Below are positions 1-64,000 of a DNA stretch of 64,000 nucleotides, in pieces. Each line of letters starts with the position of its first letter. Position 1 is the first letter of the stretch. The stretch comes from an uncultured Verrucomicrobiae bacterium. GTDB lineage: Bacteria; Verrucomicrobiota; Verrucomicrobiia; Palsa-1439. A model generated the notes under the pieces. That model searched no databases and was not told the DNA's origin. It saw only the letters and a list, made by a program, of their open reading frames with translations. The stretch spans positions 15,642-79,641 of the forward strand of contig CAWJFL010000022.1 of assembly GCA_963842185.1 (NCBI GenBank). The letters run 5' to 3'. Both the position numbers and the translations under genes were made by a program.

Positions 1-430
1 GTTGCCTTGCCTGCCACAATGCGAGGCCGAGATTATAGTGCGCGCTGGCGTACTCGGGCCAAATCCGCAGCGCTTGTTCGTACTGCTGGATCGCCTCCGG
101 CAGCTTCCCCTGCTGCAGCAACGCATTTCCGAGATTGTAGTGCGCCTCGGCGAAATCCGGACGAATCTGCAGCGCCTGCCCGTACTGCTGGATCGCCTCG
201 GGCACCTTCCCCAATTGCACGAGAGCCATGCCCAAATTGTTATGCGCCTGGGCATAATTGGCGTCGATCTCCAACGCCCGCTCGAAATGCTTCACCGCCT
301 CGGGCGCGTTCCCCAATCCCTCCAGGGCGATTCCCAAATCATTCTGACCGTCGGGATCATCGGGATTGATCCGCAGCGCCTGTTCGCAATGGTCGCGGGC
401 TTCCGCCAGATCGCCCTGGTAAATCAAAAT
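1..430 (-). repeat. 102-bp periodic DNA repeat encoding 34-aa TPR units
   Basis: cgtactgctggatcgcctc occurs at 79 and 181 (spacing 102 bp = 34 codons). Confidence 0.8.
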
Positions 431-1687
431 CTTCGCGAGGTTGTCGTGGGCCATCCAGCAACCGGGATTCTTGGCGAGTGTGTCGCGCCACAGCGCTCCC
501 TCATTCTGAAAGGCGGCGCAATGTCGCCAGCTCAAAGCGACCAGAATGGCAGCCGCACCCACACCCAACACGACCCGCGGGCCGCGTTCGCGCACAAGGC
601 GTCCAACCACCGCGACCGCCAGCGCGATGATGCCGATGCTGGCCAGATACTGAAAATGGTCGGCCACAAACGAGTACCGAAAGAAATACACATTCAAGAA
701 TCCCATCACCGGCAAGAGCGCCACGACGAAATACCCCGTCCCGAACAATCCCACCCGCGCCCAAGGCTGTCGGCGACACATCCACAGCAGCGCGCCCACG
801 GCGATCACGCCCGCCAGCGGCAGCCAGACCAAAACCGAGCCCGCCGACACGTCCCAACGCGGATACACGAACATGAGTTTCGCCGGCCACAGCACATGCG
901 CCGCATAAAACCACACCGTCTTTCCTGCGATGATCAGTCGCTCCGCCGGGGCTAACTGCCATCCCGCTTTCCCCGCCCGTTGCACCCAACGGTGTTGCTC
1001 GACGACTGTCATCGCCGATATTCCCAACGCCAAAGCAAAGAACGGGGCGATCCGGAGGAAATCGTCGCGCCGCCAACGTCCGCGTTCCCACCACGCGCAC
1101 AATAACAAGACCAGCGGCAACACCACGGTGGACGGTTTGCTGAGCATGGCCGCCGCGCCGAGTGCAAATGCGAGCGCGTACGAAGTGCGTTTGTTGTCGG
1201 TCTCGGACCTCAGAAAGCACAGCACGGACAGGAAGAAGAAGAAACCAGATTGGATGTTTTTCAATTCTGTCGCCCACGCCACCGATTCGACGCACACGGG
1301 ATGCACCGCCCACAGCGCCGCGGCAAACCACGCGCCCCGGACCTGTAAGCGCCGCAGTAGCATCCACAACAGCACCGCATTGGCCGCCTGCAACGCGATG
1401 TTCACCGCGTGATACGGCAGCGGATGCAGCCCCCACAGGCGGCGTTCCACCCAGAAGGTGGTGAGCGTGAGCGGGTAGTACCGCGACACGGCCAGCGATG
1501 ACCAGATTTGTGTCAGTCCGTGCACCGAGCTCATCGCGGGATTTTGGGTGAAATGGTCGTCATCATCCCAAATAAACCCGCACCGAAGGGCCGGCGCGTA
1601 CGTGATGAATGTGAGAATCACCAATACGATGGCCAGGTGCGGCAAATTGTTCGCCGCGCGCGCTGGTTTCGTGTCGGTGGTCTCCAT
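1..1687 (-). CDS. TMTC-like membrane glycosyltransferase with C-terminal TPR repeats (3' end runs off the window)
   Basis: Manual translation from ATG 1687: METTDTKPAR...GFIWDDDDHF...YYPLTLTTFW...HPVCVESVAWATELKN...LSKPSTVVLP, multiple TM helices. The frame stays open to base 1 and ends in TPR units (EAIQQYEQALRI.P.YA.AHYNLG). Absent from the ORF track because there is no stop. Confidence 0.85.
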   Translation of the reverse strand, partial: METTDTKPARAANNLPHLAIVLVILTFITYAPALRCGFIWDDDDHFTQNPAMSSVHGLTQIWSSLAVSRYYPLTLTTFWVERRLWGLHPLPYHAVNIALQAANAVLLWMLLRRLQVRGAWFAAALWAVHPVCVESVAWATELKNIQSGFFFFLSVLCFLRSETDNKRTSYALAFALGAAAMLSKPSTVVLPLVLLLCAWWERGRWRRDDFLRIAPFFALALGISAMTVVEQHRWVQRAGKAGWQLAPAERLIIAGKTVWFYAAHVLWPAKLMFVYPRWDVSAGSVLVWLPLAGVIAVGALLWMCRRQPWARVGLFGTGYFVVALLPVMGFLNVYFFRYSFVADHFQYLASIGIIALAVAVVGRLVRERGPRVVLGVGAAAILVALSWRHCAAFQNEGALWRDTLAKNPGCWMAHDNLAKILIYQGDLAEARDHCEQALRINPDDPDGQNDLGIALEGLGNAPEAVKHFERALEIDANYAQAHNNLGMALVQLGKVPEAIQQYGQALQIRPDFAEAHYNLGNALLQQGKLPEAIQQYEQALRIWPEYASAHYNLGLALWQARQ

Positions 1688-1785
1688 CTGTCTTTCGGTG
1701 TCCTTCAACGGATTGACTCTATCCGTCCGTTATCGACCTGACAAGATCGCCACAAAATTGACGTGAATGGGCGAATCCGTCGCCA

Positions 1786-2930
1786 CTACTGGTTGACGTG
1801 CACGACCTTCGCCGGCGGGAAACCGTTGAAGTAGGTCGAGGAGGCCTGGCTGTAGGCGCCGATGTTTTCGCTGTAGAGCAGGTCGCCGAGTTCGAGATCG
1901 CCGGGCAGATTCTCGGCCATCGAGATCACGTCCAGCGCGTCGCAGGTCGGGCCGAACACCGAGCAGATCTGCGTCGGGCCTCTCTTGAACGCCTTGAGGT
2001 GGTACTGGCAGTGGTCGAAGATGACGCCGGAGAAGGTGTGGTAGACGCCGTCGTTGATGTAGTAGCAGAGCTTGCCGTCGCGCACGGCCTTGCCGATGAT
2101 TTTCGAGACGGCGGTACCGGCGGTGGCCACCAGGAAGCGGCCCGGCTCGGCGAGGATCTGGATGTCCTTCGGGAAGAGCCGGTCGAGCTCGCGGTTGATG
2201 ATCTTCGGCCAGCTCGCGGAAGGGCTTGACCGTCGCGTCGTACGGCGCGGGGAAGCCGCCGCCGATGTCGAGCAGGTTCATCTTGGTGTAGCCGCGGTCA
2301 CGCGCCTCCTTGAAGATGTTCGCGGCCAGGTTGAGGGCCTGGACGTAGTTCTCGAAGTTCGTCGTCTGGCTGCCGACGTGGAAGCTCAGGCCCTCGACGG
2401 TCAGCCCCAGCTTGTCCGCCTCCAGGATCAGGTCGACCGCCTCGCCCGGGCGCCGCGCCGAACTTTGAGGAAAGCTCGACCATCGCGCCCGTGTTCGGCA
2501 CCTTGAGGCGCAGCGCCAGCCCGGCCTGCGGGGCGTACTTCTTGATCTTCTGGATCTCCTCGGAGTTGTCGAACGTCACCAGCGGCTTGTACTGGTCCAG
2601 CTCCTGCAGGGTTTCGTTGGCCTTGATCGGGTTGGCGTAGATGATCTTGTCCCAGATCCAGTCCTGCCGCTCCTTGGCCGGCATGTCCTTGATGTTCTCA
2701 TAGACGATCATGAACTCCGGCATCGAGGCCACGTCGAAGCTCGCACCCGCCTCGTAGAGCGTGTGGACGATGGCCGGATCGGGGTTGGCCTTGACGGCGT
2801 AGTAGGCCTGGACGCGCGGCAGATATTTCTTGAACGTGGCGTAGTTGCGCCGCAACTCGTCGTGGTCGACGACGAACAGCGGCGTGCCGTGTTTCGCTGC
2901 CAGTTTTTTCAACGTGCTTGGCGAAACCAT
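1786..2930 (-). CDS. Type III PLP-dependent ornithine/lysine decarboxylase, with two +1 frameshifts (~2446, ~2207) in the assembly
   Basis: YAVKANP PLP-lysine motif, SKFG, SFHVGSQ, DIGGGF, EPGR and C-terminal GPTCDALD, spread over three frames (ORFs 2298..2930 and 1786..2130 plus the bridging frame). Confidence 0.88.
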
Positions 2931-2931
2931 C

Positions 2932-4394
2932 TTAATCTCCGTCCGTGACGAGAAAGTTCTTGAACTGCCACGGATCGTCCCAGGTCAACGTCCGGCTTGT
3001 TGTAGCCCTTGAAGGCGTTCGTGTAGTGCTTCAACGGCGTCCAGTCCGACGGCTTGGAGATCCACTTGCCCAGGTACGGCTTGGAGATCTTCAGGATGTA
3101 CTCGTGCGGCAGGTCGTCCGGCACGCAGCACGCCCTTGGCCGGATTCTCGATCATCCACATCACCGCGGCGACGACGGAGATGGCCACCTGCATGGTCGT
3201 GGCGTTCTGGTGCGGCACCAGCCGGCGCGATTCCTCGATGCTAAGGTCGCTGCCGATCCACCAGGAGTTGTAGGCGTGGCCCATCAGCAGCGCGCCGAGG
3301 ATGTCCGCGCCGCTGGTGATCTCGTCGTTCATGATCCGCTGCTTCGTCTGCAGCCGGTAATTGTAGCCGCGCAGCTCGTTCAGCGAGGCGATGGCCACGT
3401 CGCACGGGCAGTAGGCGTAGTGGACCGTCGGCCGATAGATCGCCTTGCCGTCCTCCCAGACCGTCAGCCGGTCGGAAATCGTGAACGCCTCGCCGTGGCG
3501 CACGACCATGCCGTGGATGCAGTAGTTGGGCACCCAGGACGAGACCCAGGTGTTGATGCCCATGCGGGCGAGGCAGATCTGGTTGCGCGGGCCGTCCGCG
3601 TGCTCGTAGGCGAGCGCCGGCAGTTCCTTTTCGTGCGTGCCCCAGCCCATCTCCGCGGTCGTCGTGCCTTCCTCGCGGAAGCCCTCGACGCTCCAGGTGT
3701 TGACGAACTCGTCCACCTGCTTCGGCTGGTCGGTGATCTGCGTGTCGCGCTCGCTGCAATGGATCACCTTCACGCCGAGCTTCATCGCCAGCCGATTGAA
3801 CTGCGCGATCCTCGGTGAACTGCCGGATTTCCTCGGCGTCCGGCCGTTGACCTTCTTGTCCGCGATGAGCGCGCCGGCCGATGTCAATCAGCCCCTGCTT
3901 GGTGAAATGCGAGATGAGGCCCGGATTCGCGCCGTGCTCCAGCACCGCGGTCGGGCCCGGCTTGCTCCAGTTGCGCAATCAGGCGGCGGATGTTCATGTG
4001 CCGCCAGTAGAGCGTGCGCTCGGTCGGGTGCTGGTTGTCCACCCCGGCGTACGGGTCCCAGACCTCGACCGAGGTGTTGACGTAGAGCACGCCGTTGTCG
4101 TGGCACCACTGGAGGATTTCGCAGGCGTCAATGTTCCACGCCAGGTCAATCAGGACGTCACCGGCACGGAGATACTTGCCCAGCAGCGCTGCCGAGGTTG
4201 TCACGCGTGACGCGTTTGCGCACGAACCGCACGCCCCGCTTCAACCAGGGCTGCAACACTTCACGCCGATCCTCGAAATCCATGACCGTGATGTTCTTGT
4301 ACGGCGCGTCCAGATGTTTCACCAGGATTGGCAGCGTGCATTGCGCCACCGCGCCATAACCGACAAAGAGAATTCGATTCCTGAATTGGATCAT
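2932..4394 (-). CDS. hss: Homospermidine synthase (saccharopine dehydrogenase-like), split by at least five single-base frameshifts
   Basis: ILFVGYGAVAQ NAD-binding start, DLAWNID, YVNTSVEVW, EHGANPGLISHF, HCSERDTQ, TWSVEGFREEG, HGEAFTIS, NATTMQVA and DDPWQF end, across ORFs 4158..4454, 3884..4204, 3241..3978, 2985..3887, 2909..3124. GGAGAA RBS upstream of ATG 4394. Confidence 0.88.
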
Positions 4395-4668
4395 TTTTCT
4401 TTCTCCAAAAAACTCGAGCCGCCGCACTCTGTCTGAAACAGCGGTGTGTGACAAGTGTTTTTCTCGGTTCGGGGTTCAGCGCGTTGACCTTGCCGATGTC
4501 AATGGGACGGTTTGCTCCATGACTTTCGACCTATTCAAATCAGGCCGTTGGGGTCTGTCTGTCCGTTCGCCTCGAGAGATACAGTGGGCGCGTTCGCTGA
4601 GAACCAGCTACAGGGCTGGCGACCAGCAAGCGAAACAGGAAAGACAAAAACTCAGAGGAAGGAACACT

Positions 4669-5514
4669 ATGAGCAAACTGACATGGGTATTGGTCGGCAT
4701 CGGCTTGGTAGCAATCGCCGCCATTGCGATAGTCAAACGACAAAACAGTCTGCCCTTGCTTCCGGTGGATGTTAGGGTTCAATCTGCGGAAATACCGGCT
4801 CCGATTGCGAACCCGCCTCCGAGTACTCCGTCTGCGAGTGTCAGCGCACCTGAGCCGGTCCGGGAGGATTACGGCGGGACGGAACAGGCCGGCGAACCGG
4901 CGACAGCACCTGCCCCCACTGCCGTCCCGGCTACGTCGGTGGCCAAACCATCCATCGCGGCGACCTTCAGCCAACCGCTGCAAACTCTCGTCTCGCCCCA
5001 GTCGAGCTTCGCGCAGAAGCAGGCGGCGTGGAAACAACTCCACGACACCGGCCAGTTGGATCAAGCGATTGCCCAACTGCAACAAGCCGTCAAGGATGAG
5101 CCGTCGGTGGCCGAGTATTCCGCCGCGTTGGGTCAGGCCTATCTCCAGAAGCTGGGGACAACCCAAGACATTCGCCAGCAAAGCATCCTCGCCATGGAAG
5201 CCGACCAAACGTTTGACCAGGCATTGACGCTCGACTCCGACAACTGGGACGCGCGCTTCTGGAAAGCCTCCGCCCTGACGCACTGGCCGGCCGACTTGAA
5301 CAAGTCACAAGAGATCATGGAGAATCTCTCCACGCTGATCGATCAACAGGAGACTCGGGCGCCGCAGCCGGAATATGCCCAGTCCTACGTGTTGCTGGGC
5401 GAGCAATATCAAAAGGCGGGCTACCCCGACAATGCCCAACAAATGTGGCAGCGCGGCGCGGCTTTGTACCCACAGAATGAGACGCTGCAGAACAAGTTGG
5501 CATCCTCTCGGTAA
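4669..5514 (+). CDS. Membrane-anchored TPR-like protein with Pro/Ala/Ser/Thr-rich linker
   Basis: N-terminal hydrophobic helix (LTWVLVGIGLVAIAAIAIV), PAST-rich linker, helical TPR-like C-terminus; GAGGAAGGA upstream of ATG 4669. Confidence 0.75.
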   Translation: MSKLTWVLVGIGLVAIAAIAIVKRQNSLPLLPVDVRVQSAEIPAPIANPPPSTPSASVSAPEPVREDYGGTEQAGEPATAPAPTAVPATSVAKPSIAATFSQPLQTLVSPQSSFAQKQAAWKQLHDTGQLDQAIAQLQQAVKDEPSVAEYSAALGQAYLQKLGTTQDIRQQSILAMEADQTFDQALTLDSDNWDARFWKASALTHWPADLNKSQEIMENLSTLIDQQETRAPQPEYAQSYVLLGEQYQKAGYPDNAQQMWQRGAALYPQNETLQNKLASSR

Positions 5515-5557
5515 TCGCCATGAAAGAAACGAACTTCAAGGAAGGTCATTTTCAGTT

Positions 5558-6787
5558 ATGATTCAACCAATGAATCCAGATGCAAGCGCTCCAACGCCCG
5601 AGGTGAAACGTCTCCTGGCAGGACCACAGATCGCGCTTCATATCATGACGCTGGGACTGCTGGCCTACTTTCTCGGTCAGAGCCTTTACAATAATTGGCC
5701 GAACTGCGATCGCCGCGAACTGCTGCTGGTTATCCTGGCGGCCATTCAGACGGGGCTCTATCTGAAACGGTGGGTTTTCACCCCGCTGGATGCTTCACCC
5801 CGATGTTGGCACATCTATTTTGTCGGCAGCTTGGCCTGTTGCGTTCCCGAGTCGCTGATCGCCCCGTATTTCTCATGGCTGGCCGGGCTCTACGTGGGGC
5901 AAATGTGCGCCATCCTCACGCCGAGCTTTTCCGTTCCGTCTTCGATCCTCGCGCTAACAATCATCGAGTTCGCCGCCTTCGGCCGCGCCCAACTCGCGAG
6001 CCGGTCTGTCGGCGAGTGGGTCTTCCGCGTCGCCGTGTTCGCCTCCTGGATGGTGATGGGCTTGTTCATCAAGCGGATTGACGACATCAGCAAAGGGCGT
6101 GCGGAGCTGATTCGCGAACTCGAAGCGGCAAAACGCGAGCTCGTATTGGCCCGTGACCGGGAAATCGAACTCGCCACACTCCGCGAGCGTGAACGTCTGG
6201 CCCGGGACCTTCACGATAACCTCGGCCACTCGCTCGTCACGTTGACCGTGCAATTGGAAGCCGTCCAGAGGTTGTTGCCCGTGGATCTCGACCGCGCGGG
6301 GCCGTTGTTGGAGGAAATGAAAGCGTTGTCCCGCTCCAGCACGGAGGCCTTGCGCCGGTCGCTGGCCAACCTGCGCGCCTCCGGCTTGGGCGATAAGTCG
6401 CTGACTCAGGCCGTGCAATCGTTGTGCGCCGATGTGGGCCGTCGCACCAGCGTGAAAATCGATTGCCAGATTGCCGCCGGCGCAGATGGCTTGCCGCCCG
6501 CCGTGGCCGAAGCTCTCTGGCACGTCGCACAGGAGGGATTGACGAACGTGGAAAAACATGCGCAAGCTCAACATGTTGCCGTCAGCCTGAGTTTGCAGCC
6601 CCAGTTGGCTGTTCTACGCGTCAGCGATGATGGCGTCGGTCTTACGCCGGATGCCGAGAGCAAGCCCGGTCACTATGGCCTGCGCGGTTTGCGGGAGCGC
6701 GTCGAAGGCGTCGGCGGGACGTTCCTGGTGACAGCTACAGGGCCGAAGGGAGCCCTCATTGAGGCGCGCGTGCGATTGATCGCTTGA
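5558..6787 (+). CDS. Membrane sensor histidine kinase, HisKA_3 (DesK/NarX-like)
   Basis: ERERLARDLHDNLGH H-box, QEGLTNVEKHA N-box, VSDDGVG, GHYGLRGLRER. Confidence 0.92.
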   Translation: MIQPMNPDASAPTPEVKRLLAGPQIALHIMTLGLLAYFLGQSLYNNWPNCDRRELLLVILAAIQTGLYLKRWVFTPLDASPRCWHIYFVGSLACCVPESLIAPYFSWLAGLYVGQMCAILTPSFSVPSSILALTIIEFAAFGRAQLASRSVGEWVFRVAVFASWMVMGLFIKRIDDISKGRAELIRELEAAKRELVLARDREIELATLRERERLARDLHDNLGHSLVTLTVQLEAVQRLLPVDLDRAGPLLEEMKALSRSSTEALRRSLANLRASGLGDKSLTQAVQSLCADVGRRTSVKIDCQIAAGADGLPPAVAEALWHVAQEGLTNVEKHAQAQHVAVSLSLQPQLAVLRVSDDGVGLTPDAESKPGHYGLRGLRERVEGVGGTFLVTATGPKGALIEARVRLIA

Positions 6788-7420
6788 ATGAAACCGATCC
6801 GGATTCTTCTGGCCGAAGACCAGACGCTCATGCGTCAGGGGTTGAAAACCATCCTGGATCTGGAATCTGGTTTTCGGGTTGTGGGCGAAGCGGGTGACGG
6901 CACGACCGCCGTCAAACTTGCCTTGGAACTGCGCCCCGACATCATTCTCATGGACGTCCAGATGCCGGTGCAGAACGGCGTGGAAGCTACCGCCGCCATC
7001 TGCCAAGCCTGGCCGGAAGCCAAAATTATCATCCTCACCACATTCGACCGCGACGACTATGTCTTCGCGGGCATACGAGCCGGAGCGGTCGGGTATCTCC
7101 TCAAAGACATGCCGGCGCGGAAGTTGGTCGAAACCATCCGCGCCGTGCAATCTGGTGAAGTGTTCATCCAACCCGAGATCGCCTCACGAGCGCTCCGCGC
7201 CACGCTGCATCCCACCGATGGATTGATCGAACCGCTTTCCGACCGCGAACGTGAGGTGTTGGTCATGTTGGCCCAGGGAATTGCCAACAAGGAGATCGCT
7301 GATAAACTGCACATCGCCGAAGGCACGGTGAAGAATCACGTCTCGAACATCCTCGGCAAGCTCCAGGCTCAAAACCGCACCCAGGCCGCCGACATCGCTC
7401 GAAAACGAGGGTTGATCTGA
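6788..7420 (+). CDS. NarL/LuxR-family response regulator
   Basis: REC domain (LAEDQ, LMDVQMP, LTTFD, YLLK) plus LSDREREVL...NKEIADKLHIAEGTVKNHVSNILGKL HTH. Confidence 0.95.
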   Translation: MKPIRILLAEDQTLMRQGLKTILDLESGFRVVGEAGDGTTAVKLALELRPDIILMDVQMPVQNGVEATAAICQAWPEAKIIILTTFDRDDYVFAGIRAGAVGYLLKDMPARKLVETIRAVQSGEVFIQPEIASRALRATLHPTDGLIEPLSDREREVLVMLAQGIANKEIADKLHIAEGTVKNHVSNILGKLQAQNRTQAADIARKRGLI

Positions 7421-7441
7421 CCCAGCCTGTAACCACCTGAA

Positions 7442-8491
7442 TTACGCAGACGTTCCAGCCGCCCTCCCCCGCAAACTCTTGTATCGCCCGGTCAACGCCC
7501 GGTCATTTCGGCTCGTGAGAAACGATCGCATCATGACGCCGTAGACTTCGCCTCGTGAAATCTTCACGCGCCGCATTGGATCGAGCGGGTTCTCGACTCG
7601 CAACCGCGCAACCGTCATCAACCCAATCCAAATCGGCCAGATACATGCAAGGCGCAGTCGGGTCTCCGAACGGGGAATCTTCATCGTGTATTGCCAGCCG
7701 GCGTCGAGGTGGTCGACGGCTGTGTCGAGCCAGCGGGCATACACGTCACGAATCGCCTCAAACCTCTTCGGGTCGAGCAATGCGCGCGGCTCCTTCACCG
7801 GCAAATAGCATCGACCGATCCGCAGGTCCTTCGGGATATCGCGCAACACATTAACAAGTTGCAGACCTTTGCCGAAGCGCACGCCCAATTTACACATCTC
7901 GTCCACGTTCCAGTCACGGAGTGCGGGCAGATGCGCCACGCACATCTTGGTCCAGAACTCACCCACGCAGCCCGCCACCATATACGTGTAGCGGTTCAGT
8001 TCCTCGTCGCTCGACAACGCGACCAACTCGTTCTCCGTCTCGCCGGGAAACTGCTGCAAATCAAAAATCTGGCCGCCCACGATAATCTTCAACAGCTCCT
8101 GGATGCGGCGGCCATCGGCTTCGTCAAACCGCCCCAGCGCAATCACGCAGTCTTCCAGCCGCTCCAACAATTGTTTCTCGGCAGATGACGTCTGTTGCTC
8201 GGCAATCGCGCCCAGATCCGGCACGTGGGAGAGATTTTGGATCTGTTGCAGCGCGGCGATCCGTTTGGCGCGCGGAACCGCCTTCGTGTCGGCAATCGTG
8301 TCCGTCGCCCGCGCCAACAGGTACGCCAGCGAGATCTGCGGGCGAATCTCCCGCGGCAACACGCGGAGCGTCAGGTAAAACGAGCGAGATACGTCACGAA
8401 GCAGACGCCCAACCAGGAGACGCTGCTGATCTTCGGCCAGTGGCGGCAGGCACGGCTTTTGAGCCGTGATCTGGGAGGAGCCACTCTTCAT
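7442..8491 (-). CDS. Squalene/phytoene synthase family protein
   Basis: VSRSFYLTL, YLLARATDTIAD, YTYMVAGCVG, GKGLQLVNVLRD motifs; start at 8491 (MKSGSS) chosen over the longer ORF start. Confidence 0.88.
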   Translation of the reverse strand: MKSGSSQITAQKPCLPPLAEDQQRLLVGRLLRDVSRSFYLTLRVLPREIRPQISLAYLLARATDTIADTKAVPRAKRIAALQQIQNLSHVPDLGAIAEQQTSSAEKQLLERLEDCVIALGRFDEADGRRIQELLKIIVGGQIFDLQQFPGETENELVALSSDEELNRYTYMVAGCVGEFWTKMCVAHLPALRDWNVDEMCKLGVRFGKGLQLVNVLRDIPKDLRIGRCYLPVKEPRALLDPKRFEAIRDVYARWLDTAVDHLDAGWQYTMKIPRSETRLRLACIWPIWIGLMTVARLRVENPLDPMRRVKISRGEVYGVMMRSFLTSRNDRALTGRYKSLRGRAAGTSA

Positions 8492-8621
8492 CGGGGCACA
8501 CGATAAGCCCGCGGGACTCGCGCGGCAAGCCAACAAGACAACGGCGGAGATTGGAGACTCCGCAACAGGCTGACTGCGCTCCTCTCTTGCAGTTTCCGCC
8601 GGCCCGTCACATACTCGGCCC

Positions 8622-9344
8622 ATGTGGAAGCGAACCGTTGCCCAAATCCTGTACGCCTTGACCTTGGCGCTCGCCGTCAATCTCGCCCGCGCCGATTCCA
8701 CCAACACAGCATCCATCGCCCGCGACACCCGCTACCCGGCCCGCTGGTGGACGCCCGTGCCGACGAACGACGTGCCCACATGGGAAATTCTGCCGCAGGA
8801 AGCCGGTCCCGGCGAGGTCATCCTCTCCAAGCGCAACGAACTCGGACTGCTCTCCAATTTTGCGCCGACACCCTTCACGTTCCACGGCAAACGCTACGCC
8901 AGCCTCGAAGGTTTCTGGCAGATGATGAAGTATCCCGAGGGCCCTGACGATCCACGAGCGACGTTTCCGGGCCTGGTATGGAAGTTCACGCGTGAGCAGG
9001 TCGGACAACTCACCGCCTTCGACGCGAAGCACGCGGGCGATCTCGCCAACGAGAACATGAAAAAGATGGGCATCGACTGGATCACTTTCGAGGGCAAACG
9101 CATGGAGTACAGGCCCGCCACGCCCGGCGAACACTACAAGCTGATCGTCGAAGCCACTCGCGAGAAAGTTCGACAGAATCCCGAAGTGCAAAAGGTGCTA
9201 CTTGCCACCGGCGATCTCGTGTTGAAGCCCGATCACCACCAAGAGCCCGATTCTCCCGCCGCGTGGCATTACTTCGATATTCTGATGATGATCCGCACGG
9301 AATTACAACAGGCCGGCGCCAACTCCGCCGCTCAGTCCCGCTGA
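8622..9344 (+). CDS. NADAR (YbiA/DUF1768)-like protein with predicted signal peptide
   Basis: LSNFAPTPF..HGKRYASLEGFWQMMK and KVRQNPEVQKVLLATG NADAR motifs; N-terminal MWKRTVAQILYALTLALAVNLARA-D. Confidence 0.75.
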   Translation: MWKRTVAQILYALTLALAVNLARADSTNTASIARDTRYPARWWTPVPTNDVPTWEILPQEAGPGEVILSKRNELGLLSNFAPTPFTFHGKRYASLEGFWQMMKYPEGPDDPRATFPGLVWKFTREQVGQLTAFDAKHAGDLANENMKKMGIDWITFEGKRMEYRPATPGEHYKLIVEATREKVRQNPEVQKVLLATGDLVLKPDHHQEPDSPAAWHYFDILMMIRTELQQAGANSAAQSR

Positions 9345-9886
9345 TACGTTCCGACCAACTCCGTCTGCGCGAGAATGTGTCCCTTCATCGCCGCATCCAA
9401 TTGATGGCGCTTCACGCCCGGTGCGAGCTTCAATTCCGCATCAAGCGCATACAGCCGAAAATGATAATGATGCACCCCATGCCCGCGCGGCGGACACGGC
9501 CCCCCGTAGCCGACCCGCCCAAAATCGTTCATGCCCTGTTTCAGGCCGGCTAATGCGGCAACCGTATCAGTCTTGGCAACGTTTTCCGGCAGTTCCGTTG
9601 TGGTTGCGGGAATCGAATACGCCACCCAATGCACCCACGTCCCGCCGGGCGCATCGGGATCGTCCGCAATCAATGCGAAACTCTTCGTGCCCGCCGGCGC
9701 GCCTTCCCATTTCAACACCGGGGATGCATCCTCCCCCTCGCATGAGAACCTGACCGGCATGGGTTGATTGTTCCGAAAACTCGGACTGCTCAATGTGAAT
9801 TGTGCCACAGTTGCCTCCTTTCCTTCGGCATGTGCGAACGCACAGCCGCTCATCATGATCGCGATGACGAAAACGCTCCGTCTCAT
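9332..9886 (-). CDS. YbhB/YbcL (PEBP) family protein with signal peptide
   Basis: DDPDAPGGTWVHW, GYGGPCPP, HHYHFRLYALD. Confidence 0.92.
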   Translation of the reverse strand: MRRSVFVIAIMMSGCAFAHAEGKEATVAQFTLSSPSFRNNQPMPVRFSCEGEDASPVLKWEGAPAGTKSFALIADDPDAPGGTWVHWVAYSIPATTTELPENVAKTDTVAALAGLKQGMNDFGRVGYGGPCPPRGHGVHHYHFRLYALDAELKLAPGVKRHQLDAAMKGHILAQTELVGTYQRD

Positions 9887-9942
9887 TGCGTTTGAATCTC
9901 CCACCCATACTGCCCCGAAGCCCCGTCCTGTGCAAGTTCTGC

Positions 9943-9970
9943 TTGCAAATCGCCCGCCGGCGTGTATATT
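9943..9970 (+). promoter_or_regulatory. Sigma70-like promoter of the metH leader
   Basis: TTGCAA-N16-TATATT ending 8 nt before the riboswitch P1. Confidence 0.6.
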
Positions 9971-9978
9971 CACGCCCA

Positions 9979-10106
9979 GCATCAGGAGTGTCCCGAAGAA
10001 TTTCGGGGCTGCCAACCGAGGCCGGAGCGCCTACGGTGGCTTGAACCGAGCGAGTAACTTGGTTCGATGTGCGAGCGGCAAATGTCTGCTCGAACAATCC
10101 GCTCCG
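9979..10106 (+). ncRNA. SAM-I/IV riboswitch aptamer upstream of metH
   Basis: P1 GCATC(9979-83)/GATGT(10066-70); AGGAG junction; P2 9990-10009; P3 GCCAACC...GGTGGC with the AA/U SAM-binding loop (10011-10040); P4 10043-10065; P5 10072-10092; pseudoknot of L3 CGGAGCG(10023-29) with CGCTCCG(10100-06). Confidence 0.85.
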
Positions 10107-10111
10107 CGTTG

Positions 10112-10135
10112 ACCCCGAATGCTTTCGGGGCAGGC
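10112..10135 (+). repeat. REP-like hairpin ACCCCGAA-TGCT-TTCGGGG-CAGGC
   Basis: 7-bp perfect stem; related copies at 24845-24871 and 25010-25033. Confidence 0.6.
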
Positions 10136-10168
10136 CGCGCTCGCTGATGCGAACGCGGTTTTTGTTTT
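10135..10168 (+). terminator. Riboswitch-controlled intrinsic terminator
   Basis: CCGCG-c-TCGC-tgat-GCGA-a-CGCGG followed by TTTTTGTTTT, 37 nt before the metH ATG. Confidence 0.75.
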
Positions 10169-10205
10169 CCCTGATGCCGACAGGCTGTTAACGTGGGCCA
10201 ATTCC

Positions 10206-13200
10206 ATGGGCAATCGCGACGAACGTACCAAGCTGCTGCAGTCATTGCTGGACGAACGCATCCTCGTGCTCGATGGCGCGATGGGCACGATGATCCAGCA
10301 GCGCAACCTTTCTGCCGACGACTTCGGCGGCCCCGCGCTCGAGGGCTGCAACGAAAACCTCGTGCTCACCCGGCCCGACGTGATCCTCGACATCCATCGC
10401 CAGTACTACGAGGCGGGCGCGGACATCGTCGAGACCGACACGTTCGGCAGCACGCCGCTCGTGCTCAACGAATACGGCCTCGCCGGCAAATGCCACGAGA
10501 TCAACGTCGCCGCCGCGACGCTCGCGCGTCGGGCCGCGGAAGAGTTTTCCACGCCCAAGAAACCGCGCTTCGTCGCCGCCTCCATCGGCCCGACGACCAA
10601 GGCCATCACGGTCACGGGCGGCGTGACGTTTGCGCAACTCATTGACAATTTCTATCAGCAGTCGCGCGGACTCGCCGAAGGCGGCGCCGACATCCTGCTT
10701 GTCGAGACCTGCCAGGACACGCGCAACATCAAGGCCGCACTCATCGGCATCCAGCAGGCTTTCGACGAACTCGGTTACAAACTCCCCATCATGGTCTCGG
10801 GCACAATCGAACCCATGGGAACGATGCTCGCCGGGCAGGCCGCCGACGCTCTCGTCGCGTCGCTCCAGCACGTCGACTTGCTCAGCATCGGCCTCAACTG
10901 CGCCGACCGGTCCCGAATTCATGACCGATCACATCCGCACCATCCATCAGATGGCCAACACGCGCGTCTCCTGCTATCCCAACGCGGGATTGCCGAACGA
11001 GGAAGGTCTGTATCTCGAAACGCCGACCTCCCTCGCCGCCGCATTGGAGCGCTTCGTGAAAAACGGCTGGCTCAACATCGTCGGCGGCTGTTGCGGCACC
11101 ACGCCCGCACACATCAAGGCCATCGCGCAGATGGTCGACGGGAAGCCTCCGCGCACATTCCGCGCGCCGCGCAAATCCTGGTACACCGGCATCGAACTCG
11201 TCGAGGCCACCGACGACAACCGCCCGCTCATCGTCGGCGAACGCACCAACGAAGTCGGCTCGCGCGCGTTCAAGCGTCTCATCACCGACGAGAAATTCGA
11301 GGAAGCCACCGAGATCGCCCGCGCCCAGGTCAAGAGCGGCGCGCACATCATCGACATCAACCTCGAAAACACCGACCGCGACGAGTTGGCCGACATCGAC
11401 CGCTTTTACGAGAAGGTCATCCACAAGGTCAAAGTGCCGTTCATGATCGACACGACGAACGCTCGCGCCATCGAGCGCGCGCTCACGTATTGCCTCGGCA
11501 AAAGCATCATCAACTCGATCAATTTCGAGGACGGCGAGGAAAAATTCCACAAGGTCCTGCCTCTCGTGAAGAAGTTCGGCGCGGCCCTCGTCATCGGCTC
11601 CATCGACGAGGACAAACTCCAGGCCCAGGCGATCACGCGCGAACGCAAACTCGCCGTCGCCCGGCGCGCCCGCGATTATTGCGTCGAGCGCGGGATTGCC
11701 GAGGAGGATTTGATTTTCGACGCGCTCGTGTTCCCCTGCGCCACCGGTGACGAAAATTACATCGGCAGCGCGGTCGAAACCATTGAGGGCGTGCGCCTGA
11801 TCAAACAGGCATTGCCGAAATGCAAGACCGTCCTCGGAGTGAGCAATGTCAGCTTCGGCCTGCCGCCCGCCGCGCGCGAGGTCATCAATTCCGTCTTTCT
11901 CTATCACGCAACGAAAGCCGGTCTGGACCTCGCCATCGTCAACGCCGAGAAGCTCGAGCGTTACGCCACGATCCCCGACAAGGAAAAGAAGCTCGTCGAA
12001 CATTTGCTCTGGAACCTGCCGTTCGCCGGCTTCGACGCGCCCGACGATTACCGCCAGCAATCGAAAGAACAGCGCGCCGCGATCAACCAGCATCACATCG
12101 CTGCCATCAACGAGCATTTCCGCACCGCCGAGAGCCGCGTGAAGAAGAAGACGTCCGACCTTCCGCTCGACGGTCGCCTCGCGAATTACATCCTTGAAGG
12201 CTCGAAGGAAGGTCTCATCGCCGACCTGCAGTTAAAACTCAAGGAAGCCGGGCCGCTCGACATCATCAACGGCCCGCTCATGGACCGGCATGAAGGAAGT
12301 GGGGCGGCTGTTCAACGCCAACGAGCTGATCGTCGCCGAGGTGCTGCAAAGCGCCGAGGCCATGAAGGCCGCCGTCGCGCACCTCGAACAATTCATGGAG
12401 AAGAAAGCCGACTCGACGAAGGGCAAGGTCCTGCTCGCCACCGTCAAGGGCGACGTGCACGACATCGGCAAAAACCTGGTCGAGATCATTCTCTCGAACA
12501 ACGGGTTCAACGTCATCAATCTCGGCATCAAAGTTCCGCCCGAGGAGCTGATCAAGGCGTACCGCGAACACAAGCCCGACGCGATCGGCTTGTCCGGCCT
12601 GCTCGTGAAAAGCGCCCAGCAGATGGTCATCACCGCGGGCGACCTGAAACAGGCGGGGATCACTGTCCCGTTGCTCGTCGGCGGTGCCGCCCTCAGCGAC
12701 AAGTTTACCCGCACCCGCATCTCGCCCAGTTATGAGCGGGTCGTCGTGTATTGCAAGGACGCCATGACCGGCCTGTCGATCATGAACCGGCTCATGGACC
12801 CCGCCGAACGCGACAAGGTCGCGACGGAACACAAACCCGTCGCCGTCGCCGCCGCCGCGGAGGACAAGGAAGAATTTCCCGAAACGACCACGCGCAGCTC
12901 ACGCGTGCGGATCCTGCCGCCGCACCCCGCGCCCTACGCCGACCGCAAAGTGCGCGACGTGCCGCAACTCCGCGAGCTGTGGGAATACATCAATCCCCAG
13001 ATGCTGTACGTCCGCCATCTCGGGTTCAAATCCAATTTCGAGAAGGCGCTGACCGCCCGCGACCCGAAAGCGCTGGAATTGCAGAGCCTCGTCGACGACG
13101 TGAAAGCCGAGGCCGCCAAATTCATGAAGGTCAAAGCCGTGTGGCAATTTTTTGATGCCGCTGCTGAGGGCAACGACATCAAGCTTTCAGCCGTCAGCGC

Positions 13201-13717
13201 TCAGCCATCAGCCGCACCACTGCATACATTTCACTTCCACCGCCAGCGGAAGCCAGATGGGTTGTGCTTGAGCGATTACGTCAATCCACCCAAAGACAGC
13301 GTCGCCCTCTTCGTCGTCGGCGCCGGGGCCGGCATCCGTCAACGCGCCGAGGAATACAAAGCCAAAGGCAAATACCTCAAATCACACGCCCTGCAAGCGC
13401 TGGCCATCGAGACCGCCGAAGGCTGTGCCGAGTGGCTGCACCGTCGGATTCGCGAAGACTGGGGTTTCCCCGATCCCGCCGAGACGACCATGATCGACCG
13501 GTTCCAAGCCCGCTACCAAGGCAAACGCTACAGCTTCGGCTACCCCGCCTGCCCCGCGCTGGAGGATCAGGCTGGGATTTGGAAATTGTTGAAGCCGGAG
13601 GACATCGGCGTACAATTGACCGAAGGCTTCATGATGGACCCGGAGGCAAGCGTCTCAGCACTTGTTTTCCATCATCCGGATTGTGCATATTTTGGTGTTG
13701 GTGATGTCACCGACTAG
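10206..13717 (+). CDS. metH: Cobalamin-dependent methionine synthase, with two +1 frameshifts (~10904, ~12286) in the assembly
   Basis: VLDGAMGT, ETDTFG, GLNC, VGGCCGT, GERTN, GDVHDIGKNLV B12-binding motif, RYSFGYPACP reactivation domain; ORFs 10119..11750, 10630..12735 and 12290..13717 join in order. Confidence 0.95.
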
Positions 13718-13768
13718 TCTGCGAACTGCATCGACAGCAACGTGCAGTGCGTGTAGATTACTGTGGTC

Positions 13769-14368
13769 ATGAAGGAAGACACCTTTAACGACGAGTTGTT
13801 TACTTACTTTCAGTACCGTTACGACACAGAGTTTGAGCGCAGTCAGAGCTTGGTTGATAGGATGAATCTCGGCCTTGGCGTGCTCTCCGTCTTAGGTGGC
13901 CTTGCCGCTTATCTTCTGTCGTCGTTCAAGTTTAGCCCTTTCTACTGGAGGCATCTCTGTTTCTATATTCCGCTCGCTATCGGCGCTGCATTTCTGCTCA
14001 AGTCCCTGTGGCACTTCGGCAGTGCCCTCGCCAGAGGTTGGAGTTACATTCACGTCCCAACCGCACTTAGGTTGGGTCAGTACGTCGACGAGATGAAAGC
14101 GGCCAACGATGCCACTGACCCTGATACCCTCGCCAGCATCCGTGGGGAATTTATCAATATCGTTGCTGAGCGCTACAAGGAATGTGCTACGGTAAACTGG
14201 TATTTGAACATTGAGAGACAAACACAAATCTTACGGCTATATCGATGGGCAATGCTATCACTGCTACTGCTTCTCCTGACATCCGTGGCGTTTCTTGTGT
14301 TCAAGGGCGACTTTCCAGTTGAAACGACACCGGTGAAAATAGTCAACCCCGTGGAGATAATCCGATGA
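13769..14368 (+). CDS. Hypothetical membrane protein (about 3 TM helices), lower GC
   Basis: 199-aa ORF with hydrophobic segments; overlaps the next ORF by ATGA. Confidence 0.7.
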   Translation: MKEDTFNDELFTYFQYRYDTEFERSQSLVDRMNLGLGVLSVLGGLAAYLLSSFKFSPFYWRHLCFYIPLAIGAAFLLKSLWHFGSALARGWSYIHVPTALRLGQYVDEMKAANDATDPDTLASIRGEFINIVAERYKECATVNWYLNIERQTQILRLYRWAMLSLLLLLLTSVAFLVFKGDFPVETTPVKIVNPVEIIR

Positions 14369-14622
14369 GCAACGAAACAGTCACTCCGTCACCTCCAGAT
14401 CCGAAACCCCGTCAGGAGGTCGATAAGGCCGCTGCGAAAGCTTCTGCTGCGCCACCGAAGAAACCGTTCGTAAAGGTGGCCGTCCCCCTGAATATGACTG
14501 TCATTGAAGCGGCGCGAGCTGCCGAGGACGTAGTCGACGAACTGAAACGAAACTCAAACAAATCGGCAGAGCAAATAATTCAAGAGGTTGTCGAAAAACG
14601 TAAGCAGCAGGAAAAGGAGTGA
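14365..14622 (+). CDS. Small hypothetical protein, translationally coupled to the previous gene
   Basis: ATGA start/stop overlap, Pro-rich N-terminus, charged helical C-terminus. Confidence 0.55.
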   Translation: MSNETVTPSPPDPKPRQEVDKAAAKASAAPPKKPFVKVAVPLNMTVIEAARAAEDVVDELKRNSNKSAEQIIQEVVEKRKQQEKE

Positions 14623-14759
14623 GCGCGAACCGTCGGGCTGCGCTGACCAAGAGACTCCCGTCTGGCGAGCGTGGATAGGGGTCACGCGTAAACACCGATA
14701 CATTTGCAGCTCTGCCCATCTCCCCGCCTTCTTCCTGTGGTTGTTCGGGTCGCACAGGC

Positions 14760-15023
14760 TCAACGGAAGTACAGTTTCTCGACAATCACGACGCACAGCG
14801 CAAGTCCTAATCCCCAGAGGGCACCGCAGAACAACAACCATGCCGCCGTGCGTTCCCGCTGCTTCATCTGTTCCGCGTGAACTTCCTTGAGACGGGCGAT
14901 TTCCTGCGCATGACGCTCCTCCGTGGCGCGGGCTTCCTCACGGAGACGTTCGACGTGCTCCTTGGAGATCGGGGTGCTTCCGTGCTCTCGAATCAGTTTA
15001 TCAACCAATTCCACAAGTGCCAT
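14760..15023 (-). CDS. Small coiled-coil protein with C-terminal TM helix
   Basis: MALVELVDKLIREHG...coiled coil...WLLFCGALWGLGLALCVVIV. Confidence 0.5.
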   Translation of the reverse strand: MALVELVDKLIREHGSTPISKEHVERLREEARATEERHAQEIARLKEVHAEQMKQRERTAAWLLFCGALWGLGLALCVVIVEKLYFR

Positions 15024-15216
15024 AATGCGGTCCCTCCGGTCGGTCGGGGTTGTCGGTTGACTGGCATCGACCCGAATCCTGCCACGGGAGGGCCGCTTCC
15101 CGAAAGCCAAAACCGGCTGATCCAGCACCGCGAAGGTCGGCCTCCGCTTAGCCACCACACTTGCAATCGCCTCTTCCTGTCACTACACTTTGCCGATGAC
15201 CATGAAGAATTCAGCC

Positions 15217-15690
15217 ATGATGTTGCATCGATTTGCCGCCACGTATGCACTTGTTCTCGCGCTTGTCGCCTTTGCGACGGGCTGCTCGCAGAGCGTAGAA
15301 CCCAAACCAACCGAAACGACAGCGCCACCGGCCATCGCCTCGGCGCCGCAACCAGGAGCCACTGTGACCGAATTGAAAATGGAAGATACCAAGGTCGGCA
15401 CGGGCGACCAAGCCGTGACGGGCAAGAGCGTGACGGTGCATTATACGGGCTGGCTCACCGACGGCACCAAGTTTGATTCGTCCAAGGACCACGGACAGCC
15501 GTTCACCTTCCAACTGGGAGGCGGTCAGGTCATCAAGGGCTGGGACCAGGGCGTTGTGGGAATGAAGGTGGGCGGTGTTCGCAAACTCACCATCCCGCCC
15601 AGCCTGGCCTATGGCGCACGGGGCGCGGGCGGCGTGATTCCTCCCAATGCGACGCTCGTGTTCGAGGTGGAACTCCTGGCTGTGAACTGA
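15217..15690 (+). CDS. FKBP-type peptidyl-prolyl isomerase, lipoprotein
   Basis: Lipobox AFATG-C; [40 protein letters not shown]. Confidence 0.93.
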
Positions 15691-15720
15691 ATCTAGCGAT
15701 TGCGGCGGGCGCTCCCGAAC

Positions 15721-16092
15721 ATGAAACGATTGGTGTCGATAGTCCTTCTGGTGGTACTGACTCTGGGGTGTCATACCACACCATCGAAGAAGGACGAGGA
15801 AAAGACGCGAGCCAAACAACTGCAGCTTGATGAGGCAAGGCGTCGTCTACACTACATCGAAGCTAATCCCGATCTTTCGCCGGCGGTCAAGAAAGCCATT
15901 GCGCACGGAGATGTTCTGCCCGGAATGACCGAGTCCGATGTCCGCGCCTCCATCGGGGAACCCGACGAAATCAGTTCCACCGAGACCAACCCTGGCAATC
16001 ATGAGCAGTGGTACTATAAGACCGGATCGCCCGGTAGGGAGTACCTGTCTCTCGATGACGGCGTGCTCACCAGTTGGCGATCGGCCCATTAG
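15721..16092 (+). CDS. Lipoprotein with SmpA/BamE-like domain
   Basis: Lipobox LTLG-C; GMTESDVRASIGEPD...EQWYY. Confidence 0.75.
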   Translation: MKRLVSIVLLVVLTLGCHTTPSKKDEEKTRAKQLQLDEARRRLHYIEANPDLSPAVKKAIAHGDVLPGMTESDVRASIGEPDEISSTETNPGNHEQWYYKTGSPGREYLSLDDGVLTSWRSAH

Positions 16093-16102
16093 GCAGGGCA
16101 CG

Positions 16103-16372
16103 ATGGCTGATTGGGAAGTTTTGCCGAAAGAAGAGTCCACACCGCCCGTGGCTCAACCGCGCGTGTCCGTCTCGCGTAAGCCGCGGCTTATCGCGGCATT
16201 CGTCGTCGCGGCGCTGTTCTTCATCCTCGGTCGACAATGGGTCATTCTTCCCGCGCTGATTGCCGAAGCCATTCCCGGTTTGGCCGTCTTCCCCTTCTGG
16301 CTACTTGTCGTCGGCTCGATCGCCCTCTGGGGGACGGTCAAGCCGTTGCGCAAACAGCCGCCCCGGTCATGA
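16103..16372 (+). CDS. Small 2-TM membrane protein
   Basis: 89-aa ORF directly after the lipoprotein gene, two hydrophobic helices. Confidence 0.6.
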   Translation: MADWEVLPKEESTPPVAQPRVSVSRKPRLIAAFVVAALFFILGRQWVILPALIAEAIPGLAVFPFWLLVVGSIALWGTVKPLRKQPPRS

Positions 16373-16537
16373 AAGTTTGATGGCGACCCGTTGCGGCTTC
16401 CCTTGGAATCCGAGACTGGCTTCCAGCCTCCTCACCCGCCGATCAAGATTCCAGTTCCTGATAGCCACAACCACGATCAGCGCCAATGTCACCAGTTCCA
16501 TGAAACGCTCCGCCAGCCTTATCAGTTTCATATCCAT
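16367..16537 (-). CDS. Small single-TM protein
   Basis: MDMKLIRLAERFMELVTLALIVVVAIRNW, 56 aa. Confidence 0.4.
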   Translation of the reverse strand: MDMKLIRLAERFMELVTLALIVVVAIRNWNLDRRVRRLEASLGFQGKPQRVAIKLS

Positions 16538-16645
16538 GGGCGGAGGATACCACACATTTGTGTGGTGTCAAGCCCGGCTCGATGGGATTGATTATTTTCG
16601 GCATCAAATAACCGATGATTGAGGCTCCCGGCCCCACGCTGATGG

Positions 16646-17503
16646 TCAATACGTAATCGAGGCCAGGAACGATCCGGTCGGTCGGTTGTACAGCCCCGTG
16701 CTCATCAGGGTCATCGGTTGCGTCACCCGCAGTCCATGCGCCAGGCACCAGCGGAACAGCGCGGCGTTGCGGGTGGGCAGGAGGAAGCCCGGGCCCGCAA
16801 AACCCGGTGCGGCGCCGATCAGCGCTTTCAGTTCCTCATTGGTTTCGCCAACCGCATAGCCAAAGAAACCAACGATCGACGCGCAACCCGTGATGCGACC
16901 AAAATGCTCCACGACGGTCGCTGTCCCGCGATGGATCGCGTCGCGCAATTCCCCGCTCCGACGGTGGCCGTGAACCTGGCGGCAGACGCGATCACAAGCG
17001 GTCAGATCCGCCTCCGTGGCCGGTCGGACAGCGTACCCGGACACCGTGAGATTCAGCGCCGGGCCCTGGATACATGCGAGCGGTTCGCGAACGTCAAACC
17101 CAAGCTTGGTATACAGCGAAAGCGACCGGTTGTGGAACGCGGCCTGGACCAGCCGCACGCCGGGAAATCTCCTCTCGGCGGCGCGAGCCATCACATTTTC
17201 CATGAGCCGACGGCCGATCATCTTGTTCTGCGCGCCCGGATCAACGGTGACCGGCCCGACGCCCGCGATGTCGTTGCGCTCATCCAGGATGTTGCTGCCA
17301 ACAATTTGCCCGTCCACCTCGGCGACGACGGTATAAAACCCCGGATGCGAGAACATCCATCCCAGGATTTCGGTTGCCACTTCAACCGATGGTATGTCGG
17401 GAGTAAAATTGTGCGCCTCGGAAATCGTCTTGAACGCCTCGTAACAAATCGTGGCGCAGACCTTGACATCCTCGGGTTTCCCGGGTCGCAGCGTGACGTT
17501 CAT
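16646..17503 (-). CDS. GNAT-family N-acetyltransferase
   Basis: VGPVTVDPGAQNKMIGRRLM acetyl-CoA motif A, SLSLYTKLGF. Confidence 0.88.
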   Translation of the reverse strand: MNVTLRPGKPEDVKVCATICYEAFKTISEAHNFTPDIPSVEVATEILGWMFSHPGFYTVVAEVDGQIVGSNILDERNDIAGVGPVTVDPGAQNKMIGRRLMENVMARAAERRFPGVRLVQAAFHNRSLSLYTKLGFDVREPLACIQGPALNLTVSGYAVRPATEADLTACDRVCRQVHGHRRSGELRDAIHRGTATVVEHFGRITGCASIVGFFGYAVGETNEELKALIGAAPGFAGPGFLLPTRNAALFRWCLAHGLRVTQPMTLMSTGLYNRPTGSFLASITY

Positions 17504-17638
17504 ACCAGCAATATTTAGTGCGAAGGAGATTGCCCAGCAAGTCCAGAATGTCGTTTGCCAACCGGCCCTTCTCTCCAGTTGCCTTTTCTCCATAAATCCG
17601 TTAGAAGAATCTCCGGAGAAGCACCGGAGCAACCAACC

Positions 17639-19975
17639 ATGACCAACTCATACCGATGGCGTTTCTTTCGCGCGGGCGGATTCGACCAGGTGAAACTGGA
17701 CCGCGGGGCTGACCTCGCCCACCTCGACGAACTCGACCAGAAATTGTGGGTCGCGCTGGCCTGCCCGACGCGCGGGATCGAATTCGACACGAAAACGCTC
17801 GATCTCGTCGACACGGACAAGGACGGGCGGATTCGCGCCCCGGAAATCATCGCGGCGGCGAAATGGGCGGCTGGTTGCTTGAAAAACCCCGACGACCTGT
17901 TGAAATCGTCCCCTGCCCTGCCCTTGACCGCCATCAACGACGCGACGCCCGAAGGCAAAACATTGTTGTCATCCGCGCGGCAAATCCTGTCCGATCTCGG
18001 CAAGAAGAGCGCGCCGGAGATCACCGTCGAGGACACCGCCGACACGACGAAGATTTTCTCGCAGACGAATTTCAACGGCGACGGCATCGTTCCCGTCGAT
18101 GCCGCGTCCGACGACGCCACCAAGGTGGTCATCACCGACATCATCAATTGTCTCGGCGCGGAAACCGACCGCAGCGGCAAGCCGGGCATCAATCAGGCCA
18201 AGCTCGACCGGTTTTTCGCGGACGCGGCGGCCTATTCGGACTGGTGGAAGAAAGCCGAGGGCGACGTGAACGTCCTGCCGCTCGGCGACGCAACCCCGGC
18301 TGCGGCGACCACGCTTAAGGCGGTCAAGGTGAAGATCGACGATTATTTTGCCCGGTGCCGGCTCGCGGCGTTCGACGCGCGTTCGCTCGGCGCATTGAAC
18401 CGGGAGGAAAAGGAATACCTCGCGCTGGGCGCCAAAGATCTCACCATCACCTCCGCAGAGGTCGCGGGTTTCCCGCTGTCGCGCATCGAAGCCGACCGTC
18501 CACTGCCTCTCAAAGCGGGCGTGAATCCAGCTTGGGCCGGCGCACTCGCGCAATTCCAGACCGACGTCGTGAAACCACTCATTGGTGACAAGGCAGCACT
18601 CACCGAGGCTGATTGGGCCGTGGTATTGGGTAAATTCGCTGGCTACGACGCCTGGGCCGCAAGCAAGGCGGGCGCGTCGGTCGAGAAACTCGCCATCAAG
18701 CGCGTGCGGGAGATTCTGTCGGGCAAGGCCAAGGACATCATCACGGCCCTGATCGCGAAAGACAAGGCATTGGAGCCCGAGTTCAATTCGATTTCGGCGG
18801 TGGATCGCCTGACGCGCTACCATCGCGACCTCTACAAGCTGCTGGTCAACTTCGTTTCGTTCCGCGACTTTTATGGACGCAAGGCGAAGGCCGTTTTTCA
18901 GGCCGGGACGCTGTACCTTGACCAACGGAGCTGCGAGCTGTGCGTCCGCGTGGAGGACATCGCCAAGCACAGCCTCATGGCGGCGTTGAGCGGTTCGTAT
19001 CTTGCCTATTGCGAGTGCACACGCAAGAGCACGGGCGAGACGATGACCATCGCGGCGGCGTTCACCGATGGCGACTCGGACAACCTGATGGTTGGGCGCA
19101 ACGGCATCTTCTATGACCGCGCGGGCCGGGACTGGGACGCCACCATCGTCAAATTGGTCGACAATCCGATCAGCCTGCGCCAGGCCTTCTGGTCCCCCTA
19201 CAAGAAGCTGGTGCGGATGATTGAAGAGCAGGTCGCCAAGCGGGCCGCTGTCGCTGACGCGGCCACGAATACGCAGTTGGCGCAAACGGCGGAGCAGACC
19301 GCGAACGCCGAGAAAGCCACGACCGCCGCCGCCGCACAGCAGGCGAAGAGATTCGACGTTGGCACGGTGGCCGCGTTGGGCGTCGCGCTCGGTTCGCTGG
19401 CCACGGCGTCCGGCCTGATCTTCGCGAAACTGGCGGATATCGCGCCGTGGAAGATGTTATTTATTCTCCTGGCAGTCATCCTGGTGATCTCGCTGCCGGC
19501 CGTGATTATCGCGGCGTTAAAACTCCGCAAGCGCAACCTCGGCCCGATTCTCGACGCCAACGGCTGGGCCGTCAACGCCAAGGCCAAGATCAACATTCCG
19601 TTCGGCGCGTCGCTGACGGGGGTGGCCGCGCTGCCGCCGGGCGCGCAGCGTGATTTAACCGACCCCTTTGCCGAGAGCCACGCAGGACGCAACAAATTGA
19701 TTGTCGTGCTCGTCCTGCTGGGTGTGCTGGGGAGCATGTGGTATTTCGGCTGCGTGTTGAACTATCTGCCACAGGGCCTGCAAGACGCGTTGCCGAAGTC
19801 CGGTTACGTCCAGCGCAAAGAGCAGCGCCAAGCCGAAGCAAAGGCCAGAGCCGCTGCGGCAGCGACGCCAGCCACCGCACCTGCACCTGCTCCGCCGCCC
19901 GCTCCTGCGGCACCGCAGCCTCCACCTGCGCCAGCACCGGCCCCGGCTCCCGCACCGGTACCGGCGACACCATAA
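17639..19975 (+). CDS. Large hypothetical membrane protein with EF-hand loop and Pro/Ala tail
   Basis: DTDKDGRIRAPE canonical EF-hand loop; C-terminal TM helices; (PA)n tail. Confidence 0.8.
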   Translation: MTNSYRWRFFRAGGFDQVKLDRGADLAHLDELDQKLWVALACPTRGIEFDTKTLDLVDTDKDGRIRAPEIIAAAKWAAGCLKNPDDLLKSSPALPLTAINDATPEGKTLLSSARQILSDLGKKSAPEITVEDTADTTKIFSQTNFNGDGIVPVDAASDDATKVVITDIINCLGAETDRSGKPGINQAKLDRFFADAAAYSDWWKKAEGDVNVLPLGDATPAAATTLKAVKVKIDDYFARCRLAAFDARSLGALNREEKEYLALGAKDLTITSAEVAGFPLSRIEADRPLPLKAGVNPAWAGALAQFQTDVVKPLIGDKAALTEADWAVVLGKFAGYDAWAASKAGASVEKLAIKRVREILSGKAKDIITALIAKDKALEPEFNSISAVDRLTRYHRDLYKLLVNFVSFRDFYGRKAKAVFQAGTLYLDQRSCELCVRVEDIAKHSLMAALSGSYLAYCECTRKSTGETMTIAAAFTDGDSDNLMVGRNGIFYDRAGRDWDATIVKLVDNPISLRQAFWSPYKKLVRMIEEQVAKRAAVADAATNTQLAQTAEQTANAEKATTAAAAQQAKRFDVGTVAALGVALGSLATASGLIFAKLADIAPWKMLFILLAVILVISLPAVIIAALKLRKRNLGPILDANGWAVNAKAKINIPFGASLTGVAALPPGAQRDLTDPFAESHAGRNKLIVVLVLLGVLGSMWYFGCVLNYLPQGLQDALPKSGYVQRKEQRQAEAKARAAAAATPATAPAPAPPPAPAAPQPPPAPAPAPAPAPVPATP

Positions 19976-20015
19976 GTGGTCGCAACCCGACGCGGTTGCG
20001 GTTAGAGTGTGGAGT

Positions 20016-21218
20016 ATGGGCAATGCGGCAACCGCCACCGACGAGTTTGTTCAGCACGCAACCGAGAGTCTCGGCGACGGCTCGTTTGTGCGGCTCGTAC
20101 TGTCACGTTGCGTCGATCCCGTAGACGCACCCGAAAAGGTGATTGGACGGCTTGTCGAGTTGAAGGCCGGCCCGCACTTGTCATTTACGTTCCGCTATCC
20201 GACGCGCGACACCACCAAGAACATGCCGCTTGATCAGGCTGCGGTCTGGGTGAAGGAGCAGATTGGGGTTCGGTTCCGCAGCGCCCTCCTCAACACAACC
20301 AAGCGGGACTGGCAACTGTTTGTCGAGGATTCGGGGGCCGCAAAGCTTGTCGCGCACAAGCCTTCCAAGGCCGAGGCGCCGTCCCGCGAGCACGACAGGC
20401 CACGACAGGCGATTCTCGATGATTCCGCGCGCGATTGGTTGCGCGGTCTGGGTGTCCTGAATGAACGGGGCAACATTCGCCCCACGATGGCGGACAAACA
20501 CGCCCAGATCAACCGTTACCTGGAGATATTCACGCATCTGGCGAAAGACTGTGGCTGGCTGGAGCGCGAGAGCGGTTGTCCGACCATCGTCGACATGGGT
20601 TGCGGCAAGGGGTATCTGACGTTTGGCCTGTGGCACTTGTTTGCGCGGGTGTGGAAGCGGCCCGTGAAGGTGATGGGCGTCGAGGTGCGCGCGGAATTGG
20701 TCAATTCGGCTAATGCGTTGGCACGGCAGATCGGGGCGGAAGGACTGGAGTTTGCCGCCGGCACCATCGAAAATGCCCAGTTACCGATCGTCGATGCACT
20801 GATCGCCCTGCACGCCTGTAACACGGCCACGGACGACGCGATCCGACGCGGCGTCGGCGCGGGCGCACAATTGATCATCGTCGCGCCCTGCTGTCACAAG
20901 GAGGTGCGGCCCCAACTCGGGCGACCGGCTCCCCTGGCAGCGGTGCTCGAACACGGGATCATGACGGAACGAATGGCGGAATGGGCCACGGATGGCCTGC
21001 GCGCGCTGTTTCTCGAATGGGCGGGTTATCGCACCAAAATGATCGAATTTGTTTCCACGGAACACACACCCAAGAACCTGATGATTGCGGCGGTGCGCGA
21101 CGGCAAGCCATTTGTATCGACCGTGGCCCGCGCACGGATCGAGCAATTCAAAGAATTCTTCGGCATCCACCACCACGCGCTGGATGAATGGTTGCGCCAT
21201 GGACTGGCAGACCATTGA
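20016..21218 (+). CDS. SAM-dependent methyltransferase (Methyltrans_32-like)
   Basis: IVDMGCGKGYLTF, ALHACNTATD, VAPCCH. Confidence 0.88.
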   Translation: MGNAATATDEFVQHATESLGDGSFVRLVLSRCVDPVDAPEKVIGRLVELKAGPHLSFTFRYPTRDTTKNMPLDQAAVWVKEQIGVRFRSALLNTTKRDWQLFVEDSGAAKLVAHKPSKAEAPSREHDRPRQAILDDSARDWLRGLGVLNERGNIRPTMADKHAQINRYLEIFTHLAKDCGWLERESGCPTIVDMGCGKGYLTFGLWHLFARVWKRPVKVMGVEVRAELVNSANALARQIGAEGLEFAAGTIENAQLPIVDALIALHACNTATDDAIRRGVGAGAQLIIVAPCCHKEVRPQLGRPAPLAAVLEHGIMTERMAEWATDGLRALFLEWAGYRTKMIEFVSTEHTPKNLMIAAVRDGKPFVSTVARARIEQFKEFFGIHHHALDEWLRHGLADH

Positions 21219-22143
21219 CTGGAAGGTGCTGGACCGACTGCGGTCCGCATTTCTGGACGGAACGGCGGGCGCGCAGGACTACTGGCGCAACGACCGCGAC
21301 CTGGAGAGCTACGATGAAACATTTGGCCAGCGCATTCGCTGGAAGTGGGACTATGTCCTGAAGGAACTCCAGCGGCGCGGCTGGGAGCCACCTCCGGGAG
21401 AGGCGGTTGACTGGGGATGCGGAAGCGGGATTGCCACGCGATCCTTTCTCGAACACTTCGGAGCGGAACCCCCATCGAAGCTGGTTCTTTGGGACCGATC
21501 TCCCGTGGCCATGCAGTTCGCCGCACGCAAAGTGCGAGAAGAATTCCCCAGCATCAGCGTATGGCTGGACCGCCCCGCCGACCACGATTTCGGCATGCTC
21601 CTCATCAGCCACGTTCTCACGGAGTTGTCGGATGAGCAGGTCCAGGAGCTGCTCGGTCTGGCCGTGCATGCGACGAGCGTGATTTGGGTCGAACCGGGCA
21701 CGTACGACGTGAGCCGACGGTTGATTGCCGCGCGCGAGCATCTACATGGTGTGTTTCAAGTCGTCTCTCCCTGCACGCATCAGGCCGCTTGCGGGATGCT
21801 CACGCCCGAAAACGAACGTCACTGGTGCCACCATTTCGCGCCGTCGCCACCAGAGGCTTACACGGACGGAAATTGGGCGAGGTTCGCGAATCTCGCGGGC
21901 GTGGACCTTCGGAGCTTACCCGTCAGTTTTCTTGTTCTGGATAAGAGACCACAGCCGACCCAATCCGATGCGGCTCGTGTCATTGGGCGTCCGCGCGTTT
22001 ACAAGGCCCACGCCTTGGTGCTCGGCTGCGATGTGAGCGGGATCAACGAACATCGGCTTACCAAGCGCAACCAACCCGAAGAATTTCGCCGCTTGAAGAA
22101 GGGCGACATCCCGGCCCATCTGCCGCGTCGCAGCGACGGCTAG
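21199..22143 (+). CDS. Rsm22/METTL17-like methyltransferase-fold protein
   Basis: VDWGCGSG, SHVLTEL, WVEPGT, SPCTHQAAC...WCHHF; overlaps the upstream gene. Confidence 0.78.
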   Translation: MDWQTIDWKVLDRLRSAFLDGTAGAQDYWRNDRDLESYDETFGQRIRWKWDYVLKELQRRGWEPPPGEAVDWGCGSGIATRSFLEHFGAEPPSKLVLWDRSPVAMQFAARKVREEFPSISVWLDRPADHDFGMLLISHVLTELSDEQVQELLGLAVHATSVIWVEPGTYDVSRRLIAAREHLHGVFQVVSPCTHQAACGMLTPENERHWCHHFAPSPPEAYTDGNWARFANLAGVDLRSLPVSFLVLDKRPQPTQSDAARVIGRPRVYKAHALVLGCDVSGINEHRLTKRNQPEEFRRLKKGDIPAHLPRRSDG

Positions 22144-22169
22144 CCGACGGGGAGACCTCACCTCCAAAG

Positions 22170-22202
22170 AAAAACCCCCGGCAACTTGCGTTGCCAGGGG
22201 TC
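22170..22202 (-). terminator. Intrinsic terminator of the cold-shock gene
   Basis: Minus strand CCCCTGGCAAC-GCAA-GTTGCCGGGGG followed by TTTTTCTTT. Confidence 0.8.
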
Positions 22203-22223
22203 TGTGTTGTCTGGAATTCTAAT

Positions 22224-22424
22224 CTATTTTGCCACGACGTTGGACGCCTTCGGTCCCTTGGGGGAATCAACCAGCTCAAACTCCACTGTTTGCCCTTCCT
22301 CCAGGTTCTTGAAGCCGTTGCCAGAAATGCTCGTGTAATGCACGAACACATCGGGGCCACCCTCCTGTTGAATGAATCCAAAACCCTTCTTCGTATCGAA
22401 CCACTTCACTTTTCCAGATGCCAT
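22224..22424 (-). CDS. csp: Cold-shock protein (CspA family)
   Basis: [15 protein letters not shown] (RNP1), DVFVHYTSI (RNP2), 66 aa. Confidence 0.97.
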
Positions 22425-22520
22425 AGCGTCTCCATCCACCTTTCTTCGTTCAGTCCTGTATGGCAAGACGCCGTTCCGATAGCCTCGGAACGGCGGTGCA
22501 CTTCCAAAGACTTCGCGCGC

Positions 22521-22548
22521 AGTATAAAAGAACTCTTGCCCTTGTCAA
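22521..22548 (-). promoter_or_regulatory. Sigma70-like promoter of csp
   Basis: Minus strand TTGACA-N16-TATACT, about 95 nt before the start codon. Confidence 0.75.
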
Positions 22549-22860
22549 CGCTGTAGTTGGAGCCAATCCAAGCACCTGCGGAAACGCCTCTTACACTCCG
22601 TATTCTGCTGTTCTCAAGCCAGTTACATCGCAAACGCCATCCGAAAATCGCGCCGCATCCAGCACATTGTGGCTCCCCACTCGTCGCCAGCGCAATACCT
22701 CGTGTACTGGCTGGTTCTCAACGATGTTTCGACCGCCATCAATCCGACACCAAACCGCAAAAACGGGCACCAAATCAGTGCAAAAATAGAAAACGAGCAG
22801 CCTGCGTCCGAAATTGGCCACCCCAGTTGGCATCTCAGTTGCTCTTTCATCCACAAACCT

Positions 22861-23277
22861 ATGGATTTCAAGCCTCAACCCGACACGGCCGTCCGGCCGT
22901 CCGACGCCATTGAATTCAAGGCCCTTCTCCTCGTCGATGACGACAAGCAGTTGGCCTCCGCATTGCAATGGATCCTCGCCGACGAAAACTTCCTCGTCGA
23001 TGTCGCCAATGATGGTGACGAGGCGCTCATGAAGGTGAAAGCCAACGAGTACGACGCCGTCGTCTGTGACGTGATGATGCCGAAACTGCGCGGCGACGAA
23101 TTCTACCTCCAAGCCCGCGAAATGCGGCCCGTCCTCGCCGACCGCTTCATCTTCATCACGGGCTTTGCCGCCGACCCCAAGATCAATCTGTTCCTCACCC
23201 AGACCGATTCGAAGTACCTCATGAAGCCGTTCCCCATCCAGCACCTCATCAACTGCCTCAAAGAATTGCTCGAATAG
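22861..23277 (+). CDS. Stand-alone response regulator receiver (CheY-like)
   Basis: LLVDDD, VCDVMMP, FITG, YLMKPF. Confidence 0.9.
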   Translation: MDFKPQPDTAVRPSDAIEFKALLLVDDDKQLASALQWILADENFLVDVANDGDEALMKVKANEYDAVVCDVMMPKLRGDEFYLQAREMRPVLADRFIFITGFAADPKINLFLTQTDSKYLMKPFPIQHLINCLKELLE

Positions 23278-23283
23278 TCCGCG

Positions 23284-24547
23284 TCACACCAGCCACGACG
23301 GAATCGTCTCGCCCGAAATCAGGTCCTTGACCGACTCACGCCGCCGCACCAGTTCGTACCGGCTCCCGTTCACCATCACTTCCGCTGGACGCGGTCGCGC
23401 ATTGTAGTTCGACGCCATCGCCATGCCGTACGCTCCCGCGCTCATCACGGCCAAGAGCGCGTCCTCTTCCACCGCCGCCAGACGCCGGCCCTGCGCCAAA
23501 AAATCACCGGACTCGCAGACCGGCCCGACGACGTCCGCCGTGATTCTCCGGCGCGCCGATTTGGCCGCCACGGGTATGATCTCGTGGTAGCTCCCGTACA
23601 ACGACGGACGAATCAGATCGTTCATCGCCGCGTCGACGATCACAAACCGCTTCACCGGCGTTCGTTTAATGTGCACCACTCGCGTCACCAGCACGCCGCC
23701 GTTCCCAACGATGAATCGTCCCGGCTCCAGCAATATCCGCAGTCCCAGGTTCTTCACCTGTGGCATGACCGCGCCGGGCAAATTCAACCGCCGTCGGCGG
23801 ACGTTCGTCCCGATACCGAATGCCCAGCCCGCCGCCCATGTCAAACGATTGCAGCGTGCGCGGCGCGATCTCGCGCACCTGCTCGATCAGCGGCGCGATC
23901 TTTCGGATCGCCAGCACGAACGGCGCGGTCCGGGTAATTTGCGAGCCGATGTGCATCTGGACCCCGCGGATTTCGATCCCATCCAGCCGAGCCGCCCGGC
24001 GATACACATCCAGCGCCTCGCGCAGCGAAATCCCGAACTTGCTTTCGTGTTTGCCCGTCGAGATGTAGTGGTGCGTGTCCGGGTCAACTCCCGGGTTCAC
24101 GCGGATCGCAATCGGCGCGCGCCGACCCATGCGTCGCGCCACCTCGGAAATCCGCCGCAACTCCGGCTCGCTTTCCACGTTGAACATGTGGATGCCCAGC
24201 TTCAACGCGTACTCGATCTCGTCCCGCGTTTTGCCCACGCCCGAGAACACGCATTTCCGTGGATCACCGCCGGCTTGCGCCACGCGGTAAAGTTCGCCGC
24301 CGCTCACAATGTCAAAACCGGTTCCCGACTGCGCCAGCGCGCGGAGCACCGCCACGTTGCTGTTGGCTTTGACCGCAAAACATATCAGGTGATCGAGCGG
24401 GCGCAGAGACCGGTTCAGATCGTCGCATTGCCCGGTGATGTGTCCCTGGCTGTACACGTACAACGGCGTGCCGAATTCCCCGGCGAGCCGACGTAGCGGC
24501 ACACCCTCGCAACACAATTCACCTTTACGGTATGGGAATGCGTTCAT
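23284..24547 (-). CDS. lysA: Diaminopimelate decarboxylase, with one +1 frameshift (~23777) in the assembly
   Basis: FAVKANSN, DIVSGGEL, ESKFGI, MHIGSQ, DMGGGLG, LEPGRFIV, VVGPVCESGD, GAYG.AMASNYN. Confidence 0.93.
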
Positions 24548-24802
24548 GGCCAGACTGAGCTTACCAACAACCTCTTACACCCGCAACATCAGAGCCATCT
24601 CGTAGCTGAGGCCCAACGCGCTGGAATGCCATTTTTCGCATCTAAAACCCACTCCACAACCCAGGAATCGGGTCCAAACACGCCAAACAAAGCCAAGTGA
24701 CAAAATGGCACACTCGCATCCATAACCAATTGTTCATCAAGCTAATCCACACATCACAGCACTCCGAAAAATTGGCTTTGTTTTGCCGATTTAACATTTG
24801 CT

Positions 24803-24967
24803 GGGCCCTACCTCCCCTCAGCGCGGTTGAAGGGGAGCCGTGGCGCCTGCCCCGACATCCCATGTCGGGGTGAACCGGGCGTCCGCTGAACGGCCGCCGT
24901 ATCCCTATTTCGAAGAACCATCTACACAACACGGCCCGTAATATCGGAACACCGATACACCAGTCAA
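24803..24967. other. Structured non-coding segment, candidate small RNA
   Basis: Nested stems: GGGCC/GGCCC, GCCGT/ACGGC, CCCCGACAT/ATGTCGGGG, CTCCCCT/AGGGGAG; no credible ORF; family not recognised. Confidence 0.4.
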
Positions 24968-25208
24968 GCCCATTTATCGATCTTGCCCGCCGTTGTAGCT
25001 GCGCTTTTTACCCCGATTCCGAGATCGGGGCTGTGAAGCGCAGGCCGTGCGCTCTTCCCACACGGCAGCCTCCCGAGCCGACCCCGGAGACTTGCATCAT
25101 CGGCCATGGAGGCCTACGTTATCATAGGTGGTAGAGGATGGACCTGACAGCGTAGCGGCCGGTTGGATTGACAACCAGTCTCAACTCCCGCCGCCGGGAA
25201 AGGTCGAT

Positions 25209-25517
25209 ATGGTAGCGATCAGCAGTATAAGCCAGCAGACGTTCCGCCAGTTGGTGTCAGCCGCTACAGCTTCGGAGATTGCCCTCGGAATCGAGGCCGA
25301 ATGGTTTGCCGACCGCGACGAAAGCATTCTTGGCGCCGTCGGATTCGGCGGGCGATTCAAGGGCTGGGGGTACGCGATGCTCAAGCGCGACACCCCCGAC
25401 GGCTTCCGCGTCTGTGTGCGGCAGGACCACTTCGCCACGCGCCACACCGCCAGAATCATGTTGCTCCGTCAAATGGCGGGGACCGAAACCGTCCCAGCCG
25501 AACCGCTGGCCGCGTAG
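25209..25517 (+). CDS. Hypothetical protein
   Basis: About 102 aa with GGAAAAGG upstream; start uncertain (ORF can extend to 25128). Confidence 0.55.
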   Translation: MVAISSISQQTFRQLVSAATASEIALGIEAEWFADRDESILGAVGFGGRFKGWGYAMLKRDTPDGFRVCVRQDHFATRHTARIMLLRQMAGTETVPAEPLAA

Positions 25518-25629
25518 GCAGGCCGAGTTGCGAAAATGGACGTTTTTTGGCACTGTCCTGTCGGTTCGTTGTATCCGCCATTCATAATCGCGGGCCGTCC
25601 GTCCGTCTTGCCTTCTCCTGTAGGCGTGG

Positions 25630-25721
25630 CCGCAATTCACGCCGAATCGCGCCGCCTGCCCTGAGCTTGTCGAACGGGCCACCTCGCGCATCTCTTTCGT
25701 CAGCGTGAATCGACCGCACAT
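25630..25721 (-). pseudogene. 5' fragment of an SOS-response-associated peptidase (SRAP) with an in-frame REP insertion
   Basis: MCGRFTLTKEMREVA[RSTSSGQA]ARFGV; MCGRF is the SRAP N-terminal signature and similarity ends after about 30 codons. Confidence 0.55.
25654..25679 (-). repeat. REP-like element GCCCGTTCGACAAGCTCAGGGCAGGC
   Basis: TTCGACAAGCTCAGG core (reads PFDKLRA / STSSG), a motif I recall from dispersed bacterial repeats. Confidence 0.6.
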
Positions 25722-25858
25722 GCCACCTTAAGAATACCCGCGCAGCAGTTTCACGGCAACCTGCTTTCGGTACGCAAGAAGCGTGGAAGGCAGATCGGCT
25801 ACGTGCCTTCGCTAGCGTCCGATTGCTGGTTCTTGCGGTGGGTGTTACTATCCGAGAC

Positions 25859-26191
25859 ATGAAGACGGACGTGATCTTTCTTGGGGCAGGCGCATCTGTG
25901 GGCGCCGGATTTCCAGACAATCGTGAGCTGGTCAACTACATCATCGACAAGCTGGAATTGCCGTCTAACGCGGCCGTTCTTGAGCCCCTAATAGAGAAGC
26001 TTCATAAGCGACGAGGCCTCTGTTTATCCCAGTAACGATCTAAGCGCGTTCAGCGATATATGGCAGCATGGATTGATGGCCTTTCCAATGATTGATTTCC
26101 CGTGGGAGCCCGACGCGGTGGTTTCGAAGAACCACCGCAATCAGCCCAGTAGACGGATAGACGTAGTCGACGCGGTCACCGCTTTCCTATT
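25859..26191 (+). pseudogene. SIR2-like gene remnant, frameshifted and interrupted by the IS1595 element
   Basis: MKTDVIFLGAGASVGAGFP..ELV sirtuin start; stop at 26035; an adjacent frame stays open up to the insertion site. Confidence 0.55.
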
Positions 26192-26204
26192 CGGAATTAT
26201 GCAC

Positions 26205-26233
26205 TTGACAAAACGGCCTACCGCCTGTAGTGT
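26205..26233 (+). promoter_or_regulatory. Transposase promoter overlapping the left IR
   Basis: TTGACA-N17-TAGTGT; the GTG start is 7 nt after the -10. Confidence 0.6.
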
Positions 26234-26239
26234 AGGGGC

Positions 26240-27217
26240 GTGAAGAATGGAAGGAACGGAAACAACGCCAACCCGGCCCGGTCGCAGAAGGGGCAAGGAG
26301 TGCCGAATCTCAGCGAAGATGAGGCTCGTGAGCATCTGGAGGGCTTGCTCTGGCCCGGCGGCGTTGCTGTTTGCCCCCATTGCAACGGCACGGATGCGTA
26401 TCGGCTGACCGGACCGGGAGTGCGGCCCGGTGTTCGCCAGTGCCGAGCCTGCGTGAAACAATTCACGGTCACGGTCGGAACGATTTTTGAGGACAGCCAC
26501 ATTCCACTATCGAAATGGGTGCAGGCGTTTCACATGATGGCGTCCAGCAAGAAGGGTATCAGCGCGTCACAGCTACAGCGCAACTTGGGCTTTGGCTCCT
26601 ATCGAACGGCATGGCACATGGCGCATCGAATCCGGCTAGCGATGCAGTGCGAGCCGTTCGCGGCGGCGTTGCAGGGCGAAATTGAAGTCGATGAATGTTA
26701 CGTCGGTGGAAAACCACGGCCCGGCGACGGCAAGGTTCACAAGAAAGGTCGGGGCACATCGAAAACCCCGGTGGTAGCATTGGTGCAACGTGACGGGCCA
26801 TCCCGAACAAGAGTGGTCGAACGAGTCAACTCCAAGACGTTGCACGCGGCGATCAAAGAGAACGTAGCGAAGCCATCCATCATCGTGACAGACGAATTCC
26901 TACCGTATCAGGGAATCGGCAAGCACTACGATGGCGCACACTTCACTGTGAATCACGGAATAGGACAGTACGCGAACGGGCCGATTCACACAAACACAGC
27001 GGAAAGTTTTTTCGCGCTGCTCAAAAGAGGCGTTCACGGCACGTTCCATCACGTTTCCAAGAAGCACTTGTCCCGGTACTGCGACGAATTCTCCTACCGA
27101 TGGGACACGCGCAAGGAGCCGGATAGTGATCGCAGGGACAAGGCGCTCAGACAGAGCAAGGGCAAGCGGTTGACGTACTACCGGCTGCGGAATTCCAATC
27201 GACCGAGCAAAGCTTGA
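26240..27217 (+). CDS. tnp: IS1595-family (ISXO2-like) transposase
   Basis: Zn ribbon CPHC...CRAC, HTH KKGISASQLQRNLG..SYRTAW, EVDECYVGG, IVTDEF, HTNTAESFF, YCDEFSYR. Confidence 0.95.
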   Translation: MKNGRNGNNANPARSQKGQGVPNLSEDEAREHLEGLLWPGGVAVCPHCNGTDAYRLTGPGVRPGVRQCRACVKQFTVTVGTIFEDSHIPLSKWVQAFHMMASSKKGISASQLQRNLGFGSYRTAWHMAHRIRLAMQCEPFAAALQGEIEVDECYVGGKPRPGDGKVHKKGRGTSKTPVVALVQRDGPSRTRVVERVNSKTLHAAIKENVAKPSIIVTDEFLPYQGIGKHYDGAHFTVNHGIGQYANGPIHTNTAESFFALLKRGVHGTFHHVSKKHLSRYCDEFSYRWDTRKEPDSDRRDKALRQSKGKRLTYYRLRNSNRPSKA

Positions 27218-27275
27218 GTCCCGGTCATACTGGTGCTACAGAACCACCTGATGACATGTGCCTGTGGACAAAACG

Positions 27276-27752
27276 CTACTGACGCTGCGAAAAAAATTCC
27301 GGCGGCAGGTCCGGCGGCGTCGCATCCTCGAAAGCAACTTTCTGCGCCCGCCACCTATCGCGACCTCCGTCGTGCCACTGTTGACGGAGCAGACGGCCTA
27401 GCCATGCTTGTGGGGAAGAACGGGATGCTTCTTGTGCAAATAATCGGGTCAACTCAGTTTTTTGACCCGGAGAATAAATTGAAGCCCGCAGGCTTAACAG
27501 TCGCACGAATACTAGCTCGCGGACTTGCGGAGTTAAATCTGGCCATTTTTTATTTGCTGCAAAGGAGTCACAGGCTTCATCTACTTTTGTGCACAAAGAG
27601 CTTTCCTGCACAATCATGGCAGCGTGAATGGATGCAGAGCTTAACGGAGCCATCTGATTAACCATCCTACGCTCCACAGGGATTTTGCGTTCGATGCTTT
27701 CGGTTTGGTTTTGCAACTCCAATTCAAGCGCCATGAAGTCCATGAGAGCCAT
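27276..27752 (-). CDS. Hypothetical IS passenger protein
   Basis: 158-aa helical-looking ORF convergent on tnp. Confidence 0.55.
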   Translation of the reverse strand: MALMDFMALELELQNQTESIERKIPVERRMVNQMAPLSSASIHAAMIVQESSLCTKVDEACDSFAANKKWPDLTPQVRELVFVRLLSLRASIYSPGQKTELTRLFAQEASRSSPQAWLGRLLRQQWHDGGRDRWRAQKVAFEDATPPDLPPEFFSQRQ

Positions 27753-27833
27753 GCTGCGACAGGGCAAAACCTCATGTCAATGCGAATCGCATATCCTGTT
27801 TGAACGCCGACCCGCCAACTCACGGCGGGTGAG

Positions 27834-28136
27834 TCAATGGCCCGTGCGGGCCGGTGTGCTATCGGCCTTCACCGGCTGTTTGGATTTTTCCCCATCGGCC
27901 TGCCGGACCAGTTGAATCACTGGTGCGATTCCCGGCGGGGCGAATTCACGTCCGCAACAGTAGCAGCGCATTTGCGCCATACGGTTTTGAGCGCTGCAAT
28001 GCGGACAGTTCTTGAGGCGCGGTTTTGGGTGTCTGGAAAGGCACCACATGAGAAACATCGGGCCAAGCCCGAAGATCGCGACTAGAAGCACCAGCCCAAG
28101 AATGTCTTTACTGCTCAGGACGTATGGATTTGCCAT
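27834..28136 (-). CDS. Membrane-anchored double zinc-ribbon protein (IS passenger)
   Basis: TM helix ILGLVLLVAIFGLGPMFLMW followed by CPHC...RCYCCG. Confidence 0.7.
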   Translation of the reverse strand: MANPYVLSSKDILGLVLLVAIFGLGPMFLMWCLSRHPKPRLKNCPHCSAQNRMAQMRCYCCGREFAPPGIAPVIQLVRQADGEKSKQPVKADSTPARTGH

Positions 28137-28504
28137 GGCTACTTTCTGCGTTAGAAAGACAGCGCGACGTGGCGCTCCGGTGTGACGGGCGCATTTGTGT
28201 CACTACCGCGTCAGCGTTGCAAGAAGTTTGTTGCGCTTGATTCAGCCAGTCGCATTTCCTACACTGCGCGACAGGAGAACCATATCGAGAGACCTTAATC
28301 GCTAAACAATTCCGCGTAGCTTCGGCTGCTGTCATCACGAAACTAGGAACTTCGGCACCAACGACACAGCGCATCGAGGCACGCCCCGCGCAAGGGGTGT
28401 GCTGAAATCGCTTCGTTGGTGGGCATCCTAGTGCCTGTGATGGGGTGAGAGTAAGTGCGCCCCCTTTTTTGTGACTGGCTCCCGTGCGACGCGACAAGGG
28501 AGCC

Positions 28505-29233
28505 ATGAAACGAATACCGCCAATTGTCGTTATGCTGCTTTTGTTTGCCGTCCCTTCCTTTGGTCAGACCGACGAGCCAGCCGGTCCGAAAATCTGGAGT
28601 CCATCTGAGCAACGCTGGGTGCAATGGGAATCGTCTCACCATACGAATTCGACGGCGAAGAGTGAATCAATCGCTCCGCAGGAGGGGCAGCTATACGCTT
28701 CATTTGGTCCAGCCGTTGTGGTTGGTAGAGGGGAGTTTCCCGACCTTGCCGGATTCAAGAATAGCACCGTCACTCGTTATGGCGGATACGGCAGCATTGA
28801 GCGTTTCGTCACACGGTCGGTCTCGCTGCAAGGGTCAGTAGCCGGAATCTCGGAGGCAGTGGAAGCTACCGATGGCGGATTCCATGCAAGTGCCACGGCG
28901 TATCAAGTTGGACTGGACGGGAAGTTGTATCCACTTCAGCTTGGCAGACCGAATCAATGCAGAGCGCAACCATATATCATAGCCGGAATTGCCGGTCTTT
29001 TCTTTGACGTGAGCAACAATGGCGGCGTGTCGGCCAGCATCGACCCGATGGCGATTGGTGAGGCAGGTGTCGGAACGGATATTCTGATTTCCTACCAATG
29101 GGCGGTGATGATTGACGCGATGTACTATCACAGCCTTGCAAACTCTGATGCGAGGGTATCCGGGGTGGGTTCCACGCCGCTAGAATTGAGCGGTGTGGCA
29201 GTGAGAGTCGGAGCGCGTTTCCGATTCTGGTGA
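28505..29233 (+). CDS. Outer-membrane beta-barrel protein, OmpA/OmpW-like (IS passenger)
   Basis: Signal peptide MKRIPPIVVMLLLFAVPSFG; amphipathic strands (QPYIIAGIAGLFF, GEAGVGTDI); aromatic C-terminus VGARFRFW. Confidence 0.8.
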   Translation: MKRIPPIVVMLLLFAVPSFGQTDEPAGPKIWSPSEQRWVQWESSHHTNSTAKSESIAPQEGQLYASFGPAVVVGRGEFPDLAGFKNSTVTRYGGYGSIERFVTRSVSLQGSVAGISEAVEATDGGFHASATAYQVGLDGKLYPLQLGRPNQCRAQPYIIAGIAGLFFDVSNNGGVSASIDPMAIGEAGVGTDILISYQWAVMIDAMYYHSLANSDARVSGVGSTPLELSGVAVRVGARFRFW

Positions 29234-29312
29234 TTGACTTCCATACAAGAGTAGCTGGAAAATATATGCGATTCGCATTATGGTGACGTGGACAACAAAG
29301 GTGGGGTACAAC

Positions 29313-29483
29313 ATGGCAAATCAAACTCGTAAATCTCATCCCGGTCGCGGTGGTCTTAGAGTATCAGTCAGCCCGCTGACCGGCGATCAAGCACTAGCAG
29401 CAGCATTGCGGGTCCGGCCTGCCGATTTGAAGCGAGCGGAGCAGGCCGAGAAGCAACGCAACGGCAAACGCAACGGCTCCTAG
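29313..29483 (+). CDS. Small basic protein (IS passenger)
   Basis: MANQTRK...VSPLTGDQALAAALRVRP, 56 aa. Confidence 0.45.
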   Translation: MANQTRKSHPGRGGLRVSVSPLTGDQALAAALRVRPADLKRAEQAEKQRNGKRNGS

Positions 29484-29610
29484 ATTTCTTAGCGGGGGCC
29501 TGTCGGGTTCGCCGCACCAGTGACACTAAATGGTTTGGGTGGATTCGGCGGGCCTTCCGCGTTTTTACCGGCTTGCCTCATAATGCGAGTCACATCATTA
29601 TCAAAGAGCC

Positions 29611-29991
29611 ATGAGCGAGGACGATGACGCAAGAAAACTCTCTGACGAAGAAATCGACCGGAGAATCCTAAACGCCGACTACAATACTAGGTGGTGGCAA
29701 GCACTCGACCATGAGCGCAAACGCAGGCAGCACGACAAACACCTTGAACAACTACGGACGATGGAAACCCGTCTGGCCCGGCCCCACTGGACGACTACTC
29801 CGGGATTTTGGGTTGCCGTGGTAGCTGCGATATTTGCCGCGATTGCGGCATGGCCCGTAATCCGAGAATGGTTTCAATGCGCTCCATCCGCGAGTACAGA
29901 CGACAGTTTCCAACAGCCACAATTGCATTCAGCGCCAGCGATACCACCAACGCAGCAAATGTCCCAACCCGTACCGCCCGCTCGTCCGTAG
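29611..29991 (+). CDS. Hypothetical single-TM protein (IS passenger)
   Basis: Charged N-terminus, TM GFWVAVVAAIFAAIAAW, Pro/Gln tail. Confidence 0.55.
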   Translation: MSEDDDARKLSDEEIDRRILNADYNTRWWQALDHERKRRQHDKHLEQLRTMETRLARPHWTTTPGFWVAVVAAIFAAIAAWPVIREWFQCAPSASTDDSFQQPQLHSAPAIPPTQQMSQPVPPARP

Positions 29992-30135
29992 AACTCATCA
30001 CTATCTGCCTAGCACTGATTTGAACCCGTTACAACTTTCCGCTATGGAACATACCGATGACTAGTCACACATCCGGTGGTGGGGATTTCGTCAAGTGCAT
30101 AAGCCCGTTCCTATTTACAAACTAGAACACCGGCA

Positions 30136-30368
30136 GCCTTCGCCCGCGCTCCCTGTCGCCCCGTAGCGCTCTGCGCGAAGGCGGATGCCCGTCGTCAACC
30201 CTGCGTTTCGAATTTCGACATTCGGATTTCGAGTTTCGTGTAAGGGCCTCACCGCCCTACAATTTACGGAGCAGACGTCGCGAAGGGTTTTGCCCGATTT
30301 GGCCCCTCAACAAATCGGGCAAAGATCCAACCAGCCGCTCTCCGCGATCTCCGCGCCTCTGCGTGAGA
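30136..30368. repeat. Cluster of short repeats and palindromes
   Basis: GCCTTCGC/GCGAAGGC stem (30136-30182); about 5 TTTCGAn heptamers (30206-30238); perfect 13-bp hairpin (30289-30323); CTCTCCGCGATCTCCGCGCCTCTGCGTGAGA (30338-30368). Confidence 0.6.
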
Positions 30369-30383
30369 CAACGCCGCTGCCCG

Positions 30384-31190
30384 CTACAACCACGCCGCGA
30401 TCCGGTCCGCAATCCCCTTGTCACAGACCGGGCCCAACACCTTCCGGACGCGTTCCTTGGCCTGATCCCGGGGATATTCCACATCGTACTTCTCCACCCG
30501 CCACTCGTTCCCCTCCAGCTCGTCGAGAATCAGGTATTCGGGCCGCCGCTCGGCGTTGGTCGGGAATCCAACCGACCCCGTGCCGATCCAGCCGAGATCG
30601 TCTCGTCTCAATCGGACCGGGTGCGGATCGCGCCCTTCCCCCTCATGCGTCGTCATCGGCACGAGCACGATCGGTTTCTCTTCCTCGGATACCTCCGCCC
30701 GCATCATATGGGTGTGGCCATAGAAACACACCCGCCCGTTGTTAAACCGCAAACAGGCCAACTCGACCTTCGCGTTCCGGGCCGCGCGATGATACCCGCC
30801 GCTGCTCGGCGCCACCAGCGAGTCGTGCGTCAACCAGATCGTGTCATTCACGCACGTCGTCAGATACGGCGCGTCGATGAACTCCTTCGCCCACGGCTTG
30901 TCCTCCATTAGCCCCCACGTGTACGCCAGCGTCTGGATCGCTTCCGGGCTGTACCCGGTCGATTCCACGTCCCCGCGCAGCGCCAGTTCATGGTTTCCCG
31001 CCACCCAGGCCAGGTTGCTGTTGTCCACCAAGGGCTTTAGCCGCTCCATGCACTCCAGGGGGTCCGGGCCGTACCCGATGAGATCGCCGACGAACAAATA
31101 CGCTTCCGCGCCGCGGGCTTGGCCAGCCGCCAACACGGCATCCAGCGCCAACAGGTTCGCGTGTACGTCTCCAAATACGAGGTATCTCAT
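30384..31190 (-). CDS. Calcineurin-like metallophosphoesterase
   Basis: GDVHAN, GDLIGYG, GNHE, GHTH, GSVG.P. Confidence 0.92.
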   Translation of the reverse strand: MRYLVFGDVHANLLALDAVLAAGQARGAEAYLFVGDLIGYGPDPLECMERLKPLVDNSNLAWVAGNHELALRGDVESTGYSPEAIQTLAYTWGLMEDKPWAKEFIDAPYLTTCVNDTIWLTHDSLVAPSSGGYHRAARNAKVELACLRFNNGRVCFYGHTHMMRAEVSEEEKPIVLVPMTTHEGEGRDPHPVRLRRDDLGWIGTGSVGFPTNAERRPEYLILDELEGNEWRVEKYDVEYPRDQAKERVRKVLGPVCDKGIADRIAAWL

Positions 31191-31193
31191 CGG

Positions 31194-32015
31194 TCAAGCC
31201 TTATCCGCCGCGGTTCGACCATGCTCACCACAAGCCAATAGCGCCGCACCCGTCACGACCACCGTCTCCCCCAGCGCCGCGGGAACAATCCGGAAATTCC
31301 GGCGAAACGGCCCGAATACGAACCCCTTCGCCGTCTCGCGGACGGGTCGCAAAAACTTCTCGCCCGCTCGCGCCACGCCGCCGCCGACCACCACAATGTC
31401 CGGATTGAGCAACGTGATCGCGTTGGCGAGGGCAACACCGTAATACCTGGCCGACTGCGCCAGCGTGGTCTTCCCTCGCTCGATCGACAATCCCGACGAC
31501 AATTCCTCCAGAATCCGCCACCGGCCGCGCACGAAAAATCGGGTGTGACCGATCTCCGTCGCGCCGAATCGCCCGTTCTGAATCTTCCCGTCGACCACAA
31601 ACCCGCCGCCGATTCCGGTCCCGACGTTCGAGTACAGCACCGCCCGCCGTCCCCGACCCGCGCCGATCCGCGCCTCCGCCAGCGTCGCGACATTGGTATC
31701 GTTTTCGATAACGGTCGGCAGTTGGAAGCGTTGCCGAAACCATCGCCGCAAGGCAAACCCGTCCCAACCGTCGATATGAAAGGAGCGCATTACCCGGCCA
31801 TGGGGAGCATCTACCGGGCCACCAAAACCAACCCCGATGCCCCGCACCGCACGGTCGTCCAGCAACGGTGGAATGATCTGTCCCAGTTGCTTGAGAATCC
31901 CGCGAGCGCCGTCGCGTCGCACGACCGCGACCCGCACGAGTTGGACGATTCGACCCCGCCGGTCGCACACGCCCACCTGTAGCTTCGTCCCGCCGATCTC
32001 CACGCCGAGGTACAT
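31194..32015 (-). CDS. ROK-family sugar kinase
   Basis: GVEIGGTK, GFGGPVD, ENDTN.A.LAE, GTGIGGG, EIGH. Confidence 0.9.
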   Translation of the reverse strand: MYLGVEIGGTKLQVGVCDRRGRIVQLVRVAVVRRDGARGILKQLGQIIPPLLDDRAVRGIGVGFGGPVDAPHGRVMRSFHIDGWDGFALRRWFRQRFQLPTVIENDTNVATLAEARIGAGRGRRAVLYSNVGTGIGGGFVVDGKIQNGRFGATEIGHTRFFVRGRWRILEELSSGLSIERGKTTLAQSARYYGVALANAITLLNPDIVVVGGGVARAGEKFLRPVRETAKGFVFGPFRRNFRIVPAALGETVVVTGAALLACGEHGRTAADKA

Positions 32016-32151
32016 GAGCTGTGAGCCTTAGTTTACGGAAGTGCCACAGGCCAATCCAGAGCTAATTCGCGCGAATGCGCCCGTCACCAGTCGTGTCAGC
32101 ATTTTGCTATAACCGCCTGCGGCGTGGCCTACCGACGACACGGTAAAAGAG

Positions 32152-33516
<1,365 letters not shown>

Positions 33517-33532
33517 AAAGCCATCACGCTCA

Positions 33533-34312
33533 TTAGTTCCCGCCGCCGTGCTGTCCGGCGCCCGGCGGCATCATGTGCTGCATGTTGCTCATCATCATTT
33601 CCTGGATGCTACCATACTTCGTAAAGTCGCTCGGGGGATCGAACAAGGACGCGTCCGGGGCCGACAACTTGACATTGCTGAAGTGCGTCGTGATCGTCGC
33701 GCCATTGGCCTGCATCTCGGTTTTGATCGGGAAATTGTTGAGATCGGTTGCCTGCCACGCGAACATCTCGTGCTGAGAACCGTCATCCTCGGTGATGGTG
33801 ATCTTGTTCTTGACGCACGCGTGGCCGTCCACGGTGTCCTTGCCAACCTGCGTGACATCAACCTTGGGTTCCTTTGGCTGCGGTTTGTCCGTCGGCGGAG
33901 CCTGCGGAGGCGTCATCTCCGTGTAGGATTTCAACCCCGGATACATAAGGTACATGACCTTCTTGTCACTTCGGTAGATGTTCACGGCCCGATCCATGCC
34001 CATCTTTTTCATCTGGGCGACCGCTTGGGGCGGCATGGCTGCGCCTTTCGTGCTCGTCGTGTCGATGTCCGTGCGCAGGTTGCCTTTCAGGAACGAGTAG
34101 GCGGCTTCCATCTCCATGGGCGCACCGTGCTGGGCGTCCGCAATCGTGATGTCCGCCGTGGCCGTGAACGCCTGGTTGTTGCCAAATACCTTCGCCATGT
34201 CCGCGCTGCCGAAATCGCGCGGCCCGCCGCCAACCATCCGTTGCGCAAACCCCGTCGGGACTGCCAGAACCGTCATCACCGCCATCACCGCGTAGACACG
34301 CCATGCCTTCAT
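33533..34312 (-). CDS. Exported DUF4412-like protein
   Basis: Signal peptide; beta-rich body with ETVDGHAC-like GKDTVDGHACVK and W.A.DL..FP motifs, C-terminal LFDPPSDF. Confidence 0.7.
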   Translation of the reverse strand: MKAWRVYAVMAVMTVLAVPTGFAQRMVGGGPRDFGSADMAKVFGNNQAFTATADITIADAQHGAPMEMEAAYSFLKGNLRTDIDTTSTKGAAMPPQAVAQMKKMGMDRAVNIYRSDKKVMYLMYPGLKSYTEMTPPQAPPTDKPQPKEPKVDVTQVGKDTVDGHACVKNKITITEDDGSQHEMFAWQATDLNNFPIKTEMQANGATITTHFSNVKLSAPDASLFDPPSDFTKYGSIQEMMMSNMQHMMPPGAGQHGGGN

Positions 34313-34417
34313 AGATCGTTTCTCCTTTTGCTTGGTGGCGCTGACCGTAGCAAGCACTATGCGGCTACAACAACAAAAAAATCGCCGCCCGCGCCGCGCT
34401 TCGCTACAGTGTGCCTC

Positions 34418-35068
34418 GTGAAACACGATATCCGCGCGGTGCTGTTTGATCTCGATGGGACGCTGGCCGACACGCTTGCCGATCTGGCCAACGCCACCAA
34501 CTGGGCCCTCCTGCAGCTCGGTTGCCCGCCCTGCCCCGTCGACAGCTATCGTTACAAGCTCGGTGATGGCGCGCGCGAACTCTGCGCCCGCGCGCTGCCC
34601 GCGGACAAACAGGGCTTGACTGATGATGTCTTGCGGCTAATGCGGCAGCACTACGACGAGCACTGCTTTGACCTCACGCGGCTGTACCCGGGAATTGCCG
34701 AACTGGTTTCGGCGCTCGCGGAGCGACGCCTTCAACTGGCGGTGCTCTCCAACAAACCCGACCACTTCACCAAGCGGGTGATCGCCCATTATTTCAATCC
34801 CTCACCCTTTGCCATCGTGCGCGGCCAGTTGCCCAATGTCCCGCTCAAACCCGATCCGACCGCCGCCTTGCACATTGCCCAGGAACTTGGTATTCCGCCC
34901 GTCCACTGGTTGTACCTCGGCGACACGAATACCGACATGCACACGGCGCGCGCGGCCGGGATGCATTCCGTCGGCGTGCTCTGGGGTTTTCGCGACCGCG
35001 CCGAGTTGCTCGAGAGTGGCGCGGAGCACATCCTGGCGAAGCCGCGTGACCTGCTCGACTTGTTGTAG
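34418..35068 (+). CDS. HAD-family hydrolase (phosphoglycolate phosphatase-like)
   Basis: LFDLDGTLAD, LSNKP, KPDP, GDTNTD; GTG start inside a long shadow ORF. Confidence 0.9.
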   Translation: MKHDIRAVLFDLDGTLADTLADLANATNWALLQLGCPPCPVDSYRYKLGDGARELCARALPADKQGLTDDVLRLMRQHYDEHCFDLTRLYPGIAELVSALAERRLQLAVLSNKPDHFTKRVIAHYFNPSPFAIVRGQLPNVPLKPDPTAALHIAQELGIPPVHWLYLGDTNTDMHTARAAGMHSVGVLWGFRDRAELLESGAEHILAKPRDLLDLL

Positions 35069-35082
35069 GGACGAGAATGCAA

Positions 35083-35123
35083 ACGAAAAGGGACGCCTCG
35101 CTGCACCGAGACGTCCCTTTCGT
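35083..35123. terminator. Probable bidirectional terminator between the convergent HAD and RRM genes
   Basis: AAAAGGGACG-c-CTCG-ctgcac-CGAG-a-CGTCCCTTT. Confidence 0.7.
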
Positions 35124-35147
35124 GAATACTATCGGATGATTGTCGGA

Positions 35148-35489
35148 TTAACGACGACCACGGCCGCCGCCGCCGAAGTCGCGCTTGCCGCCACGACCAC
35201 CGCCGCCGCCACCGCCGCCGAAGTCGCCGCGGGGACGTTCCTCACGCGGACGCGCTTCGTTGACCGTTAGGGCGCGGCCATCGATTTCCTTGCCGTTGAA
35301 ATCGGTGACGGCCTTGTTGGCCTCTTCCTGCGTCCCCATTTGCACGAACGCAAAGCCGCGGGACTTGCCCGTGAACTTGTCCATGATGAGTTCGCAACTG
35401 ACCACGTTGCCCGCCTGCTTGAACAGGTCGAGAATCTGCCCCTCGGTCGTGTTAAACGAGAGGTTGCCTACGAATAACTTGGTTGCCAT
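35148..35489 (-). CDS. RRM RNA-binding protein with Gly/Arg-rich tail
   Basis: KLFVGNLSF (RNP2), SRGFAFV (RNP1), NEARPRE, GGGR tail. Confidence 0.95.
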   Translation of the reverse strand: MATKLFVGNLSFNTTEGQILDLFKQAGNVVSCELIMDKFTGKSRGFAFVQMGTQEEANKAVTDFNGKEIDGRALTVNEARPREERPRGDFGGGGGGGGRGGKRDFGGGGRGRR

Positions 35490-35634
35490 ACTGGGTTTCT
35501 TGGTATCCTTCTGCTGCGGTAGGAGGTCTCAGTGACTGTTCCCGCTCATCGGGTTTCGGACTGCCACCAAAGCGAACAGGGCTGACTGACATTCCACCAA
35601 TCTCACTGCGGCATCTTCCATTGCTAGCACCGAA

Positions 35635-35662
35635 AGAGTAGCCCAAATTCGCGAAATTGCAA
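35635..35662 (-). promoter_or_regulatory. Sigma70-like promoter of the RRM gene
   Basis: Minus strand TTGCAA-N16-TACTCT, about 140 nt leader. Confidence 0.5.
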
Positions 35663-35774
35663 CTGTTTTCTGGGTGACGGAAGTCGCTGGAACACAACCG
35701 GTTTTGCCCGTCCGGGCTCAGATTCGGCCAGAATACACCCTGCGGAAACCCACACGGTCGCGCGCTGACTCCGA

Positions 35775-37010
35775 TCACTTGAACGATAACTTCACCGATT
35801 TCCCATTGAGTTGAAAAGTTGATTCGAGTGTGAAGCCATCGTCGGTCTCCGTATAGGTAAATGCTTGGCCGGTAGAAGGGTCGGGATGTGATTGGAGCGC
35901 GTCCGGCCCATCCTGCATAATCGCCAGGCCGGCCGCAGCCATCGTACTTTGCACCGTCATCGCCTGTGTTTTGTCTACCACTCTGGTGGGCGTGAACAGC
36001 ATATCAACAAAAGGGTTTGTACTCCGGACCGCCTCCAGACCGGTCATCCAATCCTGGTATTGGTCTTCTGGCAATTCCAGTGCATTGGCGAATTGCCTCT
36101 CGAGTTCTGTAACCTGGCGGATGTCCGCGATGGCCTGCGCTGGTCCCATCGACTGAATCCGGGATGCGGATCCGTCGTCGCCCACCTGCATCAGCTCGCG
36201 CATCGCCTCTTCCGGCGGCAGGGCAGCCAACTCATCCGCGATTCTCGTGATTTCGCCTGCGTTCTCCACGTACGCACGACGCAATCCCTCAACGTAGTTG
36301 GCGTCATTCAATAGTTCCGCCAAGCGCGTGTCGCCCGTACTGGCCAACAGGCTCGCATGCCCCGCGGCCGATTCGACCACCAAGCCCTGAATTGCCAGAT
36401 TCACCAGGTGCGCAATCACCGTCGCAGGCGACGATACATTCTGACCAAGCCGAGAAGTCGCAATCAGATCATCGACCGCCGACGACGGGTCATTCGTTCG
36501 ACAGTGGGCCACGCTCCAGACCGCCGCTCGCGCCAGGTCTCGGCTGGATTGGAGATACGGAAACCGCGTCGTGACCGTGATGGGTTGCTCGACTCCCCAA
36601 TCGCAATTCGACACCGCCGCAGCCTGATGCATCAGGTCGCAAATCGGCTGTATCTTCCCACAGAGTTCCGCCGCCACCGACGCATCAACATTCGTGGCCC
36701 CGCCTCTGATTAGATCTTTCTCCTCCTTCGAAAGCGCGTCGAAAAGGGCGAAGGCCTGCCGATAGATTGTGGCCGCGTTAGTAACCACCTCGGCGACCTG
36801 ATTGGTGGGCGTTTTGCGCGAGACTTCCTCGTCCGGTGTGAACAGGGGCGTGGCCGGCGGGGCGCTCGGCGTTACAGTGGCGACCCCAACCGATTGGTCC
36901 GATGTGGAAGCGTTCTCGCGCAGGACAAGCCAACCGAGGAGCAGCAGGAGCGCAAGGCCGCAAAATCCCGCCACCGCATAACGGATCGTTCGGCTCTGGG
37001 ACTGGTCCAT
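35775..37010 (-). CDS. Membrane-anchored hypothetical protein
   Basis: N-terminal TM helix, PAST-rich linker, helical body, C-terminal DPSTGQAFTY...GFTLES. Confidence 0.7.
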   Translation of the reverse strand: MDQSQSRTIRYAVAGFCGLALLLLLGWLVLRENASTSDQSVGVATVTPSAPPATPLFTPDEEVSRKTPTNQVAEVVTNAATIYRQAFALFDALSKEEKDLIRGGATNVDASVAAELCGKIQPICDLMHQAAAVSNCDWGVEQPITVTTRFPYLQSSRDLARAAVWSVAHCRTNDPSSAVDDLIATSRLGQNVSSPATVIAHLVNLAIQGLVVESAAGHASLLASTGDTRLAELLNDANYVEGLRRAYVENAGEITRIADELAALPPEEAMRELMQVGDDGSASRIQSMGPAQAIADIRQVTELERQFANALELPEDQYQDWMTGLEAVRSTNPFVDMLFTPTRVVDKTQAMTVQSTMAAAGLAIMQDGPDALQSHPDPSTGQAFTYTETDDGFTLESTFQLNGKSVKLSFK

Positions 37011-37094
37011 TCGATCGGAACCTAGGCCCCAATCCTAACAGACGCACCTCCGCCCGCAAGCTGTTTGGCAAGCGCAACCAGTTGAAGAAAGGCG

Positions 37095-38312
37095 TTACTT
37101 CCGGTTGGCCTTCTTCAATACCGCCGCCCGCGTCCGCAAGCGCAGCGCATTCAACTGGATGAAGCCGGTGGCGTCGGTCTGGTTGTAGGCGCCTTTGTCA
37201 GCTTCCATCGTGGCAATGTACGGGTTGTACAGCGACACGGAGCTCTTGCGGCCCGCGGTGATGATGTTGCCCTTGTAGAGCTTCAGTCGCACGGTGCCGG
37301 TGACGTTCTGCTGGCTCTCGGTAACGAATGCCTGGAGCGCCTCGCGTTCGGGGCTGAACCAGAATCCGTAGTACACCAGCTCGGCGTACCGCGGGATGAG
37401 CGAGTCGCGCAGATGCATAACTTCCCGGTCCAGCGTCAGCGTCTCGACTTGTCGATGGGCAAAATGCAGGATTGTCCCGCCGGGCGTTTCGTACACACCC
37501 CGCGATTTCATGCCGACGAACCGGTTCTCGACGAGATCGACGCGGCCAATACCGTGTTTGCCGCCAAGCTTGTTGAGCGTGCGCAGGACGTTGGCGGGCG
37601 ACAACTTCTTGCCGTTGACCGCCACGCAATTGCCCGACTCGAAATCGAGTTCCACGTACTCGGGCTTGTCCGGCGCGTCCTCGGGCGACACGCTGAGTTT
37701 GAACATGTCCTTTGGCGGCTCAACCCACGGATCCTCCAGAATGCCGCTCTCGAAGGAAATGTGCAGAAGATTGCGGTCCATCGAGTACGGTTTTTTCGCG
37801 CTGGCCTCGACCTGGATGCCTTTTTCGGCGCAATACGCGAGCATCTCGGCGCGGCCCTTGAATCGGTTGTGGTACTCGGGCAACCGCCACGGCGCGATGA
37901 TCTTCAAATCCGGCGCGAGCGCAGCGTACGTCAATTCGAACCGGCACTGGTCGTTGCCCTTCCCCGTCGCGCCGTGCGCCACGGTGTCGGCCTGTTCCTT
38001 GCGCGCGATATCCACCTGCGCCTTCGCGATCAGCGGCCGGGCGATGCTCGTGCCAAGATAATACTGGTTCTCGTAGATCGCGCCCGCCTGGACGATCGGG
38101 AAAATAAAGTCGCGCGCGAATTCCTCGACGAGGTCGAGCGCGTAGAACTTGCTGGCGCCCGTGGCCTTCGCTTTCTTGTCGAGGCCCTTGAGTTCCTCTT
38201 CCTGGCCGATGTCGGCGCAGTACGCGACGACCTCGCACCGATAAGTTTCTTTCAACCAGTGCAAAATGACAGACGTGTCCAGTCCGCCCGAATACGCGAC
38301 AATGATTTTCAT
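37095..38312 (-). CDS. argG: Argininosuccinate synthase
   Basis: [54 protein letters not shown]. Confidence 0.97.
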
Positions 38313-38395
38313 AAGCGCGCACGTTGTAAGGCTGTTGGCGGCAAAAATCACGAAAAATCTCGACTCACCTGCCCGCATGGCCTACCAAGTGCCCC

Positions 38396-40147
38396 ATGAT
38401 CCGTCGCTGCCTCCCGTGGCTTGCCGTGGCACTGATCCTCGGCGTCGCGCTGGCATTGATGTGGCGACCGATGTGGGAGGAGACTGCCACCACGGACGAA
38501 ACAGCATTCCAGGGCGCCGGCTACTCCTACTGGCAGGGCCACCGCTACTATCTCAACGTCGAGCATCCACCCCTGATGCAGCTCTGGAGCGGTCTGCCGC
38601 TGACGTTCCTCGACGTAAAATTGCCCGCCGACGCGGAGTTGACCTTCGGAGACACGAACCAGGCCGTTTCGTCGACCCTGACCCAAGCCTGGGACTTTCG
38701 CATGGGAACAAACGCCGAGACACTGACCGCATCGGAGCGTTTCTACCATTATCCGGCACTGGAGACCGGGCTGTTTGGCCGGGCGTTGGTGTACGGCGGC
38801 GCAAACGACGCGGACAAACTGCTGTTCTGGGGGCGCTTCATGCAGGCGCTGGTCATGCTGGCGACAGGCTTGGTGGTGTTCCTGTGGACGAAATCACTCA
38901 GCAACACGACCGGCGGACTGTTTGCCCTCGCCGCATGGAGCTTCAACCCCATTGCCCTGGCTTACGGACATCTGATCATCACCGACCCCGGCATCACTTT
39001 GATGATCACGCTGGCGGTCTGGATGCTCTCCCGCTTTCTCAACTCGCCCCGCCCGCAAACGGCACTGGTCGCGGGAATCGCTTTCGGCGGCGCGCTATTG
39101 ACGAAACACACCGCAATCATTCTGATTCCGATGTTTGGCGTGCTCACGGTGGTCGCGTGGTGGAAGCAACGGCGCTCGATTCGCTCGGACTCGTTCCGGA
39201 GTCTCTTCGCCAACCTCTGCCTCGCCGGCGTGGCGGCATGGGCGACCGTTAACTTGTTTTATGTTCCGCACTGGTTGCCGCCGCCGCTGATCTCACCGGA
39301 CGACGCCCAACATCTTCACATTCCAGCGTGGTTTGTCCGTCTGAGGTGGCTGTTGGTCCCGCGAGACTTTTTCAAGGGATTCACGATCATGCTCCTCCAC
39401 GTGGTCAACGGCCACCACGCCTACCTGCTCAGCGAATGGTCGGACAACGGCTGGTGGTATTACTATCCCGTGGCCATTCTCGTGAAGACGCCGATAGCGC
39501 TGCTGCTCCTGATAATTTCGACCGTGGCGATGGCCTTGTGGCGAATCCGTCGATCGAGCTTTGTCGAAGCGGCTCCCTTGATTGGCGCTCTCACGTACCT
39601 GGCGTGCGCGATGACGAGCAAAGCCAACATCGGCATTCGTCACGTCTTACCGATGTATTCGCTCCTCGCCGTCGTGGCCGGAACCGAATGCGGCCGCGCG
39701 CGTGTGCGCGATCAACTCGTCGGTTGGCTGCTCGTCGCCTGGCTGTTGGTAGCGGCGCTCGTGGCCCATCCCGATTACATTGCCTACTTCAACGAGATCG
39801 TTGGCGGTCCCGCCAACGGCCAGGACTATCTGGTCGATTCCAATTTCGATTGGGGCCAGAACGGCAAAGCCCTGAAGCAATGGCTCGAAGCCAACCACGT
39901 CACCCATATCTACCTCGACTACTTCGGCACCGGCGCAGCCATTCGATACCTCGGCATACCCGCCGACTTCGTCAAACCAGAGCAGGTCCCGAAACTGCGC
40001 GATGGCTATCTGGTCATCTCCGCCACCCGCCTGATGCTGCCGGAATACCGGTGGTTGCGAGAAAATCACAAGCCGCTGACGCGAATTGCCAACACGTTGT
40101 TTGTCTACGTGTTGCCGCCTTCGTCACCCCAGTCCCCGCCGAAATGA
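38396..40147 (+). CDS. ArnT/PMT-like (GT-C) polytopic glycosyltransferase, paralog 1
   Basis: ATTDE first-loop motif, EHPPL, many TM helices, GWWYYYP, NIGIRH, DSNFDWGQ. Confidence 0.85.
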   Translation: MIRRCLPWLAVALILGVALALMWRPMWEETATTDETAFQGAGYSYWQGHRYYLNVEHPPLMQLWSGLPLTFLDVKLPADAELTFGDTNQAVSSTLTQAWDFRMGTNAETLTASERFYHYPALETGLFGRALVYGGANDADKLLFWGRFMQALVMLATGLVVFLWTKSLSNTTGGLFALAAWSFNPIALAYGHLIITDPGITLMITLAVWMLSRFLNSPRPQTALVAGIAFGGALLTKHTAIILIPMFGVLTVVAWWKQRRSIRSDSFRSLFANLCLAGVAAWATVNLFYVPHWLPPPLISPDDAQHLHIPAWFVRLRWLLVPRDFFKGFTIMLLHVVNGHHAYLLSEWSDNGWWYYYPVAILVKTPIALLLLIISTVAMALWRIRRSSFVEAAPLIGALTYLACAMTSKANIGIRHVLPMYSLLAVVAGTECGRARVRDQLVGWLLVAWLLVAALVAHPDYIAYFNEIVGGPANGQDYLVDSNFDWGQNGKALKQWLEANHVTHIYLDYFGTGAAIRYLGIPADFVKPEQVPKLRDGYLVISATRLMLPEYRWLRENHKPLTRIANTLFVYVLPPSSPQSPPK

Positions 40148-40260
40148 TTTTCGTGACCGAATCGACCAGCCTGCGAGCGCGGAGTCACTGACGGTGTCCG
40201 ACTGGGGCGGCTTCACAAAAGGCTCGTCGTAACAACGGGTTTGCCCTATGAATTTCCACC

Positions 40261-41991
40261 ATGAAAGTTCGGTGGATGCCGTGGCTTCTGGCAGGATTGC
40301 TGTTGGCGGTGATGGTCGGGCTGCTGCTGGGTCCGATCCGCCAGGACAGCGCGACGGTCGATGAGACATCGTTCCAAAGCGCCGGGTACAGTGACCTGGA
40401 GGGGTACAAATTCTATTTTGACCCCGAGAGCCCGTCGTTGTCCCAGATCTGGCCGGCCGTACCGTTGTTGTTCATGGACGTAAAACTCTCCGACGCCGGG
40501 AAAGCCCTGCTGGATCGGCAGGCGGGATACCCCTGGACCGTGCCGTGGTATGGCGAACCGGCGGCGGTGCAATCCCTGTTCCCGCAAGGCCGCAACAGTT
40601 GGTATTTCTGGCCGAAGCCCGAGGCGCAAATCTTCGGTCAAATCCTGGTCTATGGAGGCCAGAACGACGGGGAGACGATGATGTTCGCGGGACGAGTCAT
40701 GCAACTGTTCGTCACGATGGCGCTGGGCGTATTGATATTCGTCTGGACCCGCCGGGCTTCACAAAACGATCTGGCCGCGCTTGTCGCGTTGGCGCTCTGG
40801 GTATTCAACCCCAACGCGCTGGCGTACGGGCACATCATCACGACCGATATCAACGGGGCGTTGGCGATTCCCCTGGCGGTGTTTCTGTTCACGCGGTTCC
40901 TCCAGCAACCCAGCGTGAAGACCGCGGCGGTGGCGGGTGCCGGCCTCGGGTTCGCATTCCTGATGAAGTTTAACACGCTGTCTCTCGGGCCCATCTGCAT
41001 TGTGCTGGCGGCTTGGTTTTGGAAGAACCTGAAGGCCGCCAAACAGCCATGGATCAAACCGGCGCTCGCGATGGCCGCCGCAGCCTGGCTGGTCGTCTTG
41101 CTTGGCTATTTTCCGGTGTGGTCGCCCGCCCCATCGATCTCGACCGAGCAGGCGTCCGTCCTCGGCGTTCCCGGCTGGTTCCAGGCACTTCGACCGCTGC
41201 TTATCCCGCGGGATTTCTTCAAGGGCGTGGCGCTGGTATTGGGCCACTCACAAGGTGGACACGAAGCCTATTTTCTGGGCGAATGGTCGAAACAAGGCTG
41301 GTGGTATTATTTCCCCGTGGTCTTCGCCCTGAAATCGCCCCTGGCCTTTCTCGTGGCCCTGCTGATCGGGATCGGCGTTGCCGCGACCCGTTGGAAAAAG
41401 CTCGGTCTTTATGAAAAAACTCCCTGGATCGCCGGTGCCGCGTATTTCGGCCTCGCGATGACCAGCAGCATCAATATCGGAGTGCGTCATCTGCTGCCGG
41501 TGGTTCCGCTGGTATGCGTGGGCGTGGGCTGTTCACTGGCCCGAATCGAGAGGCGGGCGGCCCGATACGCCGTGATTGCCTTGGTGGCGTGGGAGGCGGT
41601 CGTGGCGGTGGCGGTTTACCCGTGTTTCCTGCAGTTCTTCAACGAAGCCGCCGGTGGCGCTTCCAACGGCTACAAGTATGCGCTGGATTCCAACTTCGAT
41701 TGGGGACAGGACGCCAAACGGCTGAAGAAATTCCTCGAAGACCGTGGCATCACGCACATTTACCTGGATTACTTCGGGACACAATACAGCATCGAGTACC
41801 TCAAGATCCCGAACACCCGCGTGAGCGCGGACCAGGCGCGACAGATCAAGGATGGATGGCTTGTGGTTTCCGCGTCGGAACTGATGCGGCCGGAATGGGC
41901 CTGGCTCCGTGAATCGCGGGAACCGACCGCGCGCGTGGCCGACACACTGTTCGTCTACCAAATCAGCGCGCCGACAATCCCCGCGCAATGA
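40261..41991 (+). CDS. ArnT/PMT-like (GT-C) polytopic glycosyltransferase, paralog 2
   Basis: ATVDE motif, GWWYYFP, NIGVRH, DSNFDWGQ, HIYLDYFG; same layout as paralog 1. Confidence 0.85.
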   Translation: MKVRWMPWLLAGLLLAVMVGLLLGPIRQDSATVDETSFQSAGYSDLEGYKFYFDPESPSLSQIWPAVPLLFMDVKLSDAGKALLDRQAGYPWTVPWYGEPAAVQSLFPQGRNSWYFWPKPEAQIFGQILVYGGQNDGETMMFAGRVMQLFVTMALGVLIFVWTRRASQNDLAALVALALWVFNPNALAYGHIITTDINGALAIPLAVFLFTRFLQQPSVKTAAVAGAGLGFAFLMKFNTLSLGPICIVLAAWFWKNLKAAKQPWIKPALAMAAAAWLVVLLGYFPVWSPAPSISTEQASVLGVPGWFQALRPLLIPRDFFKGVALVLGHSQGGHEAYFLGEWSKQGWWYYFPVVFALKSPLAFLVALLIGIGVAATRWKKLGLYEKTPWIAGAAYFGLAMTSSINIGVRHLLPVVPLVCVGVGCSLARIERRAARYAVIALVAWEAVVAVAVYPCFLQFFNEAAGGASNGYKYALDSNFDWGQDAKRLKKFLEDRGITHIYLDYFGTQYSIEYLKIPNTRVSADQARQIKDGWLVVSASELMRPEWAWLRESREPTARVADTLFVYQISAPTIPAQ

Positions 41992-42045
41992 TCGTTCCCT
42001 GCGCTGGCCTCGCCCGGTTCGTCGAGGCCGATGCGGACACCGGCA

Positions 42046-43527
42046 TCACGCCCCACGAGCGGCCGCGCGGGGAGATCCCGGTCGGTGGGCGTTGCCAATC
42101 TCCGGCGCCACCTCCGAGGCGGGGAGCTTCTTCCAAATCGTCCACGCATCATCCGCGCACTTGGCCAGGATCAACCACAACGGTGTCAGCATCACAAACG
42201 TGAACCGTTCCATGGCGATCTCCAACGCGGGCAGCGTGATGTCCCAACGGGAAGCCAGGAATACGCAGGAGATTCCGATGGCGTGAATGACAAATACGAC
42301 CAGCAGACATACCCACGGGGCACGCCATACCGAGCGGTTGACAAGCAGGCAGAACACGAGGATCGGCCAGAGAAAATTCCATTTTGGCAAGTGAACCTGA
42401 TTGTTCCAGTTAACGGCGTTGGCGAACAACACCTGTATCAACGCCGGAATCTGGCCCCAACGGATCGCCGAGAGACTGACCCCGCTAAAATCCCAGCTCC
42501 AATCCTTGATGCCGCGCTGAAACAGCAACCACGGCAAGGCCCAGATCACGGCGATGACCGCAAACACGACGAGCTGGCCGAGCAGCCGCTTCCAATTCGA
42601 TCGCTGGGCGACAAATATGTAAACGCCTCCGGCACACAACAGCGCCGCAAAAATAATCTGCCCTTCCTGTTTGGTAAATAGCGCGCCCCCCATCAGAAAC
42701 GCGGACAGCCATAGTGAGTCACGGCGCTGATGGTTCATCCAATCGAACATGCCAAACAACGAGGCACCGAATATCACCATCAAGGTGACGTCCGATTGGC
42801 CGCATTCGGCGTAGTGAACCAGAGCGGGGAGCGACGCCATGATCGCCGTGACCGTGAGTGCGACCGTACGGGCAACGTACCGGCGAAGCGTCCAGTACAT
42901 GAGGGTGCTGAATACAATCAGATTCACCGGGTTGAGAATCAACATGCCCAAATCGTCCCAGCTTCCCAAAACCGTGCACACCCAGGCGTACATGAACGGC
43001 CAGAGCAACGGATAATTGGGATGGGAGAACGCGTACTCCGGTTTGTAGAAGTAGTCCGAGGTCTTGACGGTGCTATAAAACAGGACTTTGGCCTTGATGC
43101 CCCAGACGCAGACGCCGTCCCAGTCGTTCAGAGGCGCCAGCAGACTGGCCAGCGTGCGCGCACCAAGGCTGAGAACAATGATGACGAGTAACAGCCACTC
43201 GAACTCCGTGAGCCGCTGCGCTGGTTGCCGGGCGTTGGCCCCCGCCTGACAGAATTTCCGCGGCGAAACGCGACGCAATCCGGCCGCAATTATGAGGCTG
43301 ATCATCACGAGCGACGTGATGACAGCCGTGTCGAGAAACACCCCGAAGTACGAGAGCAGGAACATGGGCATGCCGAGCGCCGCCAAGCCCAGCGGATAAC
43401 AATAGGCCATCCGCTCCCAGCGGGCATAGTACTCCAGGTCTCGCACGATCGCGCAAAACACCGCCGCGCCGGCGGCGAAAATCACGGCGATGGCAAATAA
43501 TTCAAAGGGCAGGTTGTTGAGTGGCAT
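42046..43527 (-). CDS. Polytopic membrane protein, probable GT-C glycosyltransferase
   Basis: More than 10 TM helices; NDWDG..VWGIKAK loop, HPNYPLL, FTKQEG. Confidence 0.7.
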   Translation of the reverse strand: MPLNNLPFELFAIAVIFAAGAAVFCAIVRDLEYYARWERMAYCYPLGLAALGMPMFLLSYFGVFLDTAVITSLVMISLIIAAGLRRVSPRKFCQAGANARQPAQRLTEFEWLLLVIIVLSLGARTLASLLAPLNDWDGVCVWGIKAKVLFYSTVKTSDYFYKPEYAFSHPNYPLLWPFMYAWVCTVLGSWDDLGMLILNPVNLIVFSTLMYWTLRRYVARTVALTVTAIMASLPALVHYAECGQSDVTLMVIFGASLFGMFDWMNHQRRDSLWLSAFLMGGALFTKQEGQIIFAALLCAGGVYIFVAQRSNWKRLLGQLVVFAVIAVIWALPWLLFQRGIKDWSWDFSGVSLSAIRWGQIPALIQVLFANAVNWNNQVHLPKWNFLWPILVFCLLVNRSVWRAPWVCLLVVFVIHAIGISCVFLASRWDITLPALEIAMERFTFVMLTPLWLILAKCADDAWTIWKKLPASEVAPEIGNAHRPGSPRAAARGA

Positions 43528-44011
43528 TTGTGTCCTCTGTCTGGGACAACGCCGCGCCAATTCCGGGACGCACTTCCCATACTCGCCCGCCATTCTTGAA
43601 GTTCATCACGTAGCCCACGCCATTGGTGATCAGCCAGCTTTCAGTTGGTTTCTCGTTCCAATTCGCGTACTCCTCGTCCGTGCGGTACAGGCCGTTGGTC
43701 ATCGTCACCCTCACCAACCGCGGATAGAAATAGTACACGCAGTTCCAGTGCACGAGGGGTTGCGGATACATCAGATACATCCGCGCGTTCATCGGGAACC
43801 GTTCCGCAACCGACTTGAATGTGCTCCCGGGCTGCCAGACAACCGCTCGCCGTTCCTCCAGCTTCTTTCCCCACAATACCTCGGCCCGATGAATGGGATC
43901 CCCTAGCCCGACGAAAAACAACGAGACCTGTATGAGCAACGCCAACAGCACCAGGGAAGCCAGGATGCGCTGGGTCATACTGATGGCCGGTTGTGGTTCC
44001 GTCTGACTCAT
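43502..44011 (-). CDS. Membrane-anchored hypothetical protein
   Basis: N-terminal TM helix; overlaps the downstream gene in operon fashion. Confidence 0.6.
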   Translation of the reverse strand: MSQTEPQPAISMTQRILASLVLLALLIQVSLFFVGLGDPIHRAEVLWGKKLEERRAVVWQPGSTFKSVAERFPMNARMYLMYPQPLVHWNCVYYFYPRLVRVTMTNGLYRTDEEYANWNEKPTESWLITNGVGYVMNFKNGGRVWEVRPGIGAALSQTEDTNATQQPAL

Positions 44012-44078
44012 CTGGTTGGCGAGTATACCGGAGGGGTGACGTGCCGGCAATCTTCATCAACCGTAGTACAGGATGCAC

Positions 44079-45548
44079 TCACGGCGTGAGATTGACCGAT
44101 TCATGCCGCCGAAATACGAACACGTTGTTCTCGTTGAGAATCAACTCGTAATTCGTGTTCGTGTAGTAGGACATCACCAAATCGCGGCTGACCGCATCCA
44201 GGGGAAATCTCCGTTCGTTCCCATTCAAAATGATGTAATCGAGATCATACATCTTTTCTTTCGGCCACGTGTCCTGTCGAAGAACCGTGGGATTGAACTG
44301 TTGCATGATCACCGCGGCTTCCCGGTCCGCAAAATGTCCAATCATCGTATGCGGCGCCAGCACGGATTTCGAGGACGGCACCAGTTCACGCGCCTTTTCC
44401 AGCGTCTCGTAAGCGTCCGGGTACCGGTAGTCCTCCAGATTAAACCACAAGGGCCAGCTTCCGATGGACAGTACGCACATCCCGAACGCGAGAATGATGC
44501 GCCCTTCCGTCCAACCAAACTTCTTGTTGAGCCAGCCCGCCCATTGGTTCAGCCCCAACAGGGCCGCCACGCAGAGCATGGCTCCCGTGGTCGGGTTGAA
44601 ATGCCACGCCACCACGCGAAACGCGCTGTCCGGTATCACCAGATTCGTCCCCAAGCTCGGTGCCGCCACCAGCCATCCCCAACTCCCAAAGGGAATCAGC
44701 AGCAACAGCGGCTGCAACATTTCCACCAGATAGATCAACCGGTCGGGACTCGTCAGGATCTCCAGGAAATACTGCGGTCGACGAAGAAGCGTCAGGAGCG
44801 CTTCGCCGGGGGTGTTTCCCAGTTCCCCAAAATAGCTCCCCACGAAATACGCTTTGCCCGCGGAAAAATGCGGGGTCGCCATGTGGAACACAAACGCCGT
44901 ATAGATCATGGCCAGCGCCAACGGGGCAACGCACCACTTGGCGCCGCGCCGCGAAACAAGTGCGTACACCGCAATCCCCACCACCGTAATGAAGATATTC
45001 TCCACGGCGCTCATCGCCAGAAGCACGCAAACCAAAAACCCCCAGAACCTCTTTTCCTCCAGGCACAACAAGGCTCCCATCAGGAACGGCAGCGCAAAGT
45101 GTTCAAAGTGGATCTGATTCACGTGATTGGTGACGACGGAGGGGTAAAACAAATACGCGACGGTCATCAAGGACGCCGCCCTCAGGTCCCCCGTGACGCG
45201 CCTCGCCAGACAAAAAAATACGAGTCCCGAGACGGAGATCATCAGGGTTTGCACGAGGAACAGCGTATAGGCGCTCGGTGCGAGCGCGAACACGGGCACG
45301 AATAGCAGCATCACGTAGGTCGCGTGAATCCCCAGATGGCTCATCCCCATATATGTCGAGTAAAAGAGCCGTCCGTGGATCGTGTGCCAAAAGGCGTTGA
45401 CCAGAATCGCCGTGTCCCCACTGTTGGAATTCATCGCCACGAATTTCCGACAGGCCAGTGCGAAAAAGACCAGACTGTAGATCGCGAAAAACACCCAGAT
45501 GGATTTTGGAATCGAGGGGAACCATCGACGTCCCTTGGGGGTATCCAT
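44079..45548 (-). CDS. DUF2079-like membrane protein (predicted GT-C)
   Basis: GDTAILVNAFW, HLGIHA, FHFEHF-like QIHFEHF, many TM helices, C-terminal periplasmic domain. Confidence 0.75.
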   Translation of the reverse strand: MDTPKGRRWFPSIPKSIWVFFAIYSLVFFALACRKFVAMNSNSGDTAILVNAFWHTIHGRLFYSTYMGMSHLGIHATYVMLLFVPVFALAPSAYTLFLVQTLMISVSGLVFFCLARRVTGDLRAASLMTVAYLFYPSVVTNHVNQIHFEHFALPFLMGALLCLEEKRFWGFLVCVLLAMSAVENIFITVVGIAVYALVSRRGAKWCVAPLALAMIYTAFVFHMATPHFSAGKAYFVGSYFGELGNTPGEALLTLLRRPQYFLEILTSPDRLIYLVEMLQPLLLLIPFGSWGWLVAAPSLGTNLVIPDSAFRVVAWHFNPTTGAMLCVAALLGLNQWAGWLNKKFGWTEGRIILAFGMCVLSIGSWPLWFNLEDYRYPDAYETLEKARELVPSSKSVLAPHTMIGHFADREAAVIMQQFNPTVLRQDTWPKEKMYDLDYIILNGNERRFPLDAVSRDLVMSYYTNTNYELILNENNVFVFRRHESVNLTP

Positions 45549-45656
45549 GCCGGTAACCGTAACAAAATCACCCAGCACTGGAAACGTTTTTTTGTGATTC
45601 GGGAAAATGCCTTGCCAATCCCTGCGCCCCTCGCTAGGTTTCGGTGCAATGTCCCT

Positions 45657-46379
45657 ATGGTCGAAGGCAAAACCCTAGTCGTCGTTCTTCCCGCCTACGA
45701 GGCAGCCAAAACCCTTGAACGCACGGTCTCAGAGATTCCGCAGCAGATTGTCGATGAAATCATCCTGGTCGACGACGCCAGCCGCGACCATACGGCCCAG
45801 ATTGCACGGCACCTGGGATTGCGCACGATTGTGCACCAGCGAAACCTCGGGTACGGCGGAAACCAAAAGACCTGCTACCGTGAAGCCCTGAATCGCGGGG
45901 CCGAGATCGTCGTCATGCTGCATCCCGACTACCAATACTCTCCCCGGTTGCTGGGTGCCATCGCCTACTCCGCCGCCAGCGGTCACTACGATGTCGTGCT
46001 GGGTTCCCGCATTCTGGCCCAAAGCGCCGTCACCGGCGGCATGCCGGTCTACAAGTACATTTCTAACCGCATCCTGACGTTCCTCCAGAACGTGATCATG
46101 AACCAAAAGCTTTCCGAGTATCACACGGGATATCGGGCCTTCACGCGCCGCGTGCTCGAAACCCTGCCACTCGAGAGCTACTCCAACGATTTCGTCTTTG
46201 ACAATCAAATGCTCTGCGGCGCCATTGCGGCCGGATTTCGCGTCGGAGAGATTTCGTGCCCGACACGCTACTTCTCCGAAGCGAGTTCCATCAACTTTCG
46301 TCGCAGCGTCGTCTATGGCCTCGGCTGCCTGCGGTGCGCCTGGCAAAACAACCGCTGGCGCCACCCCCACAAACCATGA
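45657..46379 (+). CDS. GT2 glycosyltransferase (polyprenol-phosphate glycosyltransferase-like)
   Basis: VLPAYEAA, VDDAS.D, NLGYGG, HPDYQY, SEYHTGYRAF. Confidence 0.9.
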   Translation: MVEGKTLVVVLPAYEAAKTLERTVSEIPQQIVDEIILVDDASRDHTAQIARHLGLRTIVHQRNLGYGGNQKTCYREALNRGAEIVVMLHPDYQYSPRLLGAIAYSAASGHYDVVLGSRILAQSAVTGGMPVYKYISNRILTFLQNVIMNQKLSEYHTGYRAFTRRVLETLPLESYSNDFVFDNQMLCGAIAAGFRVGEISCPTRYFSEASSINFRRSVVYGLGCLRCAWQNNRWRHPHKP

Positions 46380-47287
46380 CACCGTGCCCTCTCTGCCAGG
46401 GAACCAACGCCGTTCACTTCCTGCGCGCCCGCGACCACGCCAGCGGCGACTGGTTCGACCTGAACCAGTGCCGGGACTGCGGCCTCATCTTCCTCGCCGA
46501 CGTCCCCGCCGACATCGGACGCTACTACCATGCGTACTACCGCCGCTATCAGCCATGGATGCAGCAGATTTTCCGGGCGGCGTATCGCGCCCACGCCCGG
46601 AAATGGTCTCATGACATGCAACGGAAGGGGCGCGCGCTCGAAATTGGCTGCGGCGAAGGGTGGATGCTGGCCGCCTTGCGCGACGAAGGCTGGGAGACCG
46701 TCGGCCTGGAACGCTCTGCCGAGACGGCTGAATTCGCCACGCGAGTCCAGGGCCTGAAGGTCGTCGTCGGCGAACTCGACGCTCTCAAGTCGGAGGGAGC
46801 GTTCGATCTTATCTTTATGCACCACGTGCTGGAGCACCTGCCCGATATGATGGCCGCACTGCGTGTCTGCACCAGCTTGCTCAAGCCGGACGGTGTGCTC
46901 CTGGTGACGGTTCCCAATGTCGCGAGCTGGCAGTTCCAAGTCTCCGGGCAGCATTGGTTTCATCTCGACGTCCCGCGCCACATCGTCCAACTCGCACCGG
47001 CGACCCTGGCGGAAGCGATGAAACGCGTGGGATTGCAGACCCACGCCGTCCGCTTCGTGTCGTTTGATCAGGATCCGTTTGGGTGGATGGTCAGCCTGTT
47101 GAATCGCTGCGGTTTCCCGCAAACGCGCTGGCTCCACTGGCTGGCAGGACGCGACCGGGAATTCTCGCCGGCCAACGTGGCCATGCTCTTGCTGTCGCCA
47201 CCACTGCTGGCCGTGGGCTTCCTGCTCGCGCCGCTGAGTTGGCTGGCCGGCAAAGGCGCCTGCGTGGAAGTACGCGCGGGCAAATGA
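46376..47287 (+). CDS. Class I SAM-dependent methyltransferase with N-terminal Cys motif
   Basis: CPLC...CRDCG, LEIGCGEG, HVLEH, LDVPRH. Confidence 0.88.
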   Translation: MTPCPLCQGTNAVHFLRARDHASGDWFDLNQCRDCGLIFLADVPADIGRYYHAYYRRYQPWMQQIFRAAYRAHARKWSHDMQRKGRALEIGCGEGWMLAALRDEGWETVGLERSAETAEFATRVQGLKVVVGELDALKSEGAFDLIFMHHVLEHLPDMMAALRVCTSLLKPDGVLLVTVPNVASWQFQVSGQHWFHLDVPRHIVQLAPATLAEAMKRVGLQTHAVRFVSFDQDPFGWMVSLLNRCGFPQTRWLHWLAGRDREFSPANVAMLLLSPPLLAVGFLLAPLSWLAGKGACVEVRAGK

Positions 47288-47314
47288 CCGGCTCGCTCGA
47301 TACACCGATATCCG

Positions 47315-48088
47315 TTACAACGGGTTGGCGGCCACCTTCGTGTACCGCGCCCGCAAGCTGATGAACTGTCGGCCGGGACTGATCTTCCACTTGTACAACA
47401 GGAACCGCGCTGTCAACGTGAGTATCTTCAGACCGTACACGACGCTGGCTGTAAAGCTCGCCGACGACGCCTCGGGAAAATACCGTGTCGGCACGCCGAT
47501 CTCCGCGATACGGAACCGTGCCGCCACGACCTGGGCGATGATCTCCTGGTCGAAAATGAACCCATCGGAATCGATCGAGTAATTGACCGACTCCAGGACC
47601 TCTTTGCGAAACGCCCGATAGCCCGTGTGATATTCGGAGAGATCCAACCCGAACGTTGTGTTCTCCACCCAGGTCAGAAACCGGTTGGAGAAGTATTTCC
47701 ACCACGGCATCCCCTGTTGCAGCGCCGTACCGCCCTTGAGCCGTGAACCCAGGACGACGTCCGCCTCTCCCTTGTTGATCGGTTCCACGATCTGCGGCAC
47801 GAGGCGGGGGTCATATTGATAATCCGGATGCACCATCACCACGATGTCCGCACCCGCCTTTAACGCCTCCGTATAGCAGGTCTTTTGATTGGCGCCATAC
47901 CCGTAATTCCGATCGTGCATGAAGACTTCCAGGTTCAGCTCGCGCGCAATCTTCAAGGTTTCGTCCGTCGAGCCGTCGTCCACCAAAATCACCGTGCTTA
48001 CCGTGTCCTTGGGCAGTTCCTCGTACGTCATTCGCAGTGTGCGTCCGGCGTTATAGGCAGGCATGACGACGATGACCTTGGGTTTCAT
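47315..48088 (-). CDS. GT2 glycosyltransferase (polyprenol-phosphate glycosyltransferase-like)
   Basis: VMPAYNA, VDDGS.D, NYGYGAN, HPDYQYD, SEYHTGYRAF. Confidence 0.9.
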   Translation of the reverse strand: MKPKVIVVMPAYNAGRTLRMTYEELPKDTVSTVILVDDGSTDETLKIARELNLEVFMHDRNYGYGANQKTCYTEALKAGADIVVMVHPDYQYDPRLVPQIVEPINKGEADVVLGSRLKGGTALQQGMPWWKYFSNRFLTWVENTTFGLDLSEYHTGYRAFRKEVLESVNYSIDSDGFIFDQEIIAQVVAARFRIAEIGVPTRYFPEASSASFTASVVYGLKILTLTARFLLYKWKISPGRQFISLRARYTKVAANPL

Positions 48089-48837
48089 GACGTCTTTCTC
48101 GGCCGGGCCACCGCCACAAATTGGTACCCGAACATCGTCTTCCAGCATCTCGCGACCGCGGCGTTCACCGCGTGCAGGGCTTTCAACCATCCACCGTGGT
48201 AACGCGGCGGCACAACCAACAGCAGCGGCACCGGGGTCGCGACAATCTCCTCCCACTCCAGCCCGGCGTCACGAAGAAATTCCTCGAAGGTATGCAGCGT
48301 GAAAAATCGCAGATGGGTCCGGTCGAGAATTCCACGGTCCGCGTACTCGAACTGGCCAAAAAGCAGGCTCAGCCGAATCCACACATGGGCCAGGTTCGGC
48401 ACGGACACGATCACGCGGCCGTGCGGACACAATGAACGATTGAACCCCCGGAACACCTCCATCGGATTGCGCAGGTGCTCCAGGATGTCGCCGTACACGA
48501 TCACGTCGAACTGCCCGTTTAATCGTGGCAACGGCTTGTCCAAGTCGGCCACAATCATCTCATGGCACTTGTCCTTGCCCAGCGCCGCCAGTTCCGCGCT
48601 GCCTTCCACGCACGTCACTTCGAATCCACGCTCGGTGAATTTCTGCGCGAGCACACCCTGCGCCGAACCGACATCCAGCAACCGGCGCCCCTTGCCTTCA
48701 CCGACCCGGGCCAAAATCACCGAGTGGCTTGAATACGGGTCGCTGATCTTCGATTGGTAGGTAAGCCCCGCCGTCGGATAATACGCGTCGGTATTTGGCT
48801 GGGTCTTGTTCGTCTGACCGCTTTTCCCCACGGACAT
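48085..48837 (-). CDS. Class I SAM-dependent methyltransferase
   Basis: LLDVGSAQG, GDILEHL, SVPN, GILDRTHLRFF. Confidence 0.88.
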   Translation of the reverse strand: MSVGKSGQTNKTQPNTDAYYPTAGLTYQSKISDPYSSHSVILARVGEGKGRRLLDVGSAQGVLAQKFTERGFEVTCVEGSAELAALGKDKCHEMIVADLDKPLPRLNGQFDVIVYGDILEHLRNPMEVFRGFNRSLCPHGRVIVSVPNLAHVWIRLSLLFGQFEYADRGILDRTHLRFFTLHTFEEFLRDAGLEWEEIVATPVPLLLVVPPRYHGGWLKALHAVNAAVARCWKTMFGYQFVAVARPRKTS

Positions 48838-48987
48838 ACGCGTGTAAGGAGCCGCAACACGAATCCAAAGTCAAGCTCGATGATTCCGTCAGTTGCCCAG
48901 CGTTGACTTGAGCCAGCCGCTTGGCTACTCTCCCGCGCCATGACACCGAACCAGTTCGCGGCATCGGATTTGCTTTAGGTACCCGTT

Positions 48988-49740
48988 ATGAAAGGCATCA
49001 TTCTCGCCGGCGGTCTGGGCACGCGGCTTGCCCCATTGACCAAGATCACCAACAAACATCTTCTGCCGATTTACGACAAGCCGATGATTTTCTATCCCAT
49101 CCAGACGCTCGTCGATGCGGGCGTGCGTGACCTGCTCATTGTCACGGGCGGCAATAACGCGGGCGACTTCCTGCGTCTGCTCGGCAACGGTAGTGCTTTC
49201 AATCTACCCCACATCAATTACACCTACCAGGAAGGCGAAGGTGGGATTGCCGACGCACTGCGCCTCGCGGAACACTTCGCCGACGGCGAGAAGATCGTTG
49301 TCATGCTGGGCGATAACGTCATCGAGAAGGACATTCGCGCCGGCGTCGCGGCATTCCGCAAACAAAAGCGCGGCGCCCGCGTCTACCTGAAGGAAGTGGC
49401 CAATCCCCGCGCCTACGGCGTGGCCGAATTACGCGGCCAGCACATCGTCAGCATCGTCGAGAAACCCAGTCATCCAAAATCCAACCTCGCGGTGATCGGC
49501 ATTTACATGTACGACCCCGCCGTCTTCGACATCATCCGCACCTTGAAACCGTCCGGCCGCGGCGAGCTCGAAATCACCGATGTCAACAATGCCTACATCA
49601 AGCGGCGCCAACTGTCCTACGACGTCCTCGACGGTTGGTGGGCCGACGCCGGCGCCTCTCATGAGAAACTTTTGGAAACCAGCCTGCTCGTCGCCCAACG
49701 TGACGGCATGAAATTTAGCGTCTCGCGAGGAAAGAACTGA
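48988..49740 (+). CDS. rmlA: Glucose-1-phosphate thymidylyltransferase (short form)
   Basis: GIILAGGLGTRL.P, KHLLPIYDKPM, LGDN, RGELEITD. Confidence 0.9.
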   Translation: MKGIILAGGLGTRLAPLTKITNKHLLPIYDKPMIFYPIQTLVDAGVRDLLIVTGGNNAGDFLRLLGNGSAFNLPHINYTYQEGEGGIADALRLAEHFADGEKIVVMLGDNVIEKDIRAGVAAFRKQKRGARVYLKEVANPRAYGVAELRGQHIVSIVEKPSHPKSNLAVIGIYMYDPAVFDIIRTLKPSGRGELEITDVNNAYIKRRQLSYDVLDGWWADAGASHEKLLETSLLVAQRDGMKFSVSRGKN

Positions 49741-50744
49741 TGCGCGTCCTCGTCACCGGCGGCGCCGGCTTCATCGGCTCGCATTTCGTGAAGTTTGCAT
49801 TGCGAGCCCATCCGGATTGGCACGTCACCAATCTCGACAAGCTCAGCTACGCGGGCAATCTCGACAACCTGACCGATCTCGCCGATCCCACTCGCCATCA
49901 ATTCGTCAAGGGCGATATTGCCGACCACGAATTGGTCACCAAGCTCTGGAGTCACGGGATCGATATCGTCGTCAATTTTGCCGCCGAGACGCATGTGGAC
50001 CGTTCGATCCTGTGGGCCGATGATTTCATCAAGACCGACGTGCTGGGCGCGTTCACGCTCCTCGAAGCCGCCCGCCAATTCGGTGTGAAGAAGTTCATCC
50101 AGGTTTCGACCGACGAAGTCTACGGCAGCATCGCCAGCGGCAGTTTCACGGAAGAATCCCCCCTCAACCCCCGCAACCCCTACTCCGCCAGCAAAGCGGG
50201 CGCGGACCGGCTCGCCTATGCGTATTTCACCACGCATAACGTGCCCGTCACGATCACCCGCTGCTCGAACAACTTTGGCCCCAACCAATACCCCGAAAAA
50301 TTCATACCGCTGTTCATCACCAACGCGCTTGAAAGCAAACCGCTGCCGCTGTACGGCGACGGCCGCAATGTCCGTGACTGGATTTACGCCGAAGACCACT
50401 GCGCGGCCATTGATTTCCTCATTACCCACGGCAAGACAGGCGAGACATACAACATTGCCGGCGGCAACGAGGTCGAAAATATCGAGATCGCCCGCGCCAT
50501 CGTCCGCAAGCTGGGCAAGCCCGAGACGCTAATCCAACTCGTCAAGGACCGGCCCGGCCACGACCGACGGTATTCTCTCGATGCGAGCAAACTGGCCACG
50601 CTCGGTTGGCGCCCCAACCGCGATTTCCCCCACGCGCTCGACGAGACGATTGACTGGTACGTCCAGAACGAGTCGTGGTGGCGCAAGATCAAGAGCGGCG
50701 AGTTCAAAAAGTATTACGCCGCCCAGTACGGCTCGCGGCTGTGA
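49740..50744 (+). CDS. rmlB: dTDP-glucose 4,6-dehydratase
   Basis: VTGGAGFIG, NLDKLSYAGN, AAETHVDRSI, STDEVYG, YSASK, NNFGP.Q.PEK, DRPGHD.RY. Confidence 0.95.
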   Translation: MRVLVTGGAGFIGSHFVKFALRAHPDWHVTNLDKLSYAGNLDNLTDLADPTRHQFVKGDIADHELVTKLWSHGIDIVVNFAAETHVDRSILWADDFIKTDVLGAFTLLEAARQFGVKKFIQVSTDEVYGSIASGSFTEESPLNPRNPYSASKAGADRLAYAYFTTHNVPVTITRCSNNFGPNQYPEKFIPLFITNALESKPLPLYGDGRNVRDWIYAEDHCAAIDFLITHGKTGETYNIAGGNEVENIEIARAIVRKLGKPETLIQLVKDRPGHDRRYSLDASKLATLGWRPNRDFPHALDETIDWYVQNESWWRKIKSGEFKKYYAAQYGSRL

Positions 50745-51628
50745 AAGTTCTTCTCACAGGAGCAGCGGGATTCATCGGCTCGCATATCGCACGCGAGTTG
50801 GTGCGCCAGGGCCACGAAGTGCACGCCCTCGTGCTGCCGGGAATCGACCGCTCTCGCGTCGCCGACGTGGCCGCATCGCTCCGCTTCGTCGAAGCCGATT
50901 TGCTGGCTCCTTCCGTCGCCCTTCCGGATTGGCGGTTTGACCTGTGTCTGCACCTTGCGTGGTACGTCGAGCCGGGCAAGTATCTTCACGCCCCGCAAAA
51001 TCAGGACTGGGTCGATGCCAGCTTGCGACTGGCGCGGCGGCTCAAAGAGGAAGGCTGCCAACGTTTCGTTGCGGCGGGAACATGTTTCGAGTATGCGACG
51101 AGCGACCCGCCTCAGAGCGAGTCCACGCCGACGGCCCCCTCCACCCTGTACGCGCAGTCGAAGCTGAACCTCTTTCAGGCACTTCCTTCGGTCGGGATCG
51201 ATTTTGCCTGGGTGCGCTTCTTCTATCAGTACGGACCGTACGAGGACCCGCGGCGGCTCGTGCCCGTCGTAATCAACCTGCTCCGGCAAGGGCAGGAGGC
51301 CAAGCTCGTGACGGGAGACCGCATCCGCGATTATCTTCACATCGAGGATGTCGCCAGCGCCGTCTGCGCCGTGGCCCAGAGCAAGCTGACCGGCGCCGTC
51401 AACATCGGCAGCGGCGTGCGAGTAACCGTACGCGACATCGCGTTGAAAATCGGCGAGTTGCTGGAGCGGGTCGATTTGATCAGGCTCGGGGCGTTCCCCG
51501 ATTCCCCAACTGAACCCATGCACCTCCTCGCCGACAACACCAAGCTGCGCGAAGGCACCGGCTGGAAACCCCGGTACAACCTCGAAACCGGCCTCCGCCA
51601 GACCATTGACTGGTGGAAGAGCCGGTAG
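50741..51628 (+). CDS. NAD-dependent epimerase/reductase (SDR)
   Basis: LTGAAGFIG, AAGTCFEY, YAQSK, RFFYQYGP; GTG start overlaps the rmlB stop. Confidence 0.88.
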   Translation: MKVLLTGAAGFIGSHIARELVRQGHEVHALVLPGIDRSRVADVAASLRFVEADLLAPSVALPDWRFDLCLHLAWYVEPGKYLHAPQNQDWVDASLRLARRLKEEGCQRFVAAGTCFEYATSDPPQSESTPTAPSTLYAQSKLNLFQALPSVGIDFAWVRFFYQYGPYEDPRRLVPVVINLLRQGQEAKLVTGDRIRDYLHIEDVASAVCAVAQSKLTGAVNIGSGVRVTVRDIALKIGELLERVDLIRLGAFPDSPTEPMHLLADNTKLREGTGWKPRYNLETGLRQTIDWWKSR

Positions 51629-51643
51629 ACGACGGGTTGTGCA

Positions 51644-54073
51644 CTACCGATTGCGGATCGCCAACCCCAGTCCCACAAGGAAAGCCGCGATACTGACTAC
51701 CGCTGCTACCGCGTACACTCGCGGCGGTTGATAGCGCAGGAGAATCGTGTGGGCGCCGGCCGGTAGCTCCATTCCCATCAGGCCACAACTGACCCGAAAG
51801 ATTTCGGTCGGCTGGCCGTCGATTTCCGCGCGCCAGAATGGATAGTAGCTCTCGGCAATGACCGCCAGACAGGCCGACGGCGCCGTCACCTGGATGCGCA
51901 CCAACTGCGCGTTCTCCCGCGTAAGTTGCACGTTTTCTAACGACACAGGCGCTCCCGCGTTGATCGGCGGAAGCGGCGAACTGTCCTCGCCATACACCTG
52001 CTCATACTTCCGCGCTTCGTCGGCGGGGACCTCACCGGGGCTTGCCTCTTTCGCCTGTACCAGCGGCCAGTTCTTTGCCGAGAGTGCCAGCGCGATGGAT
52101 GCCGACTTGTGGACGTCGCCGGCGTAGAGACAGGCGCGCGCGTACGCCGTCACGTAAGGCCGCGCCGTATCATTGCGGAACACCACGAAATCTTCATTCG
52201 TCGATACGGCGGCATAGTTGCGCGACAGATCACTCAGGACCATCTGTGGCTGGGGAGCGCCGGGGCTGGCCATGTCAAAAACGACATAGCGCGCCCCCAT
52301 CAAGTCGAGGAAGGCCCGATTCATGACGATGCGCCGATCCGACAACTGGATGATCGCCTCTTGGTTCAACAGTCCTGTCCCCAATGGGCACATCCAGTTG
52401 TAAAAGGCCTCGTAGACCTGCGGTTTGCCGCCCCACATTGGCCCGAGCAGGTGAAAGTATCGTCCGGAAACCGAGTAGGTCTTAACCCAGTCCGGATCCT
52501 TTTCGAGGGATTGGTACGCCGCCTGCAAATTCGTCAACGTGTGAGTGGGAACGCCATTGTCCCACGTCGGTTTTTGATACGGCCAGTAGTCAAGCAACAA
52601 CAATACGCCGAGGCCCGCCACAATCTTCGGCGCGTGCGCCCGCCATTTCCGCGCCACAAGCACATCCGTAACGAAGAATCCCGCCAGCATCGGCCCCAGA
52701 AATACCGCGGGCGTATCGTAAAAGACATACGGCGCCCGGATTTCCTTGAAGTAGGGCAACGTTGCCAACCATTGGAAGCCCGGCAGAAACAGGAAAATCG
52801 CCAGCGCCACACCGGCAATCACCCACTTGCGTCCCGTGGTCAGTTTTCGTCGGCAGAACACCACTAGGAACGCAATGCTCACCAATAGCCACGCGAACGC
52901 GACTCCGGACACCTGCTGCGACGAAAGCGCCTCCCAGGTCGTCCAGTTCGCTGTCCACACGCTGCTCGGTCCGGTTGCCAGCATTACACTCGCCAGCAAC
53001 GCTGCCACGAAGAACCAAAACGCCCGTCGCTCTACCCGTTGTGTGTTCCACAGCACGGTGGCCACAAGAATCGCCAGCAATACAATCCCCATGTATTTCT
53101 CGGGAGAATCCATGCCCAGCGACATCAAGCGCTGTACCTGGTCGTATTCCGCCTGACTGTTGACACGCCCGCCGCTGGCCTGAATTCGCGACATCACAAC
53201 AGCGACAAGGTTACTCGTGGCCGAGCCGTTGCGGTCCACCAGACCCAGCAGACTCTTGAAGGAGTAGGTCTTCTGCCAACCCGCCAACGGATCGCCGTAA
53301 AACAGCTTCACGTAGCCCGATTCGACAAAGCTCGGCACCAGCATCCACGACCCCATCGCCAACCCCATGGCCGCCAACAAGCCGCACATACGGGCGGTCC
53401 CCCGCCACTGTTTGCGTCGGGGCCACAGCCAATACAGTGCGTAGCCGAACAGGAACAGGAACACGGTGAAAGCCTGCTTGTTGTCCGTCCACCACGCCAG
53501 TACAGCGACGAGCGCGCACAAAAACGTATCCCGAAATCTGTTCGCTTCCAGGGCCCGCGCCAGCGTCAACCACAGCAGCGGCATGAACGGAAAGAACAGG
53601 ATGATGGTCATGTGCTCGGCGCCCGCCGCGCGGATGATCTGTTCCGGGTGCAACAGGAACGCCACCGCTGCCAACGTCGCCCCCCAGTCATTCTTCAGGA
53701 AATGCCACGCGCAACCGTACATGGTCACGGCGCCGGCAAAGATTGCCAGCAGCGCCATCAGCTTGCCGGCGGTGATGAGGTCGGTGAACATCGAGAAGAA
53801 GATCCACGGCACCAGATAGAAGCCACGACCATGGTTGAGGCCGTAGCTCGACCCGCTCATGAAATACGGCGTCCACCACGGCAGGAAATGATGTTGGGAG
53901 ATTTCGCGCTTGATGTCCCATACGCGCGAGGCCGAGCCGCTCAACTCGTGTTCGCTCAATCCCAGCGGCAGCCAGTGAGCGCCGAGCCAGATGCAGTATG
54001 CCAGCGCCACCGCCATCGTGACCCACAACCCGAGACCGGGCCGTTTAGCGCTGAGCGTTGACGACACTTGCAT
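51644..54073 (-). CDS. YfhO-like polytopic membrane protein (predicted GT-C) with C-terminal soluble domain
   Basis: First-loop EHE, PWWTPY..SG, about 12 TM helices, C-terminal ESYYPFWRAEIDG...GAHTILLRY before the final TM helix. Confidence 0.78.
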   Translation of the reverse strand: MQVSSTLSAKRPGLGLWVTMAVALAYCIWLGAHWLPLGLSEHELSGSASRVWDIKREISQHHFLPWWTPYFMSGSSYGLNHGRGFYLVPWIFFSMFTDLITAGKLMALLAIFAGAVTMYGCAWHFLKNDWGATLAAVAFLLHPEQIIRAAGAEHMTIILFFPFMPLLWLTLARALEANRFRDTFLCALVAVLAWWTDNKQAFTVFLFLFGYALYWLWPRRKQWRGTARMCGLLAAMGLAMGSWMLVPSFVESGYVKLFYGDPLAGWQKTYSFKSLLGLVDRNGSATSNLVAVVMSRIQASGGRVNSQAEYDQVQRLMSLGMDSPEKYMGIVLLAILVATVLWNTQRVERRAFWFFVAALLASVMLATGPSSVWTANWTTWEALSSQQVSGVAFAWLLVSIAFLVVFCRRKLTTGRKWVIAGVALAIFLFLPGFQWLATLPYFKEIRAPYVFYDTPAVFLGPMLAGFFVTDVLVARKWRAHAPKIVAGLGVLLLLDYWPYQKPTWDNGVPTHTLTNLQAAYQSLEKDPDWVKTYSVSGRYFHLLGPMWGGKPQVYEAFYNWMCPLGTGLLNQEAIIQLSDRRIVMNRAFLDLMGARYVVFDMASPGAPQPQMVLSDLSRNYAAVSTNEDFVVFRNDTARPYVTAYARACLYAGDVHKSASIALALSAKNWPLVQAKEASPGEVPADEARKYEQVYGEDSSPLPPINAGAPVSLENVQLTRENAQLVRIQVTAPSACLAVIAESYYPFWRAEIDGQPTEIFRVSCGLMGMELPAGAHTILLRYQPPRVYAVAAVVSIAAFLVGLGLAIRNR

Positions 54074-55157
54074 GGGATTGATGTAAGAGTTGCCAGGCGG
54101 CGGTTTCCACGGGTTCCAGCGGCAGGTCACGGACGCAGGCGTAGTCAAGCCCGGCCGGACAGCGTAACGGTCGGCTCGAATAATAGAAGCAGGGGCTGCA
54201 GGGCAACCCGCGGCTGACGATGACGTGCGGCGTTTGCCAGGGACGCACCCATGTCGGATTGGTCGGTCCGAAGACCGCCACGCAGGGCACCTTGCACGCC
54301 GAGGCGACGTGTAACAGCCCGGAATCATTGCCGACGAACAACTGGCACCGTCGGATCACCGCAGCCACCGCGCCGATCGGCAATCGACGCGCCACCGCTA
54401 CGAAACCGGGCTTCTTGTGCACCGCGCTGCTCACCTTCTCGTCCAGTGGCCCTTCGAACAGCACAAACCGCATGGAAGGCTGGCGTTCGCTCATGCGTTC
54501 CATGAACCGCGCGAACTGGGTCGGCGGCCAGCAGCGATTCTGCTGGTTCTTCATGGGATTACAACTCGGGTGAATGCCGACCAACGGCGACGCATCGGTC
54601 AGTCTGTGCTCACTGAGAAACTCGTCGGCCAAGCGGGTCGATTCCGGAGTGCTCCGAAACCACAACTTATCGGCCAGCCCGTGGACGTCCTCACCGATCA
54701 AGTGCGCCGCCCAGCGCAGGTTCTCCTCCACCACGTGCAGTTTCGGATCCTCGTCGATCACGGTCTGGTTCAGGCCGGGCAGGTTGGTGTGGGGTTGCCG
54801 CTGGTAGCGGAACCCGATCCGTTCCCGCGCGCCGATGAAACGAGCCACCGCGTTGTACTCAACCCGATTGTGGGGGTACGCCAGAACGCTCACGTCGAAT
54901 CGCTCCTGACGCAACCGCCACACGTCCCGTAGAACCCTGGCCCTGGCGCTCCCCAGAAAATCCACGAACCGCACATCGTCGGTGAACGCCTGCTCGCGCA
55001 AGTATTCGGCGACACTTCCGAACATCGTCAGGAGCGTGAGACGGAATCGCTCGGGCTCAGCCGCCAACGCGGCGATCGACGGCGACGCCATGATCACGTC
55101 GCCGAGACCCGAAAGACAAAAAATCAATACTCTTCGTTGCCGTTGGTCGGACTGCAT
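54045..55157 (-). CDS. GT9 glycosyltransferase (heptosyltransferase-like)
   Basis: GLGDVIMASP, GNDSGLLHVA, VFGPT, C.PC. Confidence 0.9.
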   Translation of the reverse strand: MQSDQRQRRVLIFCLSGLGDVIMASPSIAALAAEPERFRLTLLTMFGSVAEYLREQAFTDDVRFVDFLGSARARVLRDVWRLRQERFDVSVLAYPHNRVEYNAVARFIGARERIGFRYQRQPHTNLPGLNQTVIDEDPKLHVVEENLRWAAHLIGEDVHGLADKLWFRSTPESTRLADEFLSEHRLTDASPLVGIHPSCNPMKNQQNRCWPPTQFARFMERMSERQPSMRFVLFEGPLDEKVSSAVHKKPGFVAVARRLPIGAVAAVIRRCQLFVGNDSGLLHVASACKVPCVAVFGPTNPTWVRPWQTPHVIVSRGLPCSPCFYYSSRPLRCPAGLDYACVRDLPLEPVETAAWQLLHQSHASVVNAQR

Positions 55158-55267
55158 GGATTTATATAGACGCGATTCGCTGCGCGTTGAATATAGTACC
55201 ACGCTTCGTGTCGCCACGGCAAGAGGGCCATTCTCGGGCGTCTGAAGAGGCACGGGCGCACCGCTGT

Positions 55268-57514
55268 CTAGCCGACGGCGATGACTGTTCCCTCGTGCAA
55301 CATGCCCATAACAATGCGTTCGATCTCACTAATGTCGAATGGCTTGTTGAGCCATCGGGCGCCAGACCGCTCCAAGAAGTTCCGCGAAGACGGGCTGACC
55401 GTGTCACCGGTGACAAAGATAATCCGCTCCTGCAAATGGGGATACCGCTCGCTGATCGCGGCATGGAGTTTTTCGCCGCTCATCTCAGGCATACAAATAT
55501 CGGAAATGATCAGGTCGTACTCGTTCGAGGCCAGACGAGACAGGGCCTCGGCACCGTTGCAGGCCGATTCCGTCTGAAAGCCTTTCTCATCCAGCGCCCG
55601 CTTCAACACGTCAACAATTCCCGGTTCGTCATCGACGATCAACAAACGCCGCGCTGGCACGTTGGCTTCATGCTCGGCGACGGGCGCCTCCACCGGTGGC
55701 GGATGCACCACGTCGGGACATTTCACCACAGGTAATTCAACGATAAACCGTGTGCCTTTGCCGGCCTTGGTCTCCGCCCAAATCTTCCCCTTATGTTCTT
55801 CCACAATGCTGTAGCAGATCGACAAACCGAGTCCCGTGCCCTTACCCGGGCCCTTCGTGGTAAAGAACGGGTCGAAAATCCTCCCCATAATCGGATCGGG
55901 GATGCCGGGCCCGTTATCCGCAACCACAATGCGAATCCGGCTGTCGCAATATTCGGTGGCGACTTCGACGATCCGCGTGTCCGAACGGTTCTCCAGCGCC
56001 TGAATGGCGTTTGTGAGCAGGTTGACCAACACCTGCTCGATCTGACCGGCGTCGGCCATCGTCGGCGGCAGGTTCCTGCCCAATCGGCGCACGATCTCGA
56101 CTTTGGCGCGCTGCACCTGCATTTCGCGTGTCTCCAACGAATCCACGACAATGCGGTTCACGTCCACCATGGTCATGCGCGCCTCGCGTGGACGCGCAAA
56201 CGTCAGCAGGTTCCGCACAATCTTGGCGGCCCGTTCGCTTTCATGAAGGACCTTCTGCAAGTCCTTACGGACTTTCTCATCGAGGCCTTTGTTCTTCACG
56301 AACAGTTGCGAGTAGCCCATTACCACGGCGAGTGGATTGTTCAATTCATGCGCGACGCCGGCCACGAGTTGGCCAAGCGCCGACAGCTTTTCTGCCTGCC
56401 GCAATTGTTGCTCCATTTTCTTGCGGGTGGTGATTTCCCGGGCGTTGATCTGGAGGACCGGCCGCTCGTGACAGTCCACCAGTGTCACGGATCCTTCACA
56501 AAGCACGTGCTCCCCTGCCCCTTGTGCGATCTGGATTTCGCCCGCCGCATTGAAGAGCGCTTCCACCCGCTTTTTGTTCTCCAAGAGACTCTCGCTGCAG
56601 CCAGATAGCTTCGGGCAGAGTCCTTGCAAAGGGTGGCCGATCAACTGGTCCGCCTTCCGCGCCGTCAGCCCTTCAGCGGCGGGGTTCGCCTGAACAATCT
56701 GAAGGGTCGCGATGTCGACCACAAGGATCGCATCACATGCGGAAGCGAAAAGCTGCTGGTATTTCTGCTCGGAGATCCGCAACTCCTGTTCCAGTGCACG
56801 GCGTTGGGCCGCGCCGTTGCTACACTCCAGACGCAACACGTCGTGACGCGCGCGCGCCTGTTCCAACGCCAACGCAATCAGCCCCACGGTCACCCCGAAG
56901 GCAAGGACAGCGGACATGATGTGTTCCAAGGCACCCAACGCCGGCTCCCAAGCGATCAGCCAATAGAAGATACATTGATGCAGTGACCACAACAGCAAAC
57001 TGACGCACAGCACACGTGCCCCCGGGTGTTCCTTCCATTCCTTCGCGTGACGGATTGCGACAGCCAGGCCCGAGAATCCCAGCAACACAAACGTCGGTGA
57101 GTTGATCCAGACGTGGTTCCCCGCCACAGACCGAATCGCAAAGCTCCACGCCACTATGACCAGCGAACCGATCCCCAGTTCCCGATCGGACCGCGCGCGG
57201 TTGGCCAGATGCAACGTCCCCCACGCCATACAGAGCGCGCTGACCCCCACGCAGGCCCGGCCCAATGTCGCGAGGATCGCGAGGTCTGGCCGTTCGTCCA
57301 ACCCCAGCGCTGTCGCCAGATACATCGAGTAGTAAAGCCAGGCGACCGCCCAGAATCGATAGCATGCCTGCCGTGTGTGGAGGTTTAAATAGGCAAGCAC
57401 GGCCACCACCAGCCACGTGCTGAACACCGCCAGCGCCAGCGCGACCCTCAATCCGTCAGGCGGAAAGGTCGTGCTAACGAACGCGATGACGCTCGCCAAT
57501 AAACTCTCGATCAT
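55268..57514 (-). CDS. Hybrid sensor histidine kinase (membrane domain, PAS, HisKA, HATPase, REC)
   Basis: About 7 TM helices, [42 protein letters not shown] receiver. Confidence 0.92.
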
Positions 57515-57771
57515 GGATGCTTTCGCACGGTCTGACACCCGACGCCACGGGCAATCCAGATGTCGTAACCTACAGAAAGCACGAAACTTGCCACGGAAAC
57601 TGTCATCGTCCAATTCGTCGGACCACAGGCCAGAAAGTTGCCCTGCAAACGTCGAGCTTTTCCCCCAAACCCGTGCAAATCCTTGATTATCAAAACCTCG
57701 CGACGATGGACTGCCTCGACGGAGCGTTGACGGACGCACGCCCATTGCTATAATCCGCCGCGGAATAAATT

Positions 57772-59247
57772 ATGAACTTCTCCGTCACCACTTCCGCCGC
57801 CCTTTCTCAAAAGCAACCGGCCGCCGTTCTGTTCGCGTTCGAGAAGGAACGCCTCGACGGGCCCGCCGCCTTCAAGAACCTGCTCCGGCATGTCGGTCCC
57901 AAGGAATTTCGCGGAGCCGAGCGACAGCTCTTCCTCCTTCACGCGGCGGGCAAACTCGCGCCCCAACGCATTCTGCTCGTCGGTTTGGGCAAACGGGACA
58001 AGTTCACCAGCGAAACCCTGCGCCGCGCCATGGGCATCGCCGCCAAAAAACTCCGCGACCTGGGTATCGAGCGCGCCGCCGTGCAGGTGTCGGGCGACGT
58101 TGGCGATTCGCTGGCGGCCATCGTCGAGGCCGCGATCCTCGCGACCTACCAGTTTCGCCAGTTCAAACCGGCCGATGACGACGGCGATGCGACGGAACTG
58201 AAGACGCTCACGCTTTGCATTCCCGCACACGCCGATCTGAAGACAGCCAAGAAAGTCGTTGCGGACGCGCAGATCGTCGCCGAAGCCACCAATTACGCCC
58301 GCGAAATTGGCAATCTGCCCGGCAACGTCGTTACTCCCCGCGTCATGGCCGACTACGCCCGCAAATTGGCGGACGATTCGGGTCTGGTCTGCACCGTCCT
58401 CGCCAAAAAAGAACTCGAGGCTGGCGGCTTCGGCGGGCTCCTGGCCGTCGGCGGCGGCAGCGCGAATGAACCGCACTTGATCGTCCTCGAATATTACGGC
58501 TCGAAAGACGCCCCGCCGCTCGCGCTCGTCGGCAAAGCCATCACGTTCGATTCCGGCGGCATCTCGATCAAGCCGTCCGACAAAATGGACGAAATGAAAT
58601 TCGACAAGTGCGGCGGCGTCGCCGTTCTCGCGATCCTGAAGGCCGTCGCCAAACTCAAGCTGCCGCTCAACATCATCGGCGTCATTTCCTCCGCCGAAAA
58701 TATGCCCAGTTCCACGAGCTATCGCCCGGGCGACATCGTCACCAGCTACCGCGGCGCGGACAAACGCGCCGTGACCATCGAAGTCCTCAACACCGACGCC
58801 GAGGGCCGCATCGTGCTCGGCGACGCTCTCGCCTACGCCCGCGAGCGCGGCGCCAAAACCATCATCGACTTCGCCACTCTCACCGGTGCCTGCGTCGTGG
58901 CTCTCGGCAGCATCGCCGCGGGCCTCCTCGGCAATGACGACGCGCTCCAGGAGAAAATCCGCGCGTCCGCCAACCGCACCGGCGACCGCGTCTGGCCGCT
59001 CCCGCTCTGGCAGGAATACAAGGACAAGATCAAAAGCGACGTGGCCGACATCAAAAATACCGGCGGCCGCTACGGCGGCGCGATCACGGCGGCGGCGTTC
59101 CTCGCGAAGTACGTCGGCGACACGCCCTGGGCGCATCTGGACATCGCGGGCACGGCCTGGACCACGGAGGAGCTTCCTTATCTGACCAAGGGAGCGACGG
59201 GCTTCGGCGTGCGACTAGTGGTTGACCTGCTCCGTCGCTGGAACTGA
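57772..59247 (+). CDS. pepA: Leucyl aminopeptidase (M17)
   Basis: VGKAITFDSGG, MKFDKCG, NTDAEGR, ATLTGA, HLDIAG. Confidence 0.96.
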   Translation: MNFSVTTSAALSQKQPAAVLFAFEKERLDGPAAFKNLLRHVGPKEFRGAERQLFLLHAAGKLAPQRILLVGLGKRDKFTSETLRRAMGIAAKKLRDLGIERAAVQVSGDVGDSLAAIVEAAILATYQFRQFKPADDDGDATELKTLTLCIPAHADLKTAKKVVADAQIVAEATNYAREIGNLPGNVVTPRVMADYARKLADDSGLVCTVLAKKELEAGGFGGLLAVGGGSANEPHLIVLEYYGSKDAPPLALVGKAITFDSGGISIKPSDKMDEMKFDKCGGVAVLAILKAVAKLKLPLNIIGVISSAENMPSSTSYRPGDIVTSYRGADKRAVTIEVLNTDAEGRIVLGDALAYARERGAKTIIDFATLTGACVVALGSIAAGLLGNDDALQEKIRASANRTGDRVWPLPLWQEYKDKIKSDVADIKNTGGRYGGAITAAAFLAKYVGDTPWAHLDIAGTAWTTEELPYLTKGATGFGVRLVVDLLRRWN

Positions 59248-59367
59248 CGGACGGGCGGACGTGCGCCCTTTCCACGCGCCGACGATGAGTATCACCACCA
59301 CGGCCACGCTCAGCAAAAAAAAGCCGACGACCAGCACATTTTCCTTAAACTTTCGGCTGGGATTCAT
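59215..59367 (-). CDS. Possible small single-TM protein
   Basis: MNPSRKFKENVLVVGFFLLSVAVVVILIVGAW, 50 aa; overlaps the pepA 3' end. Confidence 0.35.
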   Translation of the reverse strand: MNPSRKFKENVLVVGFFLLSVAVVVILIVGAWKGRTSARPSVPATEQVNH

Positions 59368-59393
59368 ACAATACCCAAGTTTAGGCGAGCACC

Positions 59394-60314
59394 ATGGCGA
59401 ACACAATCACGCAAATCGATCTGCCGGGCGTCCCGAAGCTCAAGAGCGGCAAAGTCCGCGAGGTCTTCGATCTCGGAGACTCGCTGCTCTTCGTGGCCAC
59501 CGACCGCATCAGCGCCTTCGATGTCATCCTGCCCAACCCAATCCCCGAAAAAGGCCGCGTCCTCACCGCCCTCAGCGAATTCTGGTTCGGCAAAACCCGC
59601 CACATCGTCGAGAACCATTTCATCACGTCCAACATTGTGGGGCAAGCCGCCGGCTTGCCGTCGTTGGCGGCAGCGGGGCCCACTGCCCTACAAAACTTGA
59701 TCGACCGCTCGATGCTCGTCCACAAATGCCAGCCGCTTCCCGTCGAATGCGTCGTGCGCGGCTACCTCGCCGGCTCCGGGCTCAAAGAATACAGGCGCTC
59801 CCAAACCGTCTGCGGCATCAAACTCCCCGACGGCCTCGTCGAATCCAGCCCGCTCCCCCAACCCATCTTCACGCCCGCCACCAAGGCCGAGACCGACCAC
59901 GACGAGAACATCGATTTCGACCGCTGCGCCGAGATCCTCGGCCAGCCGCTCGCCGAGAAAGTCCGTGATACCTCCCTCGCCCTCTACAGTTACGCCCGCG
60001 ACTACGCCGCCACCCGCGGCATCATCATCGCCGATACCAAGTTCGAGTTCGGACTCCTGGAGTCCGCCGACAGTCCGACCCGCTCCAAACTCATCCTCAT
60101 CGACGAAGCCCTGACCCCGGACAGTTCCCGCTTCTGGCCCGCCGACGGCTACGCTCCGGGAAGACCCCAACCGAGTTTCGATAAACAATTCGTCCGCGAC
60201 TACCTCGAAACCCTCGACTGGAACAAGACCCCGCCCGGCCCCGTCCTCCCCGACACCGTCATCCGCAAGACCACCGAGAAATACCTCGAAGCCCTGACTC
60301 GTCTGACCGCCTGA
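59394..60314 (+). CDS. purC: SAICAR synthetase
   Basis: SGKVRE, ATDRISAFD, VECVVRGYL.GS, FTPATKA, ADTKFEFG, DE.LTPDSSRFW, SFDKQ.VRD. Confidence 0.97.
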   Translation: MANTITQIDLPGVPKLKSGKVREVFDLGDSLLFVATDRISAFDVILPNPIPEKGRVLTALSEFWFGKTRHIVENHFITSNIVGQAAGLPSLAAAGPTALQNLIDRSMLVHKCQPLPVECVVRGYLAGSGLKEYRRSQTVCGIKLPDGLVESSPLPQPIFTPATKAETDHDENIDFDRCAEILGQPLAEKVRDTSLALYSYARDYAATRGIIIADTKFEFGLLESADSPTRSKLILIDEALTPDSSRFWPADGYAPGRPQPSFDKQFVRDYLETLDWNKTPPGPVLPDTVIRKTTEKYLEALTRLTA

Positions 60315-60503
60315 AGCCATCAGTGGCGCACCCCGCACGCGGCGCTTTCCGCTTGTAGGGCAAGCGCTCCGCTTGCCGTCGTACTCCGTCCGCCTCGCCC
60401 CATGCCGCCACTCGTGTCCCTCCTGTCTCCACTCCGCAGCCATCATGTTCGGCGACTCGAACCCGCTTGTAAGATTTGCGGAACGCGCTACCGTCAGGCC
60501 ACC

Positions 60504-61175
60504 ATGCGCCTGAATAGATCAATTGTGACTGGGAGCCTATTGGCCGCAGCCGTGGCGTTTGCCAATACCGCTACAGCCGACAGGATTCACGACTATGCGG
60601 AAAGCCTGAACCACACCGGTATCAGCAACATCCTTCAAGAAGACCCATCCCTCGTGAACCTCAAGGACTCACAAGGGCGCACACCACTGTTATGCGCGCT
60701 TAGCACCATTTACTCTGTCAATGCGGACGGCTTGAAAAAGACCATCGACGTGCTGCTGGTAAGTCATGCTGATATTCACGCACGGGACAAAGACGGCAAC
60801 ACAGTCGTTCATTACGCTGTTAGGCAGGGGATGGATTTCGTCGCACTGTTCCTCTCGTCAGACCACACCTTCGTCACTGCCACGAACAAGTTTCAGGAGA
60901 CACCGCTTCATACGGCAGTCCGTCTTAGACAAAACGACATTGCCGAATTTCTGATCGTCTCCGGTGCTCATGTGAACGCCAGGGACAAAGATGGTGTCAC
61001 CCCGTTGCACATCGCTGTAGAACAAGTGAACGCCGACATGGTGAGTCTCCTGCTGAAATATCATGCCGACATCAACGCGCGGACGAACGACGGCAAAACC
61101 CCGTACTCTCTCGCGGCCAACGACAACGACTCCACCTTCCAAAGATTTATCCGCAAGAACGGCGGCCACGAATAG
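60504..61175 (+). CDS. Ankyrin-repeat protein with signal peptide
   Basis: GRTPLL, GNTVVH, ETPLH.AV, GVTPLH.A repeats. Confidence 0.9.
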   Translation: MRLNRSIVTGSLLAAAVAFANTATADRIHDYAESLNHTGISNILQEDPSLVNLKDSQGRTPLLCALSTIYSVNADGLKKTIDVLLVSHADIHARDKDGNTVVHYAVRQGMDFVALFLSSDHTFVTATNKFQETPLHTAVRLRQNDIAEFLIVSGAHVNARDKDGVTPLHIAVEQVNADMVSLLLKYHADINARTNDGKTPYSLAANDNDSTFQRFIRKNGGHE

Positions 61176-61362
61176 AAGACGAGCGCCAGCGAACTCGATA
61201 TGTATTATCTACCAGACCGTTCAATGGGACATCAACGCCATCCAGTCGAACGTGAATCGTGTTTTGAACGGCGAGAAACCGCTGGCCCTTGAGAAGCGCA
61301 AAGCTGAGCGACTACGACTTCCGGCGATTTCACAAAGCTAGAAGTCCATTGGACGGGGCAGG

Positions 61363-62103
61363 TCAGTGCGGCTCGCTCGCTGTGTTAATCATGCTGTCGA
61401 TGACTTTCTCACTCACGCCGCTTTGCTTCAGGTCGATGATCTCAGCGGTCGTCAAATGATACACCGCTTGCGAGTTGTGGATCTGGCTGAGAATGACTTC
61501 GTCACCGACCCCCGCCGATACCAACGCTTTCACCTCCGCCAGGGCGCGCGCTTGACTCGCTTCGCCTTGCGGAATTGATTGCGGCTGTACATTCGCTGTC
61601 GCGGGTGGAGGAGGCGGCGTACTGTAGACTGTTTGCGGAGGATTATACACCGGCGTCGGGTCGTCGTAATAATCGTTCGGGTAGTCGTACCCATAGTACG
61701 GGTAGCTATAGTAGTACGGATAGCCGTAGCCGCAATAATACGGCCAGCCATATCCGCACCATGAATAGCCGCCCCAGCCCCAGCCACCATACCCATAACG
61801 CCCGTACCGGCCGCCGTACCCACCGTAATAACCACGGCCGCGGTACCCGCCGCCGTAATAGCCGCCGCGGTGGAAACCACCACGGAATCCACCGCGCTCA
61901 CCAAATCCGCCGCGTCCTCCGAATCCGCCGCGTCCTCCGAATCCACCTTGACCGCCGCCACCGTGCCCACCCCCACCGCCTCCGCCATGGCCGCCTCCGC
62001 CGTGCCCACCGCCGCCACCGAAGGCAAACGCTGGCGTGGAACCCAAAACGCTTAGGCTGACGGCAACCATTGCCACACCGATAAGTCTGGCTGCTTGTTT
62101 CAT
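61363..62103 (-). CDS. Exported Gly/Arg/Tyr-rich low-complexity protein with small helical C-terminal domain
   Basis: Signal peptide ending AFA, GGFGGR repeats, GY/PY-rich tract, C-terminal LTTAEIIDLKQSGVSEKVI. Confidence 0.75.
   Translation of the reverse strand: MKQAARLIGVAMVAVSLSVLGSTPAFAFGGGGGHGGGGHGGGGGGGHGGGGQGGFGGRGGFGGRGGFGERGGFRGGFHRGGYYGGGYRGRGYYGGYGGRYGRYGYGGWGWGGYSWCGYGWPYYCGYGYPYYYSYPYYGYDYPNDYYDDPTPVYNPPQTVYSTPPPPPATANVQPQSIPQGEASQARALAEVKALVSAGVGDEVILSQIHNSQAVYHLTTAEIIDLKQSGVSEKVIDSMINTASEPH
61896..61950 (-). repeat. 18-bp tandem repeat encoding GGFGGR
   Basis: aatccgccgcgtcctccg units repeated. Confidence 0.75.
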
Positions 62104-62612
62104 CGCGCACTCCTTTCTGTTGTCAGTCCATCAGGTTGCCCACCGCGTGGTGCAGTGTTGGCTTGCGGTTTGGGCTCCCGGGCCTGTTGGATGGCTTCCT
62201 TCAGGACTGACGTGGCGCCAGCGCCATATCCCGAGACGAATCCTCGACGAAAATCGTCGCGTCCATTGAGCGGCGCATCCATGACGTTGGCACGCATATA
62301 TTCGATTAGCCAATTCTGGGAAACGGTCTTCAACCGCAATGCCTTGCCGGAGTCGTAGCCGAGCACCAGGAACTCGCGACCGTAATATGGCGGATACTCC
62401 GCTGCAGAAGGATCTAAATAGGCCCTGGGCGGGTTGTCCTCGTAGTAATACGACGGCTGATAACACTCGTAGTCGTCGCCATAATAAGCAGGCGGCTCCC
62501 CAACGCCTCCACCAAATCCTCCGCCACCTCTCGCGTTGGCGGGGCAGACTGCGGCCAACATCAGTGCTGCAACTACTGCGGCGATAGAACCAACGTCCGT
62601 TTTCATGTTCAA
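62100..62612 (-). CDS. Exported hypothetical protein with Gly- and Tyr-rich N-terminus
   Basis: Signal peptide ending ANA, RGGGGFGGG, YY-rich; ATGA overlap with the next gene. Confidence 0.65.
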   Translation of the reverse strand: MNMKTDVGSIAAVVAALMLAAVCPANARGGGGFGGGVGEPPAYYGDDYECYQPSYYYEDNPPRAYLDPSAAEYPPYYGREFLVLGYDSGKALRLKTVSQNWLIEYMRANVMDAPLNGRDDFRRGFVSGYGAGATSVLKEAIQQAREPKPQANTAPRGGQPDGLTTERSAR

Positions 62613-62909
62613 TCACCTCGTCAAATCTACTCGATTTGTTGCATCCGCATAGTCGATGCCACGTAACAAACAATCTGTTGCAACTGGCTACTGGTCAGAG
62701 ATATAGAATCCAGCCGGCACATACACACAGTTCAGGTTGTTGGCCAGTTTGGCAGTCTTTTGGCGGATGAACTATGCCTCTCTGGCAAAGCACGCTGGAG
62801 AATTTTAGACAGTCAGCAGACGGATCCAGCGCTTCACAATTTACTGCCCCGGACTCATCTCCACATTCCCGCCACCTTCATTGTCCAGCCTCCCTGCCAC
62901 ACCGGGCGG

Positions 62910-63325
62910 CTAGAGGTTCTTCGACAGTTTCTTGAGCAACAGCAACAGATCGGTGTTGGTGACGATCCCGACGAGCTTGCCGCCGTCGATGACGGGAACG
63001 CAACTAATGGCCAGACCCAGGATCAGGTCGAGCGCCAGACCCAAATCGTGATCGGGCGCAACGGTGGCGGGCTCGGCCGTCATGACATCGCGGGCTTTGA
63101 GCGCGTCGTCGATGTGATATTCCGCAGGACTCTGCGGTGCTTCTTGAAGATGACGGCGACATTCAGCAGATCGCGGTCCGAAACAATGCCCACGAGTTGA
63201 TTGTCCCGGTTGACGACCGGCAAGTGGCGGAGGCGGTGGGTCCGCATCAACTCATACGCGTCCTTGGCCGGCGTGTCCTCACCGATCGTCACGACGTTGG
63301 ACTGCATCAATTCGCGGATCTTCAC
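62910..63325 (-). CDS. CBS-domain pair protein, with one frameshift (~63140)
   Basis: CBS1 RHLPVV...LVGIVSDRDL; CBS2 (DVMT..P.TV...SCVPVIDGGKLVGIVTNTDL) continues in a shifted frame to TAG 62910. Confidence 0.8.
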
Positions 63326-63394
63326 CTGACACCTCCGCCGCGCATTGTAACAAATCGATGGCCGCTTGGGAAGGTGCCCGGGTCGAACGCGGCC

Positions 63395-64000
63395 CTACGG
63401 CGCGGTAACGACGGCACAACCGTGGACGAAGTTGGTCGCGGCGACGTTGAAGGCGGCGACCTGATACGCGTAGGTCACGCCCGGCTGGGCCGTGCTGTCC
63501 GCGTAACTGGTGGCGCCCTGCCCGACCTCGTCAATCAGGTCGAAGGAACCGACAGCACCGTTGGACTTTTCCGCGCGCTCGATCAAGAAGCCCTGCTCGT
63601 TGTCCGACCGGTCTGTCCAATTCAAGTCCACCGTTCCCACTCCCGCAGGTTTCGCTGTCAACCGGCTCGGCGCGGCGGGCGCCGTCACGAGTTGCGGGCC
63701 AATCTGCTGGACCGCGGCCAGGTAATCCACGCGCCCATGGCCGGCCCAATCGGCTCCGACATTGGGCGTCGAGTTCGTGTCGGCGCCGAGATACGTCGTC
63801 GCGTTCAGGATGACCGTCACAATCGCATCGGGACCGATCGACCCCCCCAGCCCGAGTTGCTCGGCTCGGGATAACAGCAACGCCGCTTCACCGGCCACCA
63901 ACGGCGAGGCAAACGACGTGCCGTTGCCGACAAAATACGTCGCGCTGCCGGCCGTGCCCATCCCGTTGTTCTGGTCGGTCAGACTCAGCACCGCCGTGCT
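63395..64000 (-). CDS. S8 subtilase C-terminus with fibronectin type III domain (5' end outside the window)
   Basis: GTSFASPLVAG catalytic-serine motif, G.GRVD, then APSRL.A...LNWTDRSDNEQGF.IER...YAYQVAAFN. Confidence 0.88.
   Translation of the reverse strand, partial: STAVLSLTDQNNGMGTAGSATYFVGNGTSFASPLVAGEAALLLSRAEQLGLGGSIGPDAIVTVILNATTYLGADTNSTPNVGADWAGHGRVDYLAAVQQIGPQLVTAPAAPSRLTAKPAGVGTVDLNWTDRSDNEQGFLIERAEKSNGAVGSFDLIDEVGQGATSYADSTAQPGVTYAYQVAAFNVAATNFVHGCAVVTAP

Follow-up and report, generated by a model that had tools for sequence, protein, structure and literature searches.

A very probable IS1595-family transporter insertion sequence in a Verrucomicrobiae genome, with an envelope cassette and a structured RNA inside its ends

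Positions 26192-30107 of the 64-kb stretch of DNA analysed here (the window) very probably represent a single intact transporter insertion sequence (tIS) that belongs to the IS1595 family and moved as a whole unit into a Verrucomicrobiae genome. The element is 3,916 bp long, and its features are listed in Table 1. The first-pass annotation had described terminal inverted repeats (IRs) with 16 of 18 matching positions, and direct reading and a repeat search confirmed this figure; when the repeats are extended, 19 of 22 positions are identical (3 mismatches). The perfect 8-bp target duplication claimed there was also found at both IR tips, and the chance of 8/8 agreement between the two copies at fixed positions is 4^-8 (~1.5e-5). 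A search of the window with the pattern CGGNNTTATGCACTTGAC returned exactly two matches with zero mismatches, which are the two ends of the element, and no relic IR was found inside it; these data argue against the right IR being part of a separate element.

Table 1. Features of the element and its immediate borders, in window coordinates
Feature	Position	Strand	Description and basis
Left target-site duplication copy	26184..26191	.	TTCCTATT; flush with the IRL tip, identical to 30108-30115
IRL	26192..26213	+	CGGAATTATGCACTTGACAAAA; direct reading and repeat search; tip recurs in sister elements
IS1595-family DDE transposase	26240..27217	+	325 aa, intact; ORF, domain matches, alignment
163-aa ORF	27276..27767	-	No family match; both G009 copies have a divergent counterpart in this position
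Palindromic site 1	27779..27794	.	AATGCGAATCGCATAT, core TGCGAnTCGCA; 12 nt upstream of the 163-aa ORF start
100-aa ORF	27834..28136	-	N-terminal TM helix and CPHC...CYCC zinc-ribbon-like tail; weak zinc-finger matches
Sigma-70-like promoter (predicted)	28237..28265	+	TTGATT-17 nt-TACACT; upstream of RNA R1; from conservation
Structured non-coding RNA (model R1)	28312..28468	+	~157 nt; covariation
Hairpin	28477..28504	+	GGCUCCC...GGGAGCC; direct reading; follows the R1 terminator
Predicted outer-membrane beta-barrel protein	28505..29233 (alternative start 28484)	+	242 aa; PF13505 match
Palindromic site 2	29264..29279	.	ATATGCGATTCGCATT; upstream of the small basic ORF
Small basic ORF	29313..29483 (alternative start 29280)	+	56 aa, MANQTRKSHPGRGG...; positional counterparts in the family
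Palindromic site 3	29579..29595	.	CATAATGCGAGTCACAT; differs from the core by one mismatch; precedes the 126-aa ORF
126-aa ORF	29611..29991	+	One central TM helix; no family match
IRR	30086..30107	-	Reverse complement CGGGCTTATGCACTTGACGAAA; direct reading and repeat search
Right target-site duplication copy	30108..30115	.	TTCCTATT; flush with the IRR tip

The transposase is encoded by a single uninterrupted ORF that begins 48 nt inside IRL. The protein matched PF12762 (DDE_Tnp_IS1595; 2e-39, covering 2-153 of 153) and PF12760 (Zn_ribbon; 7.5e-13, covering 1-46 of 46), and scored 208.6 bits with NF033547 against a cutoff of 75. Residues D151, D218, E255, and K262 (E+7) are invariant in six aligned family members, and the N-terminal zinc ribbon CxxC...CxxC is made up of C45, C48, C68, and C71; with the full catalytic domain, the zinc ribbon, and D/D/E all present, the earlier description of the transposase as intact holds. 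The D-D-E-K(+7) signature would fit the ISfinder consensus of the ISNwi1 and ISNha5 groups, as would the CGGAATTAT tip. More than 7,500 relatives of the transposase were found at E<=1e-20, the nearest of which (P0001) shares 82% amino acid identity, and a tblastn search of plasmids with the transposase gave no name more specific than 'IS1595 family transposase', at <=45% identity. The marks of the IS1595 family (PMC8101967), namely the DDE domain, the zinc finger, the 8-bp duplication, and IRs around a single transposase gene, were all found, in support of the family assignment made in the first-pass annotation; the N-terminal Zn_ribbon_IS1595 zinc finger is present in all IS1595 groups except IS1016 (PMC8101967).

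Five other elements with the same termini were identified, each flanked by a perfect 8-bp duplication. These reside in a congeneric MAG (G009; 5,211 bp, duplication TTTTATTT), a Myxococcaceae MAG (L018; 1,977 bp, ACAGACGC), an alphaproteobacterium (L019; 2,817 bp, TTCGTTTC), and two metagenome contigs (L118; 3,432 bp, ATAAAATT, and L149; 3,704 bp, AAAAAGTT), and, with the present element included, perfect 8-bp duplications at different loci were seen in 6 of 6 members inspected. The element in G009 lies at a different locus with the same IR tips, its own duplication, and the same cargo order, as expected if the whole unit moved as one, and similarity between the two begins and ends exactly at the IR tips; a decayed internal IRR is located ~690 bp inside the functional end of the G009 element. 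The termini of this subgroup read CGGnnTTATGCACTTGAC. The same IR was detected on more than 120 metagenome contigs, with paired ends 718 to 3,704 bp apart; across the family, the distance between two such ends on a contig ranges from 0.7 to 5.2 kb, and short MITE-like derivatives of 718-972 bp occur. Sister elements with other cargo had been predicted and were found: the family carries type IIG restriction-modification enzymes (L149 and L200; such an enzyme is the cargo of the closest transposase relative, at 82% amino acid identity), coiled-coil proteins, or envelope genes, and L018, L019, and L118 carry other proteins. Passengers between the IRs, the mark of a tIS, are thus indicated at the sequence level by the non-transposase DNA inside the ends, the gene order shared with G009, and the different cargo of the other sisters.

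The element is single-copy in its host genome, and so gives no sign of activity there. Two other IS1595 transposases on contig C16 were considered as a second copy and rejected, as they are only 48% and 41% identical; near one of them, the string CGGAATTAT occurs within a coding region, has no partner IR, and was dismissed as a coincidence. The GC content of the element is 55.3% compared to a genome mean of 59.5 +/- 1.9% (lowest 2.7% of genome windows). Both flanking genes are conserved in same-genus genomes (83-90% nucleotide identity), and element genes between them were found in none of 17 such genomes; relatives carrying the internal genes at this locus without the IRs or duplication, which the first-pass annotation had named as contrary evidence, were looked for in these 17 congeners and none was seen. 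The search of relatives proposed there yielded the sister elements, but not an exact empty site: the spacer alignment of three congeners (G003, G015, and G001) showed different content in each, and a 25-mer across the predicted empty site had no match in metagenome contigs. Decayed defence-like gene remnants are present in the left flank of the element. The insertion is probably recent, to judge by a duplication and a transposase that are both intact, by the low GC, and by the element's absence from congeners.

Based on the anatomy of the element and its sisters, a single DDE transposase would recognise both terminal IRs and insert all 3,916 bp as a unit into an intergenic stretch that was richer in AT and already degenerate, where an 8-bp staggered cut would give rise to the TTCCTATT duplication. 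The insertion would post-date the split of the sampled congeners, and its source would lie outside this genome. It is very improbable that the region is instead a plain ~1.1-kb IS1595 insertion (IRL plus transposase) beside native genes, with the right IR 2.9 kb away as a solo end or MITE. Such derivatives do exist in the family, and the decayed internal IRR of G009 shows that extra ends occur near such elements; however, the identical 8-bp duplication is present only at the outermost tips, no IR-like sequence directly follows the transposase, G009 has the same gene order within its own IRs and duplication elsewhere, the cargo is missing at this locus in the 17 congeners, and the cargo GC (54.6%) is as atypical as that of the transposase. 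It is equally improbable that the region arrived within a larger genomic island by another mechanism (an integrase, a conjugative element, or a phage), with IS ends that are there incidentally. The left flank also has a lower GC content and holds the gene remnants, and the spacer between the flanking genes is variable among relatives, but no integrase, tRNA, or att-like repeat was found near the element, the similarity to G009 is bounded exactly by the IR tips, the duplication has the 8-bp size seen in 6 of 6 family members, and close sisters already have the same boundaries at unrelated loci.

The five further ORFs that had been placed inside the ends are all present, and the non-transposase DNA within the IRs and duplication amounts to 2.9 kb. 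Comparison of the cargo proteins with Pfam, NCBIfam, and PHROGs revealed only a sub-threshold OMP_b-brl match and weak zinc-finger matches. Window positions 27577-27799 match positions 1-223 of L010 at 87% nucleotide identity. The 100-aa ORF is transcribed divergently from the unit formed by the RNA and the outer-membrane protein gene, and its position is held by zinc-ribbon ORFs in the G009 copies. The beta-barrel protein has a signal peptide (MKRIPPIVVMLLLFAVPSFGQ), a C-terminal FRFW, and a PF13505 (OMP_b-brl) match of 8.5e-5, under the gathering score; of 44 other genomes of the family, just two contain homologues (37% and 33% amino acid identity). Homology of the 126-aa ORF to a TM ORF of L019 was considered and is unsupported (E=0.077). 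ORFs that share a position and a common motif with the small basic ORF adjoin an IR in L018, L019, and L149, with weak similarity across the family (22-34% identity). Because these counterparts recur across distant family members, this ORF close to IRR may belong to the core of the element as its second gene, and not to the captured cargo, in which case the subgroup would be a two-gene element. The earlier description of the cargo as envelope and unknown proteins is supported, with two refinements: one ORF may belong to the core, and a structured RNA was overlooked.

The TGCGAnTCGCA palindrome is a putative operator-like site before three cargo genes. The motif is not enriched overall in the window (3 sites against ~5 expected with <=1 mismatch), and the case rests on the location of all three sites inside the element, on site 2 being an exact 16-nt inverted copy of site 1, and on the conservation of the sites in G009. 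Such a site before cargo genes could change the understanding of the subgroup, as could the recurrent small basic ORF and the head-to-tail junction described below.

The larger potential gain from this analysis is the structured RNA upstream of the barrel gene, which shows strong covariation, has no counterpart in Rfam, and is multi-copy in the bacterial family. RNA R1 begins with a cUUCGg hairpin, continues as an irregular rod of ~110 nt with an apical hairpin capped by GCAA, and ends in an intrinsic terminator (GGGGUGAG...GCGCCCCC, then a U run) with an 8-bp GC-rich stem. In the alignment, 93% of cells are paired compared to 41-51% in slid controls, and compensatory changes occur at 26 pairs. 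The promoter matches the consensus at 8 of 12 positions, which is under the scan cut-off, and a -10-like box (TACACT or TAGACT) precedes other R1 copies. No Rfam 15 match was obtained with cmscan at E<=1 in window positions 24000-32000, nor at 11 other loci bearing R1 copies, and nothing relevant was found in the literature on RNA motifs already described from Verrucomicrobia. Up to 14 copies occur in some genomes, and the host genome holds three divergent native copies. When 120 contigs bearing the same IR were searched with the R1 model, none proved to contain a copy; this absence and the native copies in the genome indicate that the RNA-barrel cassette is captured host-lineage DNA. The captured lineage-specific envelope cassette would comprise the zinc-ribbon membrane protein, the promoter, leader RNA and terminator, the beta-barrel gene, and the TM protein.

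The gene following R1 is co-oriented with it in 14 of 14 contexts inspected and starts 25-130 nt past the terminator, an arrangement with a probability of ~6e-5 under random orientation. The genes downstream of R1 copies are mixed, and in other Verrucomicrobiota members of the R1 family are also located ahead of genes for RadC, DNA methyltransferases, and restriction helicases. A structured 5' leader, a terminator, and a co-oriented downstream gene, as in leader RNAs, are thus all present. We tentatively propose that R1 belongs to an undescribed class of cis-acting leaders (a riboswitch or factor-dependent attenuator) across Verrucomicrobiota, which would gate horizontally acquired genes and would here have been captured by the IS along with the gene under its control; the genes gated may code for envelope proteins or for DNA defence (RadC, methyltransferases, restriction helicases). 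It is rather unlikely that R1 instead acts in trans, as an independent small RNA whose transcription stops at its own terminator. In favour of such an sRNA, R1 has promoter-like boxes of its own and a strong terminator, up to 14 copies per genome are reminiscent of sibling sRNA families, and no convincing covarying antiterminator was found in R1, the apical hairpin resembling the terminator arms without covariation. The co-orientation of the downstream gene in 14 of 14 contexts argues otherwise, as does the hairpin that follows the terminator both here and in G009 (GGCUUCC...GGGAGCC), in which the barrel gene's Shine-Dalgarno sequence would be sequestered. A switch between the outer helix and the terminator was suggested by a first fold in which the two overlapped, and was rejected when the refined alignment placed them side by side with no competition. 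If the cis-acting leader reading is true, a regulatory RNA spreads by transposition as a ready-made 'promoter-sensor-gene' cassette.

The radC and STAXI RNA motifs are structured non-coding RNAs of Proteobacteria that precede genes for RadC, methyltransferases, anti-restriction proteins, and integrases. The R1 family resembles them in preceding RadC, DNA methyltransferase, and restriction-helicase genes, and also travels on a mobile element. Unlike these motifs, R1 is found in a different phylum, ends in an intrinsic terminator, and also precedes envelope genes, and at E<=1 it matches neither of their Rfam models in sequence or structure.

The element itself is a new tIS within an already known kind. 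The tIS concept and an IS1595 example have been published (PMC11891212, PMC7986276), and according to the citations in these two papers tIS have been known since 2009 (Siguier, Gagnevin & Chandler 2009). Similar to ISNha5 and the passenger-carrying tIS of the ISNwi1 group, the present element has one DDE transposase whose N terminus holds a zinc ribbon, together with short IRs at its ends, an 8-bp duplication, and genes unrelated to transposition between the IRs; dissimilar from these, it resides in a host of the phylum Verrucomicrobiota. The passengers of ISNha5 are described as transcription regulators (PMC11891212), whereas the present element carries an envelope cassette and, as its putative leader, a structured RNA. 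Plain IS1595-family elements (0.7-1.2 kb) share the transposase domains, IRs, and 8-bp duplication, but the present element is 3.9 kb with five extra ORFs and an RNA gene. At the level of the IS the gain is modest: a clean, intact, fully bounded tIS in a poorly studied phylum. The IS1595 subgroup with these termini is very large and environmentally widespread, and its varied cargo, including complete type IIG enzymes, supports the view of single-transposase IS as routine vehicles of defence and surface genes, beyond resistance genes. On one metagenome contig, IRR and IRL of this subgroup form a head-to-tail junction (IRR-8 bp-IRL), which hints at a circular or tandem transposition intermediate.

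The terminal inverted repeats (left, IRL; right, IRR) of the IS1595-family element were identical at 16 of 18 positions, as the first-pass annotation had claimed, and at 19 of 22 over the extended repeat; the coordinates assigned there to both ends proved exact. The perfect 8-bp target duplication TTCCTATT was likewise reproduced, at 26184-26191 and 30108-30115, flush with each repeat tip. A degenerate IR pattern had two zero-mismatch matches in the 64-kb window, both of them element ends, and a search of the element interior for additional IR-like sequence found none. The transposase is intact as described, scoring 208.6 bits against NCBIfam NF033547 (cutoff 75), and its catalytic residues are present, with D151, D218, E255 and K262 (+7) showing no variation among the transposases of six family members. 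These data confirm the observation of a bounded IS1595 element with cargo, and support its interpretation as a single-transposase unit carrying passenger genes.

Coordinates of the element, its features, sister elements and structured RNA copies (window positions unless a locus or contig is named)
Feature	Location	Size	Details
Window element	26192-30107	3,916 bp	Duplication TTCCTATT; cargo, envelope cassette
IRL	begins 26192		CGGAATTATGCACTTGACAAAA
Transposase	26240-27217	325 aa	Zn_ribbon_IS1595 and DDE_Tnp_IS1595 domains, both complete
TGCGAnTCGCA palindromes	27779-27794, 29264-29279, 29579-29595		Each precedes the start of a cargo ORF by 10-30 nt
Structured RNA	28312-28468 (+)	~157 nt	Between zinc-ribbon ORF and beta-barrel gene
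IRR	final base 30107		Reverse complement CGGGCTTATGCACTTGACGAAA
G009 (congeneric MAG) element, contig C1	L009 2442-7652	5,211 bp	Duplication TTTTATTT
Myxococcaceae MAG element	L018	1,977 bp	Duplication ACAGACGC; IRs 24/24
Alphaproteobacterium element	L019	2,817 bp	Duplication TTCGTTTC; cargo upstream of transposase
Metagenome contig element	L118	3,432 bp	Duplication ATAAAATT; cargo, unknown proteins
Metagenome contig element	L149	3,704 bp	Duplication AAAAAGTT; type IIG-like R-M enzyme at 1251-3759
Native RNA copies, host genome	C16:240563-240720(-), C17:61982-62134(+), C16:434266-434430(+)
RNA copies elsewhere	L009 4470-4622; L010 602-756

The element is present once in the host MAG (4.18 Mb, 27 contigs), which encodes two further IS1595 transposases, both on one other contig, with 48% and 41% identity to that of the element. 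Its GC content (55.3%) is below the genome mean (59.5 +/- 1.9%) and falls within the lowest 2.7% among windows of equal size. The left flank (~25070-25725) and the right-flank gene (30384-31300) share one contig in same-genus genomes, where both are conserved at 83-90% nucleotide identity and no element sequence lies between them; thus, the arrangement that the first-pass annotation had set against its own reading, relatives carrying the internal genes at this locus without the IRs, was not found. The empty sites that it had proposed to look for were not recovered. No exact one occurs among these relatives because the content of the inter-flank spacer differs in each, and a 25-mer across the site predicted in silico (...GGTCACCGCTTTCCTATT joined straight to TACAAACTAG...) had 0 matches in metagenome contigs. 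Joining the flanks in silico showed that the insertion broke no intact gene. The left flank at 25700-26191 holds just stop-interrupted ORF remnants, such as 25823-26035 with a GAGASVGAG motif, and has a lower GC content than neighbouring genes; the insertion target is DNA that was already decayed and AT-richer. Short intergenic stretches on the element's flanks (24682-24799, 30188-30238 and 30250-30371) recur many times in the host genome and its congeners at 78-97% identity, and are dispersed repeat families with no relation to the IS.

Sister elements with other cargo, anticipated by the first-pass annotation, were found, including some with type IIG restriction-modification (R-M) enzymes or unknown proteins. 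The G009 element on contig C1 shares identical IR tips and an identical cargo order with the window element (divergent ORF, palindrome, zinc-ribbon ORF, RNA, beta-barrel, small basic ORF); its transposase is frameshifted and it has two additional lipoprotein genes. The closest transposase relative (P0001, 82% amino acid identity) has an identical IRL and is directly followed by an Eco57I/MmeI-type IIG R-M enzyme of >907 aa. Type IIG R-M cargo occurs in two subgroup members, the closest transposase relative included (L200 3665-6385 and L149), and the L149 enzyme has HSDR_N, N6_Mtase and specificity domains. A metagenome scan placed CGGNNTTATGCACTTGAC on at least 120 contigs, and among the matches listed, IR pairs sharing a contig spanned 718, 855, 972, 1,274 and 2,352-3,704 bp. 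From the comparison of sister elements, it follows that the mobile unit is the DNA bounded by the IRs and that its cargo is exchangeable. The subgroup may be that of ISNwi1 or ISNha5. The IS1595 family has been defined (PMC8101967) and the transporter IS (tIS) concept published, with ISNha5 as a standard IS1595-family example (PMC11891212, PMC7986276); the element is therefore an additional tIS of a known class.

The short basic ORF at 29313-29483 has counterparts adjoining an IR at the same position in L018, L019 and L149, which share the pattern PL..(D/E)xAL(R/A)AxM and, after it, a tail rich in lysine and proline, at just 22-34% identity; this ORF is a possible, unproven second core gene of the IS. 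In the G009 copies, divergent counterparts of the 163-aa ORF occupy the equivalent position, and part of this ORF matches G009 contig C2 at 87% nucleotide identity. Beta-barrel homologues are rare, occurring in 2 of 44 other family genomes (G009, 37%, and G015, 33% amino acid identity). All three TGCGAnTCGCA sites in the window lie within the element, and both G009 copies retain them; the first two are inverted copies of each other, identical over 16 nt. Judged from sequence, they may represent the operator of an element-encoded regulator. A possible further site of this type lies at 30057-30069, and an additional G009 copy lies just inside IRR (L009 ~7600-7612).

The most novel part of the element is an uncatalogued structured RNA that moves as IS cargo. 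In an alignment of 26 sequences (A5), it folds into a 5' cUUCGg hairpin, an irregular rod of ~110 nt with a GCAA hairpin as its cap, and an intrinsic terminator. Across its 52 pairs, 93% of cells are paired, and sliding the partners by 1-3 columns lowers this to 41-51%; compensatory double changes occur at 26 pairs (163 cells), and 0 of 500 shuffles reached the observed covariation. Rfam 15 gave 0 matches at E<=1 to the window and 11 other RNA-bearing loci. A promoter-like TTGATT-17 nt-TACACT lies upstream, and a hairpin predicted to sequester the Shine-Dalgarno sequence lies 3' of the terminator. The following gene was co-oriented in all 14 contexts inspected, starting 25-130 nt past the terminator, and is of envelope type (beta-barrels, lipoproteins, secreted or TM proteins) or DNA-defence/RadC type (RadC, DNA methyltransferase, restriction-type helicases, nuclease/ComEA protein). 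A cis-acting attenuator or riboswitch-like leader is the best reading and a somewhat favoured one, a free-standing sRNA being its rival; neither an antiterminator nor a ligand was identified for the RNA. By blastn, the RNA stretch occurs in 27 of 45 family genomes (1-14 copies per genome, 74-80% identity), and its covariance model, R1, matched 17 of 401 genomes sampled phylum-wide, the host counted. Its occurrence across the phylum is sporadic, and many copies lie near contig ends in G041, G009 and others. Of the four sites that R1 found in the host genome, one is the IS-borne copy (131 bits) and the others are three divergent native copies (41-56 bits); the model found 0 copies among the 120 listed metagenome contigs with the same IS ends. 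Hence the RNA represents host-lineage DNA that the Verrucomicrobial branch of the IS has captured, and lies outside the IS machinery.

The G009 C1 element also contains a decayed internal IRR (L009 6940-6963), ~690 bp inside the functional IRR (7631-7652), with 0.7 kb of additional DNA past it, which suggests that cargo can grow via an outer end replacing the original one. Same-family IR pairs 718-972 bp apart (L075 41-758, L122 791-1645 and L111 3958-4929) are too short for transposase coding, and are probably non-autonomous MITE-like derivatives. On a 1,818-bp metagenome contig (L148 950-1000), an IRR tip faces an IRL tip head-to-tail with exactly 8 bp between them (...CATAATTCCG AACGGGAG CGGAATTATG...). 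This junction, which bears on the IS1595 transposition pathway, would equally result from a tandem dimer, a circular intermediate, or a pair of insertions with one target duplication in common.

Follow-up and report, generated by a model that had tools for sequence, protein, structure and literature searches.

The stretch from 38396 to 55157 of the window (the whole analysed DNA of 64,000 nucleotides, to which all positions refer) is read here, with a probability of about 0.6, as a mosaic cell-surface glycan locus for extracytoplasmic glycosylation from polyprenyl-monophosphate sugars in an uncultured Verrucomicrobiia bacterium from peat and soil. Most likely it serves to charge a membrane lipid with (methylated) 6-deoxy sugars, which its five GT-Cs then attach on the outer side of the inner membrane. 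By analogy with GtrB/GtrC, CsbB/YfhO or ArnC/ArnT, the best reading is that several GT-Cs would share lipid-linked 6-deoxyhexose donors. The mechanism is of a known kind, and strains differ in half of the locus. A sequence-only reading had proposed a 17-kb system as a candidate for an undescribed one. Instead we find a core conserved in the family, to which cassettes that vary between strains are joined, in six transcription units of alternating orientation. The GT2 / flippase / GT-C logic is known from extracytoplasmic glycosylation and is present here in elaborated form.

Borders of the locus and its GT-C proteins

The gene classes named by that reading (GT-Cs, GT2s, GT9, methyltransferases and RmlA/RmlB/SDR) were each found where it had placed them; several longest-ORF starts were set too far upstream and refined starts were used for the coordinates. 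All five polytopic proteins are indeed GT-C by Pfam or predicted fold. They are encoded together with two DPMS/ArnC-like GT2s, two methyltransferases, RmlA-like/RmlB/SDR and a GT9. The cluster is bordered by argG on one side and by a hybrid sensor histidine kinase followed by pepA on the other. The kinase (55268..57745, minus strand; 7 TM, PAS, HisKA, HATPase and receiver by Pfam) lies upstream of gt9 on the same strand, and the HK-(GT9)-YfhO adjacency is kept in most related loci. This conserved neighbour is a possible regulator of the locus.

The gene and domain survey of the cluster found no Wzx, Wzy, ABC exporter or flippase. About 60 related loci are likewise without Wzx, Wzy or ABC genes, and no initiating phosphoglycosyltransferase was found in them. 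The claimed lack of Wzx/Wzy/ABC holds for the cluster and these loci but not genome-wide, with 5 Wzy_C and 3-4 Wzx genes located elsewhere. Candidate genes elsewhere in the genome for flipping a lipid-linked donor are a single GtrA-like and a single UPF0104 gene.

Three of the GT-Cs are of the PMT_2 type and carry no TPR or MIR domains. gtc1 (38396..40147, plus strand) encodes a PMT_2/ArnT-like protein of 583 aa (PF13231 50.5 bits, PF02366 29 bits) with a periplasmic C-terminal domain of ~120 aa. gtc2 (40261..41991, plus strand; 576 aa, PF13231 36.1 bits) is of the same kind and 43% identical to it. Both keep acidic residues directly after TM1, which in gtc1 are D34-E35, invariant in 7 homologs. 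gtc3 (42046..43527, minus strand; 493 aa), the last gene of the DUF2079 operon, is assigned to GT-C by Pfam with a PF13231 score (26.1 bits) equal to the cut-off; the six-frame search gave a PMT_2 score of 30.1 bits. PF13231 is present in 39 of 45 gtc3 relatives and PF02366 in 8 as well, and one relative is annotated as ArnT family glycosyltransferase. D137 is invariant and D135 nearly so. By hhalign the probability of a link to the gtc1/2 family is only 24-34%, and comparing the profiles of the five GT-C families gave weak links overall (2-76%). Searching the PDB by sequence gave no detectable relative of the five GT-Cs, including gtc1, and no match of gtc1-3 to ArnT structures.

The remaining two, the DUF2079 protein and the YfhO-like protein, lack a convincing Pfam GT-C assignment. 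Both model confidently, and their Foldseek matches are exclusively GT-C. The DUF2079 protein (44079..45548, minus strand; 489 aa, PF09852 168.5 bits), a predicted GT-C glycosyltransferase, gave an AF2 model with pLDDT 92.9 and pTM 0.91. All of its 22 top matches are GT-C, led by ALG12 (5.6e-7, TM 0.54) and followed by PglB, ArnT, STT3, DPY19, ALG9 and AftA. In a comparison of 38 sequences H75 and E183 are invariant, while D45 after TM1 is found in 34 and replaced by E in 2 more. The YfhO-like protein (51644..54073, minus strand; 809 aa) matches PF09586 with 29.2 bits (cut-off 28.5), confined to the C-terminal 70 residues; its relatives carry PF09586 and/or PF10131. Its model (pLDDT 88, pTM 0.89) predicts an N-terminal GT-C membrane module, a periplasmic beta-sandwich (~residues 530-781) and a final TM helix. 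The top Foldseek matches are GT-C in 30 of 30 cases, AftD being the best (3.4e-9), then STT3, ArnT, DPY19, PglB and EmbA/B/C. E43, D53 and E153-H154 are invariant across 65 sequences. Of glycoside hydrolases, agarase and endoglycoceramidase entries match the beta-sandwich partially and weakly (E above 0.1). Neither protein matched flippases, polymerases or transporters, the outcome that the sequence-only reading had named as refuting it.

The start of the YfhO-like gene is overlapped by GT9 (54045..55157, minus strand; PF01075 108.4 bits), a cytoplasmic glycosyltransferase of the heptosyltransferase family that scores below the cut-offs of all LPS heptosyltransferase I/II/III models. The 550-bp "gap" between DUF2079 and gtc3 is the site of a conserved gene (43502..44011, minus strand) overlooked by the sequence-only reading. 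Its product of 169 aa has one N-terminal TM helix and a ~130-aa periplasmic domain, and gave no match in Pfam or NCBIfam. The ORF is conserved in the genomes or loci G000, G015, G031 and L073, and the protein is lineage-restricted: a search of 1.84 billion proteins yielded only 16 cluster representatives (42-65% identity).

Putative donor synthesis genes

The rmlA-like gene (48988..49740, plus strand) encodes a sugar-1-phosphate nucleotidyltransferase of the short 250-aa form (PF00483 183 bits). Its best NCBIfam matches are glucose-1-P thymidylyltransferases with 228-231 bits, below their cut-offs. rmlB (49740..50744, plus strand) passes the equivalog cut-off of TIGR01181 (454.8 vs 365.1 bits) and by this measure is a bona fide dTDP-glucose 4,6-dehydratase; it is 81-99% identical across the family. 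The SDR (50741..51628, plus strand; 295 aa, PF01370 121 bits), an NAD-dependent epimerase/reductase, matched no equivalog and the RmlD model with just 29.7 bits. It is a candidate 4-ketoreductase completing the dTDP-6-deoxyhexose. The cluster contains no RmlC, the single copy of the genome being at C10:144234-144737. As the genome has no further close copies of RmlA-like and RmlB, and RmlC is elsewhere, their conservation here could reflect general dTDP-sugar supply and not a dedicated link to the YfhO-like protein.

The two GT2s are 53% identical and belong, by sequence, to the DPMS/ArnC/PpgS group. gt2a (45657..46379, plus strand; 240 aa, PF00535 80.9 bits) is of the polyprenyl-phosphate glycosyltransferase type, with PpgS, AglJ and dolichyl-P hexose transferase as best NCBIfam matches, all under equivalog cut-offs. 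gt2b (47315..48088, minus strand; 257 aa, PF00535 77.2 bits) is DPMS/ArnC-like, best matched by AglJ and PpgS, and highly conserved within the genus (95-98%). Its nearest solved structure is the P. furiosus dolichol-P-mannose synthase 5mlz (4.5e-11), besides ArnC 9hwj, 9bhc and 8vxh. Both proteins are without the TM helices typical of GtrB, ArnC and DPMS and far under every equivalog cut-off, which makes their lipid-phosphate acceptor and dTDP-sugar donor both putative.

Each GT2 gene is adjoined by a class I methyltransferase gene. mt1 (46376..47287, plus strand; 303 aa, PF13489 92.5 bits), SAM-dependent by family, overlaps the stop of gt2a with its start; sequence and hydropathy indicate an N-terminal Cys4 zinc ribbon and a C-terminal TM helix. 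mt2 (48085..48837, minus strand; 250 aa, PF13489 71.6 bits) is soluble; 4 bp are shared by its stop and the start of gt2b. It is 73-85% identical in the genus and located upstream of gt2b every time. The gt2a-mt1 pair is duplicated: 45580-47407 corresponds to C11:4159-5987 at 97.2% nucleotide identity, where it sits in a different glycan locus.

Conservation and strain variation

A lack of synteny, the other refuting outcome named by the earlier proposal, was not observed: the locus is syntenic in about 60 related loci, but it does not form a single fixed system. A family-wide core, placed between pepA/histidine kinase and argG, consists of (GT9 or GT4)-YfhO-like / SDR-RmlB-RmlA, often with mt2-gt2b. 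Within the genus gt2b, rmlA, rmlB, SDR, YfhO, HK, pepA and argG are 86-98% identical, compared to 52-56% for DUF2079 and gtc2. DUF2079 is the most variable gene (53-56%, flanks 86-98%); in relatives its immediate upstream neighbour is usually a Dpm1-like GT2, and a second polytopic protein follows it. Of 18 family genomes sampled, 17 have exactly one YfhO-like gene; outside the family, homologs in the class reach only 23-29%. In the related locus L092 YfhO-SDR-RmlB-RmlA directly adjoins argG and a GT2 is lacking, a point against the proposed pathway.

The stretch from gt2b to argG is swapped between close relatives, and this replaceable centre has a slightly lower G+C (0.56-0.59 vs 0.595). The gtc2 counterpart next to argG is only 52-61% identical (tblastn vs G003, G007, G009, G015 and G008). 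The presence of gtc1, gtc3, gt2a, mt1 and GT9 differs among near relatives: gtc1 is an extra paralog not seen in G003, G007, G009 and G015, mt1 is absent from the close relative G003, and most loci have GT9 upstream of YfhO-like (38-98% identity), others a GT4 in its place, and G007 has no GT9. Variable parts of relatives moreover encode C-methyltransferase, DegT aminotransferase, Gmd-like, HldE-like, FkbM, GT4 and more PMT_2 proteins, heptose-activation genes among them. Given six units in alternating orientation and a gene content that differs between relatives, the accessory genes could act on different products. Three GT-Cs per donor synthase are found in G007 and G009, and five per two in the studied locus. 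In G015 a PEP-CTERM protein adjoins the locus. No conserved candidate target protein was found in or beside the locus across the relatives compared.

A six-frame search revealed ~72 PMT_2 matches in the genome of 4.18 Mb, which gives an expectation of 0.29 for 17 kb. With three PMT_2 proteins plus DUF2079 and YfhO-like, the locus is enriched. Its five GT-Cs are less exceptional than they look because PMT_2 genes are common in genome and genus (19 to 48 or more matches per genome). Contig C7 holds a denser array, and TMTC-like paralogs combining GT-C and TPR arrays are expanded in the genome.

Proposed pathway, known systems and alternatives

In the proposed pathway RmlA-like, RmlB and SDR would provide a dTDP-6-deoxyhexose; direct reduction of the 4-keto intermediate by the SDR would make it a D-series sugar. 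gt2b, like its paralog gt2a, would load this sugar on undecaprenyl phosphate at the inner membrane face. mt2 and the membrane-anchored mt1 may O-methylate the sugar while still cytoplasmic, either as nucleotide sugar or lipid-linked. A flippase encoded elsewhere, possibly the GtrA-like or UPF0104 gene, would then flip the donor. Outside, the YfhO-like protein would put the sugar on a conserved envelope acceptor, whereas DUF2079 (with the small periplasmic partner and gtc3), gtc1 and gtc2 would add residues at strain-specific positions. The originally suggested cooperation of Dpm1/ArnC-like GT2s with GT-Cs fits the nearest GT2 relatives (dolichol-P-mannose synthase/ArnC) and the GT-C folds, but the locus has no flippase of its own.

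CsbB/GtcA/YfhO glycosylates lipoteichoic and wall teichoic acid in Bacillus subtilis and Listeria monocytogenes (PMC5836110, PMC7389260, review PMC8035078). As in the proposed pathway, a C55-P-sugar formed by a cytoplasmic GT2 is used outside the membrane by a YfhO-type GT-C to glycosylate an envelope polymer. In contrast, our host is Gram-negative, PF09586 covers only the last 70 residues of YfhO-like (29 bits), the predicted donor is a dTDP-derived 6-deoxyhexose instead of UDP-GlcNAc, the locus has four further GT-Cs, another GT2 and two methyltransferases, and a GtcA-type flippase is missing. GtrA/GtrB/Gtr* (GtrC) O-antigen seroconversion in Shigella and Salmonella and the pentofuranose three-component systems founding GT136 (PMC11127046) combine an Und-P-sugar synthase with a serotype-specific, highly divergent GT-C, a divergence mirrored by DUF2079, gtc2 and gtc3. 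Those three-gene systems are often phage-borne, have their own flippase (GtrA or MATE) and decorate an O antigen made by Wzx/Wzy or ABC; the locus studied here is at a fixed chromosomal site, without flippase and with a sugar-nucleotide pathway and up to five GT-Cs.

In lipid A modification by ArnC/ArnEF/ArnT and in the RgtE/RgtA-D system one polyprenyl-P-sugar synthase feeds a single or several PMT_2/ArnT-type GT-Cs acting on periplasmic LPS. In Rhizobium, RgtE supplies a single dodecaprenyl-P-GalA donor from which several GT-Cs (RgtA-D) add GalA to LPS core/lipid A. Similarity to ArnC is detectable in the sequence of gt2b, unlike that of gtc1-3 to ArnT structures; moreover the sugar pathway differs, and LPS would be a hypothetical acceptor here. 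Enterobacterial O-antigen loci have conserved rml genes at one end, a serotype-specific middle and fixed housekeeping flanks. The fixed site (argG ... pepA/purC), conserved rmlA/rmlB and a replaceable centre of slightly lower G+C resemble them, but GT-Cs and lipid-sugar synthases take the replaceable positions instead of Wzx, Wzy and cytoplasmic GTs, and an initiating phosphoglycosyltransferase is lacking.

Regarding the putative acceptor, we lean towards LPS core/O-chain or another envelope polysaccharide over protein. Hints are the beta-sandwich of YfhO-like with its weak partial glycoside hydrolase matches, the predicted co-transcription of YfhO-like with a GT9 (LPS heptosyltransferase family), heptose-activation genes in the variable parts of relatives and three PMT_2 proteins without the TPR arrays of TMTC-like paralogs. 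If so, this would be a serotype-like diversity locus with GT-Cs and lipid-sugar synthases as variable enzymes in place of Wzy and cytoplasmic GTs.

Protein O-glycosylation, with PMT_2, DUF2079 and YfhO-like attaching 6-deoxyhexoses from lipid carriers to Ser/Thr of proteins in the periplasm or outer membrane in analogy to the actinobacterial Pmt/Ppm1 or streptococcal Pgf system, appears rather improbable. The Pfam families PMT_2 and PMT are defined by protein O-mannosyltransferases, PMT_2 is expanded genus-wide with many TMTC-like GT-C + TPR proteins suggesting protein substrates, and a PEP-CTERM protein neighbours one related locus. However, the PMT_2 proteins of the cluster have neither TPR nor MIR, no target candidate is conserved nearby, and the beta-sandwich and probably co-transcribed GT9 likewise speak against it, as do teichoic acids being the acceptors of characterised YfhO enzymes (PMC5836110).

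An unlikely alternative, too, is an extracytoplasmic assembly line, in which the five GT-Cs would not decorate a pre-made glycan but use one or two polyprenyl-P donors to make, outside the membrane, an oligo- or polysaccharide rich in (methyl-)6-deoxyhexose. Its model would be mycobacterial arabinan and mannan assembly by Ppm1, DPA, AftA-D, EmbA-C and MptA-C (PMC3485146, bioRxiv 10.1101/2019.12.22.885152), where many GT-Cs share one lipid-monophosphate donor and the Ppm1/PpgS-like synthase is TM-less. The GT-C to synthase ratios, the lack of initiating phosphoglycosyltransferase, Wzx, Wzy and ABC in related loci and the structural matches to the chain-building enzymes AftD (YfhO-like) and ALG12/ALG9/AftA (DUF2079) are consistent with it. 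Yet the mycobacterial similarity is at fold level only (10-14% identity), across another phylum and envelope, fold matches do not tell polymerising from decorating enzymes, and polymerisation is hypothetical here. Apart possibly from GT9 no primer or anchor step was found, the backbone could come from the classical Wzx/Wzy loci of the genome, and side-chain seroconversion fits the variable gene content equally well.

Less probable still is a recombination hotspot of unrelated glycan cassettes with different products in a GT-C-rich genome: the ~72 PMT_2 matches, the six alternating units, the gt2a-mt1 copy on C11 and the varying presence of gtc1, mt1, gtc3 and GT9 would agree with it, but the core gene order is kept family-wide, the order GT2 - DUF2079 - second polytopic protein recurs, and the variable genes of the ~60 loci are functionally coherent, all being sugar-nucleotide, methyltransferase, GT2 or GT-C genes.

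Gene content and borders of the locus

The locus (38396-55157) is bordered by argG (37095-38312, minus strand) on one side and by a hybrid histidine kinase gene (55268-57745, minus strand) with pepA next to it on the other. ORF listing combined with Pfam and NCBIfam scans bore out the gene inventory of an earlier, sequence-only reading of this DNA. Seen from argG the order is gtc1, gtc2 and gtc3 (all encoding PMT_2-type polytopic proteins), DUF2079, the GT2 gene gt2a, the methyltransferase gene mt1, a second gene of each kind (gt2b, mt2), an RmlA-like gene, RmlB, an SDR gene, a YfhO-like gene and GT9. Six transcription units of alternating orientation make up the cluster. Translations show stop/start overlaps for gt2a/mt1 and mt2/gt2b, and upon their inspection several gene starts were shifted downstream. 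A scan for promoters and terminators is uninformative, as its counts equal those of shuffled sequence. The accessory genes have a slightly lower G+C content (0.56-0.59) than the genome (0.595).

A seeming gap of 550 bp between DUF2079 and gtc3 is filled by a small gene (43502-44011, minus strand). Its 169-aa product consists of a single TM helix and a periplasmic domain and carries the conserved motifs LWGK, YFFYPR and MTNG.YRTDE.YA.WNE. Without a match in Pfam or NCBIfam, it is lineage-restricted: a set of 1.84 billion proteins contains no more than 16 cluster representatives. Its gene is always positioned between DUF2079 and gtc3. The ORF at 43641-44078 (minus strand, 145 aa), overlapping this gene in another frame, is regarded as spurious given its odd composition and the lack of a family match and of a TM helix. 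The same applies to long opposite-strand ORFs at 44073-45305 (plus), 46313-47305 (minus) and 57748-59136 (minus), which are without matches.

An initiating phosphoglycosyltransferase, Wzx plus Wzy, or Wzm/Wzt is encoded neither in the cluster nor among the polytopic and other recurrent gene families of ~60 related loci. Hence a classical O-antigen cluster is rejected, as the sequence-only reading had already proposed. Elsewhere the genome holds five Wzy_C and three to four Wzx genes. Moreover, no small flippase ORF of the GtrA/GtcA, SMR, MATE or Wzx type is present within 38396-55157. Mt1 and the small protein were considered for this role and rejected, each having a single TM helix. The only GtrA-like gene of the genome lies on another contig (C11:402107), and so does its only UPF0104 gene (C23:109079).

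Fold of the polytopic proteins

The presence of up to five GT-C proteins had been suggested from the sequence alone, and our analysis agrees with this number. Gtc1 and gtc2 clearly match PMT_2 (50.5 and 36.1 bits) and are 43% identical to each other. The PMT_2 score of gtc3 is right at the cut-off. Its homologs however carry PMT_2-type domains (PF13231 in 39 of 45, PF02366 additionally in eight), and gtc3 is assigned to GT-C by virtue of its family. DUF2079 reaches 168.5 bits with its Pfam model. The YfhO-like protein scores 29.2 bits against PF09586 (cut-off 28.5), whereby the match covers model positions 763-831 and the C-terminal 70 residues only; its relatives are annotated with PF09586 and/or PF10131 (PTPS_related).

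Searches of PDB sequences with gtc1, gtc3, DUF2079 and the YfhO-like protein, as single sequences and as profiles, returned nothing usable. In particular gtc1, the gtc1/2 family, gtc3 and the gtc3 family do not match ArnT or Pmt1/2 by phmmer or profile search. At the sequence level, homology of gtc1-3 to characterised ArnT (GT83) or PMT (GT39) enzymes is thus not apparent beyond the shared PMT_2 domain. Due to the lack of a PDB sequence match we turned to a fold search, building homolog alignments and predicting the structures of DUF2079 and the YfhO-like protein. The model of the latter (pLDDT 88, pTM 0.89) was submitted to Foldseek, and the best 30 matches are all GT-C enzymes (AftD, STT3, ArnT, DPY19, PglB and EmbA/B/C). 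For DUF2079 (pLDDT 92.9, pTM 0.91) the best 22 matches comprise ALG12, PglB, ArnT, STT3, DPY19, ALG9, AftA and Pmt1/2. Transporters and flippases stay below the range of significance in both searches; the two modelled proteins resemble GT-C enzymes instead, and the check by fold that the sequence-only reading had set for itself is passed.

The catalytic residues of GT-C enzymes sit right after the first TM helix. Acidic residues are kept directly behind TM1 in DUF2079 (D45), the YfhO-like protein (E43/D53) and gtc1/gtc2 (D34-E35), while gtc3 has conserved acidic residues at D135/D137. Alignment of the five families with hhalign yields weak links of 0.4-76% probability, which are suggestive only. 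Taken together, all five polytopic proteins appear to share a GT-C architecture with a conserved acidic residue, judged from family matches and conservation for gtc1-3 and from predicted models for DUF2079 and the YfhO-like protein. In the literature no functional study of DUF2079 was found by name or accession (PF09852 has one incidental mention), nor was anything found on GT-C genes in Verrucomicrobia.

Conserved core and exchangeable flank

Conservation of the locus was evaluated by a DUF2079 search over 61 relatives, and all cluster proteins were then compared by tblastn with 17 regions. Scanning public genomes with an alignment of the YfhO-like protein added 43 further loci with the same pattern, nearly all of them titled uncultured Verrucomicrobiia or Verrucomicrobiota MAGs and originating from SPRUCE and Stordalen peat, Danish soils and ELA lakes. 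The family-wide order is purC-pepA-histidine kinase-(GT9 or GT4)-YfhO-like / SDR-RmlB-RmlA / (mt2-gt2b) / variable part / argG. Within the genus gt2b, rmlA, rmlB, SDR, YfhO-like, histidine kinase, pepA and argG share 86-98% identity with the window, whereas DUF2079 and the gtc1/2 homolog reach only 52-56%. The presence of gtc1, gtc3, gt2a, mt1 and GT9 varies among relatives. One relative (G003), although 89-96% identical overall, carries neither gtc1 nor mt1 and has in that position a gtc2-family gene of only 55% identity; another (G007) is devoid of GT9, gtc3 and gt2a.

A YfhO-like ortholog of at least 53% identity is present in single copy in 17 of 18 sampled genomes of the family. Of 133 other genomes sampled in the class, only 11, belonging to three families, yield a match, with an identity of 23-29%. 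Three loci titled Enterobacteriaceae or Burkholderiales MAGs (L084, L085 and L086) encode a YfhO-like protein 46-47% identical to that of the Verrucomicrobiia, with the neighbouring genes absent, owing to either mis-binning or horizontal transfer.

The variable parts of relatives hold sugar C-methyltransferases, FkbM methyltransferases, DegT aminotransferases, further nucleotidyltransferases and SDRs, a Gmd-like dehydratase, an HldE-like heptose-activating enzyme and GT4s, as well as more PMT_2 proteins and unannotated polytopic proteins, and never Wzx, Wzy or ABC exporters. The HldE-like bifunctional heptose kinase/adenylyltransferase, found in several relatives (e.g. L039:3383-4969, plus strand), has its domains reversed with the adenylyltransferase first. 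DUF2079 usually has a Dpm1-like GT2 immediately upstream; on its downstream side come either the small protein and gtc3 or a polytopic protein of 550 aa without Pfam match. The latter family (L041:5295-6974, L042:5286-6971 and L046:14073-15776 on the minus strand; L047:13062-14600 and L048:13013-14656 on the plus strand) accompanies a DUF2079 type of 31-35% identity. Standing where the small protein and gtc3 would otherwise be, it probably represents another unannotated GT-C.

Judged from gene order and content, the argG-pepA locus has the architecture of a surface-antigen diversity locus. What sets it apart is the nature of the exchangeable genes, which encode GT-Cs and lipid-sugar synthases.

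Donor, acceptor and genomic background

The proteins gt2a and gt2b (53% mutual identity) are ~250 aa long each and have no TM helices. The solved structures nearest to gt2b are the dolichol-P-mannose synthase of Pyrococcus (5mlz, 4.5e-11) and three ArnC entries, with ArnC at 3e-6. The best NCBIfam matches of both are PpgS, AglJ and dolichyl-P hexose transferase, all under the equivalog cut-offs. Family-level evidence points to polyprenyl-phosphate glycosyltransferases, whereby we infer donor and acceptor, as every equivalog cut-off is missed. RmlB passes its equivalog (TIGR01181, 454.8 bits, cut-off 365.1), the RmlA-like nucleotidyltransferase stays under its cut-offs and the SDR scores 29.7 bits against RmlD (cut-off 224). 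The RmlA-like and RmlB genes are the only close copies in the genome. RmlC and RmlD are missing from the cluster, leaving the RmlABCD set for dTDP-L-rhamnose incomplete there; the single genomic RmlC is located at C10:144234-144737. We thus refer to the sugar as a 6-deoxyhexose of unspecified configuration. Mt1 combines a zinc ribbon with a C-terminal TM helix, an architecture consistent with methylation at the membrane surface. Whatever its location, SAM-dependent methylation has to take place before the sugar is flipped. GT9 belongs to PF01075 (108 bits, cut-off 22) and scores 60-70 bits against the heptosyltransferase I/II/III equivalogs at the level of WaaC, WaaF and WaaQ (cut-offs 135-185).

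These assignments support extracytoplasmic glycosylation from polyprenyl-monophosphate sugars as the putative working principle. The mechanism class named by the sequence-only reading is therefore supported, while the unity of the system and its novelty were overstated. Of the three-component class (GT2 synthase, flippase, GT-C) the locus has the charging-type GT2 by family similarity and the GT-C fold, and it lacks a dedicated flippase. As none is encoded with the locus, it is not a strict member. Among known systems, three groups come closest. One is ArnC/ArnT together with RgtE/RgtA-D of Rhizobium; the others are CsbB/GtcA/YfhO (PMC5836110, PMC7389260, PMC8035078) and the GtrA/B/C and GT136 pentofuranose systems (PMC11127046). 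With many GT-Cs per donor, the locus also resembles mycobacterial arabinan/mannan assembly (PMC3485146).

We favour a glycan (LPS core/O-chain or another envelope polysaccharide) over a protein as the likely acceptor. The YfhO-like protein has a beta-sandwich domain with weak partial matches to glycoside hydrolase entries, it is co-transcribed with a GT9 of the LPS heptosyltransferase family, heptose and 6-deoxyhexose pathways occur in relatives, and TPR/MIR domains are absent. Alternatively, the enzymes may assemble a periplasmic polymer, to which the likeness to arabinan/mannan assembly is pertinent. The genes may also form a functionally unconnected hotspot, consistent with their variable presence; the family-wide order of the core speaks against this. 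Protein O-glycosylation may apply as well but is disfavoured by the points in favour of a glycan.

The argG-pepA locus could be the serotype-determining locus of the family. Outside the inner membrane it would build, and not merely decorate, a surface glycan rich in methylated 6-deoxyhexose, with polyprenyl-monophosphate 6-deoxyhexoses as donors. Strains would diversify by swapping cassettes of GT-C and lipid-sugar synthase (DUF2079 with the small partner and gtc3, or DUF2079 with the unannotated 550-aa polytopic protein) instead of Wzy or cytoplasmic GT genes. Such a locus would mirror, in a Gram-negative bacterium, the mycobacterial arabinan/mannan logic. We consider it a long shot, with a chance of roughly 15%. 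To our knowledge polyprenyl-monophosphate 6-deoxyhexoses are a donor class not yet described. If the proposed extracytoplasmic glycosylation is borne out, the uncharacterised DUF2079 family would gain a role as a GT-C glycosyltransferase working with a Dpm1-like synthase of its own, and the lineage-specific YfhO-like enzyme would count among the near-universal envelope features of a Verrucomicrobiia family abundant in peat and soil. Moreover, a fixed chromosomal hotspot would be seen to encode the diversity of surface glycans mainly through GT-C enzymes of the periplasmic face. A polyprenyl-phosphate 6-deoxyhexose, which a membrane-anchored methyltransferase may methylate on the lipid, would be a new donor type for glycoengineering. 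The practical importance is modest, as these bacteria are uncultured and the mechanism in general is known.

The source genome (4.18 Mb, 88% complete) is rich in PMT_2 proteins, with ~72 six-frame matches. Genomes of the genus have 19 to at least 48, and those of most other families of the class 0-13 apart from two outliers (23 and 26). About 17 co-oriented PMT_2-type paralogs of 535-1180 aa, 50-75% identical, form one array at C7:418000-461000. All five members scanned have long, TMTC-like C-terminal TPR arrays and four also match PMT_2. This combination of GT-C and TPR resembles the eukaryotic TMTC O-mannosyltransferases, whereas the three PMT_2 proteins of the cluster are without TPR repeats.

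The gt2a-mt1 cassette (45580-47407) is 97.2% identical at the nucleotide level to C11:4159-5987. The duplicated stretch includes 77 bp upstream of gt2a and the last ~30 codons of gt2b. On C11 the order is YfhO-like, GT2, SDR, the gt2a copy, mt1, nadE, FkbM methyltransferase, Wzy_C, two GT4s, methyltransferase and Wzx. Such cassettes hence move between glycan loci, and elsewhere in this genome they are found beside classical pathways. The gt2a copy on C11 is split across two frames near C11:4615-4625, reflecting a frameshift or an assembly error. The RmlC locus (C10:138027-148352), annotated by eye from translations, comprises a 727-aa GT-C-like protein, a GtrB-like GT2 with C-terminal TM helices, an mt1-like zinc-ribbon methyltransferase, a GT4-like protein and GT9-like fragments. 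The triad of GT-C, GT2 and zinc-ribbon methyltransferase thus recurs. Another PMT_2 gene (2-1708, minus strand) runs off the start of the window, and ~12 kb upstream of that start a DUF2079 paralog of 756 aa is encoded (G000:C22:3388-4248).
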